Assembly (NCBI GenBank): GCA_001179505.1 | Contig: CDMY01001000.1 | Span: 124,001 to 188,000 of the forward strand | Direction of reading: 5' to 3' | Length of the DNA: 64,000 nt | Source: Vitrella brassicaformis CCMP3155 | Lineage: Eukaryota > Protista > Chromerida | Shown: piece after piece, positions 1-64,000 of the stretch | Layout of the letters: each line of letters starts with the position of its first letter | How positions within the stretch are numbered: the first letter of the stretch is position 1 | Notes under the pieces: model-generated | Told to the model about the DNA's origin: nothing | Database searches by the model: none | The model's input: the letters and a program-made list of their open reading frames with translations, nothing else | Translations under genes and position numbers: made by a program

Positions 1-2
1 AC

Positions 3-272
3 ATCGAGACCAAGACGACCGGTGGCACACTGATGATCTACCATGTGCTGTTCACGCCCGCCGAGCCCGCCGTCCCCATCAAGTTTCCCGACGACACGTG
101 GCATGCCGTCTCCGATTCGCCTACCTGCCAGGACCCCCAGTTGCTGTTCGCGTGCTGTGTGAGGGAGCGCATGAGGCCGACGTGCAGTGTGGACGAGTTG
201 CAAGGCGGGATGGCGAGATTCAAGAAAGCCGAGAGTGAGAGAGAACAGCTGTGCAAGGGAAGACCCCGTTGA
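3..272 (+). CDS. 3' end of an unknown protein (partial, runs off window start)
   Basis: Open frame from base 3 to the stop at 270-272 with non-repetitive, coding-like composition; no recognisable domain. Confidence 0.4.
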   Translation: METKTTGGTLMIYHVLFTPAEPAVPIKFPDDTWHAVSDSPTCQDPQLLFACCVRERMRPTCSVDELQGGMARFKKAESEREQLCKGRPR

Positions 273-1521
273 AGTGAGTGAGTGGAAGAGACACATGCAG
301 TGCAAGCGGACGACAGCATGGATGAGAGACAGAACAGACACCTGCGATGAATCGATTCTTGGTTCTGTCTGAATCTGCGTGGGAGGGAGATATTTGAGTG
401 AGGGACGGACGGAGGGACACTTCAAAGCCCCATTTTGAATTAGACAGGGGATGGGAGGCACAGCCCCACACACGAATGGCAGAGGCAGAACAGAGGAGGA
501 CAGATGAGCCCACGAGACCAGCCAGGACCGATCAGCCAGCTGGTCAGGCGAGACAGACTCGAGGCAGACACACAAAACACAGCCGGCCGGTCAGTCGTCC
601 AGACGGCCACACGCAGAGAGCGCGACCAACAAACAGACAGACAGACAGACAATGAGAAGAGAGAGGGGCGATGCACTCCCTCCTCTCCGATCAAACCCGA
701 TACACAGTCAGCCAGGCAAGAGGGAAGAGCCCCCGGCCACACACACGAGTTTATGACAAAAACAGCCACCCCCACATGTGTGTGTGTGTGGATTCTCTCC
801 TACTCTATGCTGTACCAAACGCAGCTCAACGTAAGGGACGTAGCTGTCTGGACGGAAGGTTGAAAGACGCTTCAGTCGCTGCTAGCCCACTGCATGTCTG
901 TCCAGTCGCTGCAGAGAAAGCAGCAGAGCAGATATCGGTTGTGGTGAGACAGAATTGAGTGAAGGATGTCTCGCCAACCAGAGTGAGTGAGGTGATGATG
1001 TTTGGAATGGATTGAGTGCCCTTTGAGTGACGCTTCAGATGCGCCAAATGCGGTCTGGCGCGGTGCCTTGGTTGCTGAGAACGGAGCGGCTGTTGTGGAG
1101 GGGTGACACTGTCAGTTGAGAATGAAAGAGAGCGAGTGAGGAGCTGCTGCTTGGTGTGTGTGAGGCTCTCAACTGGCCGGTTCACATTTGGTCCACATGC
1201 AATGGTCGAGATTCAGACCATTGCATCTCGAGATTCTCGACCATTACTACGGAGGCAACTCATTACTGGAGATATTTCATTTCATTTTCGGCGTCCTCAT
1301 GACCACAGTCAGAGTCCCCTCAACGCCTGATGAGCCCGCCTGGTGTCATGAAATCCGTGCCTGCCGTCGGAAATGAGTCTCCTCCATTGGCCGGCCTCGC
1401 CTGCGGGGGAGATGGCGAACAATTGATGGCGAGTGGGGGCGCGTTGAATTAAGGCGCCCTCACCCATGCCAGGCAAACACATTTCCATCACCACAACGCA
1501 CACACACGCACACAGACAGAC

Positions 1522-1553
<32 letters not shown>

Positions 1554-1779
1554 GAGGGACGTCTGTGTCTGTGTGTGTTGATGCGCAGTTCACGAGACCT
1601 TCTTCAGCCGCATTTGCGCCGACGAGGACAGCCAGTCCGACCAGACCAGGACGACGAATCATCTCCTTCACGTACACACACAAACTCTCGGGGGAGAGAG
1701 AGCGGAAGAAGGACAGAGAGGCACGCAGAGATACCCATAAGGATGTGTGTGCGAATGGGTGTAGTGACTCCTCTGCGAA

Positions 1780-2942
1780 ATGCAGCAAGTGCGGCCCCAT
1801 CTTCCGCTGGTGGTGGTGACGCAGAGGGAGGCGCCTCGGCGTCTGCTTAATCGGCACCGGCATCGGCATCATCGTCGTCTGCGCCAAGGGACAGCCAAGT
1901 GTGCCAGGTACATCCCTTGGCGGGGGGCATGTCCCTCTCCAGCCGCTCTCTCTCATCGTCATCTGCCTCTGCTGCTGATGACAGCAACAACACCAGCCAA
2001 AGGCCCCCTCAGCAGCAGCAGGCATCGTCATCCATGAGTCTGTTGTCCCGCAATCCCTTCCTGCCCGACAAAAATGCGTCCAGCAACAGCACATCACCCT
2101 GCCCACCAGCAGCTGCTGCTGCTGCCTCTTCTTCCGCCGCTGCCTCTTCTTCCGCCGCTGCCGCTGCCGCTGCTGCTGGTGGTGGTGGTGGTAGTGAACC
2201 GCCCCCTCTCATACCAGAGGGAAACGCCTCGGCGTCTGCTTCATCGGCAAGGGACAGCCAAGTGTGCCAGGTACGTGTGCACCTGACACCCAGAGGGACC
2301 GTCCGGATGGCTGTGAGTGTGCGTGAGTGCGTGTGTGTATGTGTTTGTGTGTGTGGCCGGTTTGTTCATCATCAGTCATGTCAGTACACCCTCTTGAGCA
2401 GCTCGTCAGCCCTGACTGCATCGTACTCACACACACACACACATAGTGCCTTCTCAGTGCGTCAACCAACCAATCGTGTGTGTCTCTCCCTCAGGTCCCC
2501 GAAGACCCACGACGAGGACCGCGGCGAAGGAGAGGAAGGTGGGCGAAAGGAGAAAGGAATGCATTGACACAGACTTTATGCACTCAGAACATTGTCTTGA
2601 TCGTGGCACGTACAGATCGCTGCTTGCATTTTATATTTGTGAGTCACTTCGTCCAATGGAGGAGTCCCGCCGGCCGATCCGGATCCTGAGGACGGCTCGG
2701 AGCAGTGGAGAGAGGGAAGGGGGGGAAAACGAGGAAGAGGGTAGGGACGTGTCCCACACCGTTAAGTGCGGCACTTTTCTCGTCCCCAGAGACGCCAGAT
2801 GGGTACCCATGCACATCCACCCACAGTCACCACACCACAGCAGAGAGCCATTGATGGACGTTATATCTCTCTGTTGTGTGTTGTGCGTAGGCCACGTGCC
2901 CTGCGTGTCAGAAGGTGTTCTGCCCCCACTGCTCCCGCGAGG
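1780..2942 (+). pseudogene. Degenerate 5' part of an RBR-type E3 ligase (Ala/Ser-rich exons, IBR half-exon)
   Basis: Duplicated exons ending RDSQVCQ|gt (~1836-1910 with an in-frame TAA, and ~2230-2270). Exon 2891-2940 encodes ATCPACQKVFCPHCSRE, an IBR C-terminal CxxC..CxxC. RING1 is not recoverable. Confidence 0.45.
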
Positions 2943-2999
2943 TATGCACACAGAGCTGCCACGGCACGTGGGAGAGTTGGAAGGCGCAGGCAGAGCACT

Positions 3000-3760
3000 C
3001 AAGATTGCCTTCCCTCCCTTGAAGCTATCACCAAGTGGAAGATCCGGATCCTCATGCCTCTGCTGATACCGCTGGTGATATGTGCCATACTGACCATCAT
3101 CTCGACCAACCGCAAATGTGTCCTGGAATGATGGCCACCACAGACGTACGTGTGTCAGCGGAATCAAGTGGGGAAAGCAGCCGTCCCGACGGCACACATT
3201 CGGCGTGAGGACGTCTCGGAGGAACGAGGAGAGGGGGATGGAGCGGGATCTGGGGATGGAGAGTGCCGTCAGACTCTGCAGCTGCTGCTCAGAGTCCGTG
3301 AAGGAGAAGACAAACGTAAGAGAGACCATGGAGAGGGAGAGAAGTCGTCGAGCCACCACATACAGCCGCTCCGCTACGAGACCCACTCGACCTGTGAGAC
3401 TTCCCCCCAGTGGTACGACGATGTCGGCTCGGATGAAGACTGGCCTTTGAGTGTGCTATGCTCCGTCTATCGCTCGCCGGCAATGTGCGGTCCCTCGACG
3501 TCACCTGACGGGGGTCGGGACGCCGCCTCGCCCGTCTCCTCTCGCCGGTAAGCCGTAGGTGCAGCCAGGCAGAGGAGATCACAGACAGCCATTCAGCAAG
3601 CCACGGACATCCCTTTGTCTCTCTTCTCGCTTTGTGTGTGTTTGGTGTGATGTGTGTGTGTGCGTGTGTGCAGGTTTGCTTACCTTCAGTCCCTGCCCGT
3701 TCTGCTGTTGGTCGGCGTGCTGCTGCCGTCGCCCTATATGGTATGCAGCGCATATGCGGT
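3000..3760 (-). pseudogene. Frameshifted antisense coding remnant of unknown family, lying between the duplicated IBR exons
   Basis: Protein-like stretches PVFIRADIVVPLGEVSQVEWV and LVAERLYVVARRLLSLSM...HVRLWWPSFQDTF lie in different frames. Confidence 0.25.
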
Positions 3761-4190
3761 CTTCTGCGCGGACCATTCTGTCTCTTCCTCTCCCTCCCTC
3801 TCTGTCTGGCTGTTTGTTTATGCGTGCAGCGCTCCACCTACATAATGCCGACGCCCTGCACACCAAGCTGGCTCTGTTTGCTGGCCTCTTTGGACTCTTA
3901 GCTCTGGCAGTGCCACTGCCAGTAGGCGCGTTCTGTGGAAAGGAGCGGGTGTGGTCCGGGGCTTGGAGATTCTGTTGGCGTTGTGGCGGTGGGCTGTTGG
4001 GTCGGGACGGACACGAGAATGGAATGGTGCGTGCTAGCAATCGGTGGGATTGTGTGCTCACTTTCTCGCTTTCTCGTCTGTCCGCAGTGGTAATACATGA
4101 GAGGAGCGACGGTCAGTTAGTGCCGCGTCATTCATGCATTCATTCATTCATTCATTCATATGCGTTCTCTCTGTTGCATGTCGTGCGCAG

Positions 4191-5377
4191 GCCACGTGTC
4201 TCGTGTGTCAGAAGGTGTTCTGCCCCCACTGCTCAGCGAGGTACGCACACGAAAGCACACAGGAACGTACACACGCACACATACACCCGCATCTTCTTCT
4301 TGTGTCTCTCTGTGTTTCTCTCTATGTCGGTGAAAACACGCAGGCGCATGACGGCTTGACGTGCGAGGAGGCTGCGGCGGCCTCGGCCGCTGAGGGCGAC
4401 AGGCAGCTAAGCTCGCTCGGAGAGCGAGAGGGATGGAAGGTGGGGCATCAACCACACACGGCACACACATGCCCTTCACACACACATCCGTGTGCGATGT
4501 TGTGTCTCCTTCCGTCAGCGGTGTCCGAGGTGCAGGACGATGTGCGAGAAGGCCAGGGGGTGCAACTTCATGAAATGCGAGGTGTGACCTATGCAAGACA
4601 TACACACACGTCTATCCATGTGGCTGCCTGCGTGTGTGTGTGTGTGTGTGTGCGTTCAGAGTTCGCAATGTCGCGGCCAGGGAGTCTACTTCTGCTACAT
4701 CTGTGGGGTACAACTCCCAATCGAGGAGATATGGATAAGTCACACTCACACATGAGAGGGGGAGACCACACACATACAAACAAAAGAGACACACACAGAC
4801 TCACACACAACCGATGCGATTCGAGGTGTGTGTGCGTGTCTGCAGCACTACAGCCACTTCCCGAATGGCCCGTACGAGTACTGTTGCGTGAATGTTCCCC
4901 AACCGGCCCGACTACCGCCGAGTGAACAACCAGGTACGGATGGATGTACGGCTGTCACCGGGCTGTGTGCGTATGTGCGACTGACCGTGTGTGTAGAGTT
5001 GCTGCCCAATTTGCCCCCCGACAACCCCGCCCCGCCTGATGCCCTTACTGACCCGCCCGCCTTCTCTGCCGCCTTCCCTGACGCCATCAACGACCCAGGT
5101 ACATACGATCAGTGTGTGTCTGTACTCGTTCGTGTATGTGTGTGTGTGTGTGTGTTGTGTTCAGGCATCCGACCACTGGGTCCCCTGGGCGCCCGGTCGG
5201 TCGCCGGCATACGGCGAGTGGGAAGAGACCTGCTCAACCAAAGGCTGCACAGTGAGTGGGTGGCTGGGATGGATGGATGGATGTACTGCTCTATGTGTAT
5301 GTGTGTATGTGTGACTGACCGTGTGTGTAGACGTGCTGCCTGGTGCTGACCCTCCGGCTGACCTGCCTGTCCCCTGA
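4191..5377 (+). CDS. RBR (IBR-RING2) E3 ubiquitin ligase, 3' part; 5' exons missing or degenerate
   Basis: Spliced exons: ATCLVCQKVFCPHCSAR | AHDGLTCEEAAAA | RCPRCRTMCEKARGCNFMKC | CRGQGVYFCYICG | HYSHFPNGPY. This fits IBR plus RING2 with the catalytic Cys in GCNFM. The spliced frame stops at TGA 5375-5377. Confidence 0.75.
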
Positions 5378-5419
5378 CCCTCCTGCTCCCCTCCCTGACC
5401 GACCGGCGCTTCAAGCGGC

Positions 5420-5674
5420 TTCGGTGGTGCACTTCACAGTCAATTACATGACAGGGGTGAGTGAGTGGCCGAGGGGATAACGACAATCATGGCCATCTCT
5501 CTCGTTTCTGTGTCTGTGTGTTTGTGTGTGTGCGTCGAATACCCTCCAGCCGGGGCAGGACATCTACGTCGTGGGGTCCACCGGCCCGCGCCGCCCCAAT
5601 GAGGTGGACGGCGGGGCACAACTGGACATGTTCACTTGATCTGCCACAACAGCGTAAGACACACACACACACAT

Positions 5675-5707
<33 letters not shown>

Positions 5708-5990
5708 TGTCTCCTCTTGTGCCGCGCCTGTCCATATTTGTGTATGTGTGTGTGTGTCGATTCAGCGATAGAATACAAGTTTCTTGTGAATGAGGGCGAC
5801 AGAGTCGAGTGGGAATTTGGGGAGAACCACGAGATGGGCAGGCAAGACCAAGACGGACCACACACACACACGCGTTGAGACACGACGTCTTTGTGTTGGT
5901 GTGTCTTCTTTGCTTGGCGAATGCAATGACTGCAGCTCGAGGTCTTGGAGGAAGACACAGAGGTGCTGGACTGGTGGGGGCAGGGCTGAG
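5420..5990 (+). pseudogene. Decayed CBM20 starch-binding domain exons directly downstream of the RBR ligase
   Basis: VHFTVNYMT | PGQDIYVVGS..AAPMRWTAGHNWTCSLDLP | IEYKFLVNEGDRVEWEFGENH. Paralogous, including introns, to 41070-41760. Carries a 23-nt deletion at ~5580 and a GT>AT donor loss after NHE. Confidence 0.8.
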
Positions 5991-6860
5991 GGGTGCGAGG
6001 GGGAAGAACATCAAGCTGTGATGGGGTGAGCTGCGTTTGATCACCCTGCAGTAGGAGAAGGGCTCCACACACGATTGCCTTCCTTTGATGCGCTGCTTTG
6101 TATAACAGCATGGCTGTCTACATTTTATAGTCGCGCGGCCTGTGGCTCACTTTTACCGAATCAATCGCCATCGACTCCGAATCAACCGGAGCTTGTGATG
6201 GAGTGGCCTGTGTGTGAAGCACTGCCATGTTTTTGTCATCGTCAGCCCACGGATACGCACTCGACCAGGTGAAGTCGCAACGGTTTCATCAGTCTCGCAG
6301 ACACGTGAAACTGTACATGTGCCTGTTTGCTGCAGGGGGTTCCTGCAGGGGAAGCCAGTCAAGCGGAAGCTCGGCAAGCACCACATACTTGTATGTGGTG
6401 CTTGCCGAAACGGTGTGTATGCGCTTAATTACCTGCTGCTGGTCTGCCTGCTTTCACACTGCATGGTTTGAGGCAGGCAGGCACGACGCGACGAGAGACA
6501 ACACCAGTGTGTGTGTGAATAATGGGAGGGAGAATGAGGCCTACACACAGCCATCTCGCTCGCTCGCTGCGAACCCGCCACACACACACACACAGGCCGA
6601 GGCTGATTGGTTGACCAGCTACTTGTGTGTGGCGATCTCTCCCCGTCTCCTAAGATTATTTATTGGCTCCAATCAGAAGACTCATTTACTCGACGGACGC
6701 ACAAACGAGTCACTTGTTGACTAATGGCGTGTGTCTCATATCATGAACACACACGCACACATCGACAGCCACACACTCACGCAGTTCGAGAGCCAGCTGG
6801 GTCGATGAGTCGTCTGGTCTCGCCCTCCCCATCGAGCACCGCCATTGAGCAGAACCAAAC

Positions 6861-7880
6861 TCACCCTCCACCATTAATGCAGTGAGTGCCTCGTGGGAGG
6901 GGACGGGCTGGTGTGTGTCGGCTGTGTCTTTCCTGACTGCTTAGACGTGTCGACAGCAGACAAATCGATGCGATTGAGTCAATGCAGTGAGACACATTAT
7001 TACATCTCGTCGACACAACTTGATGGACACGGCTACGTCGAGTCGATGTCCACACGCACACACGCACATTCACCCCGATGAGGTCTGCCTGCCTGCCGAC
7101 AGTCACAGACACTAAGGATATCAGCCGGCCGTCGCTGAGCCCCAACTTGAGGCCACCAGACAGACGCCCACTGGATAAGAATCATGACGATGGCATTAAG
7201 ACATCGGTGTGCCAATCACTCCAGGAGTGAAAGCGTCGTCATGGCAGCTCAACAAAAAATCGTCAGCAGGGCGTGGGAGAGACGTAAAGTCTCTCTCGAC
7301 CAACAGCACGACCCACAGGCAGCAGCATCAGCACACTCACGGCAGACACAAAGGGCCACGGGCGGCTGATAGGCACACACGCGACAAAGGCAGCGACATC
7401 AGCCACACACACACTGAGCGATAAACCATCCCGACAACGGCAGGCACAAAGAGGCCCATCAGTGTGTGAGCCGTCGTGTGCTGTCTCTCTTTGGTTGAGC
7501 GAAAGTCTGCCTATGGTACACACAGAACATAGCACCCACTCGTGTGTCGCCTCCAGCCAGCGACGGGCCGACCGACCGGCCCCCTCACAAACATTGAGAC
7601 AACTCTTCCCCTCCCAACAGCACGACCAACACCATTCAACACACGCACAGCGAGAGAGACTGTGAGGCAGCCACACAGACAAAACTCCCCCGCTCATAGC
7701 AGACAGACAGACGGCGGGGGAGAGAGGGGACACGCACACAAAATACCCCTATGGCTAACCCGCCCTCCTTCGCTGAAAACGGAGGCACACACAAGGCCAG
7801 TCAACGAGTGAAGAGCCCCCGGCTACGGACATGAGTGTGTGACACACAGCCGTCCCCACGTGTGTGTGTGTGTGTGCACT
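6861..7880 (-). repeat. R1: ~1 kb 3'-flank repeat of FKBP-like genes
   Basis: Inverted homologue of 14410-15460, 22205-23150 and 46890-47755. Shared blocks include gagctgccatgacgacg..tttcactcctgg and gtccatcaagttgtgtcgacgagatgtaataatg. Confidence 0.85.
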
Positions 7881-7885
7881 CTCCC

Positions 7886-8573
7886 CTACCATATGCTGAC
7901 CAAACGCAGCTCAATGTAGGGGGGATCATACGTGGGTAAGCCGCCATAATACCTGATGTTTGGCGCTTTGATCTGCCTCATCTCCCCCTCACGCATAGAC
8001 AGCATCGCCTCACGACACCACCCAAACAGATCAGACACACGACACACCTGCCGACGGCCATCGTAGACCTTGTCACGGCCGTCGAATCCATCACGCCACT
8101 CAACCCGGTCGAACGTGACGTGGTCGCTGGCCCTGGGCACTCTGCCGGTGCCCTCTTCCACCACCTCATACCTCTCACCCCCTGGCAATGTGCCAGTCCG
8201 ACGGCGTAGAGTGGCGCCGCCGCCAATGAAGGGACTGTCAACGACGCACACACACACAGAGAGAGAGAGAGCGCGCAGACACAAAGCCAATCACCATCCA
8301 CGCACGAGGCATGAGCAAGAGAGACGCAAGGGCTCCTCACCTCTGGTTGTTCGGTAGCCTTTGCCCTATCGGCAGGGCAGTGGGCGGGCTGGTGCTGAAG
8401 TCGAGGAAGCGGACGCCCTTATTGCCCTCTGCCAGCCGGGTCACAATCACCTCGCCACTCAGAGGGCTCGTGACTTCGATGAACAGCTCGCCCGGCCGAT
8501 TGGGGTACTCAAAGACGTTCTTCTCGCCCCACACAGTGATGCCCACCCACCCGAGGCCAGCTGCCAACGCCAT
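7886..8573 (-). CDS. YPNRPGE orphan domain + FKBP-like domain (2 exons: 8573-8341, 8234-7886)
   Basis: MALAAGLGWVGITVWG..FEYPNRPGE..PNNQ ag|gtgagg, phase-2 intron, then cag|t SPFIGGG..YEVVEEGTGRVP..WRDGFDG..MREGE..LRLVSIW*. The join is in frame. Confidence 0.8.
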
Positions 8574-9156
8574 GATGCCTGCTGTGATACCTGTCACAGA
8601 GTCTGGATAATCCATCAGATCTCTCTCTCGTTTGCAATCTGCACGTGTGCTGCCTCTCTGTGGCTCACCCTGTGTGCTCACCCTCCTTTCCCGTTTTGCC
8701 GCAGAAACACTTCCGATCGGCAGCTGAGCTCGCAGGCAACGGGGTGAAACAGACAGACAACGACTAGGGGCGTTCGCCGACAGGCCGCTTTTCCTTGCGG
8801 CGCGAGCAACTTTGGCCCGAGATCTTCGCATACCTCACCCACCTTCCCTGAGCCATTGTGGGCGATGCCGCAGCAATCCGCTCTACTTCTTCCCGCGGGA
8901 GTCATCGTCTCGGCGTTGGCCAGCACGTTTCAATCTCCCCTGGTGGCTCGCCCGCTCGAGGCCGTCACTCCAATCCATTCCACAGCCCGTGGGAAGGCCA
9001 CACATTACCTCTCACAGCCCATTGCGGCCCAGACGGGCAATCAGGGGCAAAGCCAAGACTCTCACACTCAATTGGACGCCGAAAAGGTCAATCAAAATGA
9101 ATGATCAAAAGACCTGCTCAGCCTTCTGAATATGCTCTCCCTGTGTGTTGTCGCAG

Positions 9157-9780
9157 AGCTCTGGCAAGGACGAGCGGAACACGTCCGAGCCATCAGACAG
9201 CACCTTGCCGTCGAGTGGTCCTCTTCCCCCAACCGATGGTCAGAAAGGTCGTCAGCCACAACACGAGTGCAAGAGCATCCCTCTCTGTGGGTTTGCGTGT
9301 GTGTGTGTGGGCTGGTTGCAGGTGCTCCTCTGCAAGTCATGAACTTCATCAACTACGGAGACGAGCAAGTCGCTGAGAAGTGGCTGGGGGTTCCTTTCCG
9401 CCGAGCTTCTGCCACCCCTGGTCAGTCAGCGAACCAGTGATAGCGAGGCGGAAATGAGATCACCCCACCCACATGTCTGTATCGCTGTGCACCCGGTCCA
9501 TGCAGCTCCCAGCGAAGGCCCCCCTCCAATCACAATCACTGGACTGGAGACTCCAGTGGAGCGCATTTCCAAGGGCGTTTCCAATGGCGGCCTGGGCTTT
9601 CTGGTAGGGGCCATCGGCTTGTCCATCGGGATCATCTTCTGTGGTTTTGGCCTCGTCCTCTTCGGCCTTAATCAGGCCGGCATCAATGGTGTGGGTGCGA
9701 TCATCGCCGCACTCGCATTCTTGGGTGTGGCCTTGGGTGTGGCGTTTGTCCTGGTGATGATGTTAAAATCACTGGGGTAG
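9157..9780 (+). CDS. Small membrane protein with two C-terminal hydrophobic helices (start unresolved)
   Basis: Three phase-1-compatible exons (~9157-9240, 9320-9420, 9505-9780) ending GLGFLVGAIGLSIGIIFCGFGLVLFG..IIAALAFLGVALGVAFVLVMMLKSLG*. Confidence 0.55.
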
Positions 9781-10184
9781 GCACCACGGCGTCGTGACAC
9801 ACCGTACGTGTGAGACAGCTAGACAGACAGGTGCTTAGAGGGGGGGAAGGGCTGGTGGGGGCGACTATCTCCCTTGTACAGACATACGGTTTTGCTTACT
9901 TGACTCATGGGACTGTCTCATGGGAGGGAGGGAGGGAGGGAGGGGAGAGGAGAGGCAGCGGGTGTGTAACGTCTGGTACTCTCTTGGGGCTCGGATTCCA
10001 CTGGCTGACGTCGTTTCTGTCTGTGAGTGTCGACAGGCAGAAAACACGTCAGCCGATCGACACCCTGAGCCGCGAGAGACCACATAGACACACCTGCATT
10101 GAGTGGCTGGGCGGGCAAGGCAAGTGACCAGTGCGTCTGAATGAGGGAGGGTATCATGATGTCGTGATGCATGTGGCGGGTGGG

Positions 10185-10507
10185 CGGTGTGGTCCGTCGG
10201 CCGGAGATCAACGGCCTGGAGGGCAGGGTGGGGGAGGTCCTGCCGCCACACACACAACTCAACAAATCGGACGTCACACGGTGGGGGTCACACGCAGACG
10301 AAAGTGGTTACACAGACAGGCCCGCATGTGTCTGTCTGTCTGTCTGTTTGTCTGTGTGTGTGTGTGTGCAGGTACCGTGTTAGTCTGTCAGTGTGCGCCA
10401 CACACGAGCTGTCACTGCGTGGCGACAATGTGCTGCGGATTCCCCGGGCTGCGCGCGACCCGCTGAGCCACCTGGTGGCCTCACTCACCGGCATGCACAT
10501 CAACTGA
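10185..10507 (+). CDS. 3' exons of a gene with an RPEINGLEGRV motif; paralog of the tail of the RING gene at 58570-59850
   Basis: VVRRPEINGLEGRVGEVLPPHTQLNKSDVTR | YRVSLSVCATHELSLRGDNVLRIPRAARDPLSHLVASLTGMHIN* is near-identical to 58570-58893 (-). No RING exons found upstream here. Confidence 0.55.
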
Positions 10508-10689
10508 CTAACGGCCTGACTGCCTGACTTGGTGGGCGGGCGGCCCGCGGGTGGGCAGCCATGGCCATATCATCTCTACCTGTGTCCCTTTGTGGGCTGC
10601 GGACGGCATTTGGCTGAGGCTGCTGCGCTGCATGGCGCGGCCGCTGTGTGTATACGAGTGAGACCCCATCCATGCCTTCTGACTACTGT

Positions 10690-10830
10690 CGTGTGTCGTG
10701 TCACACACACCGATGGGCCGGTGACTCGTCCTCGATCGGTCACCCCACACACATGGGGGCGCACGAATGACAGACACTGGGAAGACAGCGGCTGTGAGAT
10801 GATACACCCGACGTTACACCCGTCGATCGA
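10690..10830 (+). repeat. R2 dispersed non-coding repeat
   Basis: gtcacacacac(c/t)gatgggccggtg..gacagacac..gagatgat(a/g)ca also occurs at 46270-46600 and, inverted, at 57950-58300. Confidence 0.65.
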
Positions 10831-11658
10831 GTCGTGTCTGTTCCACGTTTGTTGCATGAAAAGCAATCACATACACATCACAACTGTGTGCGCTTTCAAC
10901 AGTCGACAAGTCACACAGACAAATAAACACACACCCGCAGCCGGCATTAAGTGGATGGATGGACGACGGCAGTGGCTTCTGTGCCTGTCTGAGAATGAGT
11001 GTACAACGCCGTGGTGATGGACTCAGTGGGTGTGTGTTGTTCTTTGAGTGTTCTTTGAGTGGTACGCCATGCTCTTCAGAGGGCTTCTCTGTCGAGCGGG
11101 GCATAGCCAACAGAGAATACCAGCCGTTTACACACACATTGGTGGGTGTGTGGTGTGTGGACAAAGGACTGGTGGGTGCATGAGGGACGGATCGATGCAG
11201 TCGATTGATTGACACCCATGATACAGTCAGTAGGTCGATACACATTCATGCCTCTCTCGCCCCACACACAGAAATCATCGATGTGTGACATTCACATATC
11301 GATGATTTCTGTGTGTGTGTGGCTATCTGCACAGATAATGATGCTTTCTCTCCTCCACAGACCGGCAGACAGACAGGCGGTTGGATAAAAGGCAAACACA
11401 CCACACAACCAGCTCACGGCCATCATAAGGTGTGGCGTGATTGGTGTACAGGCAGACGGCTTTCCACAACAATGACAGACAGAAAGCCGAACCATCACCC
11501 GGCCCCCTCTCAACAATAACACCCGCACACCCAGTACACACATCGCCCTCTTTGCACACAGTCAGACAGACGACGAGTGAAGAGCCCCCGGCCACACACA
11601 TGAGTGTGTGACACACACGACCGCCCCCACATGTGTGTGTGTGTGTGTGGACTCTCTC

Positions 11659-12277
11659 CTACTCTATGCTGACCAGCCGGAGCTGCCAGTAGGGGACACA
11701 TTTCTCGTCGGGCACTGTGATCTGCCTGACCTCCCCCTCACGCATCGACAGCATCGCCTCACGCCACCACCCACCATAATCAGACACACATCCACCTCCC
11801 TACGTTCATCGAAGGCTTTGTCCCGGCCATCGAATGCATCCTTCCACGCAATGATGTCGAACTTGACGGTGTCGCTGGCCTTGGGCACTCTGCCGGTGCC
11901 CTCCTGCACCACTCGATGGCGGGCGCCGGAGGGAAGTCGGACAAAGCCATTGCCGTTGCGGTTGGCGACTGACGATGAGCCCTCTTGCCGCTGACGCAGT
12001 GTGGCCCCGCCGCCATTGCTGCCAGCCGCTGCTGCACTGCACACACAGATTTGGTGCAGACACAGCACAAAGAGATCTGATCTGTGTGATGGCCTCTGCC
12101 CCTCGTCGCCTACGTGAGCTGTCTGAGGTCGTCTGTGATGTCGGCCGCCAGTTTGATGTCGCCGTAGTGCTCCGGGCGGATGGCCATCTGCTGCCCTTTG
12201 GCCGTGTAGTAGAAGCCGCCGCGGCCGTCGGTGAAGGTGTTGCGGCCCCAAAACAGGCCGACCAGCCGATCACTCAT
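11659..12277 (-). pseudogene. MSDR micro-domain + FKBP-like domain with a 1-nt frameshift
   Basis: Exon 1 MSDRLVGLFWGRNTFTDGRGGFYYTAKGQQMAIRP..QL ac|gt, phase 2, then the FKBP exon. The frame is lost after DERREV (~11795) and resumes WWREAMLSMREGEVRQI..QLRLVSIE*. Confidence 0.8.
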
Positions 12278-12776
12278 CGCGACGAGAGGCTGCTGATGAT
12301 CCCACTGCACAAATACAGAGGACACAGACAGAGCGATGAATGAGAGAGAGATCTGTCACTGCATCGATCTGTAATGCTTCTTTGTTGACCTCTCGAGTGT
12401 TTGTCTGCCCACAGGCCGATGGATTACCGATGGCCGGCAATGCCCTCTTGCCTGAGCACATCAACATGCACCACGGGAGAGGGACACAGAAAATGAGTTT
12501 GCGGCCCAGATCTTCGTTATTTTCGGTTGCCTGAGGCCTCCCTGACCCACCTGATGGGAGAAATGATGCCAAACAGTTCCGCGGGAGGATCTGCGAGCTT
12601 AGATGACGGTCAACTCTGGAGGATTGAAGGAGCATTGAAGGCGACCAAGGACACAGACAGCCCACAGGGTGAGCCACAGAGAGGCAGCACACGTGTAGAC
12701 TGCAGAAAAGAGCGAGATCTGATGCCTTGTGTATTGCCTCTTTGTGTGTTCTTGTGTGAGTCTGTAGGCATCCGTC

Positions 12777-13846
12777 ATGGCCTTGGTGGCTCCCGGCCGC
12801 AGGTGGGTCGGATCCACGGTGTGGGGCGACGGGCGGGTGTACGAGTACCCCAATCGGCCGGGCGAGTACGTCTATGACGAGCGGCGCCCATCTGACGGAA
12901 GCCTCATGGAGGTCCGCATCGCCAATCCCCGGGGGCGCGTGGCCTTCTTCGACTTCAACACCAATCCGCCGACACTGCTGCCGTTGACGCAACGACCACC
13001 GAACAATCAGATGTAGGCAAGAAGCACACCTCCTTCTCACTTATTCCTGGCATTGTGTCGGCTTTGTGTCTGTTCGTTTGTGTGTGTCATCGGCAGTCTC
13101 GCCAATGGCGGTGGCTCCACTCTGCGCCGTCGAGTGGGCGCACTGCCATCATCTGGCTTGGGAGGCTACCCGAGGTGAGGAGCCCCTTGCCTCTCTCTTG
13201 CTTTCGTGTGGATGGTCATCGGCTTTGTGTCTGTGTGTGCAGTGCAGCGGCGGTTGGCGGCGGCAATGGCGTCGGCAATGGCGTCGGTGCCACACTGCGT
13301 CAGCGGCAGGAGAGCTCATCGCCACAGCAGCCGCCGGCCAATCGCAGCAGTGTCGGCCGTCGGACCGGCACACTACCATCGTCTGGCTGGCGATATGAGG
13401 TGGTGGAGGAGGGCACCGGCAGAGTGCCCACACTCAATGACTGCGTCAAGATTGACTGGATTGCGTGGCGTGATGGATTCGACGGCCGGGACATACGCGA
13501 CGATGTCCGTGGGAAGGTGATCCGTGTGTCTGATTGGCCTGAGTGGGAGCGTGAGGCGGTGCTGTCGATGCGGGTGGGCGAGATTAGGCGAATCAAACTG
13601 CCAAATGACTATTTTGCCCCCTACGTTCAGCTGCGTTTGGTCAGCTCTATCGTTCAGCTGCGTTTGGTCAGCATAAAGCAGAAGAGAGTCCACACACACA
13701 CACACACGGGGGGGCGCCTGTGTGTGTCGCACACTCATGTGTGTGGCCTGTCTCTTCTTAATTGTCTGTCTCTGTGCTTGGGTTTCGAACCAAGGAGTGA
13801 GAGTGTCGTGACTCAGCCGTGGCAGTATACATGTGTGTGTCGTTGA
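12777..13846 (+). CDS. YPNRPGE orphan domain + mini-exon + FKBP-like domain, with stop read-through
   Basis: Exons 12777-13012, 13097-13174 and 13243-end, all joined in phase 2. The usual SIE-TAG end is mutated to ata aag cag, extending the ORF to 13846. Confidence 0.75.
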
Positions 13847-14108
13847 ATGTGCAACATGTTTGCCAGGCAGCAAGAAGGGGGATGTCTGTGTGGGTGTCCC
13901 CTCTCTCCCTCACCGTCTGTCTGTCTGCTATGAGTGGGGAGTGCGTGTCGTCTGAGTAGCCGCTTTGTTTATCGGTCGGCCGGTTACTCACAGTCTCTCT
14001 CTCTCTCTCTCTCGGTGTGTCGGTGTGTGTGTATGTGTGTGTCCAAAAGGGAGGTTGATTCTTTCGATGTCTGTGTGTGTCTGCCTTATTCACTCTTTTC
14101 GCTCTCAG

Positions 14109-14408
14109 ATGTCACGTCATAGACGAAGATCACCGTATGGCTACCGATATGAGGTGGTGCAGGAGGGCTACGGCAGAGTGCCGACACGCAACGACGCCGT
14201 CAAGATCGACGAGATTTGGTGTCGTGATGCATTCGATGGCCAGGACAAGTTCATCGATCGCCGTGGGTATGTGAGTCCTGTGGGTGCTCGGGATGGGTGG
14301 GCTCGTGCGGCGGTGCTGTCGATGCGGGAGGGAGAGGTCAGGCAGATCATACTGCCACCCGGATACAGTGCCCCCTTTTATCAGATGCGTTTGATCAGCA
14401 TAGAGTAG
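14109..14408 (+). CDS. Stand-alone FKBP-like exon (99 aa, MSRHRRRSPYGYRYEVVQEGYG...MRLISIE)
   Basis: Intact family-type domain. The ATG directly follows a cag acceptor, so it could instead be an orphaned terminal exon. Confidence 0.65.
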   Translation: MSRHRRRSPYGYRYEVVQEGYGRVPTRNDAVKIDEIWCRDAFDGQDKFIDRRGYVSPVGARDGWARAAVLSMREGEVRQIILPPGYSAPFYQMRLISIE

Positions 14409-14409
14409 G

Positions 14410-16290
14410 AGAGACTGCACACGCACACACACGTGGGGGCGGCTGTGTGTGACACACACTCATGTGTGTGGCCGGGGGCTCCTCGCTCGTCACCTGGCTG
14501 ACTGTCTGGTTCTGTCCTTTGGTTTCGAGCGTAGGAGTGAGTACGTTGTCTGTGTGCAATGAGTGGATTAGCGCGTGATTTTTGTCTGTGTGGCTGCCTC
14601 GAAGTCTCTCTCGCTGGGTGTGTGTGTGTGTGTGTGTGTGCTTAATGGTGTTGGTCGTGCTGTGTCGGCAGGGGAGGGGAGGGAAGGGTGTCTTTCGCAA
14701 TGTCTGTCTGGCTTTATTTTCCCTGCGCAGAGTTTTTTGTGAGTGGGCCGGTCGGTCGGCCCGTCGCTGGCTGGAGGCGACACACGAGTGGGTGCTGTGT
14801 ATGTACTCGCTCAACCAAAGAGAGACAGCGCACGACGGCTCACACACTGATGGGCCTCTTGGTGCCTTTCCGTTGTTGGGATGGTTTATCTCTCACTGTG
14901 TGTGTGTGTCTGTTGTCGCTGCCTTTGTCGCGTGTGTGCCTGTCAGCCGCCCGTGGCCCTTTGTGTCTGCCGTGAGTGTGCTGATGCTGCTGCCTGTGTG
15001 CCGTGCTGTCGGTCGAGAGAGACTTTATGTCTCTCCCACGCCCTGCTGACGGTCTTTTCATTGAGCTGCCATGACGACGGTTTCACTCCTGGCATGATTG
15101 CGGCACACCGATGGCTTAATGCCATCGTCGTGATTTTTATCCAGTGGGTGTCTGTCTGGTGGCCTCAAGTTTTGTTGGGGCTCAGCGACGGGCGGCTGAT
15201 ATCCTTTGTGTCTGTGACGGTCGGCAGGCAGGCAGACCTCATCGGGGCTGAATGTGCGTGTGTGCGTGTGGACATCGACTCGACGTGGCAGTGTCCATCA
15301 AGTTGTGTCGACGAGATGTAATAATGTGTCTCACTGCATCGATCGGATTAATCGCATCGATTTCTCTGCTGTCGACACATCTAAGCAGTCAGGAAAGATA
15401 CAGCCGACACACACCAGCCACCCCCTCACCCCTCCCCCCAAGTGACACTCGCCCTGGCTAAGAAGTCTGCTGCCGAGAAGGGACCATCTAGCTAGCCATC
15501 CACCGCTCTGTCTGTCTGTCTGCCTGTCCAGCAGCCGCCCAGCAGCACCAAAGAACATCACATCAGAATGGCCGGCTGCTCAAAAGGGCATCTCACATAT
15601 CAGGCTGTCTGAATTCATCGGCTGCTCTGTCGTGTGTGCCTCCCTCCCTCTCGCTGGCCAGCTAGCCAGTCAGTCAGCAGCTACACACACGCCATGTCGG
15701 CCATTCACACAGCCGATCAATGCAAAGGAAAGGCACACAGACAGACACAGGTAGGGCCGCTCGGCTGTCTGTCTATCAGTCGACGGGCCGCCATATGCAG
15801 ACAAACAAACACAACGAGTCCCTTTGTATGGCTGTCTGTCTGTCAGGGTGTGTAGAGAAAGAGAGGAGAGGCCATTCATCTGACTGACTGACTCGCCGGT
15901 GCTCACTTAACCGCCCCTCACTCCAACCTCCATATAAACAGACGCGTAGAGAGAATGCAGTGAGGTGTCCACACACACACACACACACGCAGAGACGGCC
16001 GGACGGAGAGATCACTTGACGAACAAGCAGACGAAAGGAAGACCAATCAGACAGACAGACACACACACACAGCGAGAGAGGCTGTGAGTGGCCGACCGAT
16101 AAGCAACTCGTGCTCACTCCTTTCTAAGCTCATCGCAGACAGATCTTATCGACAGCCATGACGATACTCTCACTCCATCGCTCAACACCGAGGCACACAG
16201 TCAGACAGTCAACGAGTGAGGAGCCCCCGGCCACACGCATGAATGTGTGTCCCACACAGCCGCCCCCACCTGTGTGTGTGTGTGGACTCT
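14410..16290. repeat. ~1.9 kb spacer between tail-to-tail FKBP genes (R1 plus second block)
   Basis: Collinear and highly similar to 22205-23945; its right part recurs at ~27600-28090. Confidence 0.85.
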
Positions 16291-16293
16291 CTC

Positions 16294-16713
16294 CTACTCC
16301 ATGCTGACCACACGGAGCTGCCAGTAGGGGGCAGGTTCGTCTGGCGCTATGATCTGCCTGAGCTCCCCCTCTCTCATCTGCGCCAACGCCTCACGCTCCC
16401 ACCCACCCCGCGGCCAATCAAGCACACATTTCACCACCCCACGGAAATCGAAGTCTTTGTCCTGGCCGTCGAATGCGTCGCGCCACGAAATCCAGTCGTA
16501 CTTGATGCGCAAATTGTTGATGCGATCCATGAGTCTGGGCAGTCTGCCGGTGCCCTCCTGCACGACCTTGTGGTATGCGCCACTGGGATACAGCTTGAAG
16601 CCATCAGGAATGTTGATGCCGCTGCTATCCTCATAGACGAAATGGCCGTCCAGCAGCCCGACGACGCGGTCACCATCGCAATTGACGTACTTCTTCTTGC
16701 CGCCACCCGTCGC
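16294..16713 (-). CDS. Terminal exon: TOP2-tail peptide + partial MSDR motif + FKBP-like domain
   Basis: cag|ATGGGKKKYVNC-DGDRVVGLLDGHFVYED-SSGINIPDGFKLYPSGAYHKVVQEGTG..QLRVVSME*. Phase 0, in frame with the upstream TOP2 exon ending RPRRAAAQ|gt. Confidence 0.75.
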   Translation of the reverse strand, partial: ATGGGKKKYVNCDGDRVVGLLDGHFVYEDSSGINIPDGFKLYPSGAYHKVVQEGTGRLPRLMDRINNLRIKYDWISWRDAFDGQDKDFDFRGVVKCVLDWPRGGWEREALAQMREGELRQIIAPDEPAPYWQLRVVSME

Positions 16714-16789
16714 CTGCACAGCGAAGGGCCGTAGTGTGTGAGCTGTCGATGAGGGCGTAGTGTGTCTTATGTATCAGGCAGGTACCTGG

Positions 16790-17398
16790 GCAGCAGCACG
16801 CCGTGGGCGACGGACCTCCTCACTCTCCTCGTCCTCTACGTCCTCCATGCGATCGTCCTCATCCTCATCATCCTCAGAACGCTGCTGCTCATCACACACA
16901 CACACACACACATACAGGGAGAGAGACAGAGTGGTGAGAGTGCGGTTGGAGTGTAGTGTGATCTGACCTTGGGTGGCTTCTTGGGTGGGATCTTGGGTGT
17001 CTCCTTCTTGGGCGTGTCGCTCGACTCATCTTCACACACACACACACACACAGACACGGGCACTCGAAGGGCGATCTGGCGCAGAGTGCACGGTTATGCC
17101 GTACCATCGTCGTCGTCCTTGCGTTTGTTCTTTTTGCCCGCCGCCGCCGCCGCTGCCGCCGCTGCTGCTGCAGGCTTCTGATCCACACACACACACAGAC
17201 ACACACACACACACACACATAGACACACACGACTAATGGCGAGGCGAGATGCAAGAGTGTCCTTTGCTGCTGCAGGTGGACTGCAGTTGGCAAAGAGGCT
17301 GGCAGGCTGACCTTGTCGGCGGCCTTTTTGGGTTTGGCGGCAGCAGAATGGGGGGCCTTCTTGTCATCCTCATCGTCATCGTCAGCGGAAAACTGACA

Positions 17399-17433
<35 letters not shown>

Positions 17434-17559
17434 GGAGGCACACCTGTACTCTGTGTGGGCACTGTGTGTGTTGTGTGTGTGTACCAGGTCATCGTCGAAG
17501 AATGACTTGCCCTTGTCCTTCTTGCCCTTGGCGTCCTCCAACTTCGGAATGCCTGCACG

Positions 17560-17594
<35 letters not shown>

Positions 17595-19138
17595 TGGGGG
17601 AGTGGGCATGTCACACGTGTGGCTAGCTGGCTGACCAACCGGTGAGCTGCCTCTGTCCCTTGGTGCCGCCGGTCTTCATCTTGCGCTGCAGATCTAAGGT
17701 CTTATTGCCCTCAGCCTTCACACAGACATACACACACACACACACGGCATGGGAGGGTCGGTGAGTGAGTGTGTGTGCAGCCGTACCCAGAGCAGGACGT
17801 TGTCGACGATGCCCGAGTTGCAGACCTGCTTGAGGGCCTTGTCAGAGATGGTGAACGTCGACCCGAACTTGGCAGGCTTGGTCGTCAGCGTCTCCTGCAC
17901 ACAGAGAGACACACACACAGAGAGAGAGAGAGAGAGATGTGGGGACCTAAGGCGCGTGTGTGTGTGTGTTGGGTGTGTTGGGTGCCTTGATTTGCGAGTC
18001 GAATGCTGGGTTCTCGATGAGGCAGTTGATGAACACCATCAGGTGATTCCTGCCCCACACACGCACACACACAAACAGACACGCGCAGCGATGGCTGTGC
18101 CCTCTGTCTGTCTGTCTGTCTTTGGGTGTGTGTGGGTGTGATTGATTGCGTACTTGATATGCATGTTCTTGACCTCAACCCCGTTTCTGTTCTTTAGCGA
18201 CACCTGCACACACACACACACGCACACACACGCACACAGAGAGAGAGAGGGAGAGAGAGGAGGGTGAATGGAAGGACAGACAGACGGCGCCTCTGTGTGT
18301 GTGTGTGTGTGTGTGGATCTGCCATTGCACCGGCCGACAGGCGCACCTTCTTGGAGATGGCGTTGCACAGCTGGTCCACCACGTAGGCCACGTGTGTGCC
18401 GCCCTTGATGGTGGCGACGCTGTTGACGAACGACACCTGGCCAAACGAACCCTCTGACACACACAAGGGGAGGGAGATATCGGCGGAGTGGTGGTGTGTT
18501 TCCTCTATTTCGTGTGTCGTGTGTGTGTGTGTGTGTGTGTGCTCACCTGAGAGGGTGACGACGACCTCCCACCTCTGGCCCTTCTCGTGGATCTTGGGCA
18601 ACTCAGCCTGCCTGCACCCACCACCCACACAGCAAAGCAGCCGCCTGGTGATATTCGTCCAGGTGTGTGAGTTTGGTCGCTTGATCGCTCACTCACTTGT
18701 CGGGAATGTACTTGTCGACGTACTCCTGGAACTAGCCGCACTTGAGCCGGGCCTTGTTCAGGTACACCTTCACACACACACACAGTGTGTGGGACGGGTC
18801 GGTTGTGTCAGGCCGACCTACCTTGAGGCTGCCAGCGTGAACGCCCGCTAGATCCCACACACGCTTGGTCATCAACGACAGCAAATCGTCGTCCAACCTA
18901 AGGCCCACGCCCGCCCACACCCACCGCAAAACCACAGCACGTCTGAGTGTGTGTCTGTGGTCTGTGTGGTCTGCGGGGCGGGCTGGTCGGTTGGCTGTTC
19001 ACCTACTTGGTCATGTTGAACTTTTTGAGGTCCGGTTTGTATGTCACGAGCACGAAGTCCTTCTCCTCGTCGGTGTCCTCGATCTCCGGCCCGCTGTGCT
19101 TGGTCATGTTGTCTGTCCACGTCATCTTGAACCGCCTG

Positions 19139-19170
<32 letters not shown>

Positions 19171-19982
19171 AGCCGCCCTCTCCTCCCCTTTTCACTGACA
19201 GTCCCTTCTTCGCGTCGAGGCACTCGACGGTGAACTCGGTGCAGAAGACGTTTGTGAGTTTGGCGCCGAACCCGTTGCGGCCGTCTGTGACGCGTTCCTC
19301 AGTGTCGTCGTAGTTGTCCGAGGTGAGCAGGTGGCCGAAGATGAGCTCGGGGACGTACATATTGTGCTCCTTGTGGATCTCTACGGGGATGCCGCGGCCG
19401 TCGTTCCACACCTTAAGGAGGGAGGACACAGAGAGAGAGAGAGAGAGAGAAAGATCAAGAGCGGAAGAGTTGGGTGACACATTGGCACACAGACACACCA
19501 AAACGGGGTGTGTGTGTGAGGGGTGTGTGTGTGAGGGGTGCGTGTGTACCCCAACGAGATGGTGTTGTTGGCTGCGTCGATGTTGACCTTGATGGCCGTC
19601 ATATTCATCTTGTCAGCACCTGACACAGCACTGACTGCATCCGACTGCCGCACTCGAGTCGGTGCGTACGCTGCAGGTTGTCCGCCGCATTCACCAAGAT
19701 CTCACCTGCACCACACAACACAGCACCACACACCACAACACACATCCATGTCACCCATTTCCCGGCAGATCTGATCTGCCCTCCCCTATTACCGAAGATC
19801 TTGTAGATGCCGGGCACGTAGTCGATGCTGCGATAGACCATCTTGTCCTTGGTAGCGTCGTAGACCCACATGTGCTGCTGGTGGTGCTCGTTGCTGCCGA
19901 CATACAGGTCGGGCCGCAGCAGGATGTGCTCGACCTGGGTCTTCTTCTGGTACCGCTCCTCTATGCTCTTCTCCTTCGGCAT
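16790..19982 (-). pseudogene. TOP2: DNA topoisomerase II pseudogene: GHKL ATPase + transducer + C-terminal tail, lacking TOPRIM and DNA-breakage domains
   Basis: Motifs YQKKTQVEHILLRPDLYVGS, EILVNAADN, VWNDGRGIP, PELIFGHLLTS, GRNGFGAKL, GGTHV, NPAFDSQIKE, GIPKLEDA. Lesions: in-frame TAG at 18732-18734, donor GT>TT at ~19554, and GIPKLEDA fused directly to a KGKK/acidic tail at ~17530. Confidence 0.92.
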
Positions 19983-20269
19983 ACTGACCGACCAACACAA
20001 CACCTACCTCCCTCCCTCCCTCCCGCACGAACGCGAATGCCGCTCGCCGCAGAGGCTCTCTGCGATTCAACGATGGGAATGAATCAGCTCATGGCAGAGG
20101 GCGTCAAGCCGTTCTCACGCCCATTGTCACGCGCCGATGATTCAAGAGTGTTTACCCGATCGCTGGGTCGGGCACGATGCTCCCCTTGTTTCGAGGGCAT
20201 GATGACATGCCGGAAGCTCTGCGAGATCTGCCACCCTCTCTCTATGCATTCAGCTGAGGGTGCAGTGAT

Positions 20270-20415
20270 GACCTCTGCTGTGCTGCGGCCGATGAGTGAT
20301 CTGCCAAAATGACTTCTGATCTCGGTCAAGCGAACCACTCAGCTCACTATCGATACGCCTCAGCCGTGAGTTGACGCCGCTGTTTTCTCACCTTCGGCGT
20401 CAAGCTCGCACCACC
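20270..20415. promoter_or_regulatory. Conserved element of the divergent-gene cassette, copy A
   Basis: ~150 bp gatgagtgatctgccaaa..ggtcaagc..ccactcagctcactatc plus stem-loop gagttgacgccg-N15-cggcgtcaagctc. Found in four head-to-head intergenic regions. Confidence 0.6.
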
Positions 20416-20573
20416 CGGTGAAGGGGCAGAGAGGAAAGAAAAGGGAAGAGAGAAGAGTCATCAGGTCGGATAGACAAAGCAAAAACAATACAGAAACACA
20501 CAGGTCCGTTCACTTCGGTGTCTGTCTGTGTGTGGTTCAGGGACTGCCGGTGAGAGATCTGTTGCCTGTGACG

Positions 20574-22201
20574 ATGGAGGCCGAGTTGGCCGCTCGCCAG
20601 TTCAGCGCCCATGCGATTCTCAATGAGCTGCACGTGCCCGTGACGGCCATCGGTGACGCCATCAGCCAGCTGCACACACAGATCCGCCAGGCTGACGAGG
20701 ACGCCCAGCGAGAGCGGCAGCACCACGGCGCATCGGACCCCTCGGCGGCCTCGCCTGACGACACTTTGCTGCTGAATGTGGGCGGACATCTGATGAGCGT
20801 CAGGTGGCAGCACATGACTCAGGGAGAGGGGGTGGAGGGCACTCTGCTGGCGGCCCTCTTCGGGGGCTGCTGGGAGGGCCGACTCATCAAGGACGACAGC
20901 CAGCGGGTGTTCGTCGACATCTGCCCGGAGGCCTTCAAGGCCGTCCACAAGGCCATACTCAACGCCGAGACCCTTCGCAGCGCCGGCAAGGCGGCGTCGG
21001 TCGGCCATCTGCTCAATGAAGTGGCCAAGCGCGACAAGGGTGAGGGCAATGAAGGCCATGACACACTTTTCGTTTCGTCATACTCATTTGGCTGTCTGTG
21101 TGGTTTGCCTGTCGCAGGTCGCCATGGCTTCTGGGTCAAGCTGTTGACGACGCCTCTCGACAAGGATGTCACAGAGGGCACCGGCAGTGCCGATAGTGTG
21201 CCCACCGGGTCGCTGACAAGCAGCCCCACCGAGGCGGCGGCCGCCCTCAAGGCGATGGAGGCCATCCTCAAAGCCTTCGCCAATGAGAAGGCCCGGCTGG
21301 AGGGACAGCTGCGGGCCGCCAACACACGACGCGACAATCTCGACAAAGAGATAAAGGTGACCACATGCAGAGAGGGAGAGGAAGCAAGAGGCTGTTGGTC
21401 TGATGGTTGTGTGTGTGTGTGTGTGTCAGGCCGTCGAGCCCTTTCTGCTGCCTCTGAGTGGCGGCGATGCCATTCGGTCGGTCGAGGTGTGTGGACAGCT
21501 CATCTCGACCACTCAGTCCACTGTGGACGAAATGGGCGACATCGCACTCAGCCACCGATTTGACCTGTGAGCCCACCACACCAACACACAGAGGACACAC
21601 ACCGATGTGCTTCTCACTGTTTGTGTGCCGTCAGGTGGTCCAGCAGCCGGGCGGTGGAGGTGGTCGATCCCGACCACATCGGCCGCATGGTCGACTTCTA
21701 CCGCAGAAAGCGACTCGGCGCCTCGCCCGCCGACATGGCCGCCGTGCTGACGATGGCTGGCGAGACGGACCAGGCGCCATTTGACGTCAACGCGGCCATG
21801 TACGGCATCGTCAAGACGGACACACCGACACTACAGGCCAGGTGAAGCCCAACAGGGAGCCGACTGCAGCAATTGGCCATCTTGGTTTTGTCCATGTCAG
21901 TGTCGGCCGTCGCACCGGCACACTGCCATCGTCTGGCTATCCATATGAGGTGGTGCAGGAGGGCACCGGCAGAGTGCCCACAATCAATGACCGCGTCAAG
22001 TTCGACCGCGCTGAGTGGCGTGATGCTTTCGACGGCCAGAACAAAGCATACGATTACCGTGGGGCGGTGTATCGTGTGTCTGATCTGTATGGGTGGCTGC
22101 GTGAGTTGTTTCTGTCGATGAGGGAGGGGGAGGTCAGACACATCAAAGTGCCAGACGGACCTGAACCCTACCGTGAGCTGCGTTTGATCAGCATAGAGTA
22201 G
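20574..22201 (+). CDS. Tandem BTB/POZ (KCTD/T1-like) + coiled coil + FKBP-like protein, intact
   Basis: Exons 20574-21039, 21118-21356, 21430-21566, 21635-21841 and 21901-22201 join in frame. TLLLNVGGHLMSV..LLAALF..RVFVDICPEAF is BTB; SVEVCGQLISTTQSTV..LSHRF..DPDHIGRMVDFYR is a second BTB-like domain. A 59-nt phase-2 intron precedes the FKBP exon. Confidence 0.85.
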
Positions 22202-22204
22202 GAG

Positions 22205-22237
<33 letters not shown>

Positions 22238-23945
22238 CTGTGTGCGGCTGTGGGTGACACACACTCATGTGTGTGGCCGGGGGCTCCTCACTCGTGAAGT
22301 GGCTGACTGTGGGCTTTGGTTTTGGGCGAAGTAGGGAGGGTTAGCCGTAGGGGTATTTTGTGTGCGTGTCCCCTCTCTCCCCCACCGGCTGTCTGTCTGT
22401 CTGTCTGACTTTGCGTGTCTGCCTGATGATCCCTGTGCGTGGCCGGTCATTCGGTCGCCGGCTGGAGGCGACATACGAGTGTGTGCTGTGTTCTGTGTGT
22501 GTACTTGAGACAGACTGATGGACGTTTCGCTCAACCACAGACACACCCACTGGATGGGCCTCTTTGTGCCTGCCGTTGTCGGGATGGTTTATCTCTCACT
22601 GTGTGTGTGCCTGTCAGCCGCCCGTGGCCCTTTGTGTCTGCCGTGAGTGTGCTGATGCTGCTGCCTGTGTGCCGTGCTGTCGGTCGAGAGAGACTTTATG
22701 TCTCTCCCACACCCTGCTGACGATCGTTTCTGAGCTGCCATGACGACGGTTTCACTCCTGGCATGACTGCGGCACATCGATGGCTTAATGTCACTGTCAT
22801 GATTTTTATCCAGTGGGCGTCTATCTGGCGGCCTCAAGCTTCGTTGGGGCTCAGCGACGGCCGGCTGATCTCCTTTGTGTCTGTGACTGTCGGCAGGCAG
22901 GCAGACCTCATCGGGGGTGACGAATGTGTGTGTGTGCGTGTGGACATCGACTCGACGTGGCCGTGTCCATCAAGTTGTGTCGACGAGATGTAATAATGTG
23001 TCTCACTGCAGTGACTCAATCGCATCGATCCGTTTGCTATCGACACGTCTAAGCAGTCAGGAAAGATACAGCCGACACACACCAGCCCGTCCCCTCCCAC
23101 GAGGCACTCGCGCTAGCTAGGCAGTCTGCTGCCGAGAAGGGACCATCTAGCCATCCACCGCTCTGTCTGTCTGTCTGCCTGTCCAGCAGCCGCCCAGCAG
23201 CACCAACGAACATCATATCAGAATGGCCGGCTGCTCAAAAGGGCATCTCACATATCAGGCTGTCTGAATTCATCGGCTGCTCTGTCGTGTGTGCCTCCCT
23301 CCCTCTCGCTGGCCAGCTAGCCAGTCAGTCAGCAGCTACACACACGCCATGTCGGCCATTCACACAGCCGATCAATGCAAAGGAAAGGCACACAGACAGA
23401 CACAGGTAGGGCCGCTCGGCTGTCTGTCTATCAGTCGACGGGCCGCCATATGCAGACAAACAAACACAACGAGTCCCTTTCTATGTCTGTGTCTGTCTGT
23501 AGAGAAAGAGAGGAGAGGCCGTTTATCTGACTGACTGACTGACCCGCCGGTGCTCACTTAGCCGCCCCTCACTCCGCGGCGGGTAAGAGACGCGGAGAGA
23601 GAATAGAGTGATCTATCCACACACACACACACACAGACAGACACAGACAGCCGGACGGAGAGATCACTTGACGAACAAGCAGACAAAAAGAAAACCAATC
23701 AGACAGACACACATACACACACAGAGCGAGAGAAGGCTGTGAGTGGCCGACCGATAAGCAACTCGCCGGCTCCTCGCTTGTAAGCTCATCGCAGACGGAT
23801 CTTATAGACAGCCATGACGATACGCTCACTCCATCGCTCAACACCGAGGCACACAGTCAGACAGTCAACGAGGGAAGAGCCCCCGGCCACACGCATGAGT
23901 GTGTGACACACAGCCGCCCCCATCTGTGTGTGTGTGTGTCCACTG
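22205..23945. repeat. Duplicate of the 14410-16290 spacer
   Basis: Collinear similarity across its length; the same tail-to-tail FKBP genes flank it. Confidence 0.85.
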
Positions 23946-23947
23946 TC

Positions 23948-24611
23948 CTACTCTATGCTGATCAACCGCAGCTGATAGTAGCGGCCGAAGTATCCGGCTG
24001 GCAGTAAGATTTGCCTGACCTCCCCCACACTCATCGACAGCAGCGCCTCCTGGAACAACGCACCCCGATCAGACACACGACACACCACCCGACGGTTATC
24101 GTATGGCTGTGCCACCCACCCACGGTAATCGTAGGCTTTGTTGTGGCCGTCGAATGCGTCGCGCCACGAAATCCAGTCGAACTTGACGGTGTCGGTGAGT
24201 GTGGGCACTCTGCCGGTGCCGCGCTGCACTACCTTGTGGTATGCGCCACTTGGATAGCGCATGAAGTTGTCAGGAATGTTGCCATTGCTGGCCGCATCTC
24301 CTCCTCCCCCCGCTGCAGCCGCGGCTGCTGCCGGCTGCTGTGGCCCGTTGTGATCGTCCTGACGGCGTCGCTTGGTACTGACAGATGGCCTGACACACAG
24401 AATGGCATACCAAGTCAGAAATGCCCAACACGACTGTGTGCGGCTCAGTCGCTCACTGGTGGTGTTTGAAGCAGAACTTGACATCTCTGTTGAATGACGG
24501 GTGAGAGATGGCCACTCGCTGCCCTCTGACGTCCATCTCATAGCCGCCATGGCCGTCCTCATAGACAAAATGACCACCGAACTCAAACACCTCCACGAGG
24601 CGGTCACTCAT
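23948..24611 (-). CDS. MSDR micro-domain + FKBP-like protein, intact
   Basis: MSDRLVEVFEFGGHFVYEDGHGGYEMDVRGQRVAISHP..KHH ca|gtgagc, phase 2, then cag|g PSVSTKRRRQ..YPSGAYHKVVQRGTG..QLRLISIE*. Confidence 0.85.
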
Positions 24612-24704
24612 GGCTCTCCTGACACGCACACACATGACGCCGCCCATCCACAGTGACGCATCGCCTGGCATCGCGTCAGATCTTCTTTCTCATTTCGGCG
24701 GTAC

Positions 24705-24850
24705 TGACCTCTACTGCAGCGCTGCGGCCGATGAGTGATCTGCCAAAGCGACTTCTGATGTCGGTCAAGCAGCCCACTCAGCTCACTATCAACACGCCTC
24801 AGCCCTGAGCTGACACCGCTTCTCTTCTCTCCCTTCGGCGTCAAGCTCGC
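24705..24850. promoter_or_regulatory. Conserved cassette element, copy B
   Basis: Same sequence and stem-loop as 20270-20415. Confidence 0.6.
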
Positions 24851-25122
24851 ATGAGGCGGTGAATTGCAGCAGGGTGCCGCAGAGTGAAAGAAGAAGGAGA
24901 AGAGAGCATCAGGTGGGATAGACGAAGCAAAAACAATAGAGAAACACACAGGTCCGTTCCCTTCGGTGTCTGTCTGTCTGTCTGTCTGTGTGGTTCAGGT
25001 ACTGCCGGTGTTGCGGTGCGACGATGGAGGCCGAGTTGGCCGTTGTTTGTGCCGCTTAGCGACTGTAAGAGGGCAGCGACCGACCGGAAGCCTGTTGATG
25101 CTGCAAACACCTGCTTCTTTGT

Positions 25123-26262
25123 GTGTTTCTGTTCACGCCAGGGCTCAGTACTACTACGGCCATGCAGCCGACTGGTGCGACGCCCTCATCCCAGCCTTCC
25201 CCTTCGTCGGTCCCCTCTCTGCTCGGCATGGCCATCGGCAGGGCGGCCGACATGGCCATGTCGCCTCACGCCGCCAGACGGGATGCACTCCGCTCTCTCA
25301 TCGCCACGATCAAGAGCAGCCACCCCCACAAAGTGGACATGATGCTGCAGCTCGTCAAGCAGCACGTCGAGGCGGTCATGAGTCGTCTGGGCGTGCAAGA
25401 CGTCCTGGACTTCGACATCGTTGATCTGGAGGGCGGCATGAAGGTGGCCTACGTGCTTGCAGCCGGCAGTGGCGAGGAGTGGCGGGCGATGGGGCAGTTC
25501 ATTCGGCTGGCCGCCATCTACCGGCTGACCCCCAGTGCGGCTCTGCCCCTGCGGCTGTCGGCTCACTCGTGGGAGATGGCGACATTCCACGAGCTGCCCC
25601 TGGCTATGGCCATCTACCGCCTCTTCGGCCACCTACTCAACTACAAGGGGACCAGCCTGGCGCTGCAGCTGTCGGATCGGCGCTATGGGGGCTATCGGAT
25701 CGGCGACAAGACGTTTCGCGTGGTGCCTCTTGGTGATCTGCCGGGCGGCCATCCCTATGCTGACAGCTACAAGCGGAGCGACCCTGCCGTCCGAGACCCC
25801 GGTCGCCGCCCTGACCTCTATCCCACCTTCTCGGCGTTTCTGCTGCGCATGGTGGTCTCCTGCTGGAGGGATGAAGATGGGGTGGGTCAGAGGCGGGTGC
25901 TCCTCGCGCGCCGTGGTGACCCTCGCCGTGGCCGTGTGCTCACCGAGGGCATCCCGGGAGATCTGGGCATCGCTGTGGACCATCGTCACGACCATGGCAA
26001 TCTGAATGCTGCTGATGCAAGAAATTATCGATTGGTGATAGTGAGCGGCTTTAGGCCGGGCGAGACCGCTGCTGTCCATCTGGTGGGGGAGCTGGGCGTG
26101 GGGGGGTACGCCATCCATCTCTTGACGACCGAGGCACCTGTCGACGATCCGTCTGAGCTGCCCGCCCAGCGCTTCCCGCTGTCGATGCCCCTGTGGTGTG
26201 GCGTACTGCGGCACTTCAACCTGGAGACCGATGTTATCAATGAGGGGTTGTGGTTGTTATGA
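25123..26262 (+). CDS. Intronless 379-aa protein of unknown function
   Basis: Long uninterrupted ORF with globular composition (FHELPLAMAIYRLFGHLL, YRLVIVSGF, RFPLSMPLWCGVLRHFNLE). It sits behind a truncated BTB-gene 5' end (24884-25042). Confidence 0.8.
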   Translation: MFLFTPGLSTTTAMQPTGATPSSQPSPSSVPSLLGMAIGRAADMAMSPHAARRDALRSLIATIKSSHPHKVDMMLQLVKQHVEAVMSRLGVQDVLDFDIVDLEGGMKVAYVLAAGSGEEWRAMGQFIRLAAIYRLTPSAALPLRLSAHSWEMATFHELPLAMAIYRLFGHLLNYKGTSLALQLSDRRYGGYRIGDKTFRVVPLGDLPGGHPYADSYKRSDPAVRDPGRRPDLYPTFSAFLLRMVVSCWRDEDGVGQRRVLLARRGDPRRGRVLTEGIPGDLGIAVDHRHDHGNLNAADARNYRLVIVSGFRPGETAAVHLVGELGVGGYAIHLLTTEAPVDDPSELPAQRFPLSMPLWCGVLRHFNLETDVINEGLWLL

Positions 26263-26671
26263 GTGTCGGCGAGGGTCAGGTCTGTCTGTCAGACTGACTG
26301 TGTGCCGTGAAACGATGAGTGTTTTTGTCAGACTGACTGACTGCATGGCTCCACTCGTGTGGTGAACGAATGAATTGATCACACACCGAAGAGAAAGAGA
26401 GAGAGGGAGTCCATGATGCCCACAGTCCCTGCAGCAAGTAGCAGCAAGCTATCTAACGCAGCCTCACACAGACGCACAGAGCCTGGCTTCCCCTTCTCTT
26501 CCCTCAGGGAATAAGTCTAGCGGCACGGCAGTATGCTTTACAACCGCCGAAATCCCACTAGTGAATGGCCCATCCATCCATCCATCCACCGCTTTGCCTT
26601 GCATAATCCGGTTTGTCGACATGCGCACGTCGTGCAGATCGTGATCTAGAAAACCGAGGATAATCCGTTTG

Positions 26672-27420
26672 TCAAAATAGAAAGAGCAGGCTCCCTTTGT
26701 CTGTCGAGGGAATCATGCCGACAAAGGTCATACATGGTCGATCATTCGAACTCGCTATATTGAGAAATGGACTTTTGTACTGAAGTCGGACTTTTGACAA
26801 TTTTCTCCACGAAACGCTTTGCAGTGATACTCTGCTCTCGTTCGTCGTTGCCACAGAGACACACACCGAGTGACACATGTTCCAAAACAGGACAAGAAAA
26901 TCGTCCACAGCGAAGACAATCAGCTTGAAGAAAATCAGCACCAGCCAACAGTCACACCCCCACCCCCCCCTCTGCGTGTCGGACATGAAGTGTGGGTGCG
27001 TGTCGATGCATCACTTTTGCATACATGGAGAGGACCGGGGTCGCATGCTCATGTAGACAGACACCGAGACAGAATGGTGGCCGATCGTTTGATAGACAGC
27101 CGAAGCGGTAAGAGCTTGGTTGGCTGCACCCACGACCACACACACACACACACACGGCTTCCGAGCGACCCAGTATGGATGGATGTCTCCCTTTTCCGCC
27201 CTATGGGTCGGCTGCGCAGATGCTGACACAACAAAGTCCACGTGTTCACGCCCGTACGTCAGGTGCAGAGTGCCGTCACCTGCACTCACAAACAAATACA
27301 CACACACATACATACATACATACACGCTGCGATACGTATACATGATAAACGCCCATCTTCTGTACCTCATCATCTTCCGTACGGACATATACAATGTCGT
27401 GTAGCTGGCTTTTTCGTTTC
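26672..27420 (-). CDS. Possible multi-exon gene of unknown function
   Basis: Exon-like pieces LHDIVYVRTEDDEVQKMGVYHVY, GDGTLHLTYGREHVDFVVS and RVSLQSVSWRKLSKVRLQYKSPF with plausible splice sites; frame continuity not established. Confidence 0.25.
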
Positions 27421-27599
27421 TCACTCATCTCTGATTGACACCCTTGACACCCTTTTTGTGTTGACGAGATGCGTTTCCGCATATCATGTCCCGATTGAAT
27501 CGATGCGTCCAATGTTAGTGGCTCATTGATTGATGTCTATTTACACAAACCGCCGTCGTGCACGATGCATCCGACAGACACACCAGCCCTCCCCTTCTC

Positions 27600-28090
27600 C
27601 CTAGGCACCCGTGCTGACTAAGCAGTCTGCTGCCGAGAATGAATGAATGAATGAATCCGTCCATCCGCCGCTCTGCTGTTTGTCTGTCTGTCTGTCTGTC
27701 TGTTCCTATGGGCGGCACGCGCAGCCCGCAACACACCCGCAATGCTCACAGACAGCATCCTGTAACCAGCCTGTCTGGCCACCGAACCGCTGAAAAGACA
27801 CACCTCGGTGGCCATGTGTGTGTGTGTGTGTGTGCAGGGAAGTCGCTTACACATAGAGGCAAACACAGCACACACAGCCGGCCAGCCATGAGTCAGTCAG
27901 TCGGCCAGGCGACCACCCGCAGAGAGCACTACAACTAAGCCGAAGGAGGCACCAGACAGACAGTCAGTCAGTCAGTCAAAGAGGGAGAAGCCCCCGGCCA
28001 CACACACACTCATGATGATCATCACACACATGAGTGTGCACTCATGTGTGAGACACACAGCCGCCCCCACGTGTGTGTGTGCACTCTCTC
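27600..28090. repeat. Partial third copy of the spacer block downstream of an FKBP gene
   Basis: gcagtctgctgccgaga.. and gagcccccggccacacac..catgagtgtg blocks are shared with 15460-16290 and 23120-23945. Confidence 0.6.
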
Positions 28091-28736
28091 CTACTCTATG
28101 CTGACCAAACGCACCTCAACGTAGCGGACTAACCATCCGGGTGGCGTTATGATTCGCCTAACCTCCCCCACCCTCATCGACAGCAACGCCTCGCGCAACC
28201 ACTCACCCCGATCAGACACACTAGACACCGCCCCACGCTTATCGATGACTTTGTCCTGGCCGTCGAATGCATCAGCCCACCCGACGTGGTCGAACTTGAC
28301 GCGGTCGGTGGCCTTGGGCACTCTGCCCGTGCCGAGAGCGAGGACCTTGTGGTATGCGCCACTTGGATAGCGCATGAAGTCATCAGGGATGTTGCCATTG
28401 TTGCCATTGCTGACCGCCGCTCCCCCGCCCACTGCTGCAGCCGCTGCTGCTGCGGCTGCTGCTGCTGGCCCGTTGTGGTCGTCTTGACGGCGGCGCTTGG
28501 CACCACCGACAGACGGCCTGACACACAAAAGGGCAGCGAGTCAGTCAGTCAGAGTGCAACACACCTGTGTGTGGCTCGGCCGCTCACTCGTGGTGGTGTT
28601 CGAAGCAGAACTTGATGTGCGAATGGAAGGAAGGCTTGATGGCCACCCGCTGCCCCGTGACGTCCGCCTCATAGCCGCCATGGCCGTCCTCATAAACGGC
28701 ACAGCCGTCCAGCAGTCCGACAACACGGTCACCCAT
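28091..28736 (-). CDS. MSDR micro-domain + FKBP-like protein, intact
   Basis: MGDRVVGLLDGCAVYEDGHGGYEADVTGQRVAIKPSFHSHIKFCFEHHH ga|gtgagc, phase 2, then PSVGGAKRRRQ..EVRLVSIE*. Confidence 0.85.
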
Positions 28737-28814
28737 GGGTCTCCTGCACACACACACACACACATGACGCCGCCCATCCACAGTGACGCATCGCATCAGA
28801 TCTTCTCTCTCCTT

Positions 28815-28970
28815 TCGGCGGTGCTCACCTCTGCTGTGTTGCGGCTGATGAGTGATCTGCCAAAGCGACTTCTGATATCGGTCAAGCAAACCACTCAGCT
28901 CACTATCGACACGCCTCAGTCCTGAGCTGACGCCGCTGTTTTCTCCCTTTGCCAAGCTCGCACCACCCGG
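28815..28970. promoter_or_regulatory. Conserved cassette element, copy C
   Basis: Same element; the 3' arm of the stem-loop is partly deleted. Confidence 0.6.
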
Positions 28971-29120
28971 TGATACTCAAACTGAAAAAGGAAGAGGGAG
29001 CATCAGGTCGGATAGACGAAGCGATTAAGCAATAGAGAAACACACAGGTCCGTTCACATCGGTCTGTGTGTGTGTGTGTGGTTCAGGCACTGCCTCTGCG
29101 AGAGATCTGTTGCGCTGTGG

Positions 29121-30747
29121 ATGGAGGCCGAGTTGGCCGCTCGCCAGTTCAGCGCCCATGCGATTCTCAATGAGCTGCACGTGCCCGTGACGGCCATCGG
29201 TGACGCCATCAGCCAGCTGCACGCACAGATCCGCCAGGCTGACGAGGACGCCCAGCGAGAGCGGCAGCACCACGGCGCATCGGACCCCTCGGCGGCCTCG
29301 CCTGACGACACTTTGCTGCTGAATGTGGGCGGCCATCTGATGAGCGTCAGGCGGCACCACATGACTCAGGGAGAGGGGGTGGAGGGCACTCGGCTGGCGG
29401 CCCTCTTCGGGGGCTGCTGGGAGGACCGACTCGTCAAGGACGACAGCCAGCGGGTGTTCGTCGACATCTGCCCAAAGGCCTTCAAGGCCATCCACAAGGC
29501 CATCCTCAATGCGGAGACCCTTCGCAGCGCCGGCAAAGCGGCGTCGGTCGGCCATCTGCTCAATGAAGTGGCCAAGCGCGACAAGGGTGAGGGCAATGAA
29601 GGCGATGACACAGTCTTCTTGTGTCGTCATTCCGTCTTTGGCTGTCTGTGTGGTGTGTGTGTCGCAGGCCGCCACGGCTTCTGGGTCAAGCTAATGATGA
29701 CGCCTCTCGACAAGGATGCCACGGAAGCCGCTGATTCTTCACCTGCCGATAGTGTGCCCACCGGATCGCTGACCAACAGCCCCACCGAGGCGGCGGCCGC
29801 CCTCAAGGCGATGGAGGACATCGTCAAGTCATTCGCCAACGAGAAGGCCCGGCTAGAGCGGCAGCTGCGGGCCGCCAACACACGACGCGACAATCTCGAC
29901 AAAGAGATTCAGGTGACGACATGAGCAGAGAGGGAGGGAAATGTCTATTGGTCTGATGGTTGTGGCTGTGTGTGTGTCTCTCAGGCCGTCGAGCCCTTTC
30001 TGCTGCCTCTGAGTGGCGGCGATGCCATTCGGTCGGTCGAGGTGTGTGGACAGCTCATCTCGACCACTCAGTCCACTGTGGACGAAATGGGCGACATCGC
30101 ACTCAGCCACCGATTTGACCTGTGAGCCCATCACACCAACACACAAACGACACACACTGATGTGCTTCTCACTGTTTGTGTGCCGTCAGGTGGTCCAGCA
30201 GCCGGGCGGTGGAGGTGGTCGATCGCGACCACATCGGCCGCATGGTCGACTACTACCGCAGAAAGCGACTCGGCGCCTCGCCCGCCGACATGGCCGCCGT
30301 GCTGACGATGGCTGGCGAGACAGATCAGGAGCCATTTGACGTCAACGCGGCCATGTACGGCCTTGTCAGGACCGACACACCCACACCGCAGGCCAGGTAA
30401 AGCCCAACAGGGAGCAGACGGCAGCAATTGGCCATCTTGGTTCCGTTCTTCTCAGTGTGGCCCCTCGGACCGGCACACTGCCATCGTCTGGCTGTCGATA
30501 TGAGGTGGTGCAGGAGGGCACCGGCAGAGTGCCCACAGGGGAGGACCGCATCAAGATCGACATCGTCTACTGGCGTGATGCATTCGAAGGCCAGGACAAA
30601 AGCTGGGAACGCCGTGGCTGGGTGACTGGTGTGTCTGATCGGCCTGTGTGGTTGCATGAAGCATTGCTGTCGATGCGGACGGGAGAGACTAGGCGAATCA
30701 AATTGTCACCCACGTATGTTCAGCTGCGTTTGATCAGCATAGAGTAG
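29121..30747 (+). CDS. Tandem BTB + FKBP-like protein, second intact copy
   Basis: Same five-exon structure as 20574-22201. ag|gtaaag at 30396, cag|t at 30456, then VAPRTGTLPSSG..QLRLISIE*. Confidence 0.85.
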
Positions 30748-31214
30748 GAGAGAGTGCACACACACAGGTGGGGGCGGCTGTGTGTCACACTGATGTGTGT
30801 GGTCGGGGGCTCTTCACTCGTTGGCCTGGCTGACTATGTGTCTGAGATCTGAGTGGCGAAGAGGAAGTCCCTTGTGATCTTTGTCAGCCATATCTATGCG
30901 TGGATGTGTCGTGAATTGTCCAGCGTGTGCAAGGGCAGGGGTGTATGGGCACACATTGAGAAGGGCGCATTTTAATCTGTGCGTTGATGTCGGTGTGCAT
31001 GTCTAGTCATGCCGTGAGCTTTATCGGACCGTGATGACGCTTTCCGGTGTAGCATTAGCATGTTGGCCGCTGACACACACATCCGGCCATGAATGCTCTC
31101 CTACCCTCATCCATCTCACACACAAAACGCTCCCACAAATCACAACCGCCACGCACGCAGAGAGAGAGAGAGAGAGAGATGAGGCAAACGACTTATCAGC
31201 TGATGACGGCTTAT

Positions 31215-34200
31215 CTATCGTCCCTGATCCCCCCACTTAGCATGCGCCCGCCAGTCGGGCACAACCCTGTCCATCATATTGACAAACTGGTGCATCGCCT
31301 CACGACATGGCAGGCCATCCAGAGCGTGCCATGCCGACCACTTCGAGCGCTCCACCTAGACACAGACATACACACACGTCTCTTTGTGTGTCTGCCATCA
31401 GTTGACGTTACAATGTTGAGAAAAGACGGCGGCTCTGGGCGGTCGTCACCGGCTGTCGCCTGCTTGTACAACTACATACATCCACGCAGACAGACAGACA
31501 GGAGACACACCCGAGGGCAGGCAATCCTCTGTCTCTATGTCTCTCGGTCTCTTCGCCGTACGGCGTATAGTTTGAGCTTCTGGTCGTTGGTGACGTGCAC
31601 GCCCGGCAGCTCCCTGCGGCCCTCAACGACGTCCAGCGCATACTCCCATGCTATCGGGAACTCCCTCTCATATCGATGCTCCTGCACACAGGCAGATGTG
31701 AAGAGGGACACGTATGCCCACGAACTCATCCGTCTTTCTATGTCTACTTCGGACGACAGGACAAGGTCCGCTCGTGGGATGGTTGGTCTTTCGGGGATGA
31801 GGAAGTCGGCCGCTGCTGCTGCTGACGACAACATATGTTCAAGTCGCGTCGGCTGCCTTCCCTCATCTCTGCACACGAGCATGGACAAGTTCTTGTTGCT
31901 GGAGACACTCGTTGAAGCGCACCTCTCTTCGAGTGTTGGGATCTCATCCACGCGGTCCTCCCCGACCCCCTCTTCAACCATGGCTGCCACCTGTGTCTTC
32001 TTGCTCTCGCCCCCCATCACGCCACTCATCGCCACTTGCAGCTTCTTGTCCTCCCCAGACGGTTGCTGTCGCCCGTCAGTCATCCCATCCATTGCCACCT
32101 GGGTCTTCTTCTCTTCTGTCTGGGCGGCCGGCTGCTTTTTGTCCTCAGATACCCACTCACGAGAAAACGCACCCAAGATACGCATTCGCGGGGCGGTGGA
32201 AGCATCTGTTAAGATGAGAGAAGAGACATGTCTAGGTCTGTATGTGTTTGTTGGTATCTCTGACGCACCTCTGCTGGCGAGTGGGGTTGGCGCTGATGTG
32301 GGAGGAGGCTGTGGCAGGTCTATCGGCACGGACGGATGATCCAGTGTGCGATTGGTGTCCCTGAATGACTGCAACACACAAGCAGAGACACGATCTATTG
32401 GAGACGCTAAACAAGCAGACAATAGGCATGTGCACGTACCTGGTATGTGAGCTGCTGTGTGTTGTTGGTCATGTCGTGCAGCCGCTGAATCAGCAGCGAT
32501 GACGCCGGCGTGGGCAGAAGGGCCTTGGGCGTGTAGCCGTGGATCGCCAGCTCGTGTCTGAGTTGTGTGAAGTCGGCTCTGACGATACCCAGTGCATTGG
32601 CGAGCTCTCTCAGCGTGGCGTGGGCTGCCTCTCTGTAGTGATAGAGCACATCGACGCGGGACATGATCTCGCGAAGCACCTTGTGCATGTCGCCTAAACA
32701 CGTATACGTATACAATACATACGTACACACGGACATACACACGTATACGTACCAACATTCATGTGTACGATATTGTTTCGTTCTTTTCGTCTACCTTCTT
32801 GGCTGTTCTTGACTTCTAGGTATGAAGTCATCTCATGCAGCGCCTGGAGTCTCGCCCGGTCGTCAGACCTGCTGATGATGCATCCACTTCATTGATTCAG
32901 TGATTGATTCCCTTGGTGAGTCACCTTTCGACAGTGAGTGCTTCGATCGATCGCTTCAGCTGCCGCACACAGTGAACCAGCATCAGGCTCTCACTGTGCG
33001 GTGAGCCATCACCTCTTTCCCCATCTCTCTCATCCCCTCTTTCACTGCACACAGCACAGCTATTCAATACACAAGAGTGTCTCATCTGTCTGGTGGAAGC
33101 TATCTGTGTGCTGACATGGTGGTGTCTAGGGCCAGCATGTGTCCCTGCAGAGCACTCTGTGTGGCAAAGAAGGCCGCGTCGCTCAGCGCCTCCTCGTGTT
33201 TGGCAATCAGCTGGTGGAATGAATCCGCGCGCTTCTCCAACGCGAGAAGACGGAGCTCACAACCTGCCGGCACAAACACAGAGAGAGAGGGAGACATGCA
33301 CGAAGGAGAGGACGACATCGTGTGTGGTAAGGACAGGTACCTTTGATCTTCTGTGACGGATCAGTGTCACTCAGAGGATTGACAGCCCGCTTGATCGTGT
33401 CCGCATGCTTCAGACAAAACTCCGAGAATTGGTCGAACAGCCCCGCCCTCTCCTGTTGGATAGTATTCTGCAGCGTCACGAAGTCTCTTTTGGCGATGGC
33501 AATGTCCTCCCTCAAGCCGCCCAGCTGCAGCTGCACGGCGCGGTAGCACTCGTCGAGGCCCGACGTGCCGGGATCGGGAAAGTTATCGCCGAACTTGGAG
33601 ATGAAGAGGTCGTGTTCCGCCTGCAGCACGTCCAGCTGATTCTTGAGAGCCGCCACCGTCTTGCTGTCAGTTTCGGCGTCGGTGTGGCCCTCCCTTGGTT
33701 GAAATGGCATCGGCATTTGTGCTTCGTCTGGGGGACGGTGGATGACTTCCTCCCGAACAGCAACAGGCTCTGTGTGTCCTCTCGAAAGCCGTCTGTCGAG
33801 AACATGTGGCCGTCTGTCGCTGCCCATAATCCCTCTCACGGCCTCGGTGCACCACTCGACGCGCGGAAAGAGTGTGTCCTCACACTGGCGGATAAAGGCC
33901 GACAGCGCCCCCACTTCATTCCACAGGCTGGTGAACTCCTCCGAGAGAATAGTGCCGTCCTCGGCTGTCCTTGGTTTGCGTGGAGGTCGCTGATTGAGCG
34001 CCCTGGCCCACGAATGCTGCGCGTTGGCCGCCGTCTTCTTGATGGATTCCGTCGCTTCTTCTGTCATTTCCCTTATCTGCTGCTCGCAAGCGGCCACATA
34101 GCTGCTGAGCTGTTCCTTGGCTTGGTCAGTCTCCCGGAAGCACTTCGCCATCTCTTCCCGAATCGCCTTTTTGCCCTCCTCGACGCACTCGCGAACAACA

Positions 34201-34397
34201 CTCTCGATATCCGCTCGCGATATGGGCACGGGAGCGCTGGATAGACGCTGTATCTGGCTCTGTAGCTGAGCCACCTGATCTGTGAGCGACGCCACTTGTG
34301 ACTGGAGGTGCTGAAGCTCATGATTTGGCTGCGTGTCTTCATGTCCTTGGTCATCCATTGCGAGAGTGAAGGCCGGGGCCGCCGGAATAGAGTCCAT
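31215..34397 (-). CDS. Large coiled-coil protein with a C-terminal acyl-CoA-binding (ACBP) domain
   Basis: Final exons DQKLKLYA | LYKQATAGDDRPEPPSF | KWSAWHALDGLPCREAMHQFVNMM match the ACBP signature. Upstream exons (32440-32690, 32810-32880, 33100-33260, 33343-34397) are heptad-rich; there is an internal EDKKxQVAM-type repeat at ~31970-32150. Confidence 0.75.
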
Positions 34398-34851
34398 CAG
34401 GAGCAGAATGGGGGCGAAGAGATGTTGGCCATTGGCGAAGATTTGCGGCGAGGAGAGCGCGAGCTTGTGTGCGTCGAGGCATTGTGTCGGCTCAGGTGGG
34501 TCAAGGGAGCTATCAGACAGCACACAGTGTGCCCGATCTATGCAGCAGACGTGTCCTCCCCTTCTCACGCGTCCTCACACGACTGACTAGCTGGCGGCGC
34601 AGAGAGAGATCAGACGCTGTCACTCTCAGGTGAGCATGCGATGCATCTGGCATCAGATCTGTCTGTGACGTTCGAGTGTGTTGCAGGCCTTGCCTCATTC
34701 GAGCCATCCGGCACATCGTAGCTCATATCACTCATCACGTGCCAGACATACACATTCAGGTAGGCAAGCAGGCAGCAGAGAATGATGCGTCCATTGCACC
34801 ACTATCTGTCTGTGACGTCATCATCTGTGTGTGCAGTGGGCCACTGTGAGC

Positions 34852-35433
34852 ATGGGTGACCGTGTTGTTGGCCTGCTCGACGGCCGTGACGTCTATGCTG
34901 ATGGCCATGGCGGCTATGCTGTGAAGGTCAAAGGCGAGATGCGCCCGCTGCCGTCATCTGCCCACGACAAAACCATCATGTTCGCTGACGTCCTCAGGTG
35001 AGAGAGCGCCATGTTGGATGAATGGATGGATGGATCGCCGCCTTCTCGTGCATCTCTATCTGTGTGTGATTATGTCAGCCATGGCGCCACATTGCGGCCT
35101 CAGGGGGCCAACAGCAACACCAGCAGTGACGGGAACAGCCATGAGGGCTTCGTCCGCATCCCCAGTGGAGCGTACCACAAGGTGGTGCAGGAGGGCACCG
35201 GCAGAGTGCCCACAGCCACCGACCGCGTCAAGTACAACCACATCTCGTGGAGTGATGCGTTCGACGGCCAGAACAAAGCATACGAGGAACGTGGGCGGGT
35301 GAATCGTGTGTCTGATTGGGTTCTGTGGGAGCGTGAGGCATTGCTGTCGATGCCTGAGGGGGAGGTGAGGCAAATCATAGTGCCAGCCACACATGGCGCT
35401 TACGTTCAGCTGCATTTGATCAGCATAGAGTAG
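34852..35433 (+). CDS. MSDR micro-domain + FKBP-like protein, intact
   Basis: Exon 34852-34997 MGDRVVGLLDGRDVYADGHGGYAVKVKGEMRPLP..DVL ag|gt; exon 35079-35433 HGATLRPQ..QLHLISIE*. Phase 2. Confidence 0.85.
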
Positions 35434-36070
35434 GAGAGAGTGCACGCAGACACACACATGGCGGCGGCTCTGTGTGTCACACACTCATGTGTGTGGCCGG
35501 GGGCTCCTCCCTCTTTACCTGGCTGACTGTGTGCTTTGGTTCTGATCGGAGGAGAGGGAATGTGCCGCTCTCTCACTCACTCACTCACTGTCTGGCTGGC
35601 TGGCTGGCTGGCTGGTAGTTCTTCGTTTCGCTTGTCCGTCGTGCTCTCGTCTCGGCGGGCCGGCTGTGTGTATTGTGGCTGCCCCTCTGTGATACAATGG
35701 GCGACATGTGCCCACTCTCGCCACCTCTCTCTGCGTTTGTGTGTCTACGGGTGTGTGTAAATATTAAGAGAGGCATACAAACTGCGGCGGAGTCAGTCAG
35801 TCAGTTCGTCAGATACACACATGACCACCGAGGTGCCTTTTAAGCGGCCGACGGCAAACAGGCCGATGACAGAATGGCGTATGTGGGCATTGGCGATGTC
35901 TTGCTGGCTGTCTGTGTGGCCCCACACTCATCAAGGACGATTTCTGTGTGTGGTGGCCTCTCAATCACCGACAGCGGGTAGGCCGTCATCCGCAGTGTGT
36001 GTGTTTGTGAGGTGCCGCTTTGGCAGAGCATTCTCTAGACAGACAGGGGGGGATGTGTGTGAGGGGGGGG

Positions 36071-36370
36071 NNNNNNNNNNNNNNNNNNNNNNNNNNNNNN
36101 NNNNNNNNNNNNNNNNNNNNNNNNNNNNNNNNNNNNNNNNNNNNNNNNNNNNNNNNNNNNNNNNNNNNNNNNNNNNNNNNNNNNNNNNNNNNNNNNNNNN
36201 NNNNNNNNNNNNNNNNNNNNNNNNNNNNNNNNNNNNNNNNNNNNNNNNNNNNNNNNNNNNNNNNNNNNNNNNNNNNNNNNNNNNNNNNNNNNNNNNNNNN
36301 NNNNNNNNNNNNNNNNNNNNNNNNNNNNNNNNNNNNNNNNNNNNNNNNNNNNNNNNNNNNNNNNNNNNNN
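36071..36370. other. Assembly gap (300 N)
   Basis: Run of N flanked on both sides by poly-G. Confidence 1.
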
Positions 36371-36883
36371 GGGGGGGGGTACGTTTTGTGGCGGCGGTGT
36401 GTTCATACGTCACTGTTCATAGCTGCATATGCGAAAGCCAATCGGCGGGTTACTGCCGACATGTAGTGCTGTGTAGGTGATATGACTTCTCTCGGTGCGC
36501 ACACACCAGCAGAGCTCTGATGGACGGCGCAGACCGGACAGGTAGATGATAGAGATGACGGTCTGCAGGCTGTGTGTCTGTGAGCGTTCTGATGACTGAC
36601 TGACTGACTGATTGGTTGGCTACGTGTTGTGACGATCTCGCTTCCCTCCCCGCCTCCCTCAGTCGATCCAATCAATACAACTGTACACACACGAACGAGG
36701 TCACAGTGTCACAAATGACACGTCTACCTCGACACCCCCTCTGAAATACGACAAAACATACGCTCACGGCCATCCATCCACCCACCCATACACTCACACA
36801 GACACACACACCAGTTTGCGACACAGAAAGTGGCGTTGAGTTGCTGCACCAGCTCAGATGTCCTGAGTGCATCGGTCGGTCGT

Positions 36884-37426
36884 CTAGCTCTCAGCAATGC
36901 AGGCGAACGCTTTTGCAAAGACCACACTCGAGCTGGTGCAGCGGTCAAGTCCTCCTGGGGACAGCTCCCGGGCCATGAAGACCTCCTTTGGGTACTCGGT
37001 CTCAAATCGGGCGGCTGCATCCACAGAGAAGCCGAACCTCTGATAGTACTGAGGCGCCCCGACCACAAAGGCCGCCAGCCATTGGCCGTCTTGTTCCAGC
37101 TCGGCCAGGCCTTGCTTGATCAAAGCAGAGCCGAAGCCAGTGCCTTGGTGGGACCGCAGCACCGCCACGGGGGCCAATGTCACACACTGGAGGGGCTGCT
37201 GCAGGCGGGAGAACATGACGTGGCCAACGACCTCTCCGCTCTCATTGTTCTCATTGTTCTCATTGTCCTCGGCCACCAGAGCGACCACCACATCTCCGTC
37301 TTGGCGAAGTTGGTCCACCAGCTCACTCTCGCCGCTGTAGCCGTACTGGGAGCCGGCGAATGCAGTGGCCACGACTGCACGAATGGCGGTGAAGTCACTG
37401 GGCTGCTCTGGTCTTATCAGCATCAT
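36884..37426 (-). CDS. GNAT N-acetyltransferase, YhbS-like, intronless
   Basis: MLIRPEQPSDFTAI..AF..ESELVDQLR, VVGHVMFS, LAPVAVLRSHQGTGFGSALI (acetyl-CoA motif A), VVGAPQYYQRFGF. Confidence 0.9.
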   Translation of the reverse strand: MMLIRPEQPSDFTAIRAVVATAFAGSQYGYSGESELVDQLRQDGDVVVALVAEDNENNENNESGEVVGHVMFSRLQQPLQCVTLAPVAVLRSHQGTGFGSALIKQGLAELEQDGQWLAAFVVGAPQYYQRFGFSVDAAARFETEYPKEVFMARELSPGGLDRCTSSSVVFAKAFACIAES

Positions 37427-37827
37427 CCAGTCAAGTCAATGGCTTCCTGCAAGCACACGCGCTCCACATCGGACATGCTGAACCTTTGTCGTCGCTGCGG
37501 GCTGTCATCGTGTTTTACCTGGACTTCATCATTTCCTCAACCGCCGCATCCTTCCCACCAGATGTCAGTCTAAGCGTTTTTCGCATGCTAAGCTCGCAGG
37601 TTGGATCGCTCACAGATCCGCAGCTTTGTCGAAGCGTGGTTCGCTGTAGATCAGCAGGACATGGCGAGTTCTGAGCGAAGGTCGCAGGCCCCACTGGCCC
37701 CTCGAGCAACAACCACAGTCACCGAGCACAGACGAGAGCGCAGAGACCGGTGGCGCACGATGGACGACAGCAGGGGATGAGGGGCGTGTCAATCTGGTGT
37801 GTTCCTTGTCCCATCAGGGTGTACAAC

Positions 37828-39402
37828 ATGACTCTAGACCAGTTTCCTGCCTTGGAAGCCCTCTCCGAGTCGTTGTCCAAGCGTCAGGTCAGGAGGCTCA
37901 GCCTTGAAGTTTGCCGCTCCCCAGCCGATTCCGGGCTCCCTGTACAAATGGAGACCCCTCCCCTGACAAGCTGGCGGTGGCGCCCGCTGCTGGCCTTGGC
38001 ACTGCGGCTGATGGATTCCATCGTAAGTGCACAGAGAGAGAGACGGGGGGGAGAGGAAGGAAAAGCCGTGCACCCATTTGAGCCCTTGCTGTGTATCTCG
38101 CGCATCCAGGCCGTGTTCAGGGGGTGGTCTACGAGACAGAAGGTGAGAAGCGGCCACCCACACGCCAAATACGACCACCGGCTGTCGTATATGTCGAGAG
38201 ATACCTCCTGTCTGCTTTGGCTGCTTGTAGTTGAAATCCGACAAAGCGGCGGCGGTGAGCCTGTCGTCCATCCGACCACTGAGTTGCCTGCCTCTCTGCC
38301 TGACACACACACACGCGACATGACATAGTACCTTTCTTTGTGTGTGTTGCTTTAGCCCCTCGTTGAGGACATCAAGCTGGCGCGCAAGAGGGCGGCGATT
38401 GGTGTCCAAAGGAACTTCAAGAGGTGGCTCGTCCACAAACCCCTCAAGACCAGGGAGACGCACATCTATTTTTTGTGGCGCGGCGCGTGGAAAGGCGCAA
38501 ACATTGAGCCAGGCCAAAGAGTCGAGGTAAGCGGAGAGACACACAGATGATGGGCATACATGTAATGAGGCAACTCCTCATGTGTCTGCGTGTGTGCAGA
38601 TAAGCGGCGACTTCACGGCGCCCAACGTCTGGTCGGAATGGAAGCTCATGCGGTGGTGCCGTGTGCTAAGGTGAGTCACTCACCCATCTCTACAAATGAA
38701 CATTCTCAACCTGTGTGTCTCTGCTTTGCTGTGCCCTCATGGCGTGCAGGGCGTATGTCTTCGAGTTGCCGTATGCCTCACCCGACGGCCGAGGGCCAGG
38801 CAACTACCATTTCAAGTTCACGGTGGACGGCAAAGAGACCGTCGACCGCCAGACCGTCGGCAGCGAAAAGAAGGAGGGAGAAATATGTATGTCGATCTGG
38901 ACAGTCGACGGCAAGCGAATCTCGCGGCGGGTAAAAAGACATTACCTCGAGACCATCCGTGTCGCTACGAGAGACGCGGAGGGCCGCGAATGTAATGTCA
39001 TATCTGTCCCCGAGCGAAGCTCGACTGCTGTCGCTCTGCCCCCATCGCAGTCTGCGAAGTCAACACTCTCAACAACGCTCTCAATGCAGTCGACCAGACC
39101 GTCACTGACGATGCAGCTGACCCAACCATCACTGACGGAGGACAACAGCCTCAACTACAGCTCTACGGCCCTCGTCACCTTATCCAAGGCGGCCATTGCC
39201 TTCTACAAAGCAGGGCATTTCTCATATCGACCACTGTGGGAGCCTCCTCCCCCTCATGAGTACGAGTGCATTGAGGCCAAATTCCCGGAATTGCAAATAT
39301 GCGGAGTCAGAAATCACGGAAGCAGTAAGCCAAGTGGAATACGCCGCCTCACTCGAGAGACGAATTTCCTCCCTCTCTCCTTCTCTCTCTCTTTCTCTGT
39401 CT

Positions 39403-39438
<36 letters not shown>

Positions 39439-41182
39439 TGTGTTTGTTCAGTGTGTTACCTCAGCAGCTTTGTGCAGTGCCTGCGCCTGACGGACCTGTC
39501 CAGCAGCAATGTGCTCCATTTCAAGCTCGAGAAGAAGGGGGGGAAAAAGAGTCAGGAGGCGTTCAACCCGAATCTGCTGGACGCTGTCAAGACGCTCATC
39601 GCAGAATTCCTCATCACCGAACGGTACGCACCCCCCCCACACACACATGTCCCTCCATCCCTCCGTTGTTTGTGCAGATCGTACCTCGATCCGAGTGACA
39701 TGCTCAAGACGCTTCCCGTGTTTTACGCCATCGGGCGGCAACAGGACGCCACTGAGGCCGGCAGATACATATTCGAGGCTCTTGGCGGACACGCAAAGGT
39801 ACCGTTCTCCCCTTTCAGAGGCGTGTTTGGTGGTCGGGTGGTCACCAAGACAAAGTGCAAGGAGTGCGGCAGGATCAGCGAGAGGCCTGAGAAGATATAT
39901 GACCTCGGACTAGCCGTCCCAACCGAAAAGGCATACAAGAAAATGTCGGAGAAAGGTGATCAGTACACACACACACACACACACACAGATGTACAGCGCA
40001 GTCTCCTGTCTCTCTGTCTCTCTGTCTCTCTGTCTCTCTGTTTGTGCGTCTGTGTGGCTGTATTTGTGTGACAAACAGGTCGCAAGCGTCTGTCGGTGCA
40101 GAAGTTGTTGGAGGACTGCATGAGAGTGGAGGAAATGAGTGGCAACAACGCCTATGCGTGCAGCAAGTGCCTCAAGAAGCAGCCGGCCACCAAGTGGCTG
40201 GAGATTCTCCACCCGCCCAAACACCTCTTCCTCTGCCTCAACCGCTTTGCCTGGGACAGGACCGACGGCCGCTCGAAGAAGCAGAAGACACCCGTCTTCA
40301 TCGACAAGACACTTGTCCTTAATGACGGATTCCTCTACGACCTGTACGCCACCATCATCCACACGGTAAGTGACTGGACACACACAAACACACAGACAGA
40401 GTGAGTGCATCGTGTGTGTGATTGTCTGTCTACAGGGGCCGACCTCCACCTCAGGCCACTACTACACGATTGGCCGCCGGTCGGAGGGCAGCGCACAGCG
40501 CCACAACGAGTGGTACTGCTTCGACGACTCGCGAGTCACGCCCGTCCCTCACACCGTCATCGACAAGATCGCTTCGTCCACTGAGAAAGACGACAGGCCA
40601 TATGTACTCTTCTACAGGTACGCACACTGCGAAAACACACAGAATGCACCATGGATGGATGTGACGTGACCGGCGCACTGTGCAGATGCCGAACGGCGTC
40701 CGTGTCTCCCGTGCCTGCAATTCCTCGGGGCCTCTACGACAAGGCAAGGGCCAAGGAGGAGGCAGCAATCAAGGAGATGACCGAGGCCGGCCGGCAGCAG
40801 CATGAGAAGGAGAAGCACGACAGGACTGAGGAGGCCAAGAAGGTAAGAGACGCCTTCTGCATCCATGTCGTCTGCGGATGACTGTGTGTGCTTGTGATCT
40901 GCAGCTCCGCCTCTCGCAAGAACAAGCGAGCGACGCCGAGCCTTCTCAAAGCCTCGACAACCCCCACGACATCGAAGACCGCGTGTACGAAGCCGCCATC
41001 CGACAGGCCATGCGGCGGGAGGCCATGCGGCGAGCGGACGTACCGCATGAGGGGCCGCTGAAGGGCTCGGTGGACTTTACCATCAACTACATGACAAGGG
41101 TGACTGAGTGGCTGGAGGATGAAGGCATGCATGGTCATCTCTCTCCTTTCTGCGTTCGTGTGTTTGTGTGTTTGTGTATTTC

Positions 41183-41213
<31 letters not shown>

Positions 41214-42127
41214 GCGTTGGATACCCTCCAGCCGGGGCAGAATTTGTATATTGTGGGGTCCATCGAGGAACTTGGGGAGTGGGACCCGGCCCGGGCCGCC
41301 CCAATGAGGTGGACCCCGGGCCACAACTGGACGTGCTGCCTCGACCTCCCGCAAGGGCGTAAGAGACACAGAAGACCACAGGAAGAGAGAGAGAGAGAGA
41401 GAGATGTCTCCTCCTGTGCCGCGCCTGTCCATGTTCGTGTATGTGTGTGTGTTTTTTTCCATTTGTGTGTCTGTGCCGTCGATCCAGCCATTGAATACAA
41501 GTTTCTCGTCAAGGAGGGGGACGGGGTGGAGTGGGAGTTTGGGGGGAACCACAAGGTGGGCAGACAAGAGCAAGACGGACCACACACACACATACACAGA
41601 CACATGGAGATTGAGACACGACCTCTTTCGTTGGTGTGTCTTCTTTGGTTGGTGAATGCAATGACTGCAGCTGGATGTCTTGGAGGAGGAAGACACAGAG
41701 CTGTTGGATTGGTGGGGGCAGGGCGGGGGCTGAGGGAGGAGAGGGGAGGGGAGGGGAGGGGGAGAGGGAGAGGGAGGAGGGCCCCTTCTCGACGCCGTCC
41801 GAGGTCGACCTGACGCTGCTGCCAGCCCGACATCGCGGCACCGGCATACGTGACCCTCTCAACCGAGCCGCGGCCGCATACCCCGCTTCCCACGCGAGCA
41901 CCAAGGTGGTCTCCAAGTCCGTCCAAGGCAAGGCTCCGTTCCACCCTCACTCATCCGCCACCCCCTCACCCAGAACAACCAGCAGCAGGACTCCGCCTAC
42001 AAGCCAAGAGAGAAGCCGCCCTGCCGCACATCGACCGCCGGCGCCATCGCGTCCTCTCCCGCAGCGCCGCATACAAGACGTCCGGCTGGCTGGCCATCTC
42101 TCTCTCTCTGCTTGTCTTCCTCGCTGA
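37828..42127 (+). CDS. IQ-IQ - CBM48-like - USP (peptidase C19) - CBM20 deubiquitinase
   Basis: IQ: IQAVFRGWSTRQK and VQRNFKRW. CBM48/AMPK-beta-like: IYFLWRG..RVE|ISGDFTAPNVW..PGNYHFKFTVDG..CNVISV. Cys box: GVRNHGS|.CYLSSFVQCL. QQDATE; CKECG/CSKC zinc ribbon. His box: SGHYYTIG..WYCFDDSRV. CBM20: VDFTINYMTR|PGQNLYIVGSIEELGEWDP..IEYKFLV..WEFGGNH. The exact 5' exons and last exon are less certain. Confidence 0.88.
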
Positions 42128-43015
42128 CTGACTGACTGACTTTGTGCTTTTCTGTCTTTCTTTGCCTTGTGTTGTCAAGTTAGTGGCTGGCTATAGCTAT
42201 TCGGTCTGTGTCTGTCGAGTGGATGCAGCCAGCGTTACACGACTGTTCGGCTGCTCTATGTCTGCCCCCATCTCTCTTGATCTCTCTCTCTGGCTGCCCG
42301 ATACTGTGTGTCTGTCTGTCTGTCTGTCTGTCAGAGTGTGTGTCTATCTGTGTGTGGTCTGTCTTGCCGCGTGGGAGTGTGTGCGTTGCGGTGAATGAAT
42401 TCCGACTGGCTGACTGGCTGGCTTGTGGAAACAAAAGCACTTATCAATACCTCTCTCCCACTCCCCTCGCCTCCCCAAGTCGGCTCAGCCGATTCAGACA
42501 CTCAGAGAAAGGTCTTCTGCTGAAAAAGCGTCCCCATTTATCACACACATACACACAAACGTCATACTGACACACAAGGAGGCGCCAAACGACCACAGAA
42601 TCGACACAGGAAGGTTGTCTGCAGTGATGCAGTGATTCACTGAATGTAATGCATTTGTACATCATTGATTGATTGATTCATTGCTTGACTGACAAGCACA
42701 CACTCGTGTGACTCGACTGGCGCCACGTCACTGCAGAATGGCAAGGTGATCTCTTCGTTTCATGCAGCCGGCCGATCAAATCCCATTGCAAACTGACTAT
42801 CGTGACACTCATGTGAGAACACAAAACAGTAGCAGTGTGACCATATAGTCACTATGTCCTTCTAACTCGTAAATTCCCTTCCTGTCCGACTCGGCTCTGG
42901 GTTGGTCTCTCGTCCATTTTGAAGAGAGATCTCGGAATCAGTTCTCGCCGCTTTCCAGTCCTCACATATTTCCTGCGTTTTCGCCGCCCATCCCACCACC
43001 CACACCCACAGCACC

Positions 43016-44158
43016 ATGGTGCCGATAGCCGTAGTTTTGGCGCTTTTGGTGGGCCTTTGCGGGACCGTCCAGACGGCCAGTGACCAACCACAGACGGGCG
43101 GATGCATCGGTAGGCGCAGAAAAGCCCTTCACGTCGATGCACGTGTTAATCTGGTGCATTCCTGATCTTTGGTGCGAATGGACGTGTTTGTGTGTTTGTG
43201 TGCAGGGCGGGACGCATCGTGCCCGCTCTCTGAGGGGAAAAGCGCCTTCATCGAGAAACATGGTGGGCCAGATCTCCCAAAACAGCCATTGAAGGGTGGG
43301 TGGGTGGATGGATGGATGGATGTGTGTGTGTGTGATGGCTGTGATGGCTGCAGGTGGGTCTGTGTCGGCCGCCTCCCTGCAGACGGCACTTGGCGAGGCC
43401 AAGCGCATCGCCCAGGCCGCACACACGGTGAGCGGCAAGGCCCTCACGGCCGGCGACAAGGCCCTCACGGCGAGCGGCAAGGCCGTCACGGCACTCGATG
43501 CACTAACTACGACCATACTCAAGCAGACAGGACGCCCCGACACAGGTAGGTACACAAATGACACACGGGCGGTCGGGCGGGTACGATGGATGGATGGATG
43601 AATGGATCTCCTGCCTGCCTGCAGCGTCCGCCTCCCTGCAGGGGGGGCGGATCGGTGCGATGTGCGGTGTGGTCTTCAAGCCAGAGATGAAGTCCCATGA
43701 AACCTTGCTACACGACCAACAAGGGTATTATTTCACAGCGATGTCTACGCCATGCATGGCCTGAAGTACGCCTTCTTCTTCGACGTCGGCGGCGGGCCCG
43801 GCGGGCACCTCGCCAGCTGCAGCAAGAATGAAGGGTGTGTGATCGACGAAGTGGAGTTCGAGAACATCCGTGGTTCGGGGCACCCAGCTAATTCTCACGG
43901 CCTGGTGCGTGGGGGCCCATCAGTGTTGGTTGACAAGTTGCGTGCAAGTCTGTCTCTGTGTGTGTGTGTGTGCAGGGGACCTGCCAGGCCACGTGTGGGG
44001 ACGGCCAGGTCTATAACTTGGAATTTGGCGGGGGAAAATTCTGCATTCGTCCCGGCACTGTCAGTACCCACGCACCCACACCCACACCCACACACGCACA
44101 CACACAGTTTGTATTGCAGACACTGCAAGCGACCGATCCCCGTTGATGCGTTCCGACC

Positions 44159-44197
<39 letters not shown>

Positions 44198-44210
44198 TGT
44201 GTGTAGATGA
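43016..44210 (+). CDS. Putative secreted Cys-containing protein of unknown function
   Basis: Signal-peptide-like MVPIAVVLALLVGLCGTVQTA. Exons with KALTAGDKALTASGKAVTALD, MHGLKYAFFFDVGGG..CSKNEGC and GTCQATCGDGQVYNLEFGGGKFC. The frame near 43650-43750 is unresolved. Confidence 0.5.
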
Positions 44211-45079
44211 TTATGCACGTCAATGCAGACGACAAGAGGATCTTCACGGACAAACCTGCCGAGCCCCTGGCTGTCAGCTACGGCTTTCACATGGCTAAGG
44301 GCGAGAAATACATGTACGACATCATATTCCCCGGCCACCAAAGTACCGACTGACGGACGCCCACAGATCCCCGCCGGCCATCCCCCCTTGTTTGCACGCC
44401 TCTCCCTTCTATTCTCTCTGTCTGTCTGTGTGTCTGTCTGTCTGTCGATCAGTGTACCAGTAGCACGCGCCACGGCTGAGAAGAACCAGCCAAGGACTGC
44501 AACACACCACACACCACACTGGCCACCGGATAGCCAAGGGGGTGAGCTCGTCTCTCTGTGTCCGTCCGGCCACTTCTCGCTCTCTTCCTTTCACAGCCTG
44601 ACTTACTGACTTTGTGTTTTCTTTGTCCCTTTCCCTTTGTGAGTCTGCATGTGGTTTAAGGTTAGTGACCTCCTTCCTGCTTTCGAGGAGCTTGGCTGTC
44701 TGTGTGAGTGGGGGTGCTTTGAAGGCACACACACACACACGCACACGCATGGCCGGGGGGGCGAGTTCGTCACCAAAGGACCTGACAGCCCGACACACAC
44801 AGCGGACTGCGTGGCATTCAACGAGCCCACGCGTGCACCACCAGCCATTAGGCTTCAATTAAGCACGGCAGCTGCCTCTCGACGCCCTTGCAATGGGAAA
44901 AAGCCTCCAAAGCGAAAGCATTAGGGCTTGGGGTGGAGGGTTTGCGAGCTTAGAGGTGCAGTGGCTCCGCGCTGCTCTCTGCAACCGGCTGATCTCCCCT
45001 TGTGTAAGCCTCTTTGAACACTCTGCAGCACCTACACACCGCTCCGCTTCTCAATTCAAGTGATGCCGCGCTGTTTGTG

Positions 45080-45799
45080 ATGGCGGTATGGTCGTCTGCC
45101 GTCGCCGCCCGTGTGGCGTCTGTCGGTCTCCTGACCCTGGTGCTGCTGGTGCTGGGCGCCGTGAGCTACTGGGTCGTGCACGCAGCGACCTCCACAGACA
45201 GCGCTGCAACTGAGGACACTGGCAGGGATCGAGGCAAGCACAGGCGCACATCTCTGGATGCGTTGTGTCCATCGTGTTTTGAGTGTGTTGTCAGGTGGGC
45301 GTGCTCTTCTTCGTCGTGTGTCTGCGTCTGCTGCCGTGGTCAATGTCAGGGAAGATGGCACAGGTAGGTGGGCAGGCACACAGTCAGAGAAAGAGGGCAG
45401 GGCAGCAGCGGCACTCACTCATCCACTCGCTGTCCGCGCCTGTATCTGTATCTGTATTCGTCAGGTGCTGACACTCCAGTGCGTCGTTTGCAGAAGAGCC
45501 CGGGTGTGCAGATTACTCGGATAGCCAGAAGCAAAAGGTGAGGAGTACAATGGAGGGAGGGCAGAAGTGTGCACTTCAAGCTTCTTATGCGTGTGTTGGC
45601 ACACCCGCAGTGGTCCTGTGTGCCGCCACACACACAGGCAGCAAAGCATCCCTCTCATCTGTCGTGCGCGTGTCTGTGTGTCAGGTTGTGCCCCGTCTTC
45701 TCTCGGCGTGTGGAGCTGTATCGTCGACACACCCACACACCCGGCACAACCATAGATGAAGGTGCCACTGAGCATGTAGAGGCAGAGGTGGAAGATTGA
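45080..45799 (+). CDS. Possible small single-pass membrane protein
   Basis: MAVWSSAVAARVASVGLLTLVLLVLGAVSYWVV plus exon-like segments at ~45465-45538 and 45685-45799. Confidence 0.35.
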
Positions 45800-46269
45800 G
45801 CGCAGAGATCCATCTCACATGAGTTGATTGGAGTGCACCTTGGCCGTCCATTCATCCATGCGTGATGCCTGTATGTGCGTGTGTGTGTGTGTGAGTGTGT
45901 GCGACTGAGTGTCTCTTTTTGCGTGTAGTCCGTTCGTCTGCGCAAAGGGGCCGATGGACGGAGGCAGCGTATTCTGTGCTCCGTGTATATGTGTGTGTGT
46001 GCTGGTTTTCGTCTCAAGTCAGGTCACCCAGGTAGTTCGACCTTATGTAGGTTGCGTGATGTGATACCCTCAGCGAGTGTCGGCAGCTCTGTCTGTCGGT
46101 GCCGAAAAATCCACCTGGTTGGATGTTTTGGCTTTTTGTGCGTTGGCAAGGCGACAGAGATGAAGAGAATCAGATAAATGGACAGACTGAGTGAGTGAGT
46201 CTACACATGTGCTGTATTCTTTTCCTCTTGTTCCTTTTGTCTGCTGCCGTGTGTGTTGGTTGGCGTGTC

Positions 46270-46600
46270 GTTTGGTGAAGCGCCGGCACGTCACACACAC
46301 TGATGGGCCGGTGGCTCATTGAGCAACGTGACAAGTGACGGACACGGGGAAGGAGAGCGATGGCGAGATGATGCATGAGCCGTGTTTGGTCCACACGCTT
46401 TGGCGCGGTGTTTGCTGTCTGCTTTGGTCGTACGTCGCCTTCTGCTGCTTGTACACCGAGGGGCATCCCTTCTCGATGAGCGACCGGCAGACACCGATGT
46501 GCGACCAAAGCAGACAGACAGCAGTGAGTCTGCTGACATGTGGTTGTTCGTCTGCGCGCGGTGGGTGCCATGGGTCACCGACAAAAACAGTGTATGATTA
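46270..46600 (+). repeat. R2 dispersed repeat copy
   Basis: Shares blocks with 10690-10830 and with 57950-58300 (gggcatcccttctcgatgagcga.cggcagacacc). Confidence 0.65.
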
Positions 46601-46889
46601 AACGACGGTGTAAGTAACTACATTCACGGTAATCATTCTGTTCAGTCGGCCTCCACACAGACATGCAGCTATGTAGAACATATAGAGGCAGACACATGCA
46701 GGGGGTGAGGGATATGATCGATGAGAAGCCCCTCCCCTCCCCTCTCAAACCGCCACGACAGGACGACAGGCCGACCCACACCGATACAAAAGCCACGCAC
46801 AGCGCACAGACTCGTCCACTCAGAGCGCGACACACGCACACAAACATTAACGACATGCGATAGCTCCTTAGCTCAGCACCCGAGGCACA

Positions 46890-47755
46890 AAGTCAGACAG
46901 TGTCAACGAGGGACGAGCCCCAACTGGAGGCCGCCAGACAGACACCCACTGGATGAGAGTCATGACGATGGCATTAAGCCATCGGTGTCATGCCAGGAGT
47001 GAAACCGTCGTCATGGCAGCTCAACAAAAAATCGTCAGCAGGGCGTGGGAGAGACATGAAGTCTCTCTCGACCAGCAGCACGGCCCACAGGCAGCAGCAC
47101 CAGCACACTCACGGCAGACAGAAAGGGCCACGGGCGGCAGACAGACACACACGCGACAAAGGCAGCGACAACAGACACACACACACACACAGTGAGAGAT
47201 AAACCATCCCGACAACGGCAGGCACAAAGAGGCCCATCAGTGTGTGTGTGTGTGTCTGTGTGTGTGCTGTCTTCGGCTGCGCAGACGTCCATCAGTCTAT
47301 TGCACAAACACAGCACCCACTCGTGTGTCGCCTCCAGCCAGCGACCAAATGACCGGCCCACCCACAAAAACTTCCGTCCACGAAGGCATCTTTGCGCAGC
47401 GATCATCAAGGCAGACAGACAGACACGCAAAGTCAGACAGAGAGACAGACACGCAAAGTCAGACAGACATTGAGAGAGAGCAACTCTTCCCTCCTCTGCC
47501 GACACAGCACGACCAACACCATTCAACACACACACACACAGCGAGAGAGACTGTGAGGCAGCCGCACAGACAAAAGTCACTCGCTCATCCACTCATTGCA
47601 CACAGACAGACACACAGACAGACAGACAGCCAACACACACACACACACATCGCTCAACGTCGAGGCACTCAGTCAGACAGTCAACGAGTGAGGAGCCCCC
47701 GGCCACACACATGAATGAGTGTGGCACACACAGCCGCCCCCCGGTGTGTGTGGAC
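46890..47755 (-). repeat. R1 3'-flank repeat copy
   Basis: Same orientation and blocks as 6950-7880; follows the minus-strand FKBP tail at 47762. Confidence 0.8.
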
Positions 47756-47761
47756 TCTTTC

Positions 47762-47960
47762 CTACTCTATGCTGATCAACCGCAGCTGACGGTAGGGGCA
47801 CCAAGAGTCGTCTGGCAGTTTGATTTGTCTGACTTCCCCCTCCCGCATCTCCAGAAACGCCCCACGCTGCCACGCACCCCAATCAGACATACGACCCACC
47901 CGCCCACGGACATCGTATGCTTTGACCCGGCCGTCGAAGTCATCCCGCCACCCAATCCAG
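47762..47960 (-). pseudogene. 5'-truncated FKBP-like fragment
   Basis: WIGWRDDFDGRVKAYDVRGRVGRMSDWGAWQRGAFLEMREGEVRQIKLPDDSWCPYRQLRLISIE*; the N-terminal half is replaced by non-coding repeat sequence. Confidence 0.8.
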
Positions 47961-48102
47961 TGTCTGTGTGGCTGAGCACTGAACACTCTCGTGTGTCGCC
48001 GCCAGCCAGCCAACCCGGTAGGATAAAGGCAGAACGGCACACAGACATTCCGAGACGCCCTCCCCTCTCAACGCAGCGCGACAGACATCATGAGAATGAA
48101 CA

Positions 48103-48138
<36 letters not shown>

Positions 48139-48286
48139 CTGTGGGTGGCCGGCCGAACAACACTCTCACTCCTTTGCTCAAAGCCAGAGCACACAGCCAC
48201 CAACTCAGCCAGGCAGCGAAAAAGGAGCTCTCGGCCACACACACAGCCGTCCCCCCGTGTGTGTGTGTGTGTGTGTGCAGTCTCTC

Positions 48287-48385
48287 CTACTCTATGCTGC
48301 TCAAGCGCAGCTGATTGTAGGGGACAACAAATCCGTCTGGCAGTTTGATTCGCCTCACTTCGCCCTCCCTTCGGCCTGATAAGAA
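48287..48385 (-). pseudogene. Shorter 5'-truncated FKBP-like fragment
   Basis: REGEVRRIKLPDGFVVPYNQLRLSSIE*; abuts 3'-flank sequence homologous to 30840-30970. Confidence 0.75.
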
Positions 48386-48620
48386 TGCGCCCTTCTTTAT
48401 GTGTGCCCACACACCCCTGCCCTTGCACACGCTGGACAATTCACGACACATCCACGCATAGAGAGTCATATGGCTGACAAAAATCACAACGCATTTCCTC
48501 TTCGCCACTCAGATCTCAGACACACAGTCAGCCAGACACCGAGTGAAGAGCCCCCGGCCACACGCATGAGTGTGTGACACACACAGCTGCCCACTACTGT
48601 GTGTGTGTGTGCACTCTCTC

Positions 48621-50458
48621 TTACTCTATGCCGATCAACCGCAGCTGACGGTAGGGGGCACCAACGCCTCAGTTTGATTTGCCTGACTTCCCCCTCCCGC
48701 ATCGACAGGATCGCTTCATCCAACCACTCATTCCGAAAATCAGACACACGATACACCAGCCCACGGTTATCGCAGTTTTTTTTCCTGGCCGTCGAATGCA
48801 TCATTCCACCAAATCCAGTCGATCTCGACGGTGTCGTTGTCTGTGGGCACTCTGCCGGTGCCCTCCTGCACCACCTCATATCGATAGCCATACGATGGCG
48901 ATGTGCCAGTCCGGCGGCCGACAGTGCTGCGATTGGCCGGCTGCCGCTGTGACGATGAGGAGCCCTCCTGCCGCTGACGGACTGTGGCACCACCACCATT
49001 GCCGCCGCCAGCCGCTGCTGCGCTGCACACAGAGAGCAGACACAACGCCAATCACGAGAGAGAGGTAAGGGCTGCTCACCTCAAGTAGCCTCCCCAGCCA
49101 GACGATGGCAGTGTGCCGGTCCGAGGCGCCACACTGAGAAGAACGGAACAAAGATGGCCAATTGGTGCATCTGCTGGCCCTGTTGGGCTTTACCTGGCCT
49201 GTGGTGTCGGTGTGTCGGTCTTGGCAATGCCGTACATGGCCGCATTGACGTCAAATGGCGCCTGATCCGTCTCGCTAGCCATCGTCAGCACCGCAGCCAT
49301 GTCGGCGGGCGAGGCGCCGAGTCGCTTTCTGCGGTAGTAGTCGACCATGCGGCCGATGTGGTCGGGATCGACCACCTCCACCGCCCGGCTGCTGGACCAC
49401 CTGACGGCACACAAACAGTGAGAAGCACATCAGTGTGTGTCGTTGTGTGTTGGTGTGATGGGCTCACAGGTCAAATCGATTGGCCAGTGCGATGTCGCCC
49501 ATTTCGTCCACAGTGGACTGAGTGGTCGAGGTGAGCTGTCCGCACACCTCGACCGACCGAATGGCATCGCCGCCACTCAGAGGCAGCAGAAAGGGCTCGA
49601 CGGCCTGACACACACAGCCACAACCATCAGACCAACAGACATTTCCCTCTCTCTCTGCTCATAATCATGTCGTCACCTGAATCTCTTTGTCGAGATTGTC
49701 GCGTCGTGTGTTGGCGGCCCGCAGCTGCCGCTCTAGCCGGGCCTTTTCCTTGGCAAAGGCTTTGACGATGGCCTCCATCGCCTTGAGGGCGGCGGCCGCC
49801 TCGGTGCGGCTGTTAGTCAGCGACCCGGTGGGCACTCCATCGGCGCGTGAAGAATCAGCGGCATCCTTGTCGAGAGGCGTCATCATCAGTTTGACCCAGA
49901 AGCCATGGCGACCTGCAACAGACACACCACACAGGCAGCCAAAGGAAGAATGACGACACAAGGAGACTGTGTCATCGCCTTCATTGCCCTCACCCTTGTC
50001 GCGCTTGGCCACTTCATCGAGCAGATGGCCGACCGACGCCGCCTTGCCGGCGCTGCGAAGGGTCTCCGCATTGAGGATGGCCTTGTGGACGGCCTTGAAG
50101 CCTCCGGGCAGATGTCGACGAACACCCGCTGGCTGTCGTCTTTGACGAGTCGGCCCTCCCAGCAGCCCCCGAAGAGGGCCGCCAGTAGAGTGCCCTCCAC
50201 TCCCTCTCCCTGAGTCACGTGCTGCCGCCTGACGCTCATCAGATGGCCGCCCACATTCAGCAGCAAAGTGTCGTCAGGGGAGGCCGCCGAGGGGTCCGAT
50301 GCGCCGTGCTGCTGCCTCTCTCGCTGGGCGTCCTCGTCAGCCTGGCGGATCTGTGTGTGCAGCTGGCTGATGGCGTCACCGATGGCCGTCACGGGCACGT
50401 GCAGCTCATTGAGAATCGCATGGGCGCTGAACCGCCGAGCGGCCAACTCGCCCTCCAT
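48621..50458 (-). pseudogene. Third BTB-BTB-FKBP gene, frameshifted
   Basis: 1-nt deletion at ~50100 (gaggcttc vs gaggccttc), mini-exon 49133-49080, and an FKBP exon with frameshifts at the A-run ~48780 and at ~48655. Confidence 0.85.
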
Positions 50459-51019
50459 CCACAGGGCAACAGATCTCTCTCAGAGGCAGTGCCTGAACCA
50501 CACAGACAGACACAGACAGACAGACAGACCGATGTGAACGGATCTGCGCGTTTTTTGATTGCCATCGGTTCGCTTGTCCCACCTGAGGCTCTCCAAGGCG
50601 AAAGGACGTGCCGTCACCGTCTTCAAGTTGCGAGACTCTTCTTCGCGATCGGATTCTCTGCAGGAATACCGCTATTCGTTGCATCATTTGGCGCTTCGAG
50701 GACGTCCGGTGGGAGTGAGGAGAAGTAAGGGATCGAGGAAAAATTCAGATCATTCATCCCACCTTGTGTGGTCTGCGTGTGTGTCCTTCAAGGCGAGAGG
50801 CGGTCTCTCTGTGCGCGTGTGCGTGTGATGTGTGTGCCCGTGTGTTCGCCAAGCGGATTGGCGGCTCTTGGCAAACTTGAAGGCATCAGGTGAGTCACTC
50901 TCCCGACCCGTGATGGATGTGTTGTGCAGTTCCAAACTATCGGCAACAGATGCAGTTATGCCACGTGTTATGCCAGGCCGCCTGTGGCTTGGAGAAACGA
51001 CGGCTTCCTTCTTGCCAGC

Positions 51020-51175
51020 TTCGCACCGAAGAGAGAAGGGAAGAGGGGTGAGCTCAGGGCCGAAGGGCGCGTCGATAGTGAGCTGCGTGGGCTGTTTGAC
51101 CGACATAGGAAGTCGTTTTGGCAGATCACTCATCGGCCTCAACACAGTAGAGGTGAGCACCGCCGAAATGAAAGA
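51020..51175. promoter_or_regulatory. Conserved cassette element, copy D (inverted)
   Basis: gtcgatagtgagctg..tttgaccgaca..aagtcgttttggcagatcactcatcggcc..agaggtgagc; ~500 bp of extra sequence separates it from the BTB gene. Confidence 0.6.
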
Positions 51176-51252
51176 GAAGATCTGATGCGACGCGATGCGT
51201 CACTGTGGATGGGCGGCGGCATGTCATGTGTGTGTGTGGGTGTAGGAGGGCC

Positions 51253-51645
51253 ATGAGTGACCACCGTGGTGTCGGACTGCTGGACGGCCATTTCGTCTAT
51301 GAGGACGGCAGTGACGGCTACGAAATGGACGTCAAGGGGCAGCGGGTGGCCATCAAGCCTTCGTTCCATTCGCACATCAAATTCTGCTTCGAACACCACG
51401 ACGAGAGAGCGGCTGAGCCACACACAGGTGTGCTGCAGCCTGCCTTGTTGCCCTTTTGTGTGTCAGGCCATCTGGCGCTTCCAAGCGCCGCCGTCAGGAC
51501 CAGCACAACGGGCCACCACCACCACCAGCAGTAGCAGCGGCAGGCATTCCTGACGGCTTCAGTGTGTCGCCATCTGGTGTGCGATATCGCATCTTCGTTC
51601 TCGGCACCGGCAGGATGCCAACTTTAGCCGACCAGACCATATACG
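51253..51645 (+). pseudogene. MSDR micro-domain + 3'-truncated FKBP-like gene
   Basis: MSDHRGVGLLDGHFVYEDGSDGYEMDVKGQRVAIKP..; the donor is mutated (ga|gagagc) and the FKBP exon stops after GTGRMPTLADQTIY. Confidence 0.75.
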
Positions 51646-51937
51646 TGGGTTTGTGTGTCGTGTGTGTGCGTGAATGCGAGAGCTGCGTGGGAAATGAGAG
51701 AGAGACAACACGATATCCCTAGCTGCCTTGCTGTTTCGTGTGTGCCCTCGTTTGCTGTTTATGTATGAACATTGATCGCCCTCCGGAGCCAGTGCATTCA
51801 GCTGGGCCGGTCAGCCAGGTCACTCAATCAATCAAGCTAACCACCACGTACGTACGTCCCTTCTGATCTGTGATGTGAGAGGTAGACGGAGAACAGTGTG
51901 TGTGTGCACGTGTGTGGGGGGAAGGGGGGGGGGGGGG

Positions 51938-52237
51938 NNNNNNNNNNNNNNNNNNNNNNNNNNNNNNNNNNNNNNNNNNNNNNNNNNNNNNNNNNNNNNN
52001 NNNNNNNNNNNNNNNNNNNNNNNNNNNNNNNNNNNNNNNNNNNNNNNNNNNNNNNNNNNNNNNNNNNNNNNNNNNNNNNNNNNNNNNNNNNNNNNNNNNN
52101 NNNNNNNNNNNNNNNNNNNNNNNNNNNNNNNNNNNNNNNNNNNNNNNNNNNNNNNNNNNNNNNNNNNNNNNNNNNNNNNNNNNNNNNNNNNNNNNNNNNN
52201 NNNNNNNNNNNNNNNNNNNNNNNNNNNNNNNNNNNNN
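51938..52237. other. Assembly gap (300 N)
   Basis: Run of N flanked on both sides by poly-G. Confidence 1.
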
Positions 52238-52680
52238 GGGGGGGGGGGGGGTGTGCACACATGGATGAGCTCACTGGCATGAATTAGGGCCACTTGTTGT
52301 GTTCACTGGACTGCTATCACTCGCGATGCGAGCCATCGGTTGGTGATGGGACACCTGAGACACGTTACACACTGAAGTCAACGGAACTACGCGACATGCT
52401 CTCTCTCAAGGCGGTCAATCAGATAGCTGCTCGTCTGTCAGAAATGTCAACTTTCGGCCCTCAAGAGATGGAATAAATCCTGAAAGAGTGCCATGTCCTG
52501 GCTGCATGCGCATGGGGGCAAGACCGGATGTCTTGAAGGTGGCCCCCCGTCTGCATGCAGGACGCGCCCTTCCACGCCGCTGCTATTCACCGCGTCTCTT
52601 CATTCCGTCGCATTCCATCCCAATTGTTCCATCCGAGTCAATGATGGCCCCATTTGAGCGTGACTGATAAGTTGTTCACC

Positions 52681-53850
52681 ATGCAGCGCCTGTCCGTCCT
52701 TCTCCTCTTGACAGCGTCATCGGCCGCTTCCCTCTTGGCCCACGACATGGCCTCCTCCGCTGAGATGAGCAATCATCTTGAGCAGTCGGGGCTCGGCGTG
52801 CACCCCGCAATCCTCCACAGACCGGCCCACAATGCCGCGGCCAAGGACGTCCTGCACCTGCTCGCCACTCACAGACAGGCATCAGCAGCATCAGCAGCAA
52901 CACCGGACAGAAACGAAACGGCCGTCTCCATGCTGGCCATGCGGCACCCAGGAAGCCATGTCATTGACCTACCGTCTCGGCACAGAAAGGAGAGTAAGGG
53001 CCGAGACGGTAGGAGACACACACACACGGTTGGTTGTCGAGCTGTCGGTCGCGTTAGAGTCTGGAGTTGCGTGTGTGTCTGTCTGTGTCGGTGCAGCCAC
53101 CAGCAAGATTGAGACGGGAAGTGAGAGCCAGCGAGCCATCCCCCAGCTGGGCAAAGGTATGTTTGTCATGGCGACGATGCAGTGAGCACAGTGCCGTGAT
53201 GGCCTGTCTCGCTCAGATGAGGACCTCCTTGTCGGCTTGTCGGAGGACAACTCGGCCGCCGACGCCCACCACCACCCATCACTCATCGAGAGAAATACAA
53301 GTGAGCCACTTGGCTTCCCTCGTCCCCTTCTCTAGCGGTGCAGCACATTGCTGTCTTTGCCCTTCTCGGCGGTCGCCGCCCTTGTCGTGTGTCATCATGC
53401 AGCCGACATCCATGGGCCTGGTGTTCCTCCCGAGATTCCGAGACAAATGGAGGTGAAGATGGAGGCAATACGGACGCTCACGAAGGGGCAGATCAAGACC
53501 GTCAAAGGCCTCTGCGAGACCGCCTGGATCCATTGCAGTGTGATGCGCAGCCACGTCGTTTCAAAGCCCAAATCTGTGCTGCGCAAAAAGAAGAAGGTAA
53601 CTAAGATGGCCACACGCGCAGACTCAGTCCACATGCCCCAGAGAGAGAAGCTCTATATGTATGCGTTGCTGCAGGCGCAGAAGTGGAAAGAAGTGCCCAG
53701 TGCGAAAGGCTTCTGGAATCGGAGGGAGTGTCGCTCCTCGAGGGGTTTGTGGCAACAGGAGACAGCTTTGCCAATTTTCCTCCGTTACCCTCTCCTGTGC
53801 AGCCTTGACGAAGGAGGGAACTTCGGGCCCGGATCAAATTTCAAAATCAT
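52681..53850 (+). CDS. Putative secreted protein of unknown function (multi-exon)
   Basis: Signal-peptide-like MQRLSVLLLLTASSAASLLA; exons at ~53097-53156, 53217-53300 and 53336-53597 have canonical splice sites; the 3' frame is uncertain. Confidence 0.45.
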
Positions 53851-54195
53851 GTGAGCAAGGAGATGATGTGCAGGCGTGTGCACCGCGTGTCGGCGGGCAG
53901 GTTCAAAAAGGGCGGCTTTGGCTTGGTGCTCTTCGCAGAGATTGACAGAGGCACGTGGGCATGGACACGCGTGTGCATACTACGGGTCTGTCTGTATCGT
54001 TTCTGTGTGTATGGCTGTGTGTGTGGATTGATGGCATGCAGAGATGCTGATTTCGCCGACGGACAATGTGCCAGGTACCCATGTGCCCACGGCCAATGCT
54101 GTGAGTCGCTATTCATATTCGTGACGGTGTACGTTTTGTTCACATATACGGATGAAGCGAGTGAAAGAGAAAGTGGCATTTTGCGCGTCGTAATC

Positions 54196-55210
54196 ATGCC
54201 GCGGAGTGACTACGAGTCCCAGTTGTACGACGATTCCGATAGGAATGCGCCAACCGAAAACCTCCTGAAGGAGTTAGAAAGTGCGCCAGCTATCGAGATG
54301 ATGCAACACACATTGGCATCCGCTAGGGTGTGTGTATGTGTGTGCGTGTGTCTGTGCAGATTACGCGGCCATCTGGGAAGAGATATCATCAGGAGCCATC
54401 TCTGCCGAGAAAATGCCGCAGATTCCTAAGTATTACCTGCCGAAGGAGGAGCTGACAGGTCGGTATGCGCAGACTCATCCACACCCGCACATCGAAGCAA
54501 ACAGAGCCTCTGTTGTTTCTCTATCGTGCATACAAACAGCGCTCATCATAGGGCGTCTTCGCGGCATCGAAGTGAAAGACCTACTTTACGTTGACACGAA
54601 AGACCTGCTTTACGGCCACATTCGACGCGACATCCCGTGGCACCAGGTGGTGCCTGTGCGCCTCAACGGCGAGAGAAAAGACCTGACATTGGGTGCCTTC
54701 ATAGTGGCACTCTTGGCTGTGGGAATTTATGGTAAACAACATGCGTGAATCGATGGAGTCCGCGCCAGTCTTACGTCTTCAGGCCTCAACAGAAATGCGG
54801 GCCATCGACACCAAGACATTGACCATGGTATGGATATATGCGTGAAGCCAGGTGCAAGTGGGACCTCTCTCAGTGAGTGGGTCTCTCTCTATGTGTGTGT
54901 GTGTATGTGTGGGGGTGTGTCTTCTCAACAACCTGCAGCTGATCGATCTCAGCTCTATGCGCAAGATCCCGTCCGGCAAGACCTATGGTCTTAAGGACAT
55001 GTCGGGCGTCAAGACGTGCGCCATGCATACCGCAACACATGACCACAAATGTGTGCAGGTGTACCATTCACTCATTTCATCCATTTGATGCTTGTGCAGG
55101 ATCGCCGGGGAGATTGTGGAGCAGCTCCTCAAGAAACAGCCGAAGAACAAGAGCCTCCAAGAGCTGGACAGCCTCCTTGGTTTGAGATCCTTTTCGCTGG
55201 ACTTTTTCCA
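54196..55210 (+). CDS. Multi-exon protein of unknown function
   Basis: MPRSDYESQLYDD.., YAAIWEEISSG..PKYYLP, DIPWHQVVPVRLNG..LGAFIVALLAVGIY, IAGEIVEQLLKKQP; GT-AG boundaries. Confidence 0.55.
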
Positions 55211-56262
55211 ACGGGTGATTGATTTGGCCCTCGGCAGCGCCAACCAACCAGTCGGCTGACATGCAGCTGGGATATCTGCCTGTCTGCCCAGTACCAGTCC
55301 CCCAACAGCAAAAGCGACAAACTACCATTTGCAGACGACACCATGCCGTAGTGCGACTCGCATGGGATGAGAGGACCAGTTGAAGGGAAGATGTACAGGC
55401 AGTGCGTGTGGAAAGCTCAAAGTGAATGCATCAGCTTTGATCTCTCATGGCGGGAGCAGTTTGGGGGAGGGACAGGGAGAGGGAGAGATCAAGGTGATTC
55501 GGCCAGCCAAGCGGCCGAGTCAGCAGGCCTGCTGTCCCTGGAGATGATGCACATCTTTTGATGTCAAGTCCATCTTCGGGATGTTTTGCCTTATCGAGCT
55601 CGAGTGATATGCCTCCGTCCCACTCTACATCTGTCGAGATCGATATCGGTCGCCGGGCAGACACCGACGGCCGACAGAATTGCAAAGGCACACATACAAG
55701 AAGGAACGAGCCCATCATCCACCGTCAGCAGTGCATTCCCCGTCGCTGCATTCATTGATTGATTGACTCCTCGGCCCTCTGTTGCACTCGTCTGTCCACC
55801 CATTCACACGCATTTCGGCCCTCGGCGATGAGTTCGATCCTGCATGCTTGCGAGATTAGCTCGCAGACAAAAGGGGGCTTCCATTCCCTTTTTTTGGGAT
55901 AAGTGAGCGAACAATGAGCACATGGGCGTCCACCGACGACAGAAATGAATCGCTTTCCCTGCGTGTGTGTCATTTGTGCAGACAGTGCTCGTCAGATATC
56001 TCACCGCATTCATTGCCGTCAGATAGACAAAGGCGTTGGAAAGACCTGAGGGCGACAGACAGACAAACAGCCTCACACACAAACAAATACGGGCAGGCGC
56101 TTGTGTTGTGTGTTGATGTGATGGGTGAGCAGGTTCGTGTGGATTGGTGGCCTTGTCCCCGACCGCATCAACAGCGCCTCTCCTCTCTGTCGCCCTCAGA
56201 TGGGAGGTGGGCAGCACACCACACTTGACGAGCTGTATATGTGTGTGTGTGTATGGATCCCA

Positions 56263-57383
56263 GGGTCCCAATCAGCCCGTTTGTTGAGTGCTTCCACTGG
56301 CGATGATGATGCATCGCGGTGTGTGGTGTGCATCCATGAGTACGACACACACACGGGTGCCGCACACACGCCCCTCGTACTCGGCCAATGCGGTACGTAC
56401 GGGGGCAAGGATGGTTGGCCGAGACACACACATAGTTTTGCGTATTCCATCGCATCCATGTGTGTGTCTTGTGTTGTGTTGGTGTGTGAAGGTCACACCT
56501 TCTGTGCCCACGTGAGCCGGCAGACAGACAGACAGACAGACAGACAGACTGCAGCGAGAATGTCTTTGTTCTTCATGACGTGTTGGTTTGTTTCATTCAG
56601 TGTGTAGCGCGCATAAAAGGACTCGACGGCAGCGTCAAGTGTCCCACGTGCAGGTGAGTGGGCATGTGTGAAGGTCATGAGCAATCCTGACCCATTCATC
56701 TCTCCCTCTCTCTCTCCCTCTCTCTGTTTCTCAGGGCTGTAAGTCGGGAGGATGTCATCAAGAAGAACAACGCACTCGTCACCCTCCTCGAGTACATGCG
56801 GCCATCTGACGGCACCGCTGGACGGCAGCAGCAGGCCGGTAATGCGACCACCACCACCACCACCGCAGCAGCAGCAGCAGCAGGGCACGTCAGCAGCAGG
56901 GTCGCCACCACACCACATGGAGCACGGCAGACCAGCAGGTAAGGCTCGCCAGAGAGCAGAGGAGCACTGAACACAGTTGATCTCGCCATCTGTCCTTTTT
57001 GTTCGTACAGCAATGGCGCCACACTCCGTCAGCGGCAGGAGGGCTCCTCACTGTCACAGCAGCAGCCGGCCAACAGCAGCAGTGTCGGCCGTCGGACGGG
57101 CACATCGCGGTATGGCTACCGATATGAGGTGGTGCAGGAGGGCACCGGCAGAGTGCCCACACTTTTCGACACCGTCAAGATCGACCGGATTGCGTGGGAT
57201 GATGGATTCGACGGCCAGCGCAAAGCATGCGATGTCCATGGGGAGGTGATTCGGGTGTCTGGTCGGGGTGAGTGGAAGCGTGAGGCGTTGCTGGCGATGC
57301 GTGAGGGCGAGATTAGGCGAATCACAGCGCCACCCAGATATCCTGCCCGCTTCCGTCAGCTGCGGTTGATCAGCATAGAGTAG
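56263..57383 (+). CDS. RING-finger + FKBP-like protein (5' end unresolved)
   Basis: Spliced CVVCIHEY..PLVLGQCG|HTFCAH|CVARIKGLDGSVKCPTCR|AVSREDVIKKNNALVTLLEY..TS ag|gtaagg, phase 2, then cag|c NGATLRQRQ..FKBP exon 57011-57383. Confidence 0.85.
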
Positions 57384-57949
57384 GAGAGACTGCACACACA
57401 CGTGTGGGCGGCTGTGTGTGTCACACACTCATGTGTGTGGCCGGGGGCTCTGCCCTCTGTCCCTGTCTGACTGTGTCCCTCGGGTGTCGAGTAAAGGAAG
57501 GAACGCGTCGTTGATGTTTGTGTGCCGTGGCCCAGTCTGTGTGCTGTGTGTGGCTCTTTCTTTCGGTGATAGCTGTATCAGGTGTGTAGGTTTGGGAGGG
57601 GCTTCTCGCCAGTCCCTGTATCGACTCCCAACATGTCCCTGTGTCGACTTCTCATCATGTCCCTGGAGCTTCTGCCTTCATTCTAACTGCATGTCCGTTA
57701 GTGGCTTATCAGCGGACCGAATGAGTTATGAATCACCCATGGAAATGAACCAACAGACAAGCATGAAACTCGCCACACGCCTGACTGAGGAGAAGGTGCA
57801 AGCATGTCTCATCGGGGGGCGGGTGAGTGAGTGACACACTGCAGTGTGTCATGGTCCCAACGGATGATTCATTGGATGCTCATTGACACATTGGGTCGGT
57901 CCGGCGCACACATGCATGCAAACATCCCCCACTCACACCGACAGCAACA

Positions 57950-58300
57950 CCTCACATCCGACACGAACAACCACATGTTTGCAGACTCACTGCGTTCTCT
58001 CCCATTTCGTGCTGTCTGTCTGTCTGCTTTGGTCGCCCGTCGGTGTCTGCCGATCGCTCATCGAGAAGGGATGCCTCTCCATGGACAGACGGCAGACACC
58101 GCCCTGAGACGAGAGCATACACCAAGACACACGAAACAGACACAACGCGATTGATGTATGTATCATCTCATAGCCGCTTTCTTCCCTCCCCGTGTCTGTC
58201 ATTCGTGTGCCCCCATATGTGCAGGGCAGCAGATCGACGACGAGTCACCGGCCCATCAGTGTGTGTGACGTGCCGGCATTTCATCGAACGACGCGCCACC
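57950..58300 (-). repeat. R2 dispersed repeat copy
   Basis: Inverted homologue of 10690-10830 and 46270-46600. Confidence 0.65.
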
Positions 58301-58569
58301 CGACACACACGGCAGCAGAAAAGGGGCAGAGAGAGCATACCACACGATACATAGTCGGAAGGGAAGGAAAATATGTTTGTGTGTATATGTACAGATCTGG
58401 CTGACTGCATACGAATACCTACATAGGTGGACATATACATATACATATACACTAGCCGCCCCGTGCACCACACTCAGACACAGGTCGAGATGATATGGCC
58501 GCCCACCCGCGGGCCGCCCACCAAGTCAGGCAGTCAGTCAGTCAGTCAGGCAGTCAGCCAGGCCGTTAG

Positions 58570-59850
58570 TCAGTTGATGTGCATGCCGGTGAGTGAGGCC
58601 ACCAGGTGGCTCAGCGGGTCGCGCGCAGCCCGGGGAATCCGCAGCACATTGTCGCCACGCAGTGACAGCTCCTGTGTGGCGCACACTGACAGACTAACAC
58701 GGTACCTGCACACACACACACACACACACGCACACACACACATGGTGTGTTGGTTCATCTGTGTGTGACCCCCCATTCCCCCTCCCACCGTGTGACGTCC
58801 GATTTGTTGAGTTGTGTGTGTGGCGGCAGGACCTCCTTCACCCTGCCCTCCAGGCCGTTGATCTCCGGCCGACGGACCACACCGCACAACCACACATCAT
58901 CGCCAACTCCAACCGAACCAGACCTGGTCACACACAGAGAGAGCGGAAGTTGTGATGGCTGACAGACAAGCGGCTGCATATTCTCTCTGATTCAGTGACG
59001 CACTGACTCACTCACTCGGTATTGTCGTCTTTGCCTTTGGTGAGCTTTCTGACGTGCCCCTGGCACACGGCCATCCTGGCTAGGTGCAGTCGGAGTATTG
59101 CTCTGTCCTGCTCGGCCGGCCCAAACCACTTGAAGGCCTCCATGTTCTCCTCGACCTTCGCCCCCCTCTCTGCCCCAATGATGACGGCCGCCCACTTGGC
59201 GGCCAGCTCACGGCGGCCCGTAATGAGGCCATGGCGACTGAAGAAGAGGCCGTGGTGGGCCGTCATCAGACAGTCGGCATACGACTGGCCCAGGGAGTCG
59301 TCTTCGAGGGCCGTGGCGTAGTAGTAGCTGGCCAGCCATGTGGCTGCCGTGCCGTCGGAGTGCCTGACGGCCACCTCACGCAACGGGCCGCCCAGCTCAT
59401 CGGCCACCGGAGCGGCAGACAACGACGAGCCAGAGGGCTTCTGGATGCGCTCAATGACACAGCAATTGTCCTGCAGACAGACAGACAGACAGACAGACAA
59501 ACACTCCACTCAGAGAGTATCTCAATCTGTCTCACCTGTCGGCACGTGGGGCACCTGAAGAGGACCATCTGCTCACCCCGGGCGCCCGTCGGCCGCGACG
59601 CAGAATCGGCGAAAAACGCCTTGGCCTCGCCACTCAGACACTGCAGTGCCGGCAGTCAGCAAACATACAAACACAAGTGCATCCCTTCCTGCCTGCCTCT
59701 CTGTCTGCCTGCACTCACCTCAAAGCAGAAAAAGTGGTCGCATCTGAGCCTCGCGAGATCGGTCTTGCCTGCAAGTGCCTCATGGCAGATGACACACTGG
59801 GCATCTTTGGGTGGCATGACATAGCGCCGCGGGAGGACGTAGGCAGCCAT
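58570..59850 (-). CDS. RING-finger protein with a helical middle region and an RPEINGLEGRV C-terminal domain
   Basis: CVICHEALAGKTDLARLRCDHFFCFE|CLSG..FRCPTCRQ| is C3HC4-type. Exon 59470-59030, then tail exons matching 10185-10507. Confidence 0.75.
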
Positions 59851-60104
59851 GGGATGCCTTCCTCCTTCCGACGTATGAGTTATCTATGCCCCAACCCAAC
59901 TCTGGTGGTCTATGCGTCACACACCAGCTGCACATGCACACACACGGCCAACAATACCTATGAATGCATTGTGCGCATTTCTCTCCACTGCACGTCCTGG
60001 CGACCATTTGCGAGCTTGAAATCCCCTAGGGCACACGGTGAAACCGCCATCTTGCGTGAGATCTGAGGCTTGTTTCTGTTTCCTTTCTCGTCCTTTTCCC
60101 TTCA

Positions 60105-61094
60105 ATGAGTCGGCAGTTGTCAGTTCCCCATGTGGTGCAGCGGTTCTTCAATCCTGCTCTCTCCTCCTCCACCACGGAGGAGGACGATGACACAGTCACC
60201 AACGAGATGGTTCAGGGGGTGCTGGCGGACCACCAGGACACCAAGCAGCAGCTCCTCGCCACACAGAAGCAGCTGATTGACGAGCTGACGAGAGAGAGGG
60301 ACGATTGGAAGAGGCGCTGTGAACGTGCCGAGGCGAAGCTGACCGAGTTCCAGGCACGTTGCGGCTACTTTGGGGCTCATCAGGATAGTGTGCTGACTGT
60401 ACTGAGCGCGAGAGATCACGCGCAGCTGATCGAGTGGCTCGGCGGCGACAGGACGCTCGTCCAGCTATACAAGTAAGGCACACCAGCACCGCGATGTCCA
60501 GGCGGTGTTTCTTCATCAACCGTTCTCTCCCTTTGTGTGTGTACTTGTTTCTTTCTCAGGGCCACGCGTGATGGTGGGATGTATGGGAGCCTGCTGGACA
60601 GAGTGGGCGGTGCGCGTGGCCTCCTGTTCATCATCCGCGTCGGGTCACTTCGATTCGGTGCCTATATGAGCGGAGGCATCGACGTGCCCGACACCAATCG
60701 CCCTTGCGACGTATGGTTCTTTTCCCTCACTGGCCATGATTTCAGCGGCCCCACAAAGATCCCTTTGCGGCACAAAAACAATCAGATGGTCAGTATCGCC
60801 GCTAGGGATGGAGCACTCGAGAGCAGAACCGGTGAAAACAAGGCCAGAATGTGCATTGGTGGTGGGGGGATTCTGTGGCTGGGGTATGGCGATAATGATG
60901 CCCCTGCTGCGGACATTCGAAGGATTCAACACTGGGTGCACAAGGATGATGTGCCAGCGGGTTATACAGGGATGCGGGCTGCCGTCGCTGAGATATCGAG
61001 CTCCCAATGCGGCTTCCTGGGCAGCAACGAGCTCTTCACTGCTGAAGAGCTGGAAGTGTGGCATGTGGTTAGACTACATTTTGAGAGTGAATAG
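60105..61094 (+). CDS. Coiled-coil + TLDc domain protein (2 exons: 60105-60472, 60561-61094)
   Basis: LIEWLGG..LYK|ATRDG..LFIIR..RFGAY..VWFFSL..FLG..FTAEELEVW is the TLDc signature; phase-2 join. Confidence 0.85.
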
Positions 61095-61501
61095 GCTTGT
61101 TTCTCTCTGCGTGCATCGGTCCGCGTTCGTCTGAGTGCTTCTGCACTGTGTCAGTTTTGTTATTTATACCGTGACGTGTTGACAGTGACGAGATTACCAT
61201 GAAGCTGCATACATGTGTGCGGCATGACCATAGAAAGGCAGACTCTCCTGTGTGTGTGTGTAAGTGTGCGATTTCTCGTGGATCATGGATCTGTGCGATT
61301 CATCCTTAGCCGACCAATAATACACAGGCATGTCTCACAACCAAGGGGCTCTCCCCGAAACCGCTGCCTTGAGGGGCAGCCGATAGGTGAGCGAACGAGA
61401 AGCGCATTGTGGAGCAGATCCCAAGGCCACATCGTCCCCACCGACGCTCCCGTTCGTGTGGCGTGTGTGGAGCAGATCTCGGCTGTGTGCATGAGAGTCT
61501 C

Positions 61502-62606
61502 ATGACGGCTCTTCCACTGGCACAGTGTGGCGTGTGTTTTGAGGACTACCACCACGAGGATACCGACAGGCAGCCTCAGGTGCTGTCGCGATGCGGTGAG
61601 TGAGGAACACACACAGGCAGTCAAGCAAAGGTTCTGAAAAGGAGGGAGGGGTGTTCTTTTGTATGTGTTTCATGCGCCCACCCATCCGTCTGTCAGGTCA
61701 CTCGTTCTGCGCGGCGGTACACACACACGACAGGCAGACAGACAGACGGCTTTCATATCTAAATGAGGGGCTCGTGCGTGTTTGGTCGCTGTCCGTCTGT
61801 TGTGTGTCTGCAGTGTGTCCGGGGCCTCATTCGCAACCATCCTCATGACCGCCGCGCGGCTGTCTGCCCAATCTGCAAGCACGCCAACCAACCAACCAAC
61901 CACTGTGCTCACAACTGTGTATGTGCATTTCTGTCAATCAGGCGAGAGACTTCACAGTCTGATGTGCACATCAACTACGACCTCCGTGACATCGTGCAGC
62001 AGCTGCGGACGGCCACTGCGGCAGCACCGGCACCGGCACCCAGCAACACGACACACTCGACACCCCCTGCTGTCCCTCCGACTGGCCAAGAAGCACCCCT
62101 CACGGCTCGCCAGCGGCAGGAGGCCGCCGACTATGCCTTAGCGCTGCAGCTGTCCAACGAAATCAATGACACAGACCCGCCGAGCAATCAGACGTGAGCA
62201 GCCCCTGCCTCTCTGCCTTACTAACCTCAATCAGGATGGTCGTTGGCTTTGCGTCTGTTCTGTGTATGTGTGTGTCGTTGGCAGTCCCTTCATTGGCGGC
62301 GGCGCTCCTCTCCGTCGTCGGACCGGCACACTGCCATCGTCTGGCTATCCATATGAGGTGGTGCAGGAGGGCACCGGCAGAGTGCCCACACTCAACGACC
62401 GCGTGAAGTACGACCGGATCTGGTGGGGTGATGCATTCGACGGTCGGGACAAAGTCTACGATGACCGTGGGCGGGTGTGGCGTGTGTATGATCGGTATTA
62501 CTGGTTGAATGAGGCGTTGCTGGAGATGAGGGTGGGGGAGGTCAGGCAGATCACAATGCCATACGGCGCCCCCTACCGTCAGTTGCGTTTGGTCAGCATA
62601 GAGTAG
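61502..62606 (+). CDS. RING-finger + FKBP-like protein
   Basis: CGVCFEDY..PQVLSRCG|HSFCAA|CVRGL..CPICK..INYDLRDIVQQL..NQ ac|gtgagc, phase 2, then cag|t PFIGGG..FKBP exon 62285-62606. RING intron positions match 56263-57383. Confidence 0.87.
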
Positions 62607-62609
62607 GGG

Positions 62610-63060
62610 AGAGTCCACACACACACACAGGTGGGGCCGGCTGTGTGTGTCACACTTTGAGCGAGTGATGTTCCGTGCCTGGGTGTGAACGGGGTCACAA
62701 CGCCGTTGTGATGTATATGGCGGGTGTGTGACGTTCGTCTCGGAATGTCTGTGTGCCCTTCTGCCTTTATCCTACCGGGTCAGCTGTAAGTGGGCCGGTC
62801 GGCCGCTGGCTGGCGGCGACACACGAGTGTTCAGTGTTCTGTGACAGAAAGGCAGAGAGGCAGACGGCCGCTCAGCCACACAGACAGACAGGTACAATGC
62901 ATCTGCTGGTTTGTGCCTTTCCGTCGCTGTGTCTGTGTGTGGTCGCTGCCTTTGTCGCGTGTGAGTCTGTCAGCCGCTGGCGGCCCTTTCTGTCTGCCGC
63001 GAGTGTGCGTGGCGTTTGCAAGAGGGGCTTTATTTCTCTCCCCGTTGTGGTGGTCTGCAC
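62610..63060 (+). repeat. Partial R1-type 3' flank
   Basis: ggccggtcggccgctggctggcggcgacacacgagtg and gtcgctgcctttgtcgcgtg blocks are shared with 14740-14990. Confidence 0.6.
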
Positions 63061-64000
63061 CAGACACCTCATGCGCATGACTTCCTAATGACACGCAGCG
63101 ATGGCCATTGGCTTCATCTCGTGGCATCGTGGTGGCTCGGTGTGACTTAAATGCTGTGGTCGTGTTTGCTCGCTTATGACAGGCAGCGATGACCACATTG
63201 GCGTTGTTTCTTGGCATTCAAGGTGGCTTGGTGTTAAACTGCTGCACACCTTTGTCTTGCTGGGTGTCTGTCTGGTGGTCTCTTGGGGCTGCCAGTGGAT
63301 GGTCTGCTGACGGCTTCTCTGTCTGCGATTGTCGGCCGGCAGAGAGGGCGTCAGCAGGTCGACGCTCAGCCACGAGAGACCACATAGACAGACACAACAC
63401 ATTCATGCTGGTTGAGTGTGGAGAGGATGACTGACTCGTGTGGGATTCTGTGAGTGAACCGTGAGGTCCTCCCTGTCGGGTGCACTCGGTGGGCGGTGTT
63501 CTGCTTTGAGTGCTTTGTCGACGTCTGCAGACGGCCTCTCTGTCTGTGGTCGACCTGGCAGAGAGACCGTCCGCCGAGGGGGACTTAGCCAAGAGAGAAC
63601 ACCGACCATTCACAGACGCATGAGGGGTGTCTTGACGATTTCTGTCTGTCGGGATGGGGGGGGAGGGCATGGAAGGGTCTCAATGTCTCTGTTCGGCTGC
63701 CTTTTTTCTCCCGGGTGGGTCGTTGGTGGGTCGGTGGGTGGCTGGCTGGAGACGACTCGTGTGTGACGGAGATAGACAAAAGGACATCCACTCGGTTCAC
63801 ACGAACGTGCGTCTGCACTGCTCGAGATGATTTTTCTCTCAACACAGCTCACGGCAGCTTTTTGTGTGCCGTGGGTGTGGCCGTGGCCGTGCCTGTCGTT
63901 TGTCAAGAGAGGCTTTATTTCTCTCCCCGTTATGCGCGTGTATGTGAGCTGTTATTCTACGCCACAAGCTTCCATGACTGACCCAGATGGGCAATACCTC

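What the first reader, a model, noticed from the sequence alone, without database searches (positions are those of the whole stretch)
4191..5990. RBR E3 ligase with a paralogous CBM20 tail: the possible writer for the glucan-targeted eraser
Seen: RBR exons continue into CBM20 exons whose introns and flanks match those of the USP gene (5420-6030 vs 41070-41760), so the module was copied at DNA level. Removing one C from the run at 5371-5374 restores a continuous RBR-linker-CBM20 frame. The CBM20 also has a 23-nt deletion removing EELGEWD and a dead donor. RING2 reads GCNFM, with an aromatic residue where most RBRs have His. Established: HOIL-1 (GCDW) also lacks that His and can ubiquitylate glycogen or oligosaccharides. 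Inference: an ancestral RBR-CBM20 and the USP-CBM20 form a ubiquitin write/erase pair on amylopectin; this copy is decayed.
Basis: partly seen in the sequence, partly recalled or inferred. Interest (0 to 1): 0.72.

Follow-up and report, generated by a model that had tools for sequence, protein, structure and literature searches.

The report
Decayed RBR ligase with dead CBM20 tail
In the alga Vitrella brassicaformis a ubiquitin-ligase (RBR-type) gene once carried a starch-binding module copied at DNA level from the same stock as that of a nearby deubiquitinase gene; the module was kept by selection for a long time, but the gene is now a transcribed wreck with several real frame-breaking lesions, and no intact version was found anywhere.

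Summary
Window 4191-5990 (Vitrella brassicaformis CCMP3155) holds IBR and RING2 exons, Pro-rich linker exons, then a four-exon CBM20 module. Exons and introns of that module align with the CBM20 tail of the USP gene (P0001) at 41067-41733.

All lesions are real. Contigs of two other studies match the window over 4168-5650, and a marine-sediment contig carries the CCCC+TGA (5371-5377) and the GT>AT donor (5834-5835). The 23-nt deletion (5580|5581) removes the LGxW motif, invariant in 60 of 60 outgroup CBM20s.

New here:
- A transcriptome run shows exons G and H spliced, with the exon H donor in use.
- dN/dS between the two CBM20 copies is 0.11, and about 0.25 for the RBR-tail lineage. The tail was a selected protein domain for most of its history, so the breaks are late.
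- The RBR part also looks broken. IBR exon A is 1 nt shorter than its copy at 2891-2941, I recovered no canonical RING1, and the public model (P0151, 137 aa) starts inside RING2.
- No intact RBR-CBM20 was found among the 150 closest CBM20 proteins, in a word search or in metagenome scans.

The write/erase pairing is plausible history but untested. The GCNFM-to-HOIL-1 argument is weak. The scan had already noted the USP-CBM20 gene.

The parts
1929..2270 (+). Possible first coding exon (Met 1929, Ser/Ala-rich, ends ..RDSQVCQ before GT). Its last ~60 nt are duplicated at 1822-1911.
   Evidence: Open frame and donor; duplicate. Assigning it to this gene is inference.
2557..2638 (+). RING1-like exon P3 (ECIDTDFMHSEHCLDRGTYRSLLAFYI). 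Several expected zinc ligands are absent.
   Evidence: no Pfam or PDB support. Inference only.
2745..2802 (+). Exon P4. Frame +1 (..HTVKCGTFLVPRDARW) joins exon A2 in phase, but no upstream exon enters it in that frame.
2891..2941 (+). IBR C-half exon, copy 1 (A2, ATCPACQKVFCPHCSRE, 51 nt). It is in frame with exon B and gives CxxC-x4-CxxC-x4-H-x4-C.
3830..4026 (+). Exon X2 (hydrophobic stretch, then ..FCWRCGGGLLGRDGHENGM). Putative IBR N-half of the second copy.
   Evidence: no family hit. Inference.
4191..4240 (+). IBR C-half exon, copy 2 (A, 50 nt). It is 1 nt shorter than A2, so the A-to-B splice shifts the frame and gives a stop in B.
   Evidence: 87% identical duplicate with its acceptor; frame test; DNA confirmed.
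4344..4439 (+). Exon B: end of the IBR (AHDGLTCEE) and the helix/linker to RING2.
4519..4581 (+). Exon C: first half of RING2 (Rcat) with the catalytic Cys in GCNFMKC. The annotated CDS P0151 starts at the Met inside it.
   Evidence: PDB hits to ARIH1, HOIL-1 and parkin RING2; IBR_1 at E 0.056; P0151.
4660..4707 (+). Exon D: second half of RING2 (SSQCRGQGVYFCYICG).
4846..4933 (+). Exon E: last RING2 ligands (HYSHF..YCC) and the start of the Pro-rich linker.
   Evidence: the splice 4933|4997 is seen in RNA-like run X14.
4997..5098 (+). Linker exon F (Pro-rich).
5165..5251 (+). Linker exon G.
   Evidence: the splice 5251|5331 is seen in X14.
5331..5456 (+). Chimeric exon H. Its 5' part and upstream intron are a tandem copy of intron E/F plus the start of exon F. 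It holds CCCC at 5371-5374 followed by TGA at 5375-5377, the present stop. From about 5424 it is the first strand of CBM20 (VVHFTVNYMTG), in another frame.
   Evidence: DNA confirmed in X1, X2 and X9; donor at 5456 used in X14.
5550..5653 (+). CBM20 exon I, with a 23-nt deletion between 5580 and 5581 (loss of IEELGEWD). This shifts the frame and gives a stop at 5637-5639.
   Evidence: DNA confirmed in X1 and X2.
5766..5835 (+). CBM20 exon J (5766-5833, IEYKFLVNEGDRVEWEFGENHE), followed by AT at 5834-5835 in place of the GT donor.
   Evidence: Pfam CBM_20 at E 0.0035; X9 contig 5813-6009 is identical.
5936..5989 (+). CBM20 exon K (LEVLEEDTEVLDWWGQG, stop at 5987-5989).
41067..41733 (+). The intact paralogous CBM20 module (four exon parts, three introns) at the 3' end of the USP gene, product P0001.

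Best explanation
This is a transcribed, decaying RBR-type ubiquitin-ligase gene of Vitrella brassicaformis, and its last four exons are a dead copy of a CBM20 starch-binding module.

Shown: the module, with its three introns, comes from the same DNA stock as the CBM20 of the USP deubiquitinase gene 35 kb away. It is fused inside a linker exon that is itself a tandem copy of the preceding linker exon.

Inferred from codon evolution: after the copying, the RBR-linker-CBM20 reading frame was intact and the CBM20 was kept by purifying selection for most of the time since the two copies split. An RBR ligase tethered to storage glucan therefore very probably existed.

Shown: the tail was later disabled by three lesions.
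- An extra C creates CCC-TGA in the linker.
- A 23-nt deletion removes the invariant LGxW sugar-binding-site motif.
- A GT-to-AT change destroys a splice donor.

Inferred: the ligase half is probably also defunct.
- One IBR exon is 1 nt short.
- No canonical RING1 was recovered, and the upstream exons I identified do not chain in frame from the start codon at 1929.
- The longest annotated ORF is a 137-aa piece that starts inside RING2.

The RNA still made today has a stop codon well upstream of further splice junctions and should give at most a truncated, non-starch-binding product.
For: - Paralogy through introns.
- Lesions present in independent DNA (two culture studies and one sediment metagenome).
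- Spliced RNA joining G to H, with the exon H donor in use.
- Frames.
- dN/dS 0.11 (Sd 27, Nd 17, 82 codons).
- 11 of 15 amino-acid changes fall on the RBR-tail lineage, which still leaves omega at about 0.25.
- Neutrality rejected.
- The deleted motif has Gly and Trp invariant in 60 of 60 outgroups.
- RING2 identity.
- Annotation P0151 starts mid-RING2 and ends at the TGA; nothing is annotated over window 272-4540 or over the CBM20 remnant.
- Only one protein in 1.84 billion representatives has a near-identical CBM20 (P0001), so no third copy is annotated that could have been the donor.
Against: - The exon chain upstream of exon B is not shown by RNA. My single read-laying run gave only low-depth contigs (depth about 3.5), and they cover neither exon A nor the A2-to-B junction.
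- P4(+1)-A2-B...H is an open frame, so a shorter, RING1-less or differently started product cannot be excluded.
- IBR and RING1 have no statistical family support exon by exon.
- Splitting synonymous changes equally between the lineages is an assumption.
- Aligned intron columns are much less diverged (13%) than fourfold sites (45%), which is only partly explained by intron indels. The history of the two copies may therefore be more complex than a single duplication, for example with gene conversion.
Confidence: 0.6

Rival explanations
1. Only the tail is dead. The RBR ligase is alive and simply ends at TGA 5375-5377, having shed a CBM20 it no longer needs. The upstream exons are spliced in a way I could not reconstruct, for example with A2 at 2891-2941 joined to B across a 1.4-kb intron that holds the degenerate copy.
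For: The chain P4(+1)-A2-B-C-D-E-F-G-H is open, with complete IBR C-half and RING2 patterns. The locus is transcribed and spliced. RING2 keeps its catalytic Cys and zinc ligands.
Against: With canonical GT-AG sites I found no in-frame route from the start codon at 1929 into P4. The RING1-like exon lacks several ligands. The public, RNA-informed annotation found only a 137-aa ORF that starts inside RING2. Pfam sees nothing upstream.
Confidence: 0.2
2. Chance landing. A CBM20 segment was pasted behind the RBR stop or out of frame and was never part of its protein. The low dN/dS reflects divergence between the USP module and a different, functional donor gene that is now lost or unannotated.
For: No intact RBR-CBM20 was found in any database searched. 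According to earlier scan notes (untested here), Vitrella shuffles CBM20 and other cassettes often. Introns are better conserved than fourfold sites in aligned columns, which fits a more complex history.
Against: No third close copy exists among annotated proteins; only P0001 scores at or below 1e-30. None exists elsewhere in this window. The junction lies inside a coding linker exon, and one base fewer gives a seamless Pro-rich linker into the first CBM20 strand. The exon H donor is still used in the RBR transcript.
Confidence: 0.12
3. The fusion is still made through recoding or alternative splicing: +1 ribosomal frameshifting at the shift-prone CCC-UGA, or use of an AG at 5414-5415 as acceptor. 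Either would join the linker to the CBM20 frame.
For: Both routes restore the frame on paper. That CCC-UGA is a classic +1 slippery context is my own knowledge and was not tested.
Against: In either case translation stops at 5637-5639, because the 23-nt deletion shifts the frame and removes the invariant LGxW. The next donor is destroyed. The only G-to-H junction seen uses the 5331 acceptor.
Confidence: 0.03
4. Assembly or sequencing artefact: the homopolymer C-run, the 1-nt difference and the 23-nt deletion are errors in the reference.
For: The breaks include a homopolymer run, which is a classic error site.
Against: Contigs from two other studies match with 0 differences and 0 gaps over 2202-5650 and 4168-5650. 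An environmental metagenome contig matches over 5271-5475 and 5813-6009.
Confidence: 0.01

Closest known systems
HOIL-1 (RBCK1), the RBR ligase that ubiquitinates glycogen and maltodextrins (PMC9016349, PMC9834252)
   Same: RBR-type RING2 with a catalytic Cys. An aromatic residue (Phe here, Trp462 in HOIL-1) sits where most RBRs have the catalytic His. The glucan connection is implied by the CBM20.
   Different: HOIL-1 has no CBM20. Its sugar ubiquitination needs a C-terminal His510 and a Zn2/Cys6 binuclear cluster, whereas the Vitrella RING2 tail aligns as Ariadne-type. The Vitrella gene is broken and its activity is unknown.
Engineered FKBP-GFP-CBM20 plus FRB-HOIL-1L induced-proximity system (Nature 2026, PMC13345935)
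   Same: An RBR ligase brought to alpha-glucan by a CBM20. The paper reports that this proximity is enough to ubiquitinate glycogen and send it to lysosomes.
   Different: The engineered system is a two-chain, drug-dependent construct in human cells. The Vitrella case is a natural single-chain fusion that no longer exists intact.
Laforin-malin (CBM20 glucan phosphatase plus RING-NHL E3)
   Same: A CBM20 targets a ubiquitin ligase activity to storage polyglucan.
   Different: Laforin-malin is two proteins, the ligase is a RING and not an RBR, and the CBM20 is on the phosphatase.
RNF213, a giant E3 with an N-terminal CBM20 domain (PMC11549300)
   Same: An E3 ligase that carries a CBM20 fold in the same chain and modifies non-protein substrates.
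   Different: RNF213 has a dynein-like AAA core and an RZ finger, not an RBR. Its CBM20 is thought to sense pathogens, not storage starch.
USP-CBM20 deubiquitinase of the same window
   Same: The same CBM20 module with the same three intron positions; 82% amino-acid identity over 83 comparable residues.
   Different: It is intact (Pfam UCH plus CBM_20 at E 1e-18) and is attached to the opposite enzymatic activity.
ARIH1/HHARI and RNF216 RING2 (Rcat) domains
   Same: The best sequence match of exons C to E is the ARIH1 RING2. The language-model neighbours are IBR_1 and Rcat_RNF216 clusters.
   Different: Phe replaces the His at Cys+2. No canonical RING1 was recovered at this locus.

Membership tests
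RBR (RING1-IBR-RING2) E3 ligases | RING2/Rcat: CxxC...GC(x)(H)..C...CxxC with a catalytic Cys | tested here: met
   Exon C matches ARIH1 RING2 at E 0.013, and also HOIL-1 and parkin RING2. P0151 aligns with the ARIH1 RING2 across exons C-D-E. Atlas neighbours are IBR_1 and Rcat_RNF216 clusters at 0.95. Pfam IBR_1 reaches only E 0.056 on the single exon, and P0151 has no Pfam hit.
RBR (RING1-IBR-RING2) E3 ligases | IBR domain (C6HC) | tested here: inconclusive
   The pattern CxxC-x4-CxxC-x4-H-x4-C is present when A2 (2891-2941) is joined to B. The nearer copy, exon A, is 1 nt short and breaks the frame. There is no Pfam or PDB support exon by exon.
RBR (RING1-IBR-RING2) E3 ligases | Canonical C3HC4 RING1 that binds the E2, in frame with the rest | tested here: not met
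   The only RING1-like exon (2557-2638) has CxxC only if joined to the exon ending at 2270, and it lacks several ligands. No in-frame chain with canonical splice sites was found. There are no family hits. I could not run a profile search of a joined model.
CBM20 starch-binding domain (Pfam PF00686) | Homology to CBM20 | tested here: met
   68 of 83 residues are identical to the CBM_20 of P0001, which scores E 1e-18. Exon J alone hits CBM_20 at E 0.0035, below the gathering score.
CBM20 starch-binding domain (Pfam PF00686) | Uninterrupted domain with the LGxW motif (site-1 Trp) | tested here: not met
   The 23-nt deletion removes IEELGEWD, whose G and W are invariant in 60 of 60 outgroups. There is a frameshift, a stop at 5637-5639 and a dead donor.
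HOIL-1-like glucan-ubiquitinating RBR | Non-His aromatic residue at catalytic Cys+2 | tested here: met
   GCNFM here aligned with GCDWI of HOIL-1. W462 is described in PMC9834252.
HOIL-1-like glucan-ubiquitinating RBR | Zn2/Cys6 binuclear cluster and a C-terminal catalytic His (H510) | tested here: not met
   After CYIC the sequence reads GHYSHFPNGPYEYCC and aligns with the Ariadne-type tail. It is followed by a long Pro-rich linker, not by a C-terminus.
HOIL-1-like glucan-ubiquitinating RBR | Oxyester ubiquitination of glucans | not testable with these tools
   This needs biochemistry, and no intact protein is available.

The most novel reading that the evidence does not exclude
Ancestors of Vitrella had a working single-chain RBR-CBM20 ligase that ubiquitinated storage starch directly, or proteins on its surface. 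It would have been a natural counterpart of the engineered CBM20/HOIL-1L system, opposed by the still-intact USP-CBM20. The pair was later reduced to the eraser alone, or the writer role passed to the other CBM20-RING or CBM20-F-box genes that the scan notes in this genome.
Probability: 0.2. Interest if true: 0.7.

Novelty: new variant of a known kind. Interest (0 to 1): 0.36.

Why it matters
Ubiquitination of glycogen by an RBR ligase has only recently been shown, and artificial CBM20-mediated proximity is reported to be enough for it (PMC13345935). A natural RBR-CBM20 fusion kept by selection would show that evolution tried the same solution in an alga with cytosolic starch. It would also point to the neighbouring USP-CBM20 as its antagonist.

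The value here is limited. The gene is dead and its ligase half cannot be reconstructed with confidence. No intact relative was found, so nothing can be assayed directly.

The finding is useful in three smaller ways:
- It is a dated example of DNA-level domain shuffling followed by decay.
- It suggests what to look for in other chromerids.
- It corrects the public annotation, where P0151 is a fragment of a pseudogene-like locus.

Tried and rejected
- **Word search, exons A+B.** The stop-free piece 4101-4922 gave no hit, so no annotated protein of 150-480 aa contains these exons.
- **Pfam, exon by exon and on all long stop-free upstream pieces.** Only fragment-level hits came up. PDB searches of the IBR and RING1 pieces gave only chance hits.
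- **Alignment of 65 hits.** It failed internally, so I used 46.
- **Metagenome scans.** The scan with P0151 was handicapped because 4 of its 6 peptide patterns spanned exon junctions. A degenerate DNA pattern for GCNFMKCE gave one contig, L002, which is a chance match: GC 0.38, no RBR context and no CBM20.
- **Recoding and alternative splicing.** I considered programmed +1 frameshifting at CCC-UGA and an alternative acceptor at 5415|5416. I rejected both because of the downstream deletion and stop.
- **A GC donor to rescue exon A.** I rejected it by eye: poor consensus, and it would give non-canonical IBR spacing.
- **X14 depth bins.** Bins next to CA/GT microsatellites are inflated by unrelated contigs, so I did not use them as expression evidence.
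- **Introns better conserved than synonymous sites.** This apparent paradox shrinks to non-significance if intron gap columns are counted as differences. It stays in the notebook as only partly explained.
- **Joined exon models.** Exons were searched by reference one at a time, and the only spliced product searched was the database protein P0151. Exons were joined only inside local scripts, for frame arithmetic and the codon comparison.
Full report
**Source and setting.** The window is from Vitrella brassicaformis CCMP3155, contig CDMY01001000.1 (227,604 bp); window position equals record position minus 124,000. The evidence is that the only database protein matching the linker exons is NCBI's "unnamed protein product [Vitrella brassicaformis CCMP3155]" (P0151), encoded at record 118540-139377 with flanks. 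Earlier scan notes had given the organism as a lead. The DNA is about 57% G+C with short exons and CA/GT-rich introns.

**Anatomy.** The exons on the + strand, all with AG/GT borders, are:
- B 4344-4439: end of an IBR (AHDGLTCEE) and a linker.
- C 4519-4581 and D 4660-4707: RING2 (RCPRCRTMCEKARGCNFMKCE, then SSQCRGQGVYFCYICG).
- E 4846-4933: the last RING2 ligands (HYSHF..YCC) and the start of a Pro-rich linker.
- F 4997-5098 and G 5165-5251: linker.
- H 5331-5456, I 5550-5653, J 5766-5833 and K 5936-5989: the end of the linker and the CBM20 module.

In the RBR frame, exon H runs into TGA at 5375-5377 immediately after CCCC at 5371-5374. The first CBM20 strand (VVHFTVNYMTG) lies in the same exon one frame away. 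One C fewer gives a seamless Pro-rich linker into it.

**Paralogy.** Positions 5424-5989 align with 41067-41733, the 3' end of the USP gene, through all three introns (blastn E 2e-110). Homology starts inside exon H and ends about 20 nt after the stop codon. This is a DNA-level copy of the module, not a retro-copy. Relative to the USP copy, the tail lacks 23 nt between 5580 and 5581. That removes IEELGEWD, shifts the frame and gives a stop at 5637-5639. It also has AT instead of the GT donor at 5834-5835. The USP product P0001 (898 aa) is intact, with Pfam UCH at 382-695 and CBM_20 at 803-886 (E 1e-18). The intron before exon H and the first bases of H are a tandem copy of intron E/F plus the start of exon F. 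Exon H is therefore a chimera of a duplicated linker exon and the start of the CBM20.

**Are the lesions real?** Yes.
- Logan contigs of two further studies match the window with 0 differences and 0 gaps: X1 over 2202-5650, and X2 over 2202-4123 and 4168-5650.
- Contigs of a marine-sediment metagenome (X9) match 5271-5475 (the C-run and TGA) and 5813-6009 (the dead donor) without difference.
- X9 does not cover the 23-nt deletion.

**Is it transcribed?** Run X14 behaves as a transcriptome. One contig joins 4931|4995 (a 63-nt GT..AG intron). It also keeps 4741-4845 of the preceding intron, so it is partly unprocessed. Another contig joins 5251|5331 and ends exon H at 5456, with four more letters that do not continue into 5457. 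The linker exons, the stop and the start of the CBM20 relic are therefore on one spliced RNA that still uses the exon H donor. Depth is low (about 3.5). Exons I and J were not seen, which proves nothing. The stop lies upstream of further exon junctions, so such RNA could be a target of nonsense-mediated decay; that is inference.

**Was the tail ever functional?** I compared 82 codons of the two copies in the USP frame.
- There are 27 synonymous and 17 non-synonymous differences: pS 0.52, pN 0.088, dN/dS 0.11. Amino-acid identity is 68 of 83.
- Against 60 outgroup CBM20 domains, the USP residue is the commoner one at 11 of the 15 differing sites and the RBR-tail residue at 4. The tail lineage evolved faster, but omega is still about 0.25 if synonymous changes are split evenly.
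- Neutrality is rejected at p about 1e-8 for the pair, at 3e-4 against omega 0.5, and at about 3e-4 for the tail lineage alone.

A module that landed out of frame and was never translated should not look like this. The simplest reading is a long period as a selected protein domain, followed by recent breakage. The deletion removes the LGxW motif, whose Gly and Trp are invariant in 60 of 60 outgroups. From my own knowledge, this Trp belongs to binding site 1 of CBM20.

One caveat applies. Aligned intron columns differ by only 13% against 45% at fourfold sites. Counting intron gap columns as differences raises the intron figure to 33%, which is not significantly different. The history may still be more complex than one duplication. 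Nine of the 14 fourfold differences are G/C transversions, in line with strong GC3 preference (GC3 0.73-0.81).

**The ligase half.** RING2 is well supported.
- Exon C aligns with the RING2 of ARIH1 (E 0.013), HOIL-1 and parkin.
- P0151 aligns with the ARIH1 RING2 across exons C-D-E.
- The language-model neighbours are IBR_1 and Rcat_RNF216 clusters at 0.95.

Upstream, the picture is poor.
- IBR C-half exon A (4191-4240, 50 nt) is an 87% copy, acceptor included, of A2 (2891-2941, 51 nt), and it is one base short. The A-to-B splice therefore shifts the frame.
- A2-B gives a canonical CxxC-x4-CxxC-x4-H-x4-C, and P4(+1)-A2-B...H is open.
- With canonical splice sites I found no in-frame route from the start codon at 1929 through the RING1-like exon (2557-2638), which also lacks several zinc ligands.
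- Pfam and PDB searches see nothing there.
- The public annotation has only P0151. It starts at the Met inside RING2 and ends at the TGA. Nothing is annotated over window 272-4540 or over the CBM20 relic.

I therefore think the whole locus is decaying. The alternative, that only the tail is dead, stays open at about 0.2.

**Search for an intact RBR-CBM20.**
- An exhaustive HMMER search used a stop-free reference carrying three exons of the intact module. Only P0001 scored at or below 1e-30, and the next hits are 31-49% identical.
- None of the 150 best hits has a RING2 motif.
- None of the 46 longest has an IBR domain. Their partners are amylases, laforin-type phosphatases, glucanotransferases and others.
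- The word search with the CBM20 region of P0001 found only two glucanotransferases.
- Two metagenome scans gave nothing related.
- The paper library holds no natural RBR-CBM20 fusion.

These searches are incomplete.

**The HOIL-1 argument.** It is true that HOIL-1 has Trp462 where other RBRs have the catalytic His, and that it ubiquitinates sugars (PMC9834252; PMC9016349). That activity, however, depends on His510 at the very C-terminus and on a Zn2/Cys6 cluster. The Vitrella RING2 tail is Ariadne-like and continues into a long linker. An aromatic residue at Cys+2 alone does not predict oxyester chemistry.

The idea itself is timely. A 2026 paper reports that drug-induced proximity of a CBM20 and HOIL-1L is enough to ubiquitinate glycogen in cells (PMC13345935). 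RNF213 is another E3 with a CBM20 (PMC11549300).

**Method notes.** Exons were joined only in local scripts, for frame arithmetic and the codon comparison. The only spliced product searched was the database protein P0151.

**Verdict.** The locus is a real, transcribed relic of an RBR-CBM20 fusion. Its CBM20 was once under selection and is now dead, and the ligase half is probably dead too. The architecture is a new variant, not described in the papers searched, but only as a fossil. The scan had already found the intact USP-CBM20 partner on this same window. Interest is moderate to low.

Noticed in passing
window 1822-1911 vs 2215-2274; 2866-2951 vs 4166-4250; 4938-5006 vs 5275-5340: There are three local duplications. 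Two of them, 2866-2951/4166-4250 and 4938-5006/5275-5340, each copy the 3' end of an intron together with the start of the next exon (80-87% identical). The third, 1822-1911/2215-2274 (91-97% in two blocks), copies the 3' end of an exon with its GT donor. The locus seems to grow by tandem duplication of intron-exon junctions, like the duplicated splice acceptors noted elsewhere in this genome by the scan.
   Followed up: partly
window 5369-5380: The present stop sits in CCC-TGA-C, a context I know as prone to +1 ribosomal frameshifting, and the +1 frame is exactly the CBM20 frame. It is moot here because of the downstream deletion, but worth a look in intact Vitrella genes with similar linkers.
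   Followed up: partly
window 5424-5989 vs 41067-41733: Fourfold-degenerate sites differ at 45% (9 of 14 changes are G/C transversions) while aligned intron columns differ at 13%. Unique intron stretches of 40-60 nt near the 3' splice sites are 90-93% identical. Intron indels explain only part of this.
   Followed up: partly
window 1-272 (L001 3467-5733): The window starts in the last exon of an annotated 550-aa gene whose product carries PF09994, a T6SS_Tle1-like catalytic domain (a phospholipase-type family better known from bacteria).
   Followed up: no
window 2202-6194 (run X9): A 2025 marine-sediment metagenome holds contigs identical or nearly identical to this Vitrella locus (2 substitutions in about 2 kb). 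Vitrella, or a very close relative, is therefore present in that environment.
   Followed up: no
window 3675-3741 and 3830-3960: Two hydrophobic, transmembrane-like stretches (..LPVLLLVGVLLP.. and ..LALFAGLFGLLALAVPLPVGAF..) lie in open frames between the two IBR-exon copies. I could not tell whether they are exons of this gene, of another gene, or noise.
   Followed up: no
L002 1183-1206 (reverse strand of JAAUXV010188231.1): A low-GC metagenome contig encodes ..VGCNFMKCEC.. by chance or as an isolated exon. There is no CxxC before it and no CBM20 on the contig.
   Followed up: yes

What the first reader, a model, noticed from the sequence alone, without database searches (positions are those of the whole stretch)
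7886..62606. Plug-in FKBP-like exon fused to ubiquitin-ligase modules: a candidate diversified substrate-receptor family
Seen: 16 copies or fragments of one ~90-aa terminal exon (Y.V..EG.G..P...D.V..D...W.D.FDG..K..D.RG.V..VSD...W..E..LSM..GE.R.I..P...Y..LRL.SIE*). Wherever a separate upstream exon joins it by splicing, the intron is phase 2 and in frame. The partners differ: BTB-BTB (20574, 29121, 50458), RING (56263, 61502), MSDR micro-domain (12277, 24611, 28736, 34852, and 51253 where the donor is dead) and YPNRPGE domain (8573, 12777). The TOP2 chimera is the exception: the fusion lies inside a phase-0 exon. The same intron 5' sequence (gtgag[c/g]agccc.t..ctctct) precedes the exon at 8340, 13175, 49079 and 62194, so intron and exon move together. 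Established: BTB domains recruit Cullin-3, RING domains bind E2s, and the exon pattern follows the Mip/FkpA-type FKBP fold. Inference: the FKBP-like domain is a swappable substrate-recognition head for both CRL3 and single-chain RING ligases, expanded like F-box or NLR arrays, while the non-E3 versions may be decoys or adaptors. I know of no described BTB-FKBP/RING-FKBP family like this.
Basis: partly seen in the sequence, partly recalled or inferred. Interest (0 to 1): 0.92.

Follow-up and report, generated by a model that had tools for sequence, protein, structure and literature searches.

The report
Hypervariable FKBP-fold terminal exon family
The alga Vitrella brassicaformis carries a large family of one exon encoding a degenerate FKBP-fold domain, spliced onto ubiquitin-ligase and other partners, whose former ligand-pocket positions vary far more than neutral drift predicts, which suggests a new kind of diversified recognition domain.

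Summary
The window (Vitrella brassicaformis CCMP3155) carries 16 copies or fragments of one exon of about 95 codons, plus one remnant of its 3' flank. Ten terminal introns checked are all phase 2. Four junctions are seen in RNA: 21841|21901, 62193|62285, 13012|13097 and 13174|13241. The exon encodes a true FKBP-superfamily fold (pLDDT 93.6; TM 0.75 to Legionella Mip; hhalign 99.1% to algal FKBPs). It has lost the 80s loop and most pocket residues, so it is probably not an isomerase.

New here: in near-identical duplicated genes the flanks are 90-100% identical but the exon core is only 50-75% identical. For genes A and B, dN/dS is 0.32 in the BTB part and 1.04 in the exon. Twenty codons are frozen. 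Twenty-six are more diverged than any of 200 neutral simulations, and six of ten alignable pocket-equivalent positions are among them.

The RING domains are real. One KCTD-type BTB is supported; the "second BTB" is not. Most family members have no E3 partner, so the substrate-receptor idea is plausible only for the BTB and RING subsets and is untested.

First-stage readers of this scan noted the same cassette family on other pieces of this genome. I found no paper describing it.

The parts
7886..8573 (-). YPNRPGE-domain gene. Exon 8573-8341, phase-2 intron with donor GTGAGGAGCCC at 8340, cassette exon 8234-7886 (type A, begins SPFIGGGATLRRRTGT).
   Evidence: The only in-frame GT..AG join is 8341/8234, phase 2.
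11662..12635 (-). MSDR-type gene (annotated CEM38796.1 = P0049). The cassette exon from 12036 (type B, long linker) has a broken frame; the annotation bridges the break with an intron at 11774-11683.
12767..13846 (+). YPNRPGE-domain gene. Exon 12767-13012, micro-exon 13097-13174 (a truncated cassette start), intron with donor GTGAGGAGCCCC at 13175, then type-B cassette from 13241. Its stop is lost and the ORF runs on to 13846.
   Evidence: Transcript contig L008 is 100% identical and spliced exactly so.
14088..14408 (+). Second cassette in tandem, preceded by an AG acceptor. It lies unspliced in the 3' part of transcript L008. It was called as a 113-aa ORF (P0011) whose first residues translate the polypyrimidine tract.
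16294..16719 (-). One exon or ORF carrying an MSDR-like motif (DRVVGLLDGHFVYED) directly followed by the cassette, with no intron between.
   Evidence: Upstream there is only a weak GHKL hit.
20309..22201 (+). Gene A (CEM38800.1 = P0154, 479 aa): coiled coil, KCTD-type BTB, long helix, unknown conserved domain, then FKBP-like cassette exon 21901-22201.
   Evidence: The exon model reproduces P0154 exactly. Joints 21566|21635 and 21841|21901 are seen in runs X1 and X8. BTB profile hits.
23948..24611 (-). MSDR-type gene (CEM38801.1 = P0012, 198 aa). Exon 24611-24457, phase-2 intron, cassette exon 24389-23948.
28091..28736 (-). MSDR-type gene, paralogue of the previous one. Join 28588/28517, phase 2, donor GTGAGC.
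29121..30747 (+). Gene B, BTB-FKBP paralogue of gene A. Cassette exon about 30456-30747.
34852..35433 (+). MSDR-type gene. Join 34997/35079, phase 2. Cassette exon 35079-35433.
47762..47956 (-). Partial cassette (3' two-thirds) with stop and conserved 3' flank.
48287..48421 (-). Cassette fragment (last ~27-44 codons) with stop and 3' flank.
48621..50687 (-). Gene C (CEM38816.1 = P0156), the third BTB paralogue. Its own cassette start survives only as micro-exon 49133-49080. A GTGAGCAGCCC intron follows, then a type-B cassette (49022-48621) broken by a frameshift in an A-run near 48785.
51253..51632 (+). MSDR-type remnant. The donor GT is lost. The cassette is truncated after about 20 codons, some 300 nt before the assembly gap.
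56263..57383 (+). RING gene (CEM38818.1 = P0009, 261 aa): complete C3HC4 RING. Last intron 56939-57010, phase 2. Type-B cassette exon 57011-57383.
61502..62606 (+). RING gene (CEM38821.1 = P0187). Last intron 62194-62284, phase 2, donor GTGAGCAGCCCC. Type-A cassette exon 62285-62606.
   Evidence: Transcript L010 is 100% identical across the junction. Pfam RING. Model.
703..836 (-). Remnant of the cassette's last codons plus the conserved 3' flank. No domain is left.

Best explanation
This is a Vitrella-specific family of catalytically degenerate FKBP-fold domains.

Each domain is encoded by one self-contained 3' module. The module comprises a phase-2 splice acceptor, a low-complexity linker, about 95 domain codons ending ...SIE-stop, and a conserved 3' flank of about 110-130 nt.

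DNA-level recombination has placed the module, together with its intron, behind several unrelated partners: a KCTD-type BTB protein, RING fingers, two small lineage-specific domains, and a topoisomerase-II-like tail. Elsewhere in the genome the partners include SET, HMG and CBM20. The fused genes then multiplied by segmental duplication.

The domain keeps a frozen scaffold. About a quarter of its codons, including positions equivalent to the FKBP ligand pocket, change faster than synonymous sites and are reshuffled between copies.

The most likely function is a diversified peptide- or ligand-binding head. On BTB and RING partners it would be the substrate-recognition part of ubiquitin ligases.

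Shown: the copies, the splicing, the fold, homology to FKBPs, loss of pocket residues, the divergence hotspot, and the contrast in selection. Inferred: binding function, Cul3 or E2 recruitment, and substrates.
For: Fold and homology:
- AF2 pLDDT 93.6.
- Foldseek best hits are LpMIP and FKBPs, TM 0.75, E=8.6e-6.
- Exon profile against PDB, E=4.7e-4. Full-length profile, E=2.3e-6.
- hhalign against canonical algal FKBPs: 99.1%, E=8e-19.

Degenerate pocket:
- The 80s loop is absent.
- The position equivalent to Y26 is variable.
- Only the W59 equivalent and an F/D pair are kept.

Module and movement:
- All copies share homology from the domain start to +50..+130 past the stop.
- The same intron sits behind unrelated exons, with homology starting about 15 nt before the donor.
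- A nested micro-exon structure occurs at 13097-13174 and 49133-49080.

Selection:
- Flanks are 90-100% identical while the exon core is 50-75% identical, in three independent duplicate pairs.
- BTB part: dN 0.036, dS 0.114, omega 0.32. Exon of the same pair: dN 0.287, dS 0.274, omega 1.04.
- Median omega over 55 pairs is 1.05, yet 11 copies keep intact ORFs.
- 20 codons have pN about 0.008. 26 codons have pooled pN 0.58 against pS 0.32.
- In 200 neutral simulations at most 19 codons (mean 9.8) exceeded the cut-off, and the top-26 mean pN never passed 0.42.
- 6 of 10 alignable pocket-equivalent positions fall in the fast class, hypergeometric P=0.03.
- The PHI test indicates recombination, p=0.0115.

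E3 partners:
- RING Pfam hits are above threshold.
- The BTB profile hits only KCTD/T1-type BTBs, including Cul3 adaptors.
- About 30 full-length BTB-FKBP paralogues exist, with complete transcript ORFs.

Expression.
Against: - Most family members have no recognisable E3 domain. Partners such as SET, HMG and CBM20 do not fit a ligase-receptor model.
- The selection analysis is crude: pairwise Nei-Gojobori counts, classes chosen after the fact, and a JC simulation on a tree distorted by recombination.
- Elevated dS in the exon shows that part of the divergence comes from exchange between old copies, not from new mutations.
- The mapping of variable codons to the pocket rests on sequence alignment. 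That alignment is uncertain between positions 49 and 64. I had no model coordinates to check clustering in 3D.
- 5 of the 16 copies in the window are broken or partial, so part of the family is decaying.
Confidence: 0.55

Rival explanations
1. A neutral or selfish 3'-exon module. The cassette (acceptor, exon, stop, 3' flank) spreads by segmental duplication and ectopic recombination and traps upstream genes. The variable positions are simply unconstrained surface, and there is no diversified recognition function.
For: The module carries everything needed to terminate a host transcript. Five of 16 copies are broken or partial. Overall omega is about 1. Orphan tandem copies lie behind genes. Partners are heterogeneous.
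Against: Twenty codons are nearly invariant although their synonymous divergence is normal. Eleven copies keep intact ORFs at dS about 0.3. The fast class exceeds every neutral simulation. The partner domains are under purifying selection. Homology boundaries differ between copies, with no fixed element ends.
Confidence: 0.15
2. A common-function FKBP module. The conserved face (W39, D41, F43, D44, G45, K48, R53, G54, E77, R79) binds one shared partner or ligand, or acts as a chaperone or oligomerisation unit. It brings many different proteins to the same place or regulator. Variability elsewhere would be secondary.
For: There is a strongly conserved set of charged and aromatic residues. The partners are functionally unrelated. 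FKBP domains are known as docking and chaperone modules (established knowledge).
Against: This does not explain why the exon core is a divergence hotspot inside near-identical genes. It also does not explain why pocket-equivalent positions are the most variable.
Confidence: 0.15
3. Combinatorial use of cassettes at the RNA level. One upstream gene is joined to different cassettes by alternative or trans-splicing, giving a repertoire from few genes.
For: Three transcript contigs share the RING 61502 exons but end in three different cassettes: L010 (own), L009 (gene B's, 31 kb away) and L001. MMETSP 'isoforms' P0168-P0170 share an N-terminus but differ in the head. Elsewhere, cassettes are phase 2-2 internal exons, and two occur in one transcript ORF.
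Against: In L009 and L001 the switch lies about 33 nt or more inside the exon, within sequence shared by the copies, not at the splice junction. That is what short-read assembly chimeras look like. L008 shows the second tandem cassette unspliced.
Confidence: 0.08
4. An artefact of assembly or annotation: collapsed or chimeric repeats called as genes.
For: Read depth is zero over the variable core 21996-22163 in four runs while its flanks are covered. The annotated model CEM38798.1 disagrees with transcript L008. Two assembly gaps with poly-G edges lie in the window.
Against: Transcript contigs L008 and L010 match the window at 100% over 1.5 kb and 3.5 kb, including two cassettes. The core of the 23948 cassette is covered without mismatch in all four runs. 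The fold prediction is very confident.
Confidence: 0.03

Closest known systems
MATH-BTB (and F-box) substrate-adaptor expansions in nematodes and grasses
   Same: A conserved E3-recruiting domain is joined to a less conserved substrate-binding domain. The expansions are lineage-specific and tandem, and the binding domain evolves fast (PMC6883508 and PMC4091423 for the family and its expansion; positive selection in the MATH cleft is from my own knowledge of Thomas 2006).
   Different: The variable head here is an FKBP fold at the C-terminus of a KCTD-type BTB, not a MATH domain. The same head also sits on RING, SET, HMG and non-E3 partners. It is one mobile exon with its own intron and 3' flank.
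Exon shuffling of LRR/TPR exons in candidate pathogen receptors of brown algae (Zambounis et al. 2012, PMC3341825; ROCO genes, PMC11378527)
   Same: An alga with a lineage-specific receptor-like family. One structural unit corresponds to one exon of fixed phase. Units are shuffled between paralogues, with signs of diversifying selection.
   Different: There the shuffled units are repeats inside one receptor scaffold (NB-ARC/ROCO). Here a whole globular domain is a terminal exon moved between unrelated genes. I took only titles and abstracts from these papers.
Canonical Mip/FkpA-type and algal 'YTGWLDGFD' FKBPs
   Same: Same fold and clear profile homology. The motifs GxxYxVxxEGxG, W.D.F, the helix Trp, M..GE.R.I and the C-terminal strand are shared.
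   Different: The 80s loop (Y82, H87, I90/I91) is deleted and about 7 residues are lost between the F36 and W59 equivalents. The Y26 and F99 equivalents are hypervariable; the alignment there is uncertain, and F46 either falls in the deleted stretch or aligns with hypervariable position 57. Single sequences fail the Pfam FKBP_C threshold. Isomerase activity is unlikely.
KCTD family Cul3 adaptors (e.g. BACURD/KCTD10, SHKBP1)
   Same: The first conserved domain of the BTB genes matches only T1/KCTD-type BTB domains in the PDB. As in KCTDs, the variable C-terminal domain would give specificity.
   Different: There is an extra long helix and an unknown conserved domain of about 110 aa between the BTB and the head. 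Cul3 binding is untested. Pfam BTB_2 is below threshold for the window's own proteins.

Membership tests
FKBP superfamily (fold and homology) | Five-stranded antiparallel sheet wrapped round a short helix (FKBP fold) | tested here: met
   AF2 pLDDT 93.6. All top Foldseek PDB hits are FKBP/Mip, TM 0.70-0.75.
FKBP superfamily (fold and homology) | Significant profile similarity to canonical FKBP domains | tested here: met
   hhalign 99.1%, E=8e-19, 42% identity over 76 columns. hmmsearch against PDB, E=4.7e-4 and 2.3e-6.
FKBP superfamily (fold and homology) | Single sequence passes the Pfam FKBP_C gathering score (21.1 bits) | tested here: not met
   Best scores are 15.4 and 12.6 bits. Six of eight copies give no hit.
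Active FKBP peptidyl-prolyl isomerase | Conserved pocket residues (FKBP12 Y26, F36, D37, F46, V55, I56, W59, Y82, F99) and the 80s loop | tested here: not met
   By alignment only the W59 equivalent (W65) and an aromatic-Asp pair are kept. The Y26 and F99 equivalents are hypervariable. The region around F46 is deleted or variable. The 80s loop is deleted.
Active FKBP peptidyl-prolyl isomerase | Measured isomerase activity or FK506/rapamycin binding | not testable with these tools
   Needs a protein assay.
KCTD/T1-type BTB Cul3 adaptors | BTB (T1-type) domain | tested here: met
   Profile A8 hits only BTB chains: Kelch13 3.4e-5, SHKBP1 2.8e-4, BACURD3 6.5e-4, KCTD16/7/9. For single sequences Pfam BTB_2 is below threshold (P0153 15.5 bits against 21.4).
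   Profile A7 (P0154 residues 262-372) has no BTB hit in the PDB. hhalign against the first BTB gives probability 0.2%. The AF2 model there is of low confidence.
KCTD/T1-type BTB Cul3 adaptors | Binding to Cullin-3 | not testable with these tools
   Needs pull-down or co-expression.
RING-type E3 ligases | Complete C3HC4 cross-brace of eight zinc ligands | tested here: met
   P0009 and P0155 show C-x2-C...C-x-H-x2-C-x2-C...C-x2-C. Pfam zf-RING_UBOX scores 33.3 bits (cut-off 25.2) and zf-RING_5 scores 31.8/31.2 (cut-off 27.9).
RING-type E3 ligases | E2 binding and ubiquitin transfer | not testable with these tools
   Needs an in vitro ubiquitylation assay.
Diversified E3 substrate-adaptor family (MATH-BTB / F-box type) | E3-recruiting part under purifying selection and recognition part evolving at omega of 1 or more | tested here: met
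   Omega 0.28-0.32 in the BTB part against 1.04 in the exon of the same genes. The fast class exceeds the neutral simulations. The methods are crude.
Transposable element carrying an exon | Fixed element ends shared by all copies (terminal repeats, target duplications) | tested here: not met
   Upstream homology ends at different points in different partner classes (-190 to -514), and downstream homology ends anywhere from +20 to +900. Breakpoints lie in shared sequence, as in homologous recombination. I made no dedicated search for terminal repeats or target-site duplications.

The most novel reading that the evidence does not exclude
The cassettes form an innate-immune-like recognition repertoire of a chromerid alga. 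The FKBP fold would serve as a hypervariable binding scaffold, kept diverse by gene conversion between clustered copies and by modular phase-2 splicing (arrays, alternative last exons). It would be coupled to Cul3 and RING ligases that destroy whatever the head binds, for example viral or bacterial proteins in the coral holobiont.
Probability: 0.15. Interest if true: 0.9.

Novelty: new variant of a known kind. Interest (0 to 1): 0.78.

Why it matters
Fast-evolving, lineage-specific ubiquitin-ligase adaptors are known, but always with MATH, F-box-associated, LRR, SPRY and similar heads. Here a prolyl-isomerase fold appears to have been turned into the variable head. It is packaged as a single portable exon with its own intron, stop and 3' flank.

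If the binding function holds, it adds a new natural binding scaffold: about 95 residues, no disulfides, and a confidently predicted fold.

It would also be a clear eukaryotic example of whole-domain exon shuffling caught with its breakpoints. And it gives a first candidate for a diversified recognition system in the closest photosynthetic relatives of apicomplexan parasites.

The proteins are in public databases only as 'uncharacterized', 'peptidylprolyl isomerase' or 'BTB domain-containing'. The genome paper does not mention them.

Tried and rejected
- Pfam on single exon peptides: essentially blank. Profiles were needed.
- The search for related loci and a degenerate DNA pattern on metagenome contigs: no Vitrella transcript contigs in that collection.
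- First read laying on 5.8 kb: swamped by repeat joints, no intron information. A narrow stretch worked.
- Full-length AF2 of P0154: only pLDDT 64. Foldseek saw only the FKBP part, so it gave no structural test of the BTB or of the middle domain.
- Second 'BTB': rejected.
- ESM Atlas look-alikes for the MSDR and YPNRPGE N-terminal domains: only sub-threshold bacterial hypotheticals, no lead. Pfam was also blank.
- Transcript 'isoforms' joining the RING gene to distant cassettes (L001, L009): rejected as evidence of alternative or trans-splicing, because the switch is inside the shared 5' part of the exon.
- Transposon model: no fixed ends.
- Literature: no paper on Vitrella FKBP, BTB or RING expansions in the searchable library.
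- I could not map variable sites in 3D because model coordinates are not exposed.

Full report
ORGANISM AND OBSERVATION

The window is from Vitrella brassicaformis CCMP3155. Its proteins are the GenBank CEM388xx series on a 227,604-bp contig.

A tblastn census with four copies as queries finds 15 copies or fragments of the exon on both strands. A 16th, truncated start lies at 51465-51632. A remnant of the 3' flank alone lies at 703-836. The two assembly gaps touch none of these features or their junctions.

GENE MODELS AND SPLICING

The annotated proteins P0154, P0156, P0012, P0009 and P0049 can be reproduced exactly from GT..AG exon models. Single in-frame joins exist for the genes at 8573, 28736 and 34852. 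In all ten cases the intron before the cassette is phase 2.

RNA evidence:
- Logan contigs of two RNA-like runs carry the joints 21566|21635 and 21841|21901. There is no depth in the introns.
- JGI transcript contig L010 matches 60063-64000 at 100% with introns removed, including 62193|62285.
- L008 matches the 12777 gene at 100%, with junctions 13012|13097 and 13174|13241. It then runs unspliced through the second tandem cassette to 14418.
- About 30 full-length BTB-FKBP paralogues exist in the species. Several are complete transcript ORFs (alignment A4).

WHAT THE EXON ENCODES

Single peptides barely touch Pfam FKBP_C. A profile of 12 copies does better:
- It hits Legionella Mip at E=4.7e-4.
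- The AF2 model is very confident (pLDDT 93.6).
- All best PDB matches are Mip or FKBP domains, TM up to 0.75.
- hhalign against canonical algal FKBPs of the 'YTGWLDGFD' type gives 99.1%, E=8e-19.

So this is a derived FKBP. It is about 15 residues shorter than the canonical domain: the 80s loop is gone and about 7 residues are missing before the helix. Of the canonical pocket, only the helix Trp (W65) and an aromatic-Asp pair persist. I infer that isomerase activity is lost.

PARTNERS

- Both RINGs are complete C3HC4 fingers above Pfam cut-offs.
- The first conserved domain of the BTB genes matches only T1/KCTD-type BTB chains, several of them Cul3 adaptors.
- The second conserved region has no BTB signal.
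- The MSDR and YPNRPGE N-terminal domains have no recognisable relatives.
- In a census of 60 cluster representatives, RING (2), BTB_2 (2), HMG (1) and SET (1) are minorities, and most have nothing recognisable. A CBM20 partner is known only from a source's name for one further member.
- All 30 members whose source I looked up are from Vitrella or from its transcriptomes.

THE MODULE AND HOW IT MOVES

All copies share homology from the domain start to 50-130 nt past the stop. This is a conserved 3' flank with a CA-run / GT-run pair.

The intron 5' end GTGAG[C/G]AGCCC recurs behind unrelated exons. In the RING 61502 gene, homology to the YPNRPGE genes begins only about 15 nt before that donor. 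This marks a DNA-level breakpoint inside the upstream exon.

In gene C and in the 12777 gene, the first ~13-25 codons of one cassette survive as a micro-exon. They are followed by this intron and a second cassette type. The join lies in sequence shared by all cassettes, as expected for homologous recombination.

Acceptor positions differ between partner classes. There were therefore several fusion events, but far fewer than 16. The BTB, RING and MSDR genes are whole-gene paralogues.

Elsewhere in the genome the cassettes form arrays of phase 2-2 internal exons. Their donor (TG|GTGAGT) reads as a TGA stop if unspliced. One transcript ORF holds two domains.

THE NEW RESULT: A DIVERGENCE HOTSPOT

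Genes A, B and C are about 95% identical through exons and 85% through introns, up to the first ~60-100 nt of the cassette. Identity then falls to 50-75% and recovers at the last codons. Two other duplicate pairs show the same pattern, with 90-100% identical downstream flanks.

Selection measures:
- For A against B, the BTB part has dN 0.036, dS 0.114, omega 0.32. The cassette has dN 0.287, dS 0.274, omega 1.04.
- Over 55 pairs of intact copies the median omega is 1.05.
- Per codon, 20 positions are almost frozen (pN 0.008 at pS 0.19). Another 26 have pooled pN 0.58 at pS 0.32.
- In neutral simulations on a dS tree, on average 9.8 and at most 19 of 70 codons passed the same cut-off. The top-26 mean pN never exceeded 0.42.
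- Variable and fixed positions alternate along the strands.
- Six of ten alignable pocket-equivalent positions (36, 49, 50, 55, 57, 90) are in the fast class, P=0.03.
- The raised dS and a PHI test (p=0.0115) show that exchange between copies contributes as well.

Caveats: the classes were chosen after the fact, the methods are pairwise, and the alignment between positions 49 and 64 is uncertain.

INTERPRETATION

The data fit a diversified binding head on a fixed FKBP scaffold. The exon-level shuffling resembles that of brown-algal candidate receptors (PMC3341825).

That idea does not cover the majority of partners, and nothing here tests ligase function. The rivals are listed with their odds: a neutral or selfish module, a common docking function, RNA-level combinatorics, and artefact.

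The transcript contigs that join the RING gene to distant cassettes (L001, L009) switch inside the shared part of the exon. They are best read as assembly chimeras.

UNEXPLAINED

No contig of four runs covers the variable core 21996-22163 of gene A's cassette, although its flanks and the core of the 23948 cassette are covered. This may be a tool filter, a strain difference or an assembly problem.

NOVELTY

The proteins are deposited but undescribed. The genome paper has no word on FKBP, BTB, RING or ubiquitin, and four other literature searches found nothing.

First-stage readers of this scan noted the same cassette family on other pieces of this genome. Those notes are unchecked. I tested here only what concerns this window, plus one array locus.

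Noticed in passing
window 21996-22163: Contig depth is zero over the variable core of gene A's cassette in all four runs laid (RNA-like and DNA-like). The conserved exon ends have very high depth, and the core of the 23948 cassette is covered without mismatch. This could be a tool filter, a strain polymorphism or an assembly chimera.
   Followed up: partly
window 12767-14418 / L008: The annotated protein CEM38798.1 (P0186, 326 aa) splices from the middle of cassette 13241-13651 into cassette 14088-14408. Transcript contig L008 shows this stretch unspliced, with an ORF that reads through a lost stop to 13846.
   Followed up: partly
window 22780-23370; also 6884-7204 and 15111-15715: A block of about 600 nt, 91-92% identical, lies a few hundred bases downstream of three different cassettes. 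In the read laying it has many-fold higher depth than single-copy sequence, so it is a dispersed repeat of unknown nature that travels with some cassettes.
   Followed up: partly
window 15530-15830 vs about 23100-23400: About 300 nt are 98-100% identical between the regions downstream of cassettes 16294 and 23948, while the cassette cores are 36-66% identical. This points to very recent duplication or gene conversion that spares the core.
   Followed up: partly
L007:3001-5913 (contig CDMY01000748.1): Annotated six-domain protein P0001. Each cassette is an internal exon with phase-2 introns on both sides. The donor TG|GTGAGT yields a TGA stop immediately if the intron is retained. The N-terminus looks like a signal peptide followed by an MSDR-like domain.
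   Followed up: partly
window 61597-61813 / L010, L001: The transcript contigs of the RING 61502 gene carry about 20 extra codons (KHANQPTNHC...) between the RING and the next exon, compared with the annotated CEM38821.1. The same contigs also run on from the upstream gene at 60063-61386.
   Followed up: no
window 51920-51937 and 52238-52252: The second assembly gap is flanked on both sides by G-runs of about 15-18 nt, so the join there is doubtful.
   Followed up: no
window 703-836 (-): Remnant of the last cassette codons plus the conserved 3' flank, with no domain left. It lies outside the finding's coordinates.
   Followed up: yes

What the first reader, a model, noticed from the sequence alone, without database searches (positions are those of the whole stretch)
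37828..42127. Deubiquitinase bracketed by two different alpha-glucan-binding modules and IQ motifs
Seen: the spliced order is IQ, IQ, CBM48/AMPK-beta-like (IYFLWRG..VEISGDFT..W..PGNYHFKFTVDG), USP with Cys/His/Asp present (.CYLSSFVQ, SGHYYT, FDDSRV), then a textbook CBM20 (PGQNLYIVGSIEELGEWDP..WT..IEYKF..WE). Established: CBM20 and CBM48 target proteins to starch or glycogen (laforin, STBD1, AMPK-beta); IQ motifs bind calmodulin; chromerids and apicomplexans store amylopectin; malin and HOIL-1 tie ubiquitin to glycogen control in animals. Inference: a Ca2+/calmodulin-regulated DUB acting on storage-polysaccharide granules, an architecture I do not recognise as described.
Basis: partly seen in the sequence, partly recalled or inferred. 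Interest (0 to 1): 0.85.

Follow-up and report, generated by a model that had tools for sequence, protein, structure and literature searches.

The report
Starch-tethered deubiquitinase gene in Vitrella
The alga Vitrella brassicaformis has one intron-rich gene that joins an apparently active ubiquitin-removing enzyme to a textbook starch-binding domain and a second, weaker glycogen-binding-like domain; this combination is not described in the papers searched and could link ubiquitin to the control of cytosolic starch.

Summary
The core observation holds. The window is Vitrella brassicaformis CCMP3155. The stretch is one 16-exon gene (37661-41733, + strand, all 15 introns GT-AG). It translates exactly to the public protein CEM38811.1 / A0A0G4H4U3 (898 aa), which is named only "ubiquitin carboxyl-terminal hydrolase".

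- **USP core:** Pfam UCH on residues 382-695, E 7.6e-33. Cys391, His643, Asp665/666 and the four zinc-ribbon cysteines are present.
- **CBM20:** residues 803-886, E about 1e-20. All four residues that align with the maltose-binding site 1 of CGTase are kept.
- **N-terminal module:** AMPK-beta/CBM48-like but below Pfam's cut-off (24.1 against 26.8 bits). ESM Atlas features and model support the fold. One of the two sugar-stacking Trp appears to be missing.
- **IQ motifs:** both below the cut-off. The first exists only with an unannotated acceptor.
- **Coordinates:** the stop is at 41733, not 42127.
- **Transcripts:** contigs confirm two introns and join the CBM48/linker exon to the USP Cys-box exon. 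The USP-to-CBM20 joins rest on the gene model.

The closest USP relatives (39% identity) lack both CBMs, and no ortholog or paper with this architecture was found. The scan noted this stretch before (s1-205614).

Best reading: a cytosolic deubiquitinase tethered to starch granules. Calmodulin control is weakly supported. It is a new variant of a known kind.

The parts
37661..41733 (+). Whole coding span of the gene: 16 exons and 15 GT-AG introns of 54-132 nt. It encodes the 898-aa protein CEM38811.1 / A0A0G4H4U3.
   Evidence: The exon model translates exactly to P0001. The public annotation calls one gene over the same span.
37661..37749 (+). Annotated first exon (30 codons, basic, no hydrophobic signal peptide).
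   Evidence: The absence of a signal peptide is by inspection only.
38083..38142 (+). First IQ-like motif. The annotated exon is 38110-38142 (AVFRGWSTRQK). The full IQ consensus (IQAVFRGWSTRQK) needs the alternative acceptor at 38082/38083.
   Evidence: Pfam IQ 19.8 bits, E 6e-4, cut-off 20.3, for 38083-38142. Both splice variants keep the frame. No read evidence covers this place.
38404..38445 (+). Second IQ-like motif (VQRNFKRWLVHK, residues 134-145).
   Evidence: Pfam IQ 16.7 bits, E 0.006, below the cut-off of 20.3.
38458..38912 (+). AMPK-beta/CBM48-like module (residues about 152-252), split over three exons.
   Evidence: Pfam AMPK1_CBM E 4.4e-5, 24.1 bits, below the cut-off of 26.8. ESM Atlas features score 0.95 to AMPK1_CBM clusters, and the Atlas model aligns to AMPK1_CBM/CBM48 clusters at TM 0.48-0.55. 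My own AF2 model failed.
38913..39299 (+). Ser/Thr/Pro-rich linker (residues about 253-381) on the same large exon as the C-terminal half of the CBM48-like module.
   Evidence: Composition. No Pfam hit. Transcript contigs cover 38958-39121 and 39172-39324.
39300..40615 (+). USP (peptidase C19) catalytic domain, residues 382-695. Cys391 is at 39454-39456, His643 at 40457-40459 and Asp666 at 40526-40528. The zinc-ribbon cysteines are C507, C510, C567 and C570.
   Evidence: Pfam UCH 114.6 bits. PDB sequence hits to USP35 (E 3.5e-25), USP36, USP1 and USP21. The catalytic residues are invariant against P0015 and P0016.
39325..39451 (+). Intron confirmed by a transcript contig. It joins the CBM48/linker exon to the Cys-box exon.
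   Evidence: Record 2 of run X1 ends at 39324 and carries on with 17 letters identical to 39452-39468.
39956..40078 (+). Intron confirmed by a transcript contig inside the USP domain.
   Evidence: Record 3 of run X1 lies on 39874-39953 and 40077-40289 without a break. This equals the GT-AG cut at 39955/40079.
40687..41060 (+). Charged Ala/Glu/Arg-rich linker (residues 697-800) between the USP and the CBM20.
   Evidence: Composition. No significant Pfam hit.
41067..41694 (+). CBM20 starch-binding domain, residues 803-886, over four exons. Its first strand sits on the same exon as the linker. The site-1 residues are W830, K860, W871 and N876.
   Evidence: Pfam CBM_20 72.1 bits. The phmmer alignment to CGTase domain E places the four residues opposite W616, K651, W662 and N667. 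Pairwise dN/dS against the in-window paralog is 0.13.
41734..42127 (+). Not part of the coding sequence: purine-rich low-complexity sequence and a high-copy element in the 3' flank.
   Evidence: The stop is at 41731-41733. The annotation ends there. Depth is 1300-5100 in short contigs of the DNA runs.

Best explanation
This is a single nuclear gene of Vitrella brassicaformis. It encodes a cytosolic, catalytically competent USP-family deubiquitinase with a C-terminal CBM20 and an N-terminal AMPK-beta/CBM48-like module.

Proposed mechanism:
- The CBM20 docks the enzyme on the surface of the cytosolic starch granules. The CBM48-like module may add avidity or sense glucan.
- The USP core, held on two flexible linkers of about 100-130 residues, then removes ubiquitin from proteins that sit on the granule, such as starch-metabolising enzymes or regulators. 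This would oppose E3 ligases that act at the same surface.

Shown: the gene structure, the domain identities, the intact catalytic and site-1 residues, partial transcription, and purifying selection on the CBM20.

Inferred: starch binding, DUB activity, the substrates and the localisation. Regulation by calmodulin or a light chain through the IQ-like motifs is possible but weakly supported.
For: - One frame through 16 exons with canonical introns, identical to the public model.
- Transcript contigs join the CBM48/linker exon to the Cys-box exon and confirm a second intron.
- The first CBM20 strand shares exon 40905-41099 with the linker, so the CBM20 is not a separate gene.
- UCH E 7.6e-33, with the Cys, His, Asp and Zn-ribbon residues invariant against the nearest relatives.
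- CBM_20 E 3e-20, with W830/K860/W871/N876 aligned to CGTase W616/K651/W662/N667.
- The CBM20 codons show dN/dS 0.13 against their paralog.
- The AMPK1_CBM-like module is supported by Pfam E 4.4e-5 and the ESM Atlas.
- Vitrella starch is cytosolic.
- CBM20 has precedent as a targeting device for regulatory enzymes and for a ubiquitin ligase: laforin (PMC9254107) and RNF213.
Against: - No experiment and no localisation data exist.
- No transcript evidence covers the USP-to-CBM20 exons or the first five introns.
- The CBM48-like match is below Pfam's cut-off and, by eye, lacks the second stacking Trp. CBM20 site 2 is not conserved (Gly opposite the CGTase Tyr).
- No ortholog with this architecture was found, so the protein may be lineage-specific and dispensable.
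- dN/dS is a pairwise average and cannot be assigned to this copy alone.
Confidence: 0.55

Rival explanations
1. Glucan-directed ubiquitin esterase. The enzyme's real substrate is ubiquitin ester-linked to the glucan itself, as HOIL-1 makes on glycogen in animals. The CBMs position the USP active site on the polysaccharide.
For: - Ubiquitinated glycogen exists in cells, and its deubiquitinases are an open question (PMC13345935 Discussion, PMC12203941 section on deubiquitinases).
- USP catalytic domains are used in vitro on Ub-maltoheptaose and Ub-glycogen.
- An RBR-like gene with a paralogous CBM20 tail lies 32 kb upstream.
- Two glucan-type modules bracket the core.
Against: - There is no evidence that starch is ubiquitinated in any alveolate.
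- The upstream RBR-like gene gives only sub-threshold IBR hits, and its CBM20 copy is frameshifted in this assembly.
- Nothing in the USP core marks esterase preference.
Confidence: 0.15
2. Glucan-sensing rather than glucan-tethering. As in the AMPK beta subunit, the CBM modules report starch status and switch the DUB on or off allosterically, and its substrates lie elsewhere in the cytosol.
For: The N-terminal module is of the AMPK-beta type. It sits next to IQ-like regulatory motifs. Long flexible linkers separate the domains.
Against: No contact surface or autoinhibitory element can be shown. The single-sequence structure model failed. The CBM20 with an intact site 1 is the classic granule-anchoring type.
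Confidence: 0.15
3. Lineage-specific domain-shuffling product of little functional consequence. Segmental duplication pasted a CBM20 cassette onto an ordinary USP, and the fusion persists without a starch-related role.
For: - The CBM20 cassette (41060-41733) has a DNA-level paralog with the same three intron positions at 5413-5989.
- The nearest USP relatives lack both CBMs.
- No ortholog was found.
Against: - dN/dS is 0.13 at dS of about 0.8, so the cassette has been kept under purifying selection for a long time.
- All site-1 residues and all catalytic residues are intact.
- The gene is transcribed, at least in part.
Confidence: 0.1
4. Gene-model artefact. Two or three neighbouring genes (a CBM48 protein, a USP and a CBM20 protein) are wrongly merged.
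For: No read evidence spans exons 1-6 or the four joins from exon 12 to exon 16. Only contigs of a small RNA run were available.
Against: - One frame with 15 canonical short introns and no in-frame stop.
- A transcript contig bridges the CBM48/linker exon and the Cys-box exon.
- The CBM20 starts in the middle of an exon that also encodes the linker.
- The independent public annotation gives the same gene.
Confidence: 0.05

Closest known systems
Laforin (CBM20 + dual-specificity phosphatase) with the E3 ligase malin
   Same: A CBM20 brings a regulatory enzyme to a storage glucan, and the system is tied to ubiquitin through malin. An alveolate counterpart, TgLaforin, acts on cytosolic amylopectin (PMC9254107).
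   Different: Here the enzyme on the CBM20 is a USP deubiquitinase, not a glucan phosphatase. The CBM20 is C-terminal, and there is a second CBM48-like module.
HOIL-1 (RBCK1), the RBR E3 that ubiquitinates glycogen and unbranched glucans
   Same: It links ubiquitin chemistry directly to alpha-glucans.
   Different: It has the opposite activity (writer, not eraser). As far as I know, HOIL-1 has no CBM. It is animal, not alveolate.
RNF213 N-terminal CBM20
   Same: It is a ubiquitin-system enzyme that carries a CBM20 (PMC12203941).
   Different: It is an E3 ligase acting on bacterial LPS. The role of its CBM20 is unclear, and no DUB is involved.
AMPK beta subunit carbohydrate-binding module (Pfam AMPK1_CBM, CBM48)
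   Same: It is the best family match for residues about 152-252. The G-x-F...W and [YF]KF-x-VDG motifs are kept.
   Different: The match is below Pfam's cut-off. The Trp after VDGx appears to be replaced (by eye, from memory of AMPK beta1 W133). There is no AMPKBI domain, and the module is fused to a DUB.
Human USP35/USP38, USP36 and USP1 catalytic domains
   Same: They are the closest solved catalytic cores (USP35 E 3.5e-25). USP38-like clusters are the nearest by structure. The full Cys box, His box and zinc ribbon are present.
   Different: The relationship is only distant. The accessory domains are entirely different.
Toxoplasma CDPK2 (CBM20 + Ca2+-dependent kinase); own knowledge, not checked here
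   Same: It is an alveolate signalling enzyme placed on cytosolic amylopectin by a CBM20 and controlled by Ca2+.
   Different: It is a kinase with EF hands. Here the enzyme is a DUB, and at best there are IQ-like motifs.

Membership tests
USP deubiquitinases (peptidase C19, Pfam PF00443 UCH) | Profile match above the curated cut-off over the whole domain | tested here: met
   114.6 bits against a cut-off of 23.9; profile positions 1-254 of 254 on residues 382-695.
USP deubiquitinases (peptidase C19, Pfam PF00443 UCH) | Cys box with the catalytic Cys and the upstream oxyanion Asn | tested here: met
   N386 and C391 are invariant in the alignment with P0015 and P0016. The motif reads GVRNHGSMCY.
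USP deubiquitinases (peptidase C19, Pfam PF00443 UCH) | His box with the catalytic His and the Asp/Asn | tested here: met
   H643 and D665/D666 are invariant. They align with USP35.
USP deubiquitinases (peptidase C19, Pfam PF00443 UCH) | Hydrolysis of ubiquitin conjugates | not testable with these tools
   Needs a Ub-AMC or di-ubiquitin assay.
CBM20 starch-binding domain (Pfam PF00686) | Profile match above the curated cut-off | tested here: met
   72.1 bits against a cut-off of 23.3; profile positions 3-92 of 97. 47 PDB CBM20 chains match at E up to 0.01.
CBM20 starch-binding domain (Pfam PF00686) | Binding site 1 residues (Trp, Lys, Trp, Asn) | tested here: met
   W830, K860, W871 and N876 lie opposite CGTase W616, K651, W662 and N667 in the phmmer alignment. 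That those CGTase residues form maltose-binding site 1 is my own knowledge.
CBM20 starch-binding domain (Pfam PF00686) | Binding site 2 aromatic residue (CGTase Y633) | tested here: not met
   Gly lies opposite Y633. Site 2 is variable among CBM20s, so this does not bar membership.
CBM20 starch-binding domain (Pfam PF00686) | Binds starch, amylopectin or cyclodextrin | not testable with these tools
   Needs a co-sedimentation or ITC assay.
CBM48 / AMPK1_CBM (Pfam PF16561) | Profile match above the curated cut-off | tested here: not met
   The isolated region 140-290 gives 24.1 bits against a cut-off of 26.8, E 4.4e-5. The whole-protein score of 35.4 bits includes a cross-hit on the CBM20. The collection's precomputed Pfam record for the annotated gene marks this family 'faint'.
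CBM48 / AMPK1_CBM (Pfam PF16561) | Beta-sandwich fold like the AMPK-beta CBM | tested here: inconclusive
   ESM Atlas features score 0.95 with 173 shared features. The Atlas model aligns at TM 0.48-0.55 to AMPK1_CBM/CBM48 clusters. My AF2 single-sequence model had pLDDT 31 and is unusable.
CBM48 / AMPK1_CBM (Pfam PF16561) | Two sugar-stacking Trp plus Lys (AMPK beta1 W100, K126, W133; from memory) | tested here: inconclusive
   By eye, W185 and K221 are present and the position after VDGK is Glu, not Trp. No tool alignment to a solved AMPK-beta chain could be obtained.
IQ calmodulin-binding motif (Pfam PF00612) | Profile match above the curated cut-off of 20.3 bits | tested here: not met
   16.7 bits for residues 129-145. 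19.8 bits for the alternative-splice version of the first motif.
IQ calmodulin-binding motif (Pfam PF00612) | Consensus [FILV]Qxxx[RK]Gxxx[RK] | tested here: inconclusive
   The consensus is fully met by IQAVFRGWSTR, but only if the acceptor at 38082/38083 is used. The annotated splice gives SIAVFRGWSTR. The second motif, VQRNFKRWLVH, meets the first half only.

The most novel reading that the evidence does not exclude
Vitrella runs a starch-granule-directed ubiquitin system. CBM20-bearing ligases (the RBR-like gene upstream, and the F-box-like and RING fusions noted elsewhere in this genome but not checked) would write ubiquitin onto granule proteins or onto the glucan itself. This USP would be the dedicated, glucan-tethered eraser. 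In the strongest form it would be a natural deubiquitinase specific for ubiquitin-glucan esters, a class of enzyme that has not been identified in any organism.
Probability: 0.12. Interest if true: 0.9.

Novelty: new variant of a known kind. Interest (0 to 1): 0.6.

Why it matters
Ubiquitination of glycogen by HOIL-1, and the malin-laforin system, have made 'ubiquitin on storage glucans' an active field. Both the 2025 review and the 2026 Nature paper say that the deubiquitinases on this axis are unknown.

A natural protein that joins an intact USP core to a bona fide starch-binding domain is a ready-made candidate for that role. It can be tested directly with existing reagents: Ub-maltoheptaose, starch pull-down and Ub-AMC. 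The organism also suits the question, because its starch lies in the cytosol, within reach of the ubiquitin system.

The gene also shows how CBM20 cassettes move between ubiquitin-system genes by segmental duplication. If the fusion proves to be a lineage-specific curiosity, it is still a useful natural design for a glucan-targeted DUB.

Tried and rejected
- **AF2 model of residues 95-300.** Run without an alignment, it gave pLDDT 30.7 and is unusable, so no fold search was run on it.
- **phmmer of the N-terminal module against PDB.** It found no AMPK-beta chain.
- **Exhaustive phmmer with the large exon (38751-39323).** It found only the protein itself. The other six hits are bacterial Ig-like or low-complexity proteins.
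- **Word-based searches.** I searched the whole protein, the USP region and the CBM20 region. None found a protein that combines UCH with CBM20 or CBM48. Their length filter (494-1571 aa) means that shorter or longer kin could be missed.
- **ESM Atlas search of residues 378-898.** It found no cluster with both families.
- **Metagenome scan.** It found no relative.
- **Homology of the N-terminus to P0015/P0016.** I had thought the Vitrella N-terminus retains homology to the long N-terminal region of P0015/P0016. BLASTP shows nothing (best E 1.4), so I rejected the idea.
- **The frame-0 ORF running to 42124/42127.** It is not coding for this gene. The CBM20's last exon ends at the TGA at 41731-41733, and the annotation agrees.
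- **Rfam on 41600-42400.** It found nothing.
- **Read laying.** The call used 4,701 letters.
Full report
**Identity and gene structure**

It has 15 exons, every intron is GT-AG and 54-132 nt long, and it gives an 865-aa product.

An exhaustive phmmer search with the largest exon (38751-39323) returned one strong hit, P0001, at 100% identity. P0001 is CEM38811.1 / UniRef A0A0G4H4U3 of Vitrella brassicaformis CCMP3155. It is 898 aa long, and its only informative name in the sources is UniRef's 'Ubiquitin carboxyl-terminal hydrolase'. It is the sole member of its 90% cluster.

With one more annotated 5' exon (37661-37749) my model translates exactly to P0001, and all 15 introns are GT-AG. The public assembly calls one gene over exactly this span. 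A GNAT gene lies head to head upstream, and the next gene starts about 1.3 kb downstream. The stop is TGA at 41731-41733.

**Transcript evidence**

Only one small run that behaves as RNA holds part of the stretch, at 100% identity.
- One contig lies on 39874-39953 and 40077-40289 without a break. This is the GT-AG intron 39956-40078.
- Another contig ends at 39324 and carries on with 17 letters identical to 39452-39468. This is intron 39325-39451.

The second join links the exon that holds the C-terminal half of the CBM48-like module and the linker to the exon that holds the USP catalytic cysteine.

Nothing covers the first five introns or the four joins between the last USP exon and the CBM20 exons. 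For those I rely on three things: the continuous frame, the independent public model, and the fact that the first CBM20 strand lies on the same exon (40905-41099) as the linker. The three DNA runs cover the locus, but their contigs break at the microsatellite-rich introns.

**Domains**

On the full protein Pfam gives UCH at residues 382-695 (E 7.6e-33, full profile length), CBM_20 at 803-886 (E 1e-18) and UCH_1.

*USP core.*
- The nearest solved cores are USP35 (E 3.5e-25), USP36, USP1 and USP21.
- Against its two nearest relatives, these residues are invariant: N386, C391, H643, D665/D666 and the four zinc-ribbon cysteines C507, C510, C567 and C570.
- The enzyme therefore looks catalytically competent.

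*CBM20.*
- Alone it scores 72.1 bits and matches 47 solved CBM20 chains at E up to 0.01.
- In the alignment to Bacillus circulans CGTase domain E, W830, K860, W871 and N876 lie opposite W616, K651, W662 and N667. From my own knowledge these form maltose-binding site 1.
- The site-2 Tyr633 is opposite a Gly.

*N-terminal module.*
- Alone (residues 140-290) it gives AMPK1_CBM at E 4.4e-5 but only 24.1 bits, under the curated 26.8.
- The ESM Atlas places residues 150-265 nearest to AMPK1_CBM clusters (0.95, 173 shared features). Its own model aligns to AMPK1_CBM/CBM48 clusters, including AMPK-beta and SEX4-like phosphatases, at TM 0.48-0.55.
- My own single-sequence AF2 model failed (pLDDT 31).
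- I read this as a probable CBM48-type fold.
- By eye, the first Trp (W185) and the Lys (K221) of the AMPK-beta sugar site are kept, and the second Trp is replaced. Glucan binding by this module is therefore open.

*IQ motifs.*
- The second (residues 134-145) scores 16.7 bits against a cut-off of 20.3.
- The first is a perfect consensus in the genome (IQAVFRGWSTR). However, the annotated acceptor at 38109/38110 cuts between Q and A.
- It survives only with an alternative AG at 38081-38082. That version also keeps the frame and scores 19.8 bits. No reads decide this.

**Relatives and novelty**

The closest USP cores are two proteins from Logan assemblies, on contigs of 2.8 and 3.9 kb that look like transcripts (P0015 and P0016; 39% identity over 98% of the core, E 1e-63 and 1e-57). 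They have a different, long N-terminal region and end right after the core. Pfam finds no CBM in them. BLASTP finds no N-terminal homology to P0001.

None of the searches found another protein that joins UCH to CBM20 or CBM48. These were the whole-protein, CBM20-region and exon-6 searches, the ESM Atlas search and a metagenome scan. The searches have length and sensitivity limits, so absence is not proven.

Full-text searches found no paper on a USP with a starch-binding module, and none citing the accession. The recent preprint on myzozoan starch metabolism does not mention ubiquitin at all.

The precedents are:
- laforin and TgLaforin, where a CBM20 sits on a phosphatase;
- RNF213, where a CBM20 sits on an E3 ligase;
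- HOIL-1, which ubiquitinates glycogen.

Both recent sources state that the deubiquitinases acting on such non-protein conjugates are largely unknown.

**Context in the window**

The CBM20 cassette (41060-41733) has a DNA-level paralog at 5413-5989 with the same three intron positions and the same stop.
- The paralog follows an RBR-like RING2 motif. Its Pfam IBR hits are only sub-threshold.
- Across the coding parts, dN/dS is 0.13 at dS of about 0.8. The cassette is therefore old and has been under purifying selection, which argues against a neutral, recent accident.
- In this assembly the paralog has a 23-nt gap that removes the loop with the first site-1 Trp and shifts the frame.

Unchecked first-reader notes report further CBM20 fusions to F-box-like, RING and kinase proteins elsewhere in this genome. 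I could not test them.

**Interpretation**

Vitrella keeps its starch in the cytosol, around the pyrenoid. The protein has no visible signal peptide. The most economical reading is a cytosolic USP tethered to starch granules by its CBM20, acting on ubiquitinated granule-associated proteins (confidence 0.55).

The rivals are:
- a ubiquitin-glucan esterase (0.15);
- a glucan-sensing switch of the AMPK-beta kind (0.15);
- a functionally idle shuffling product (0.10);
- a merged gene model (0.05).

Calmodulin control is a possibility, not a finding.

**Verdict**

The second glucan module and the Ca2+/calmodulin layer are over-read, and the end coordinate is wrong.

The protein is already in public databases with its Pfam hits, but it is unstudied. 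I rate it a new variant of a known kind (USP with a substrate-targeting accessory domain; CBM20-targeted regulatory enzyme), with interest 0.6. This stretch was also noted in another window of the scan (s1-205614).

Noticed in passing
window 5413-5989 (with RBR-like pieces at about 4190-4760): There is a paralog of the USP gene's CBM20 cassette, with the same three intron positions and the same stop. It lies behind an RBR-like RING2 motif (CPRCRTMCEKARGCNFMKC). Pairwise dN/dS is 0.13 and dS about 0.8. A 23-nt gap removes the IEELGEWD loop and shifts the frame, giving a premature stop in this assembly. This could be a pseudo-exon, a recent break or an assembly error.
   Followed up: partly
window 41835-42096: The 3' flank of the gene is matched by short contigs at depth 1300-5100 in three DNA runs, against about 50 for the gene. 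The RNA-like run also covers it, at depth up to 149. This looks like a high-copy element. Rfam finds nothing, and only one weak copy (44568-44637, 74%) is in the window. A (CTGA)n microsatellite follows, ending near 42130.
   Followed up: partly
window 36884-37426, minus strand: A single-exon GNAT acetyltransferase gene (180 aa; Acetyltransf_1 E 1.7e-10) lies head to head with the USP gene. Its start codon is 234 nt from the USP gene's ATG, so the two may share a promoter region.
   Followed up: partly
window 38023-38109: The frame stays open through annotated intron 2 (38023-38109). The perfect IQ consensus straddles its acceptor, which suggests alternative splicing, intron retention or a mis-set acceptor at this place.
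   Followed up: partly
window 39366-39456, 39958-40049, 41151-41223: The introns are packed with (GT)n, (CA)n and (GA)n microsatellites. The contigs of all three DNA runs break exactly there.
   Followed up: no
P0015 / P0016 (locus L001, Logan SRR9047231): The nearest USP relatives share a conserved N-terminal region of about 300 residues with no Pfam family. It contains motifs such as IWLDVPS and QVCRDPTGHS. This may be an undescribed accessory domain of this USP subfamily. The source organism is unknown.
   Followed up: no
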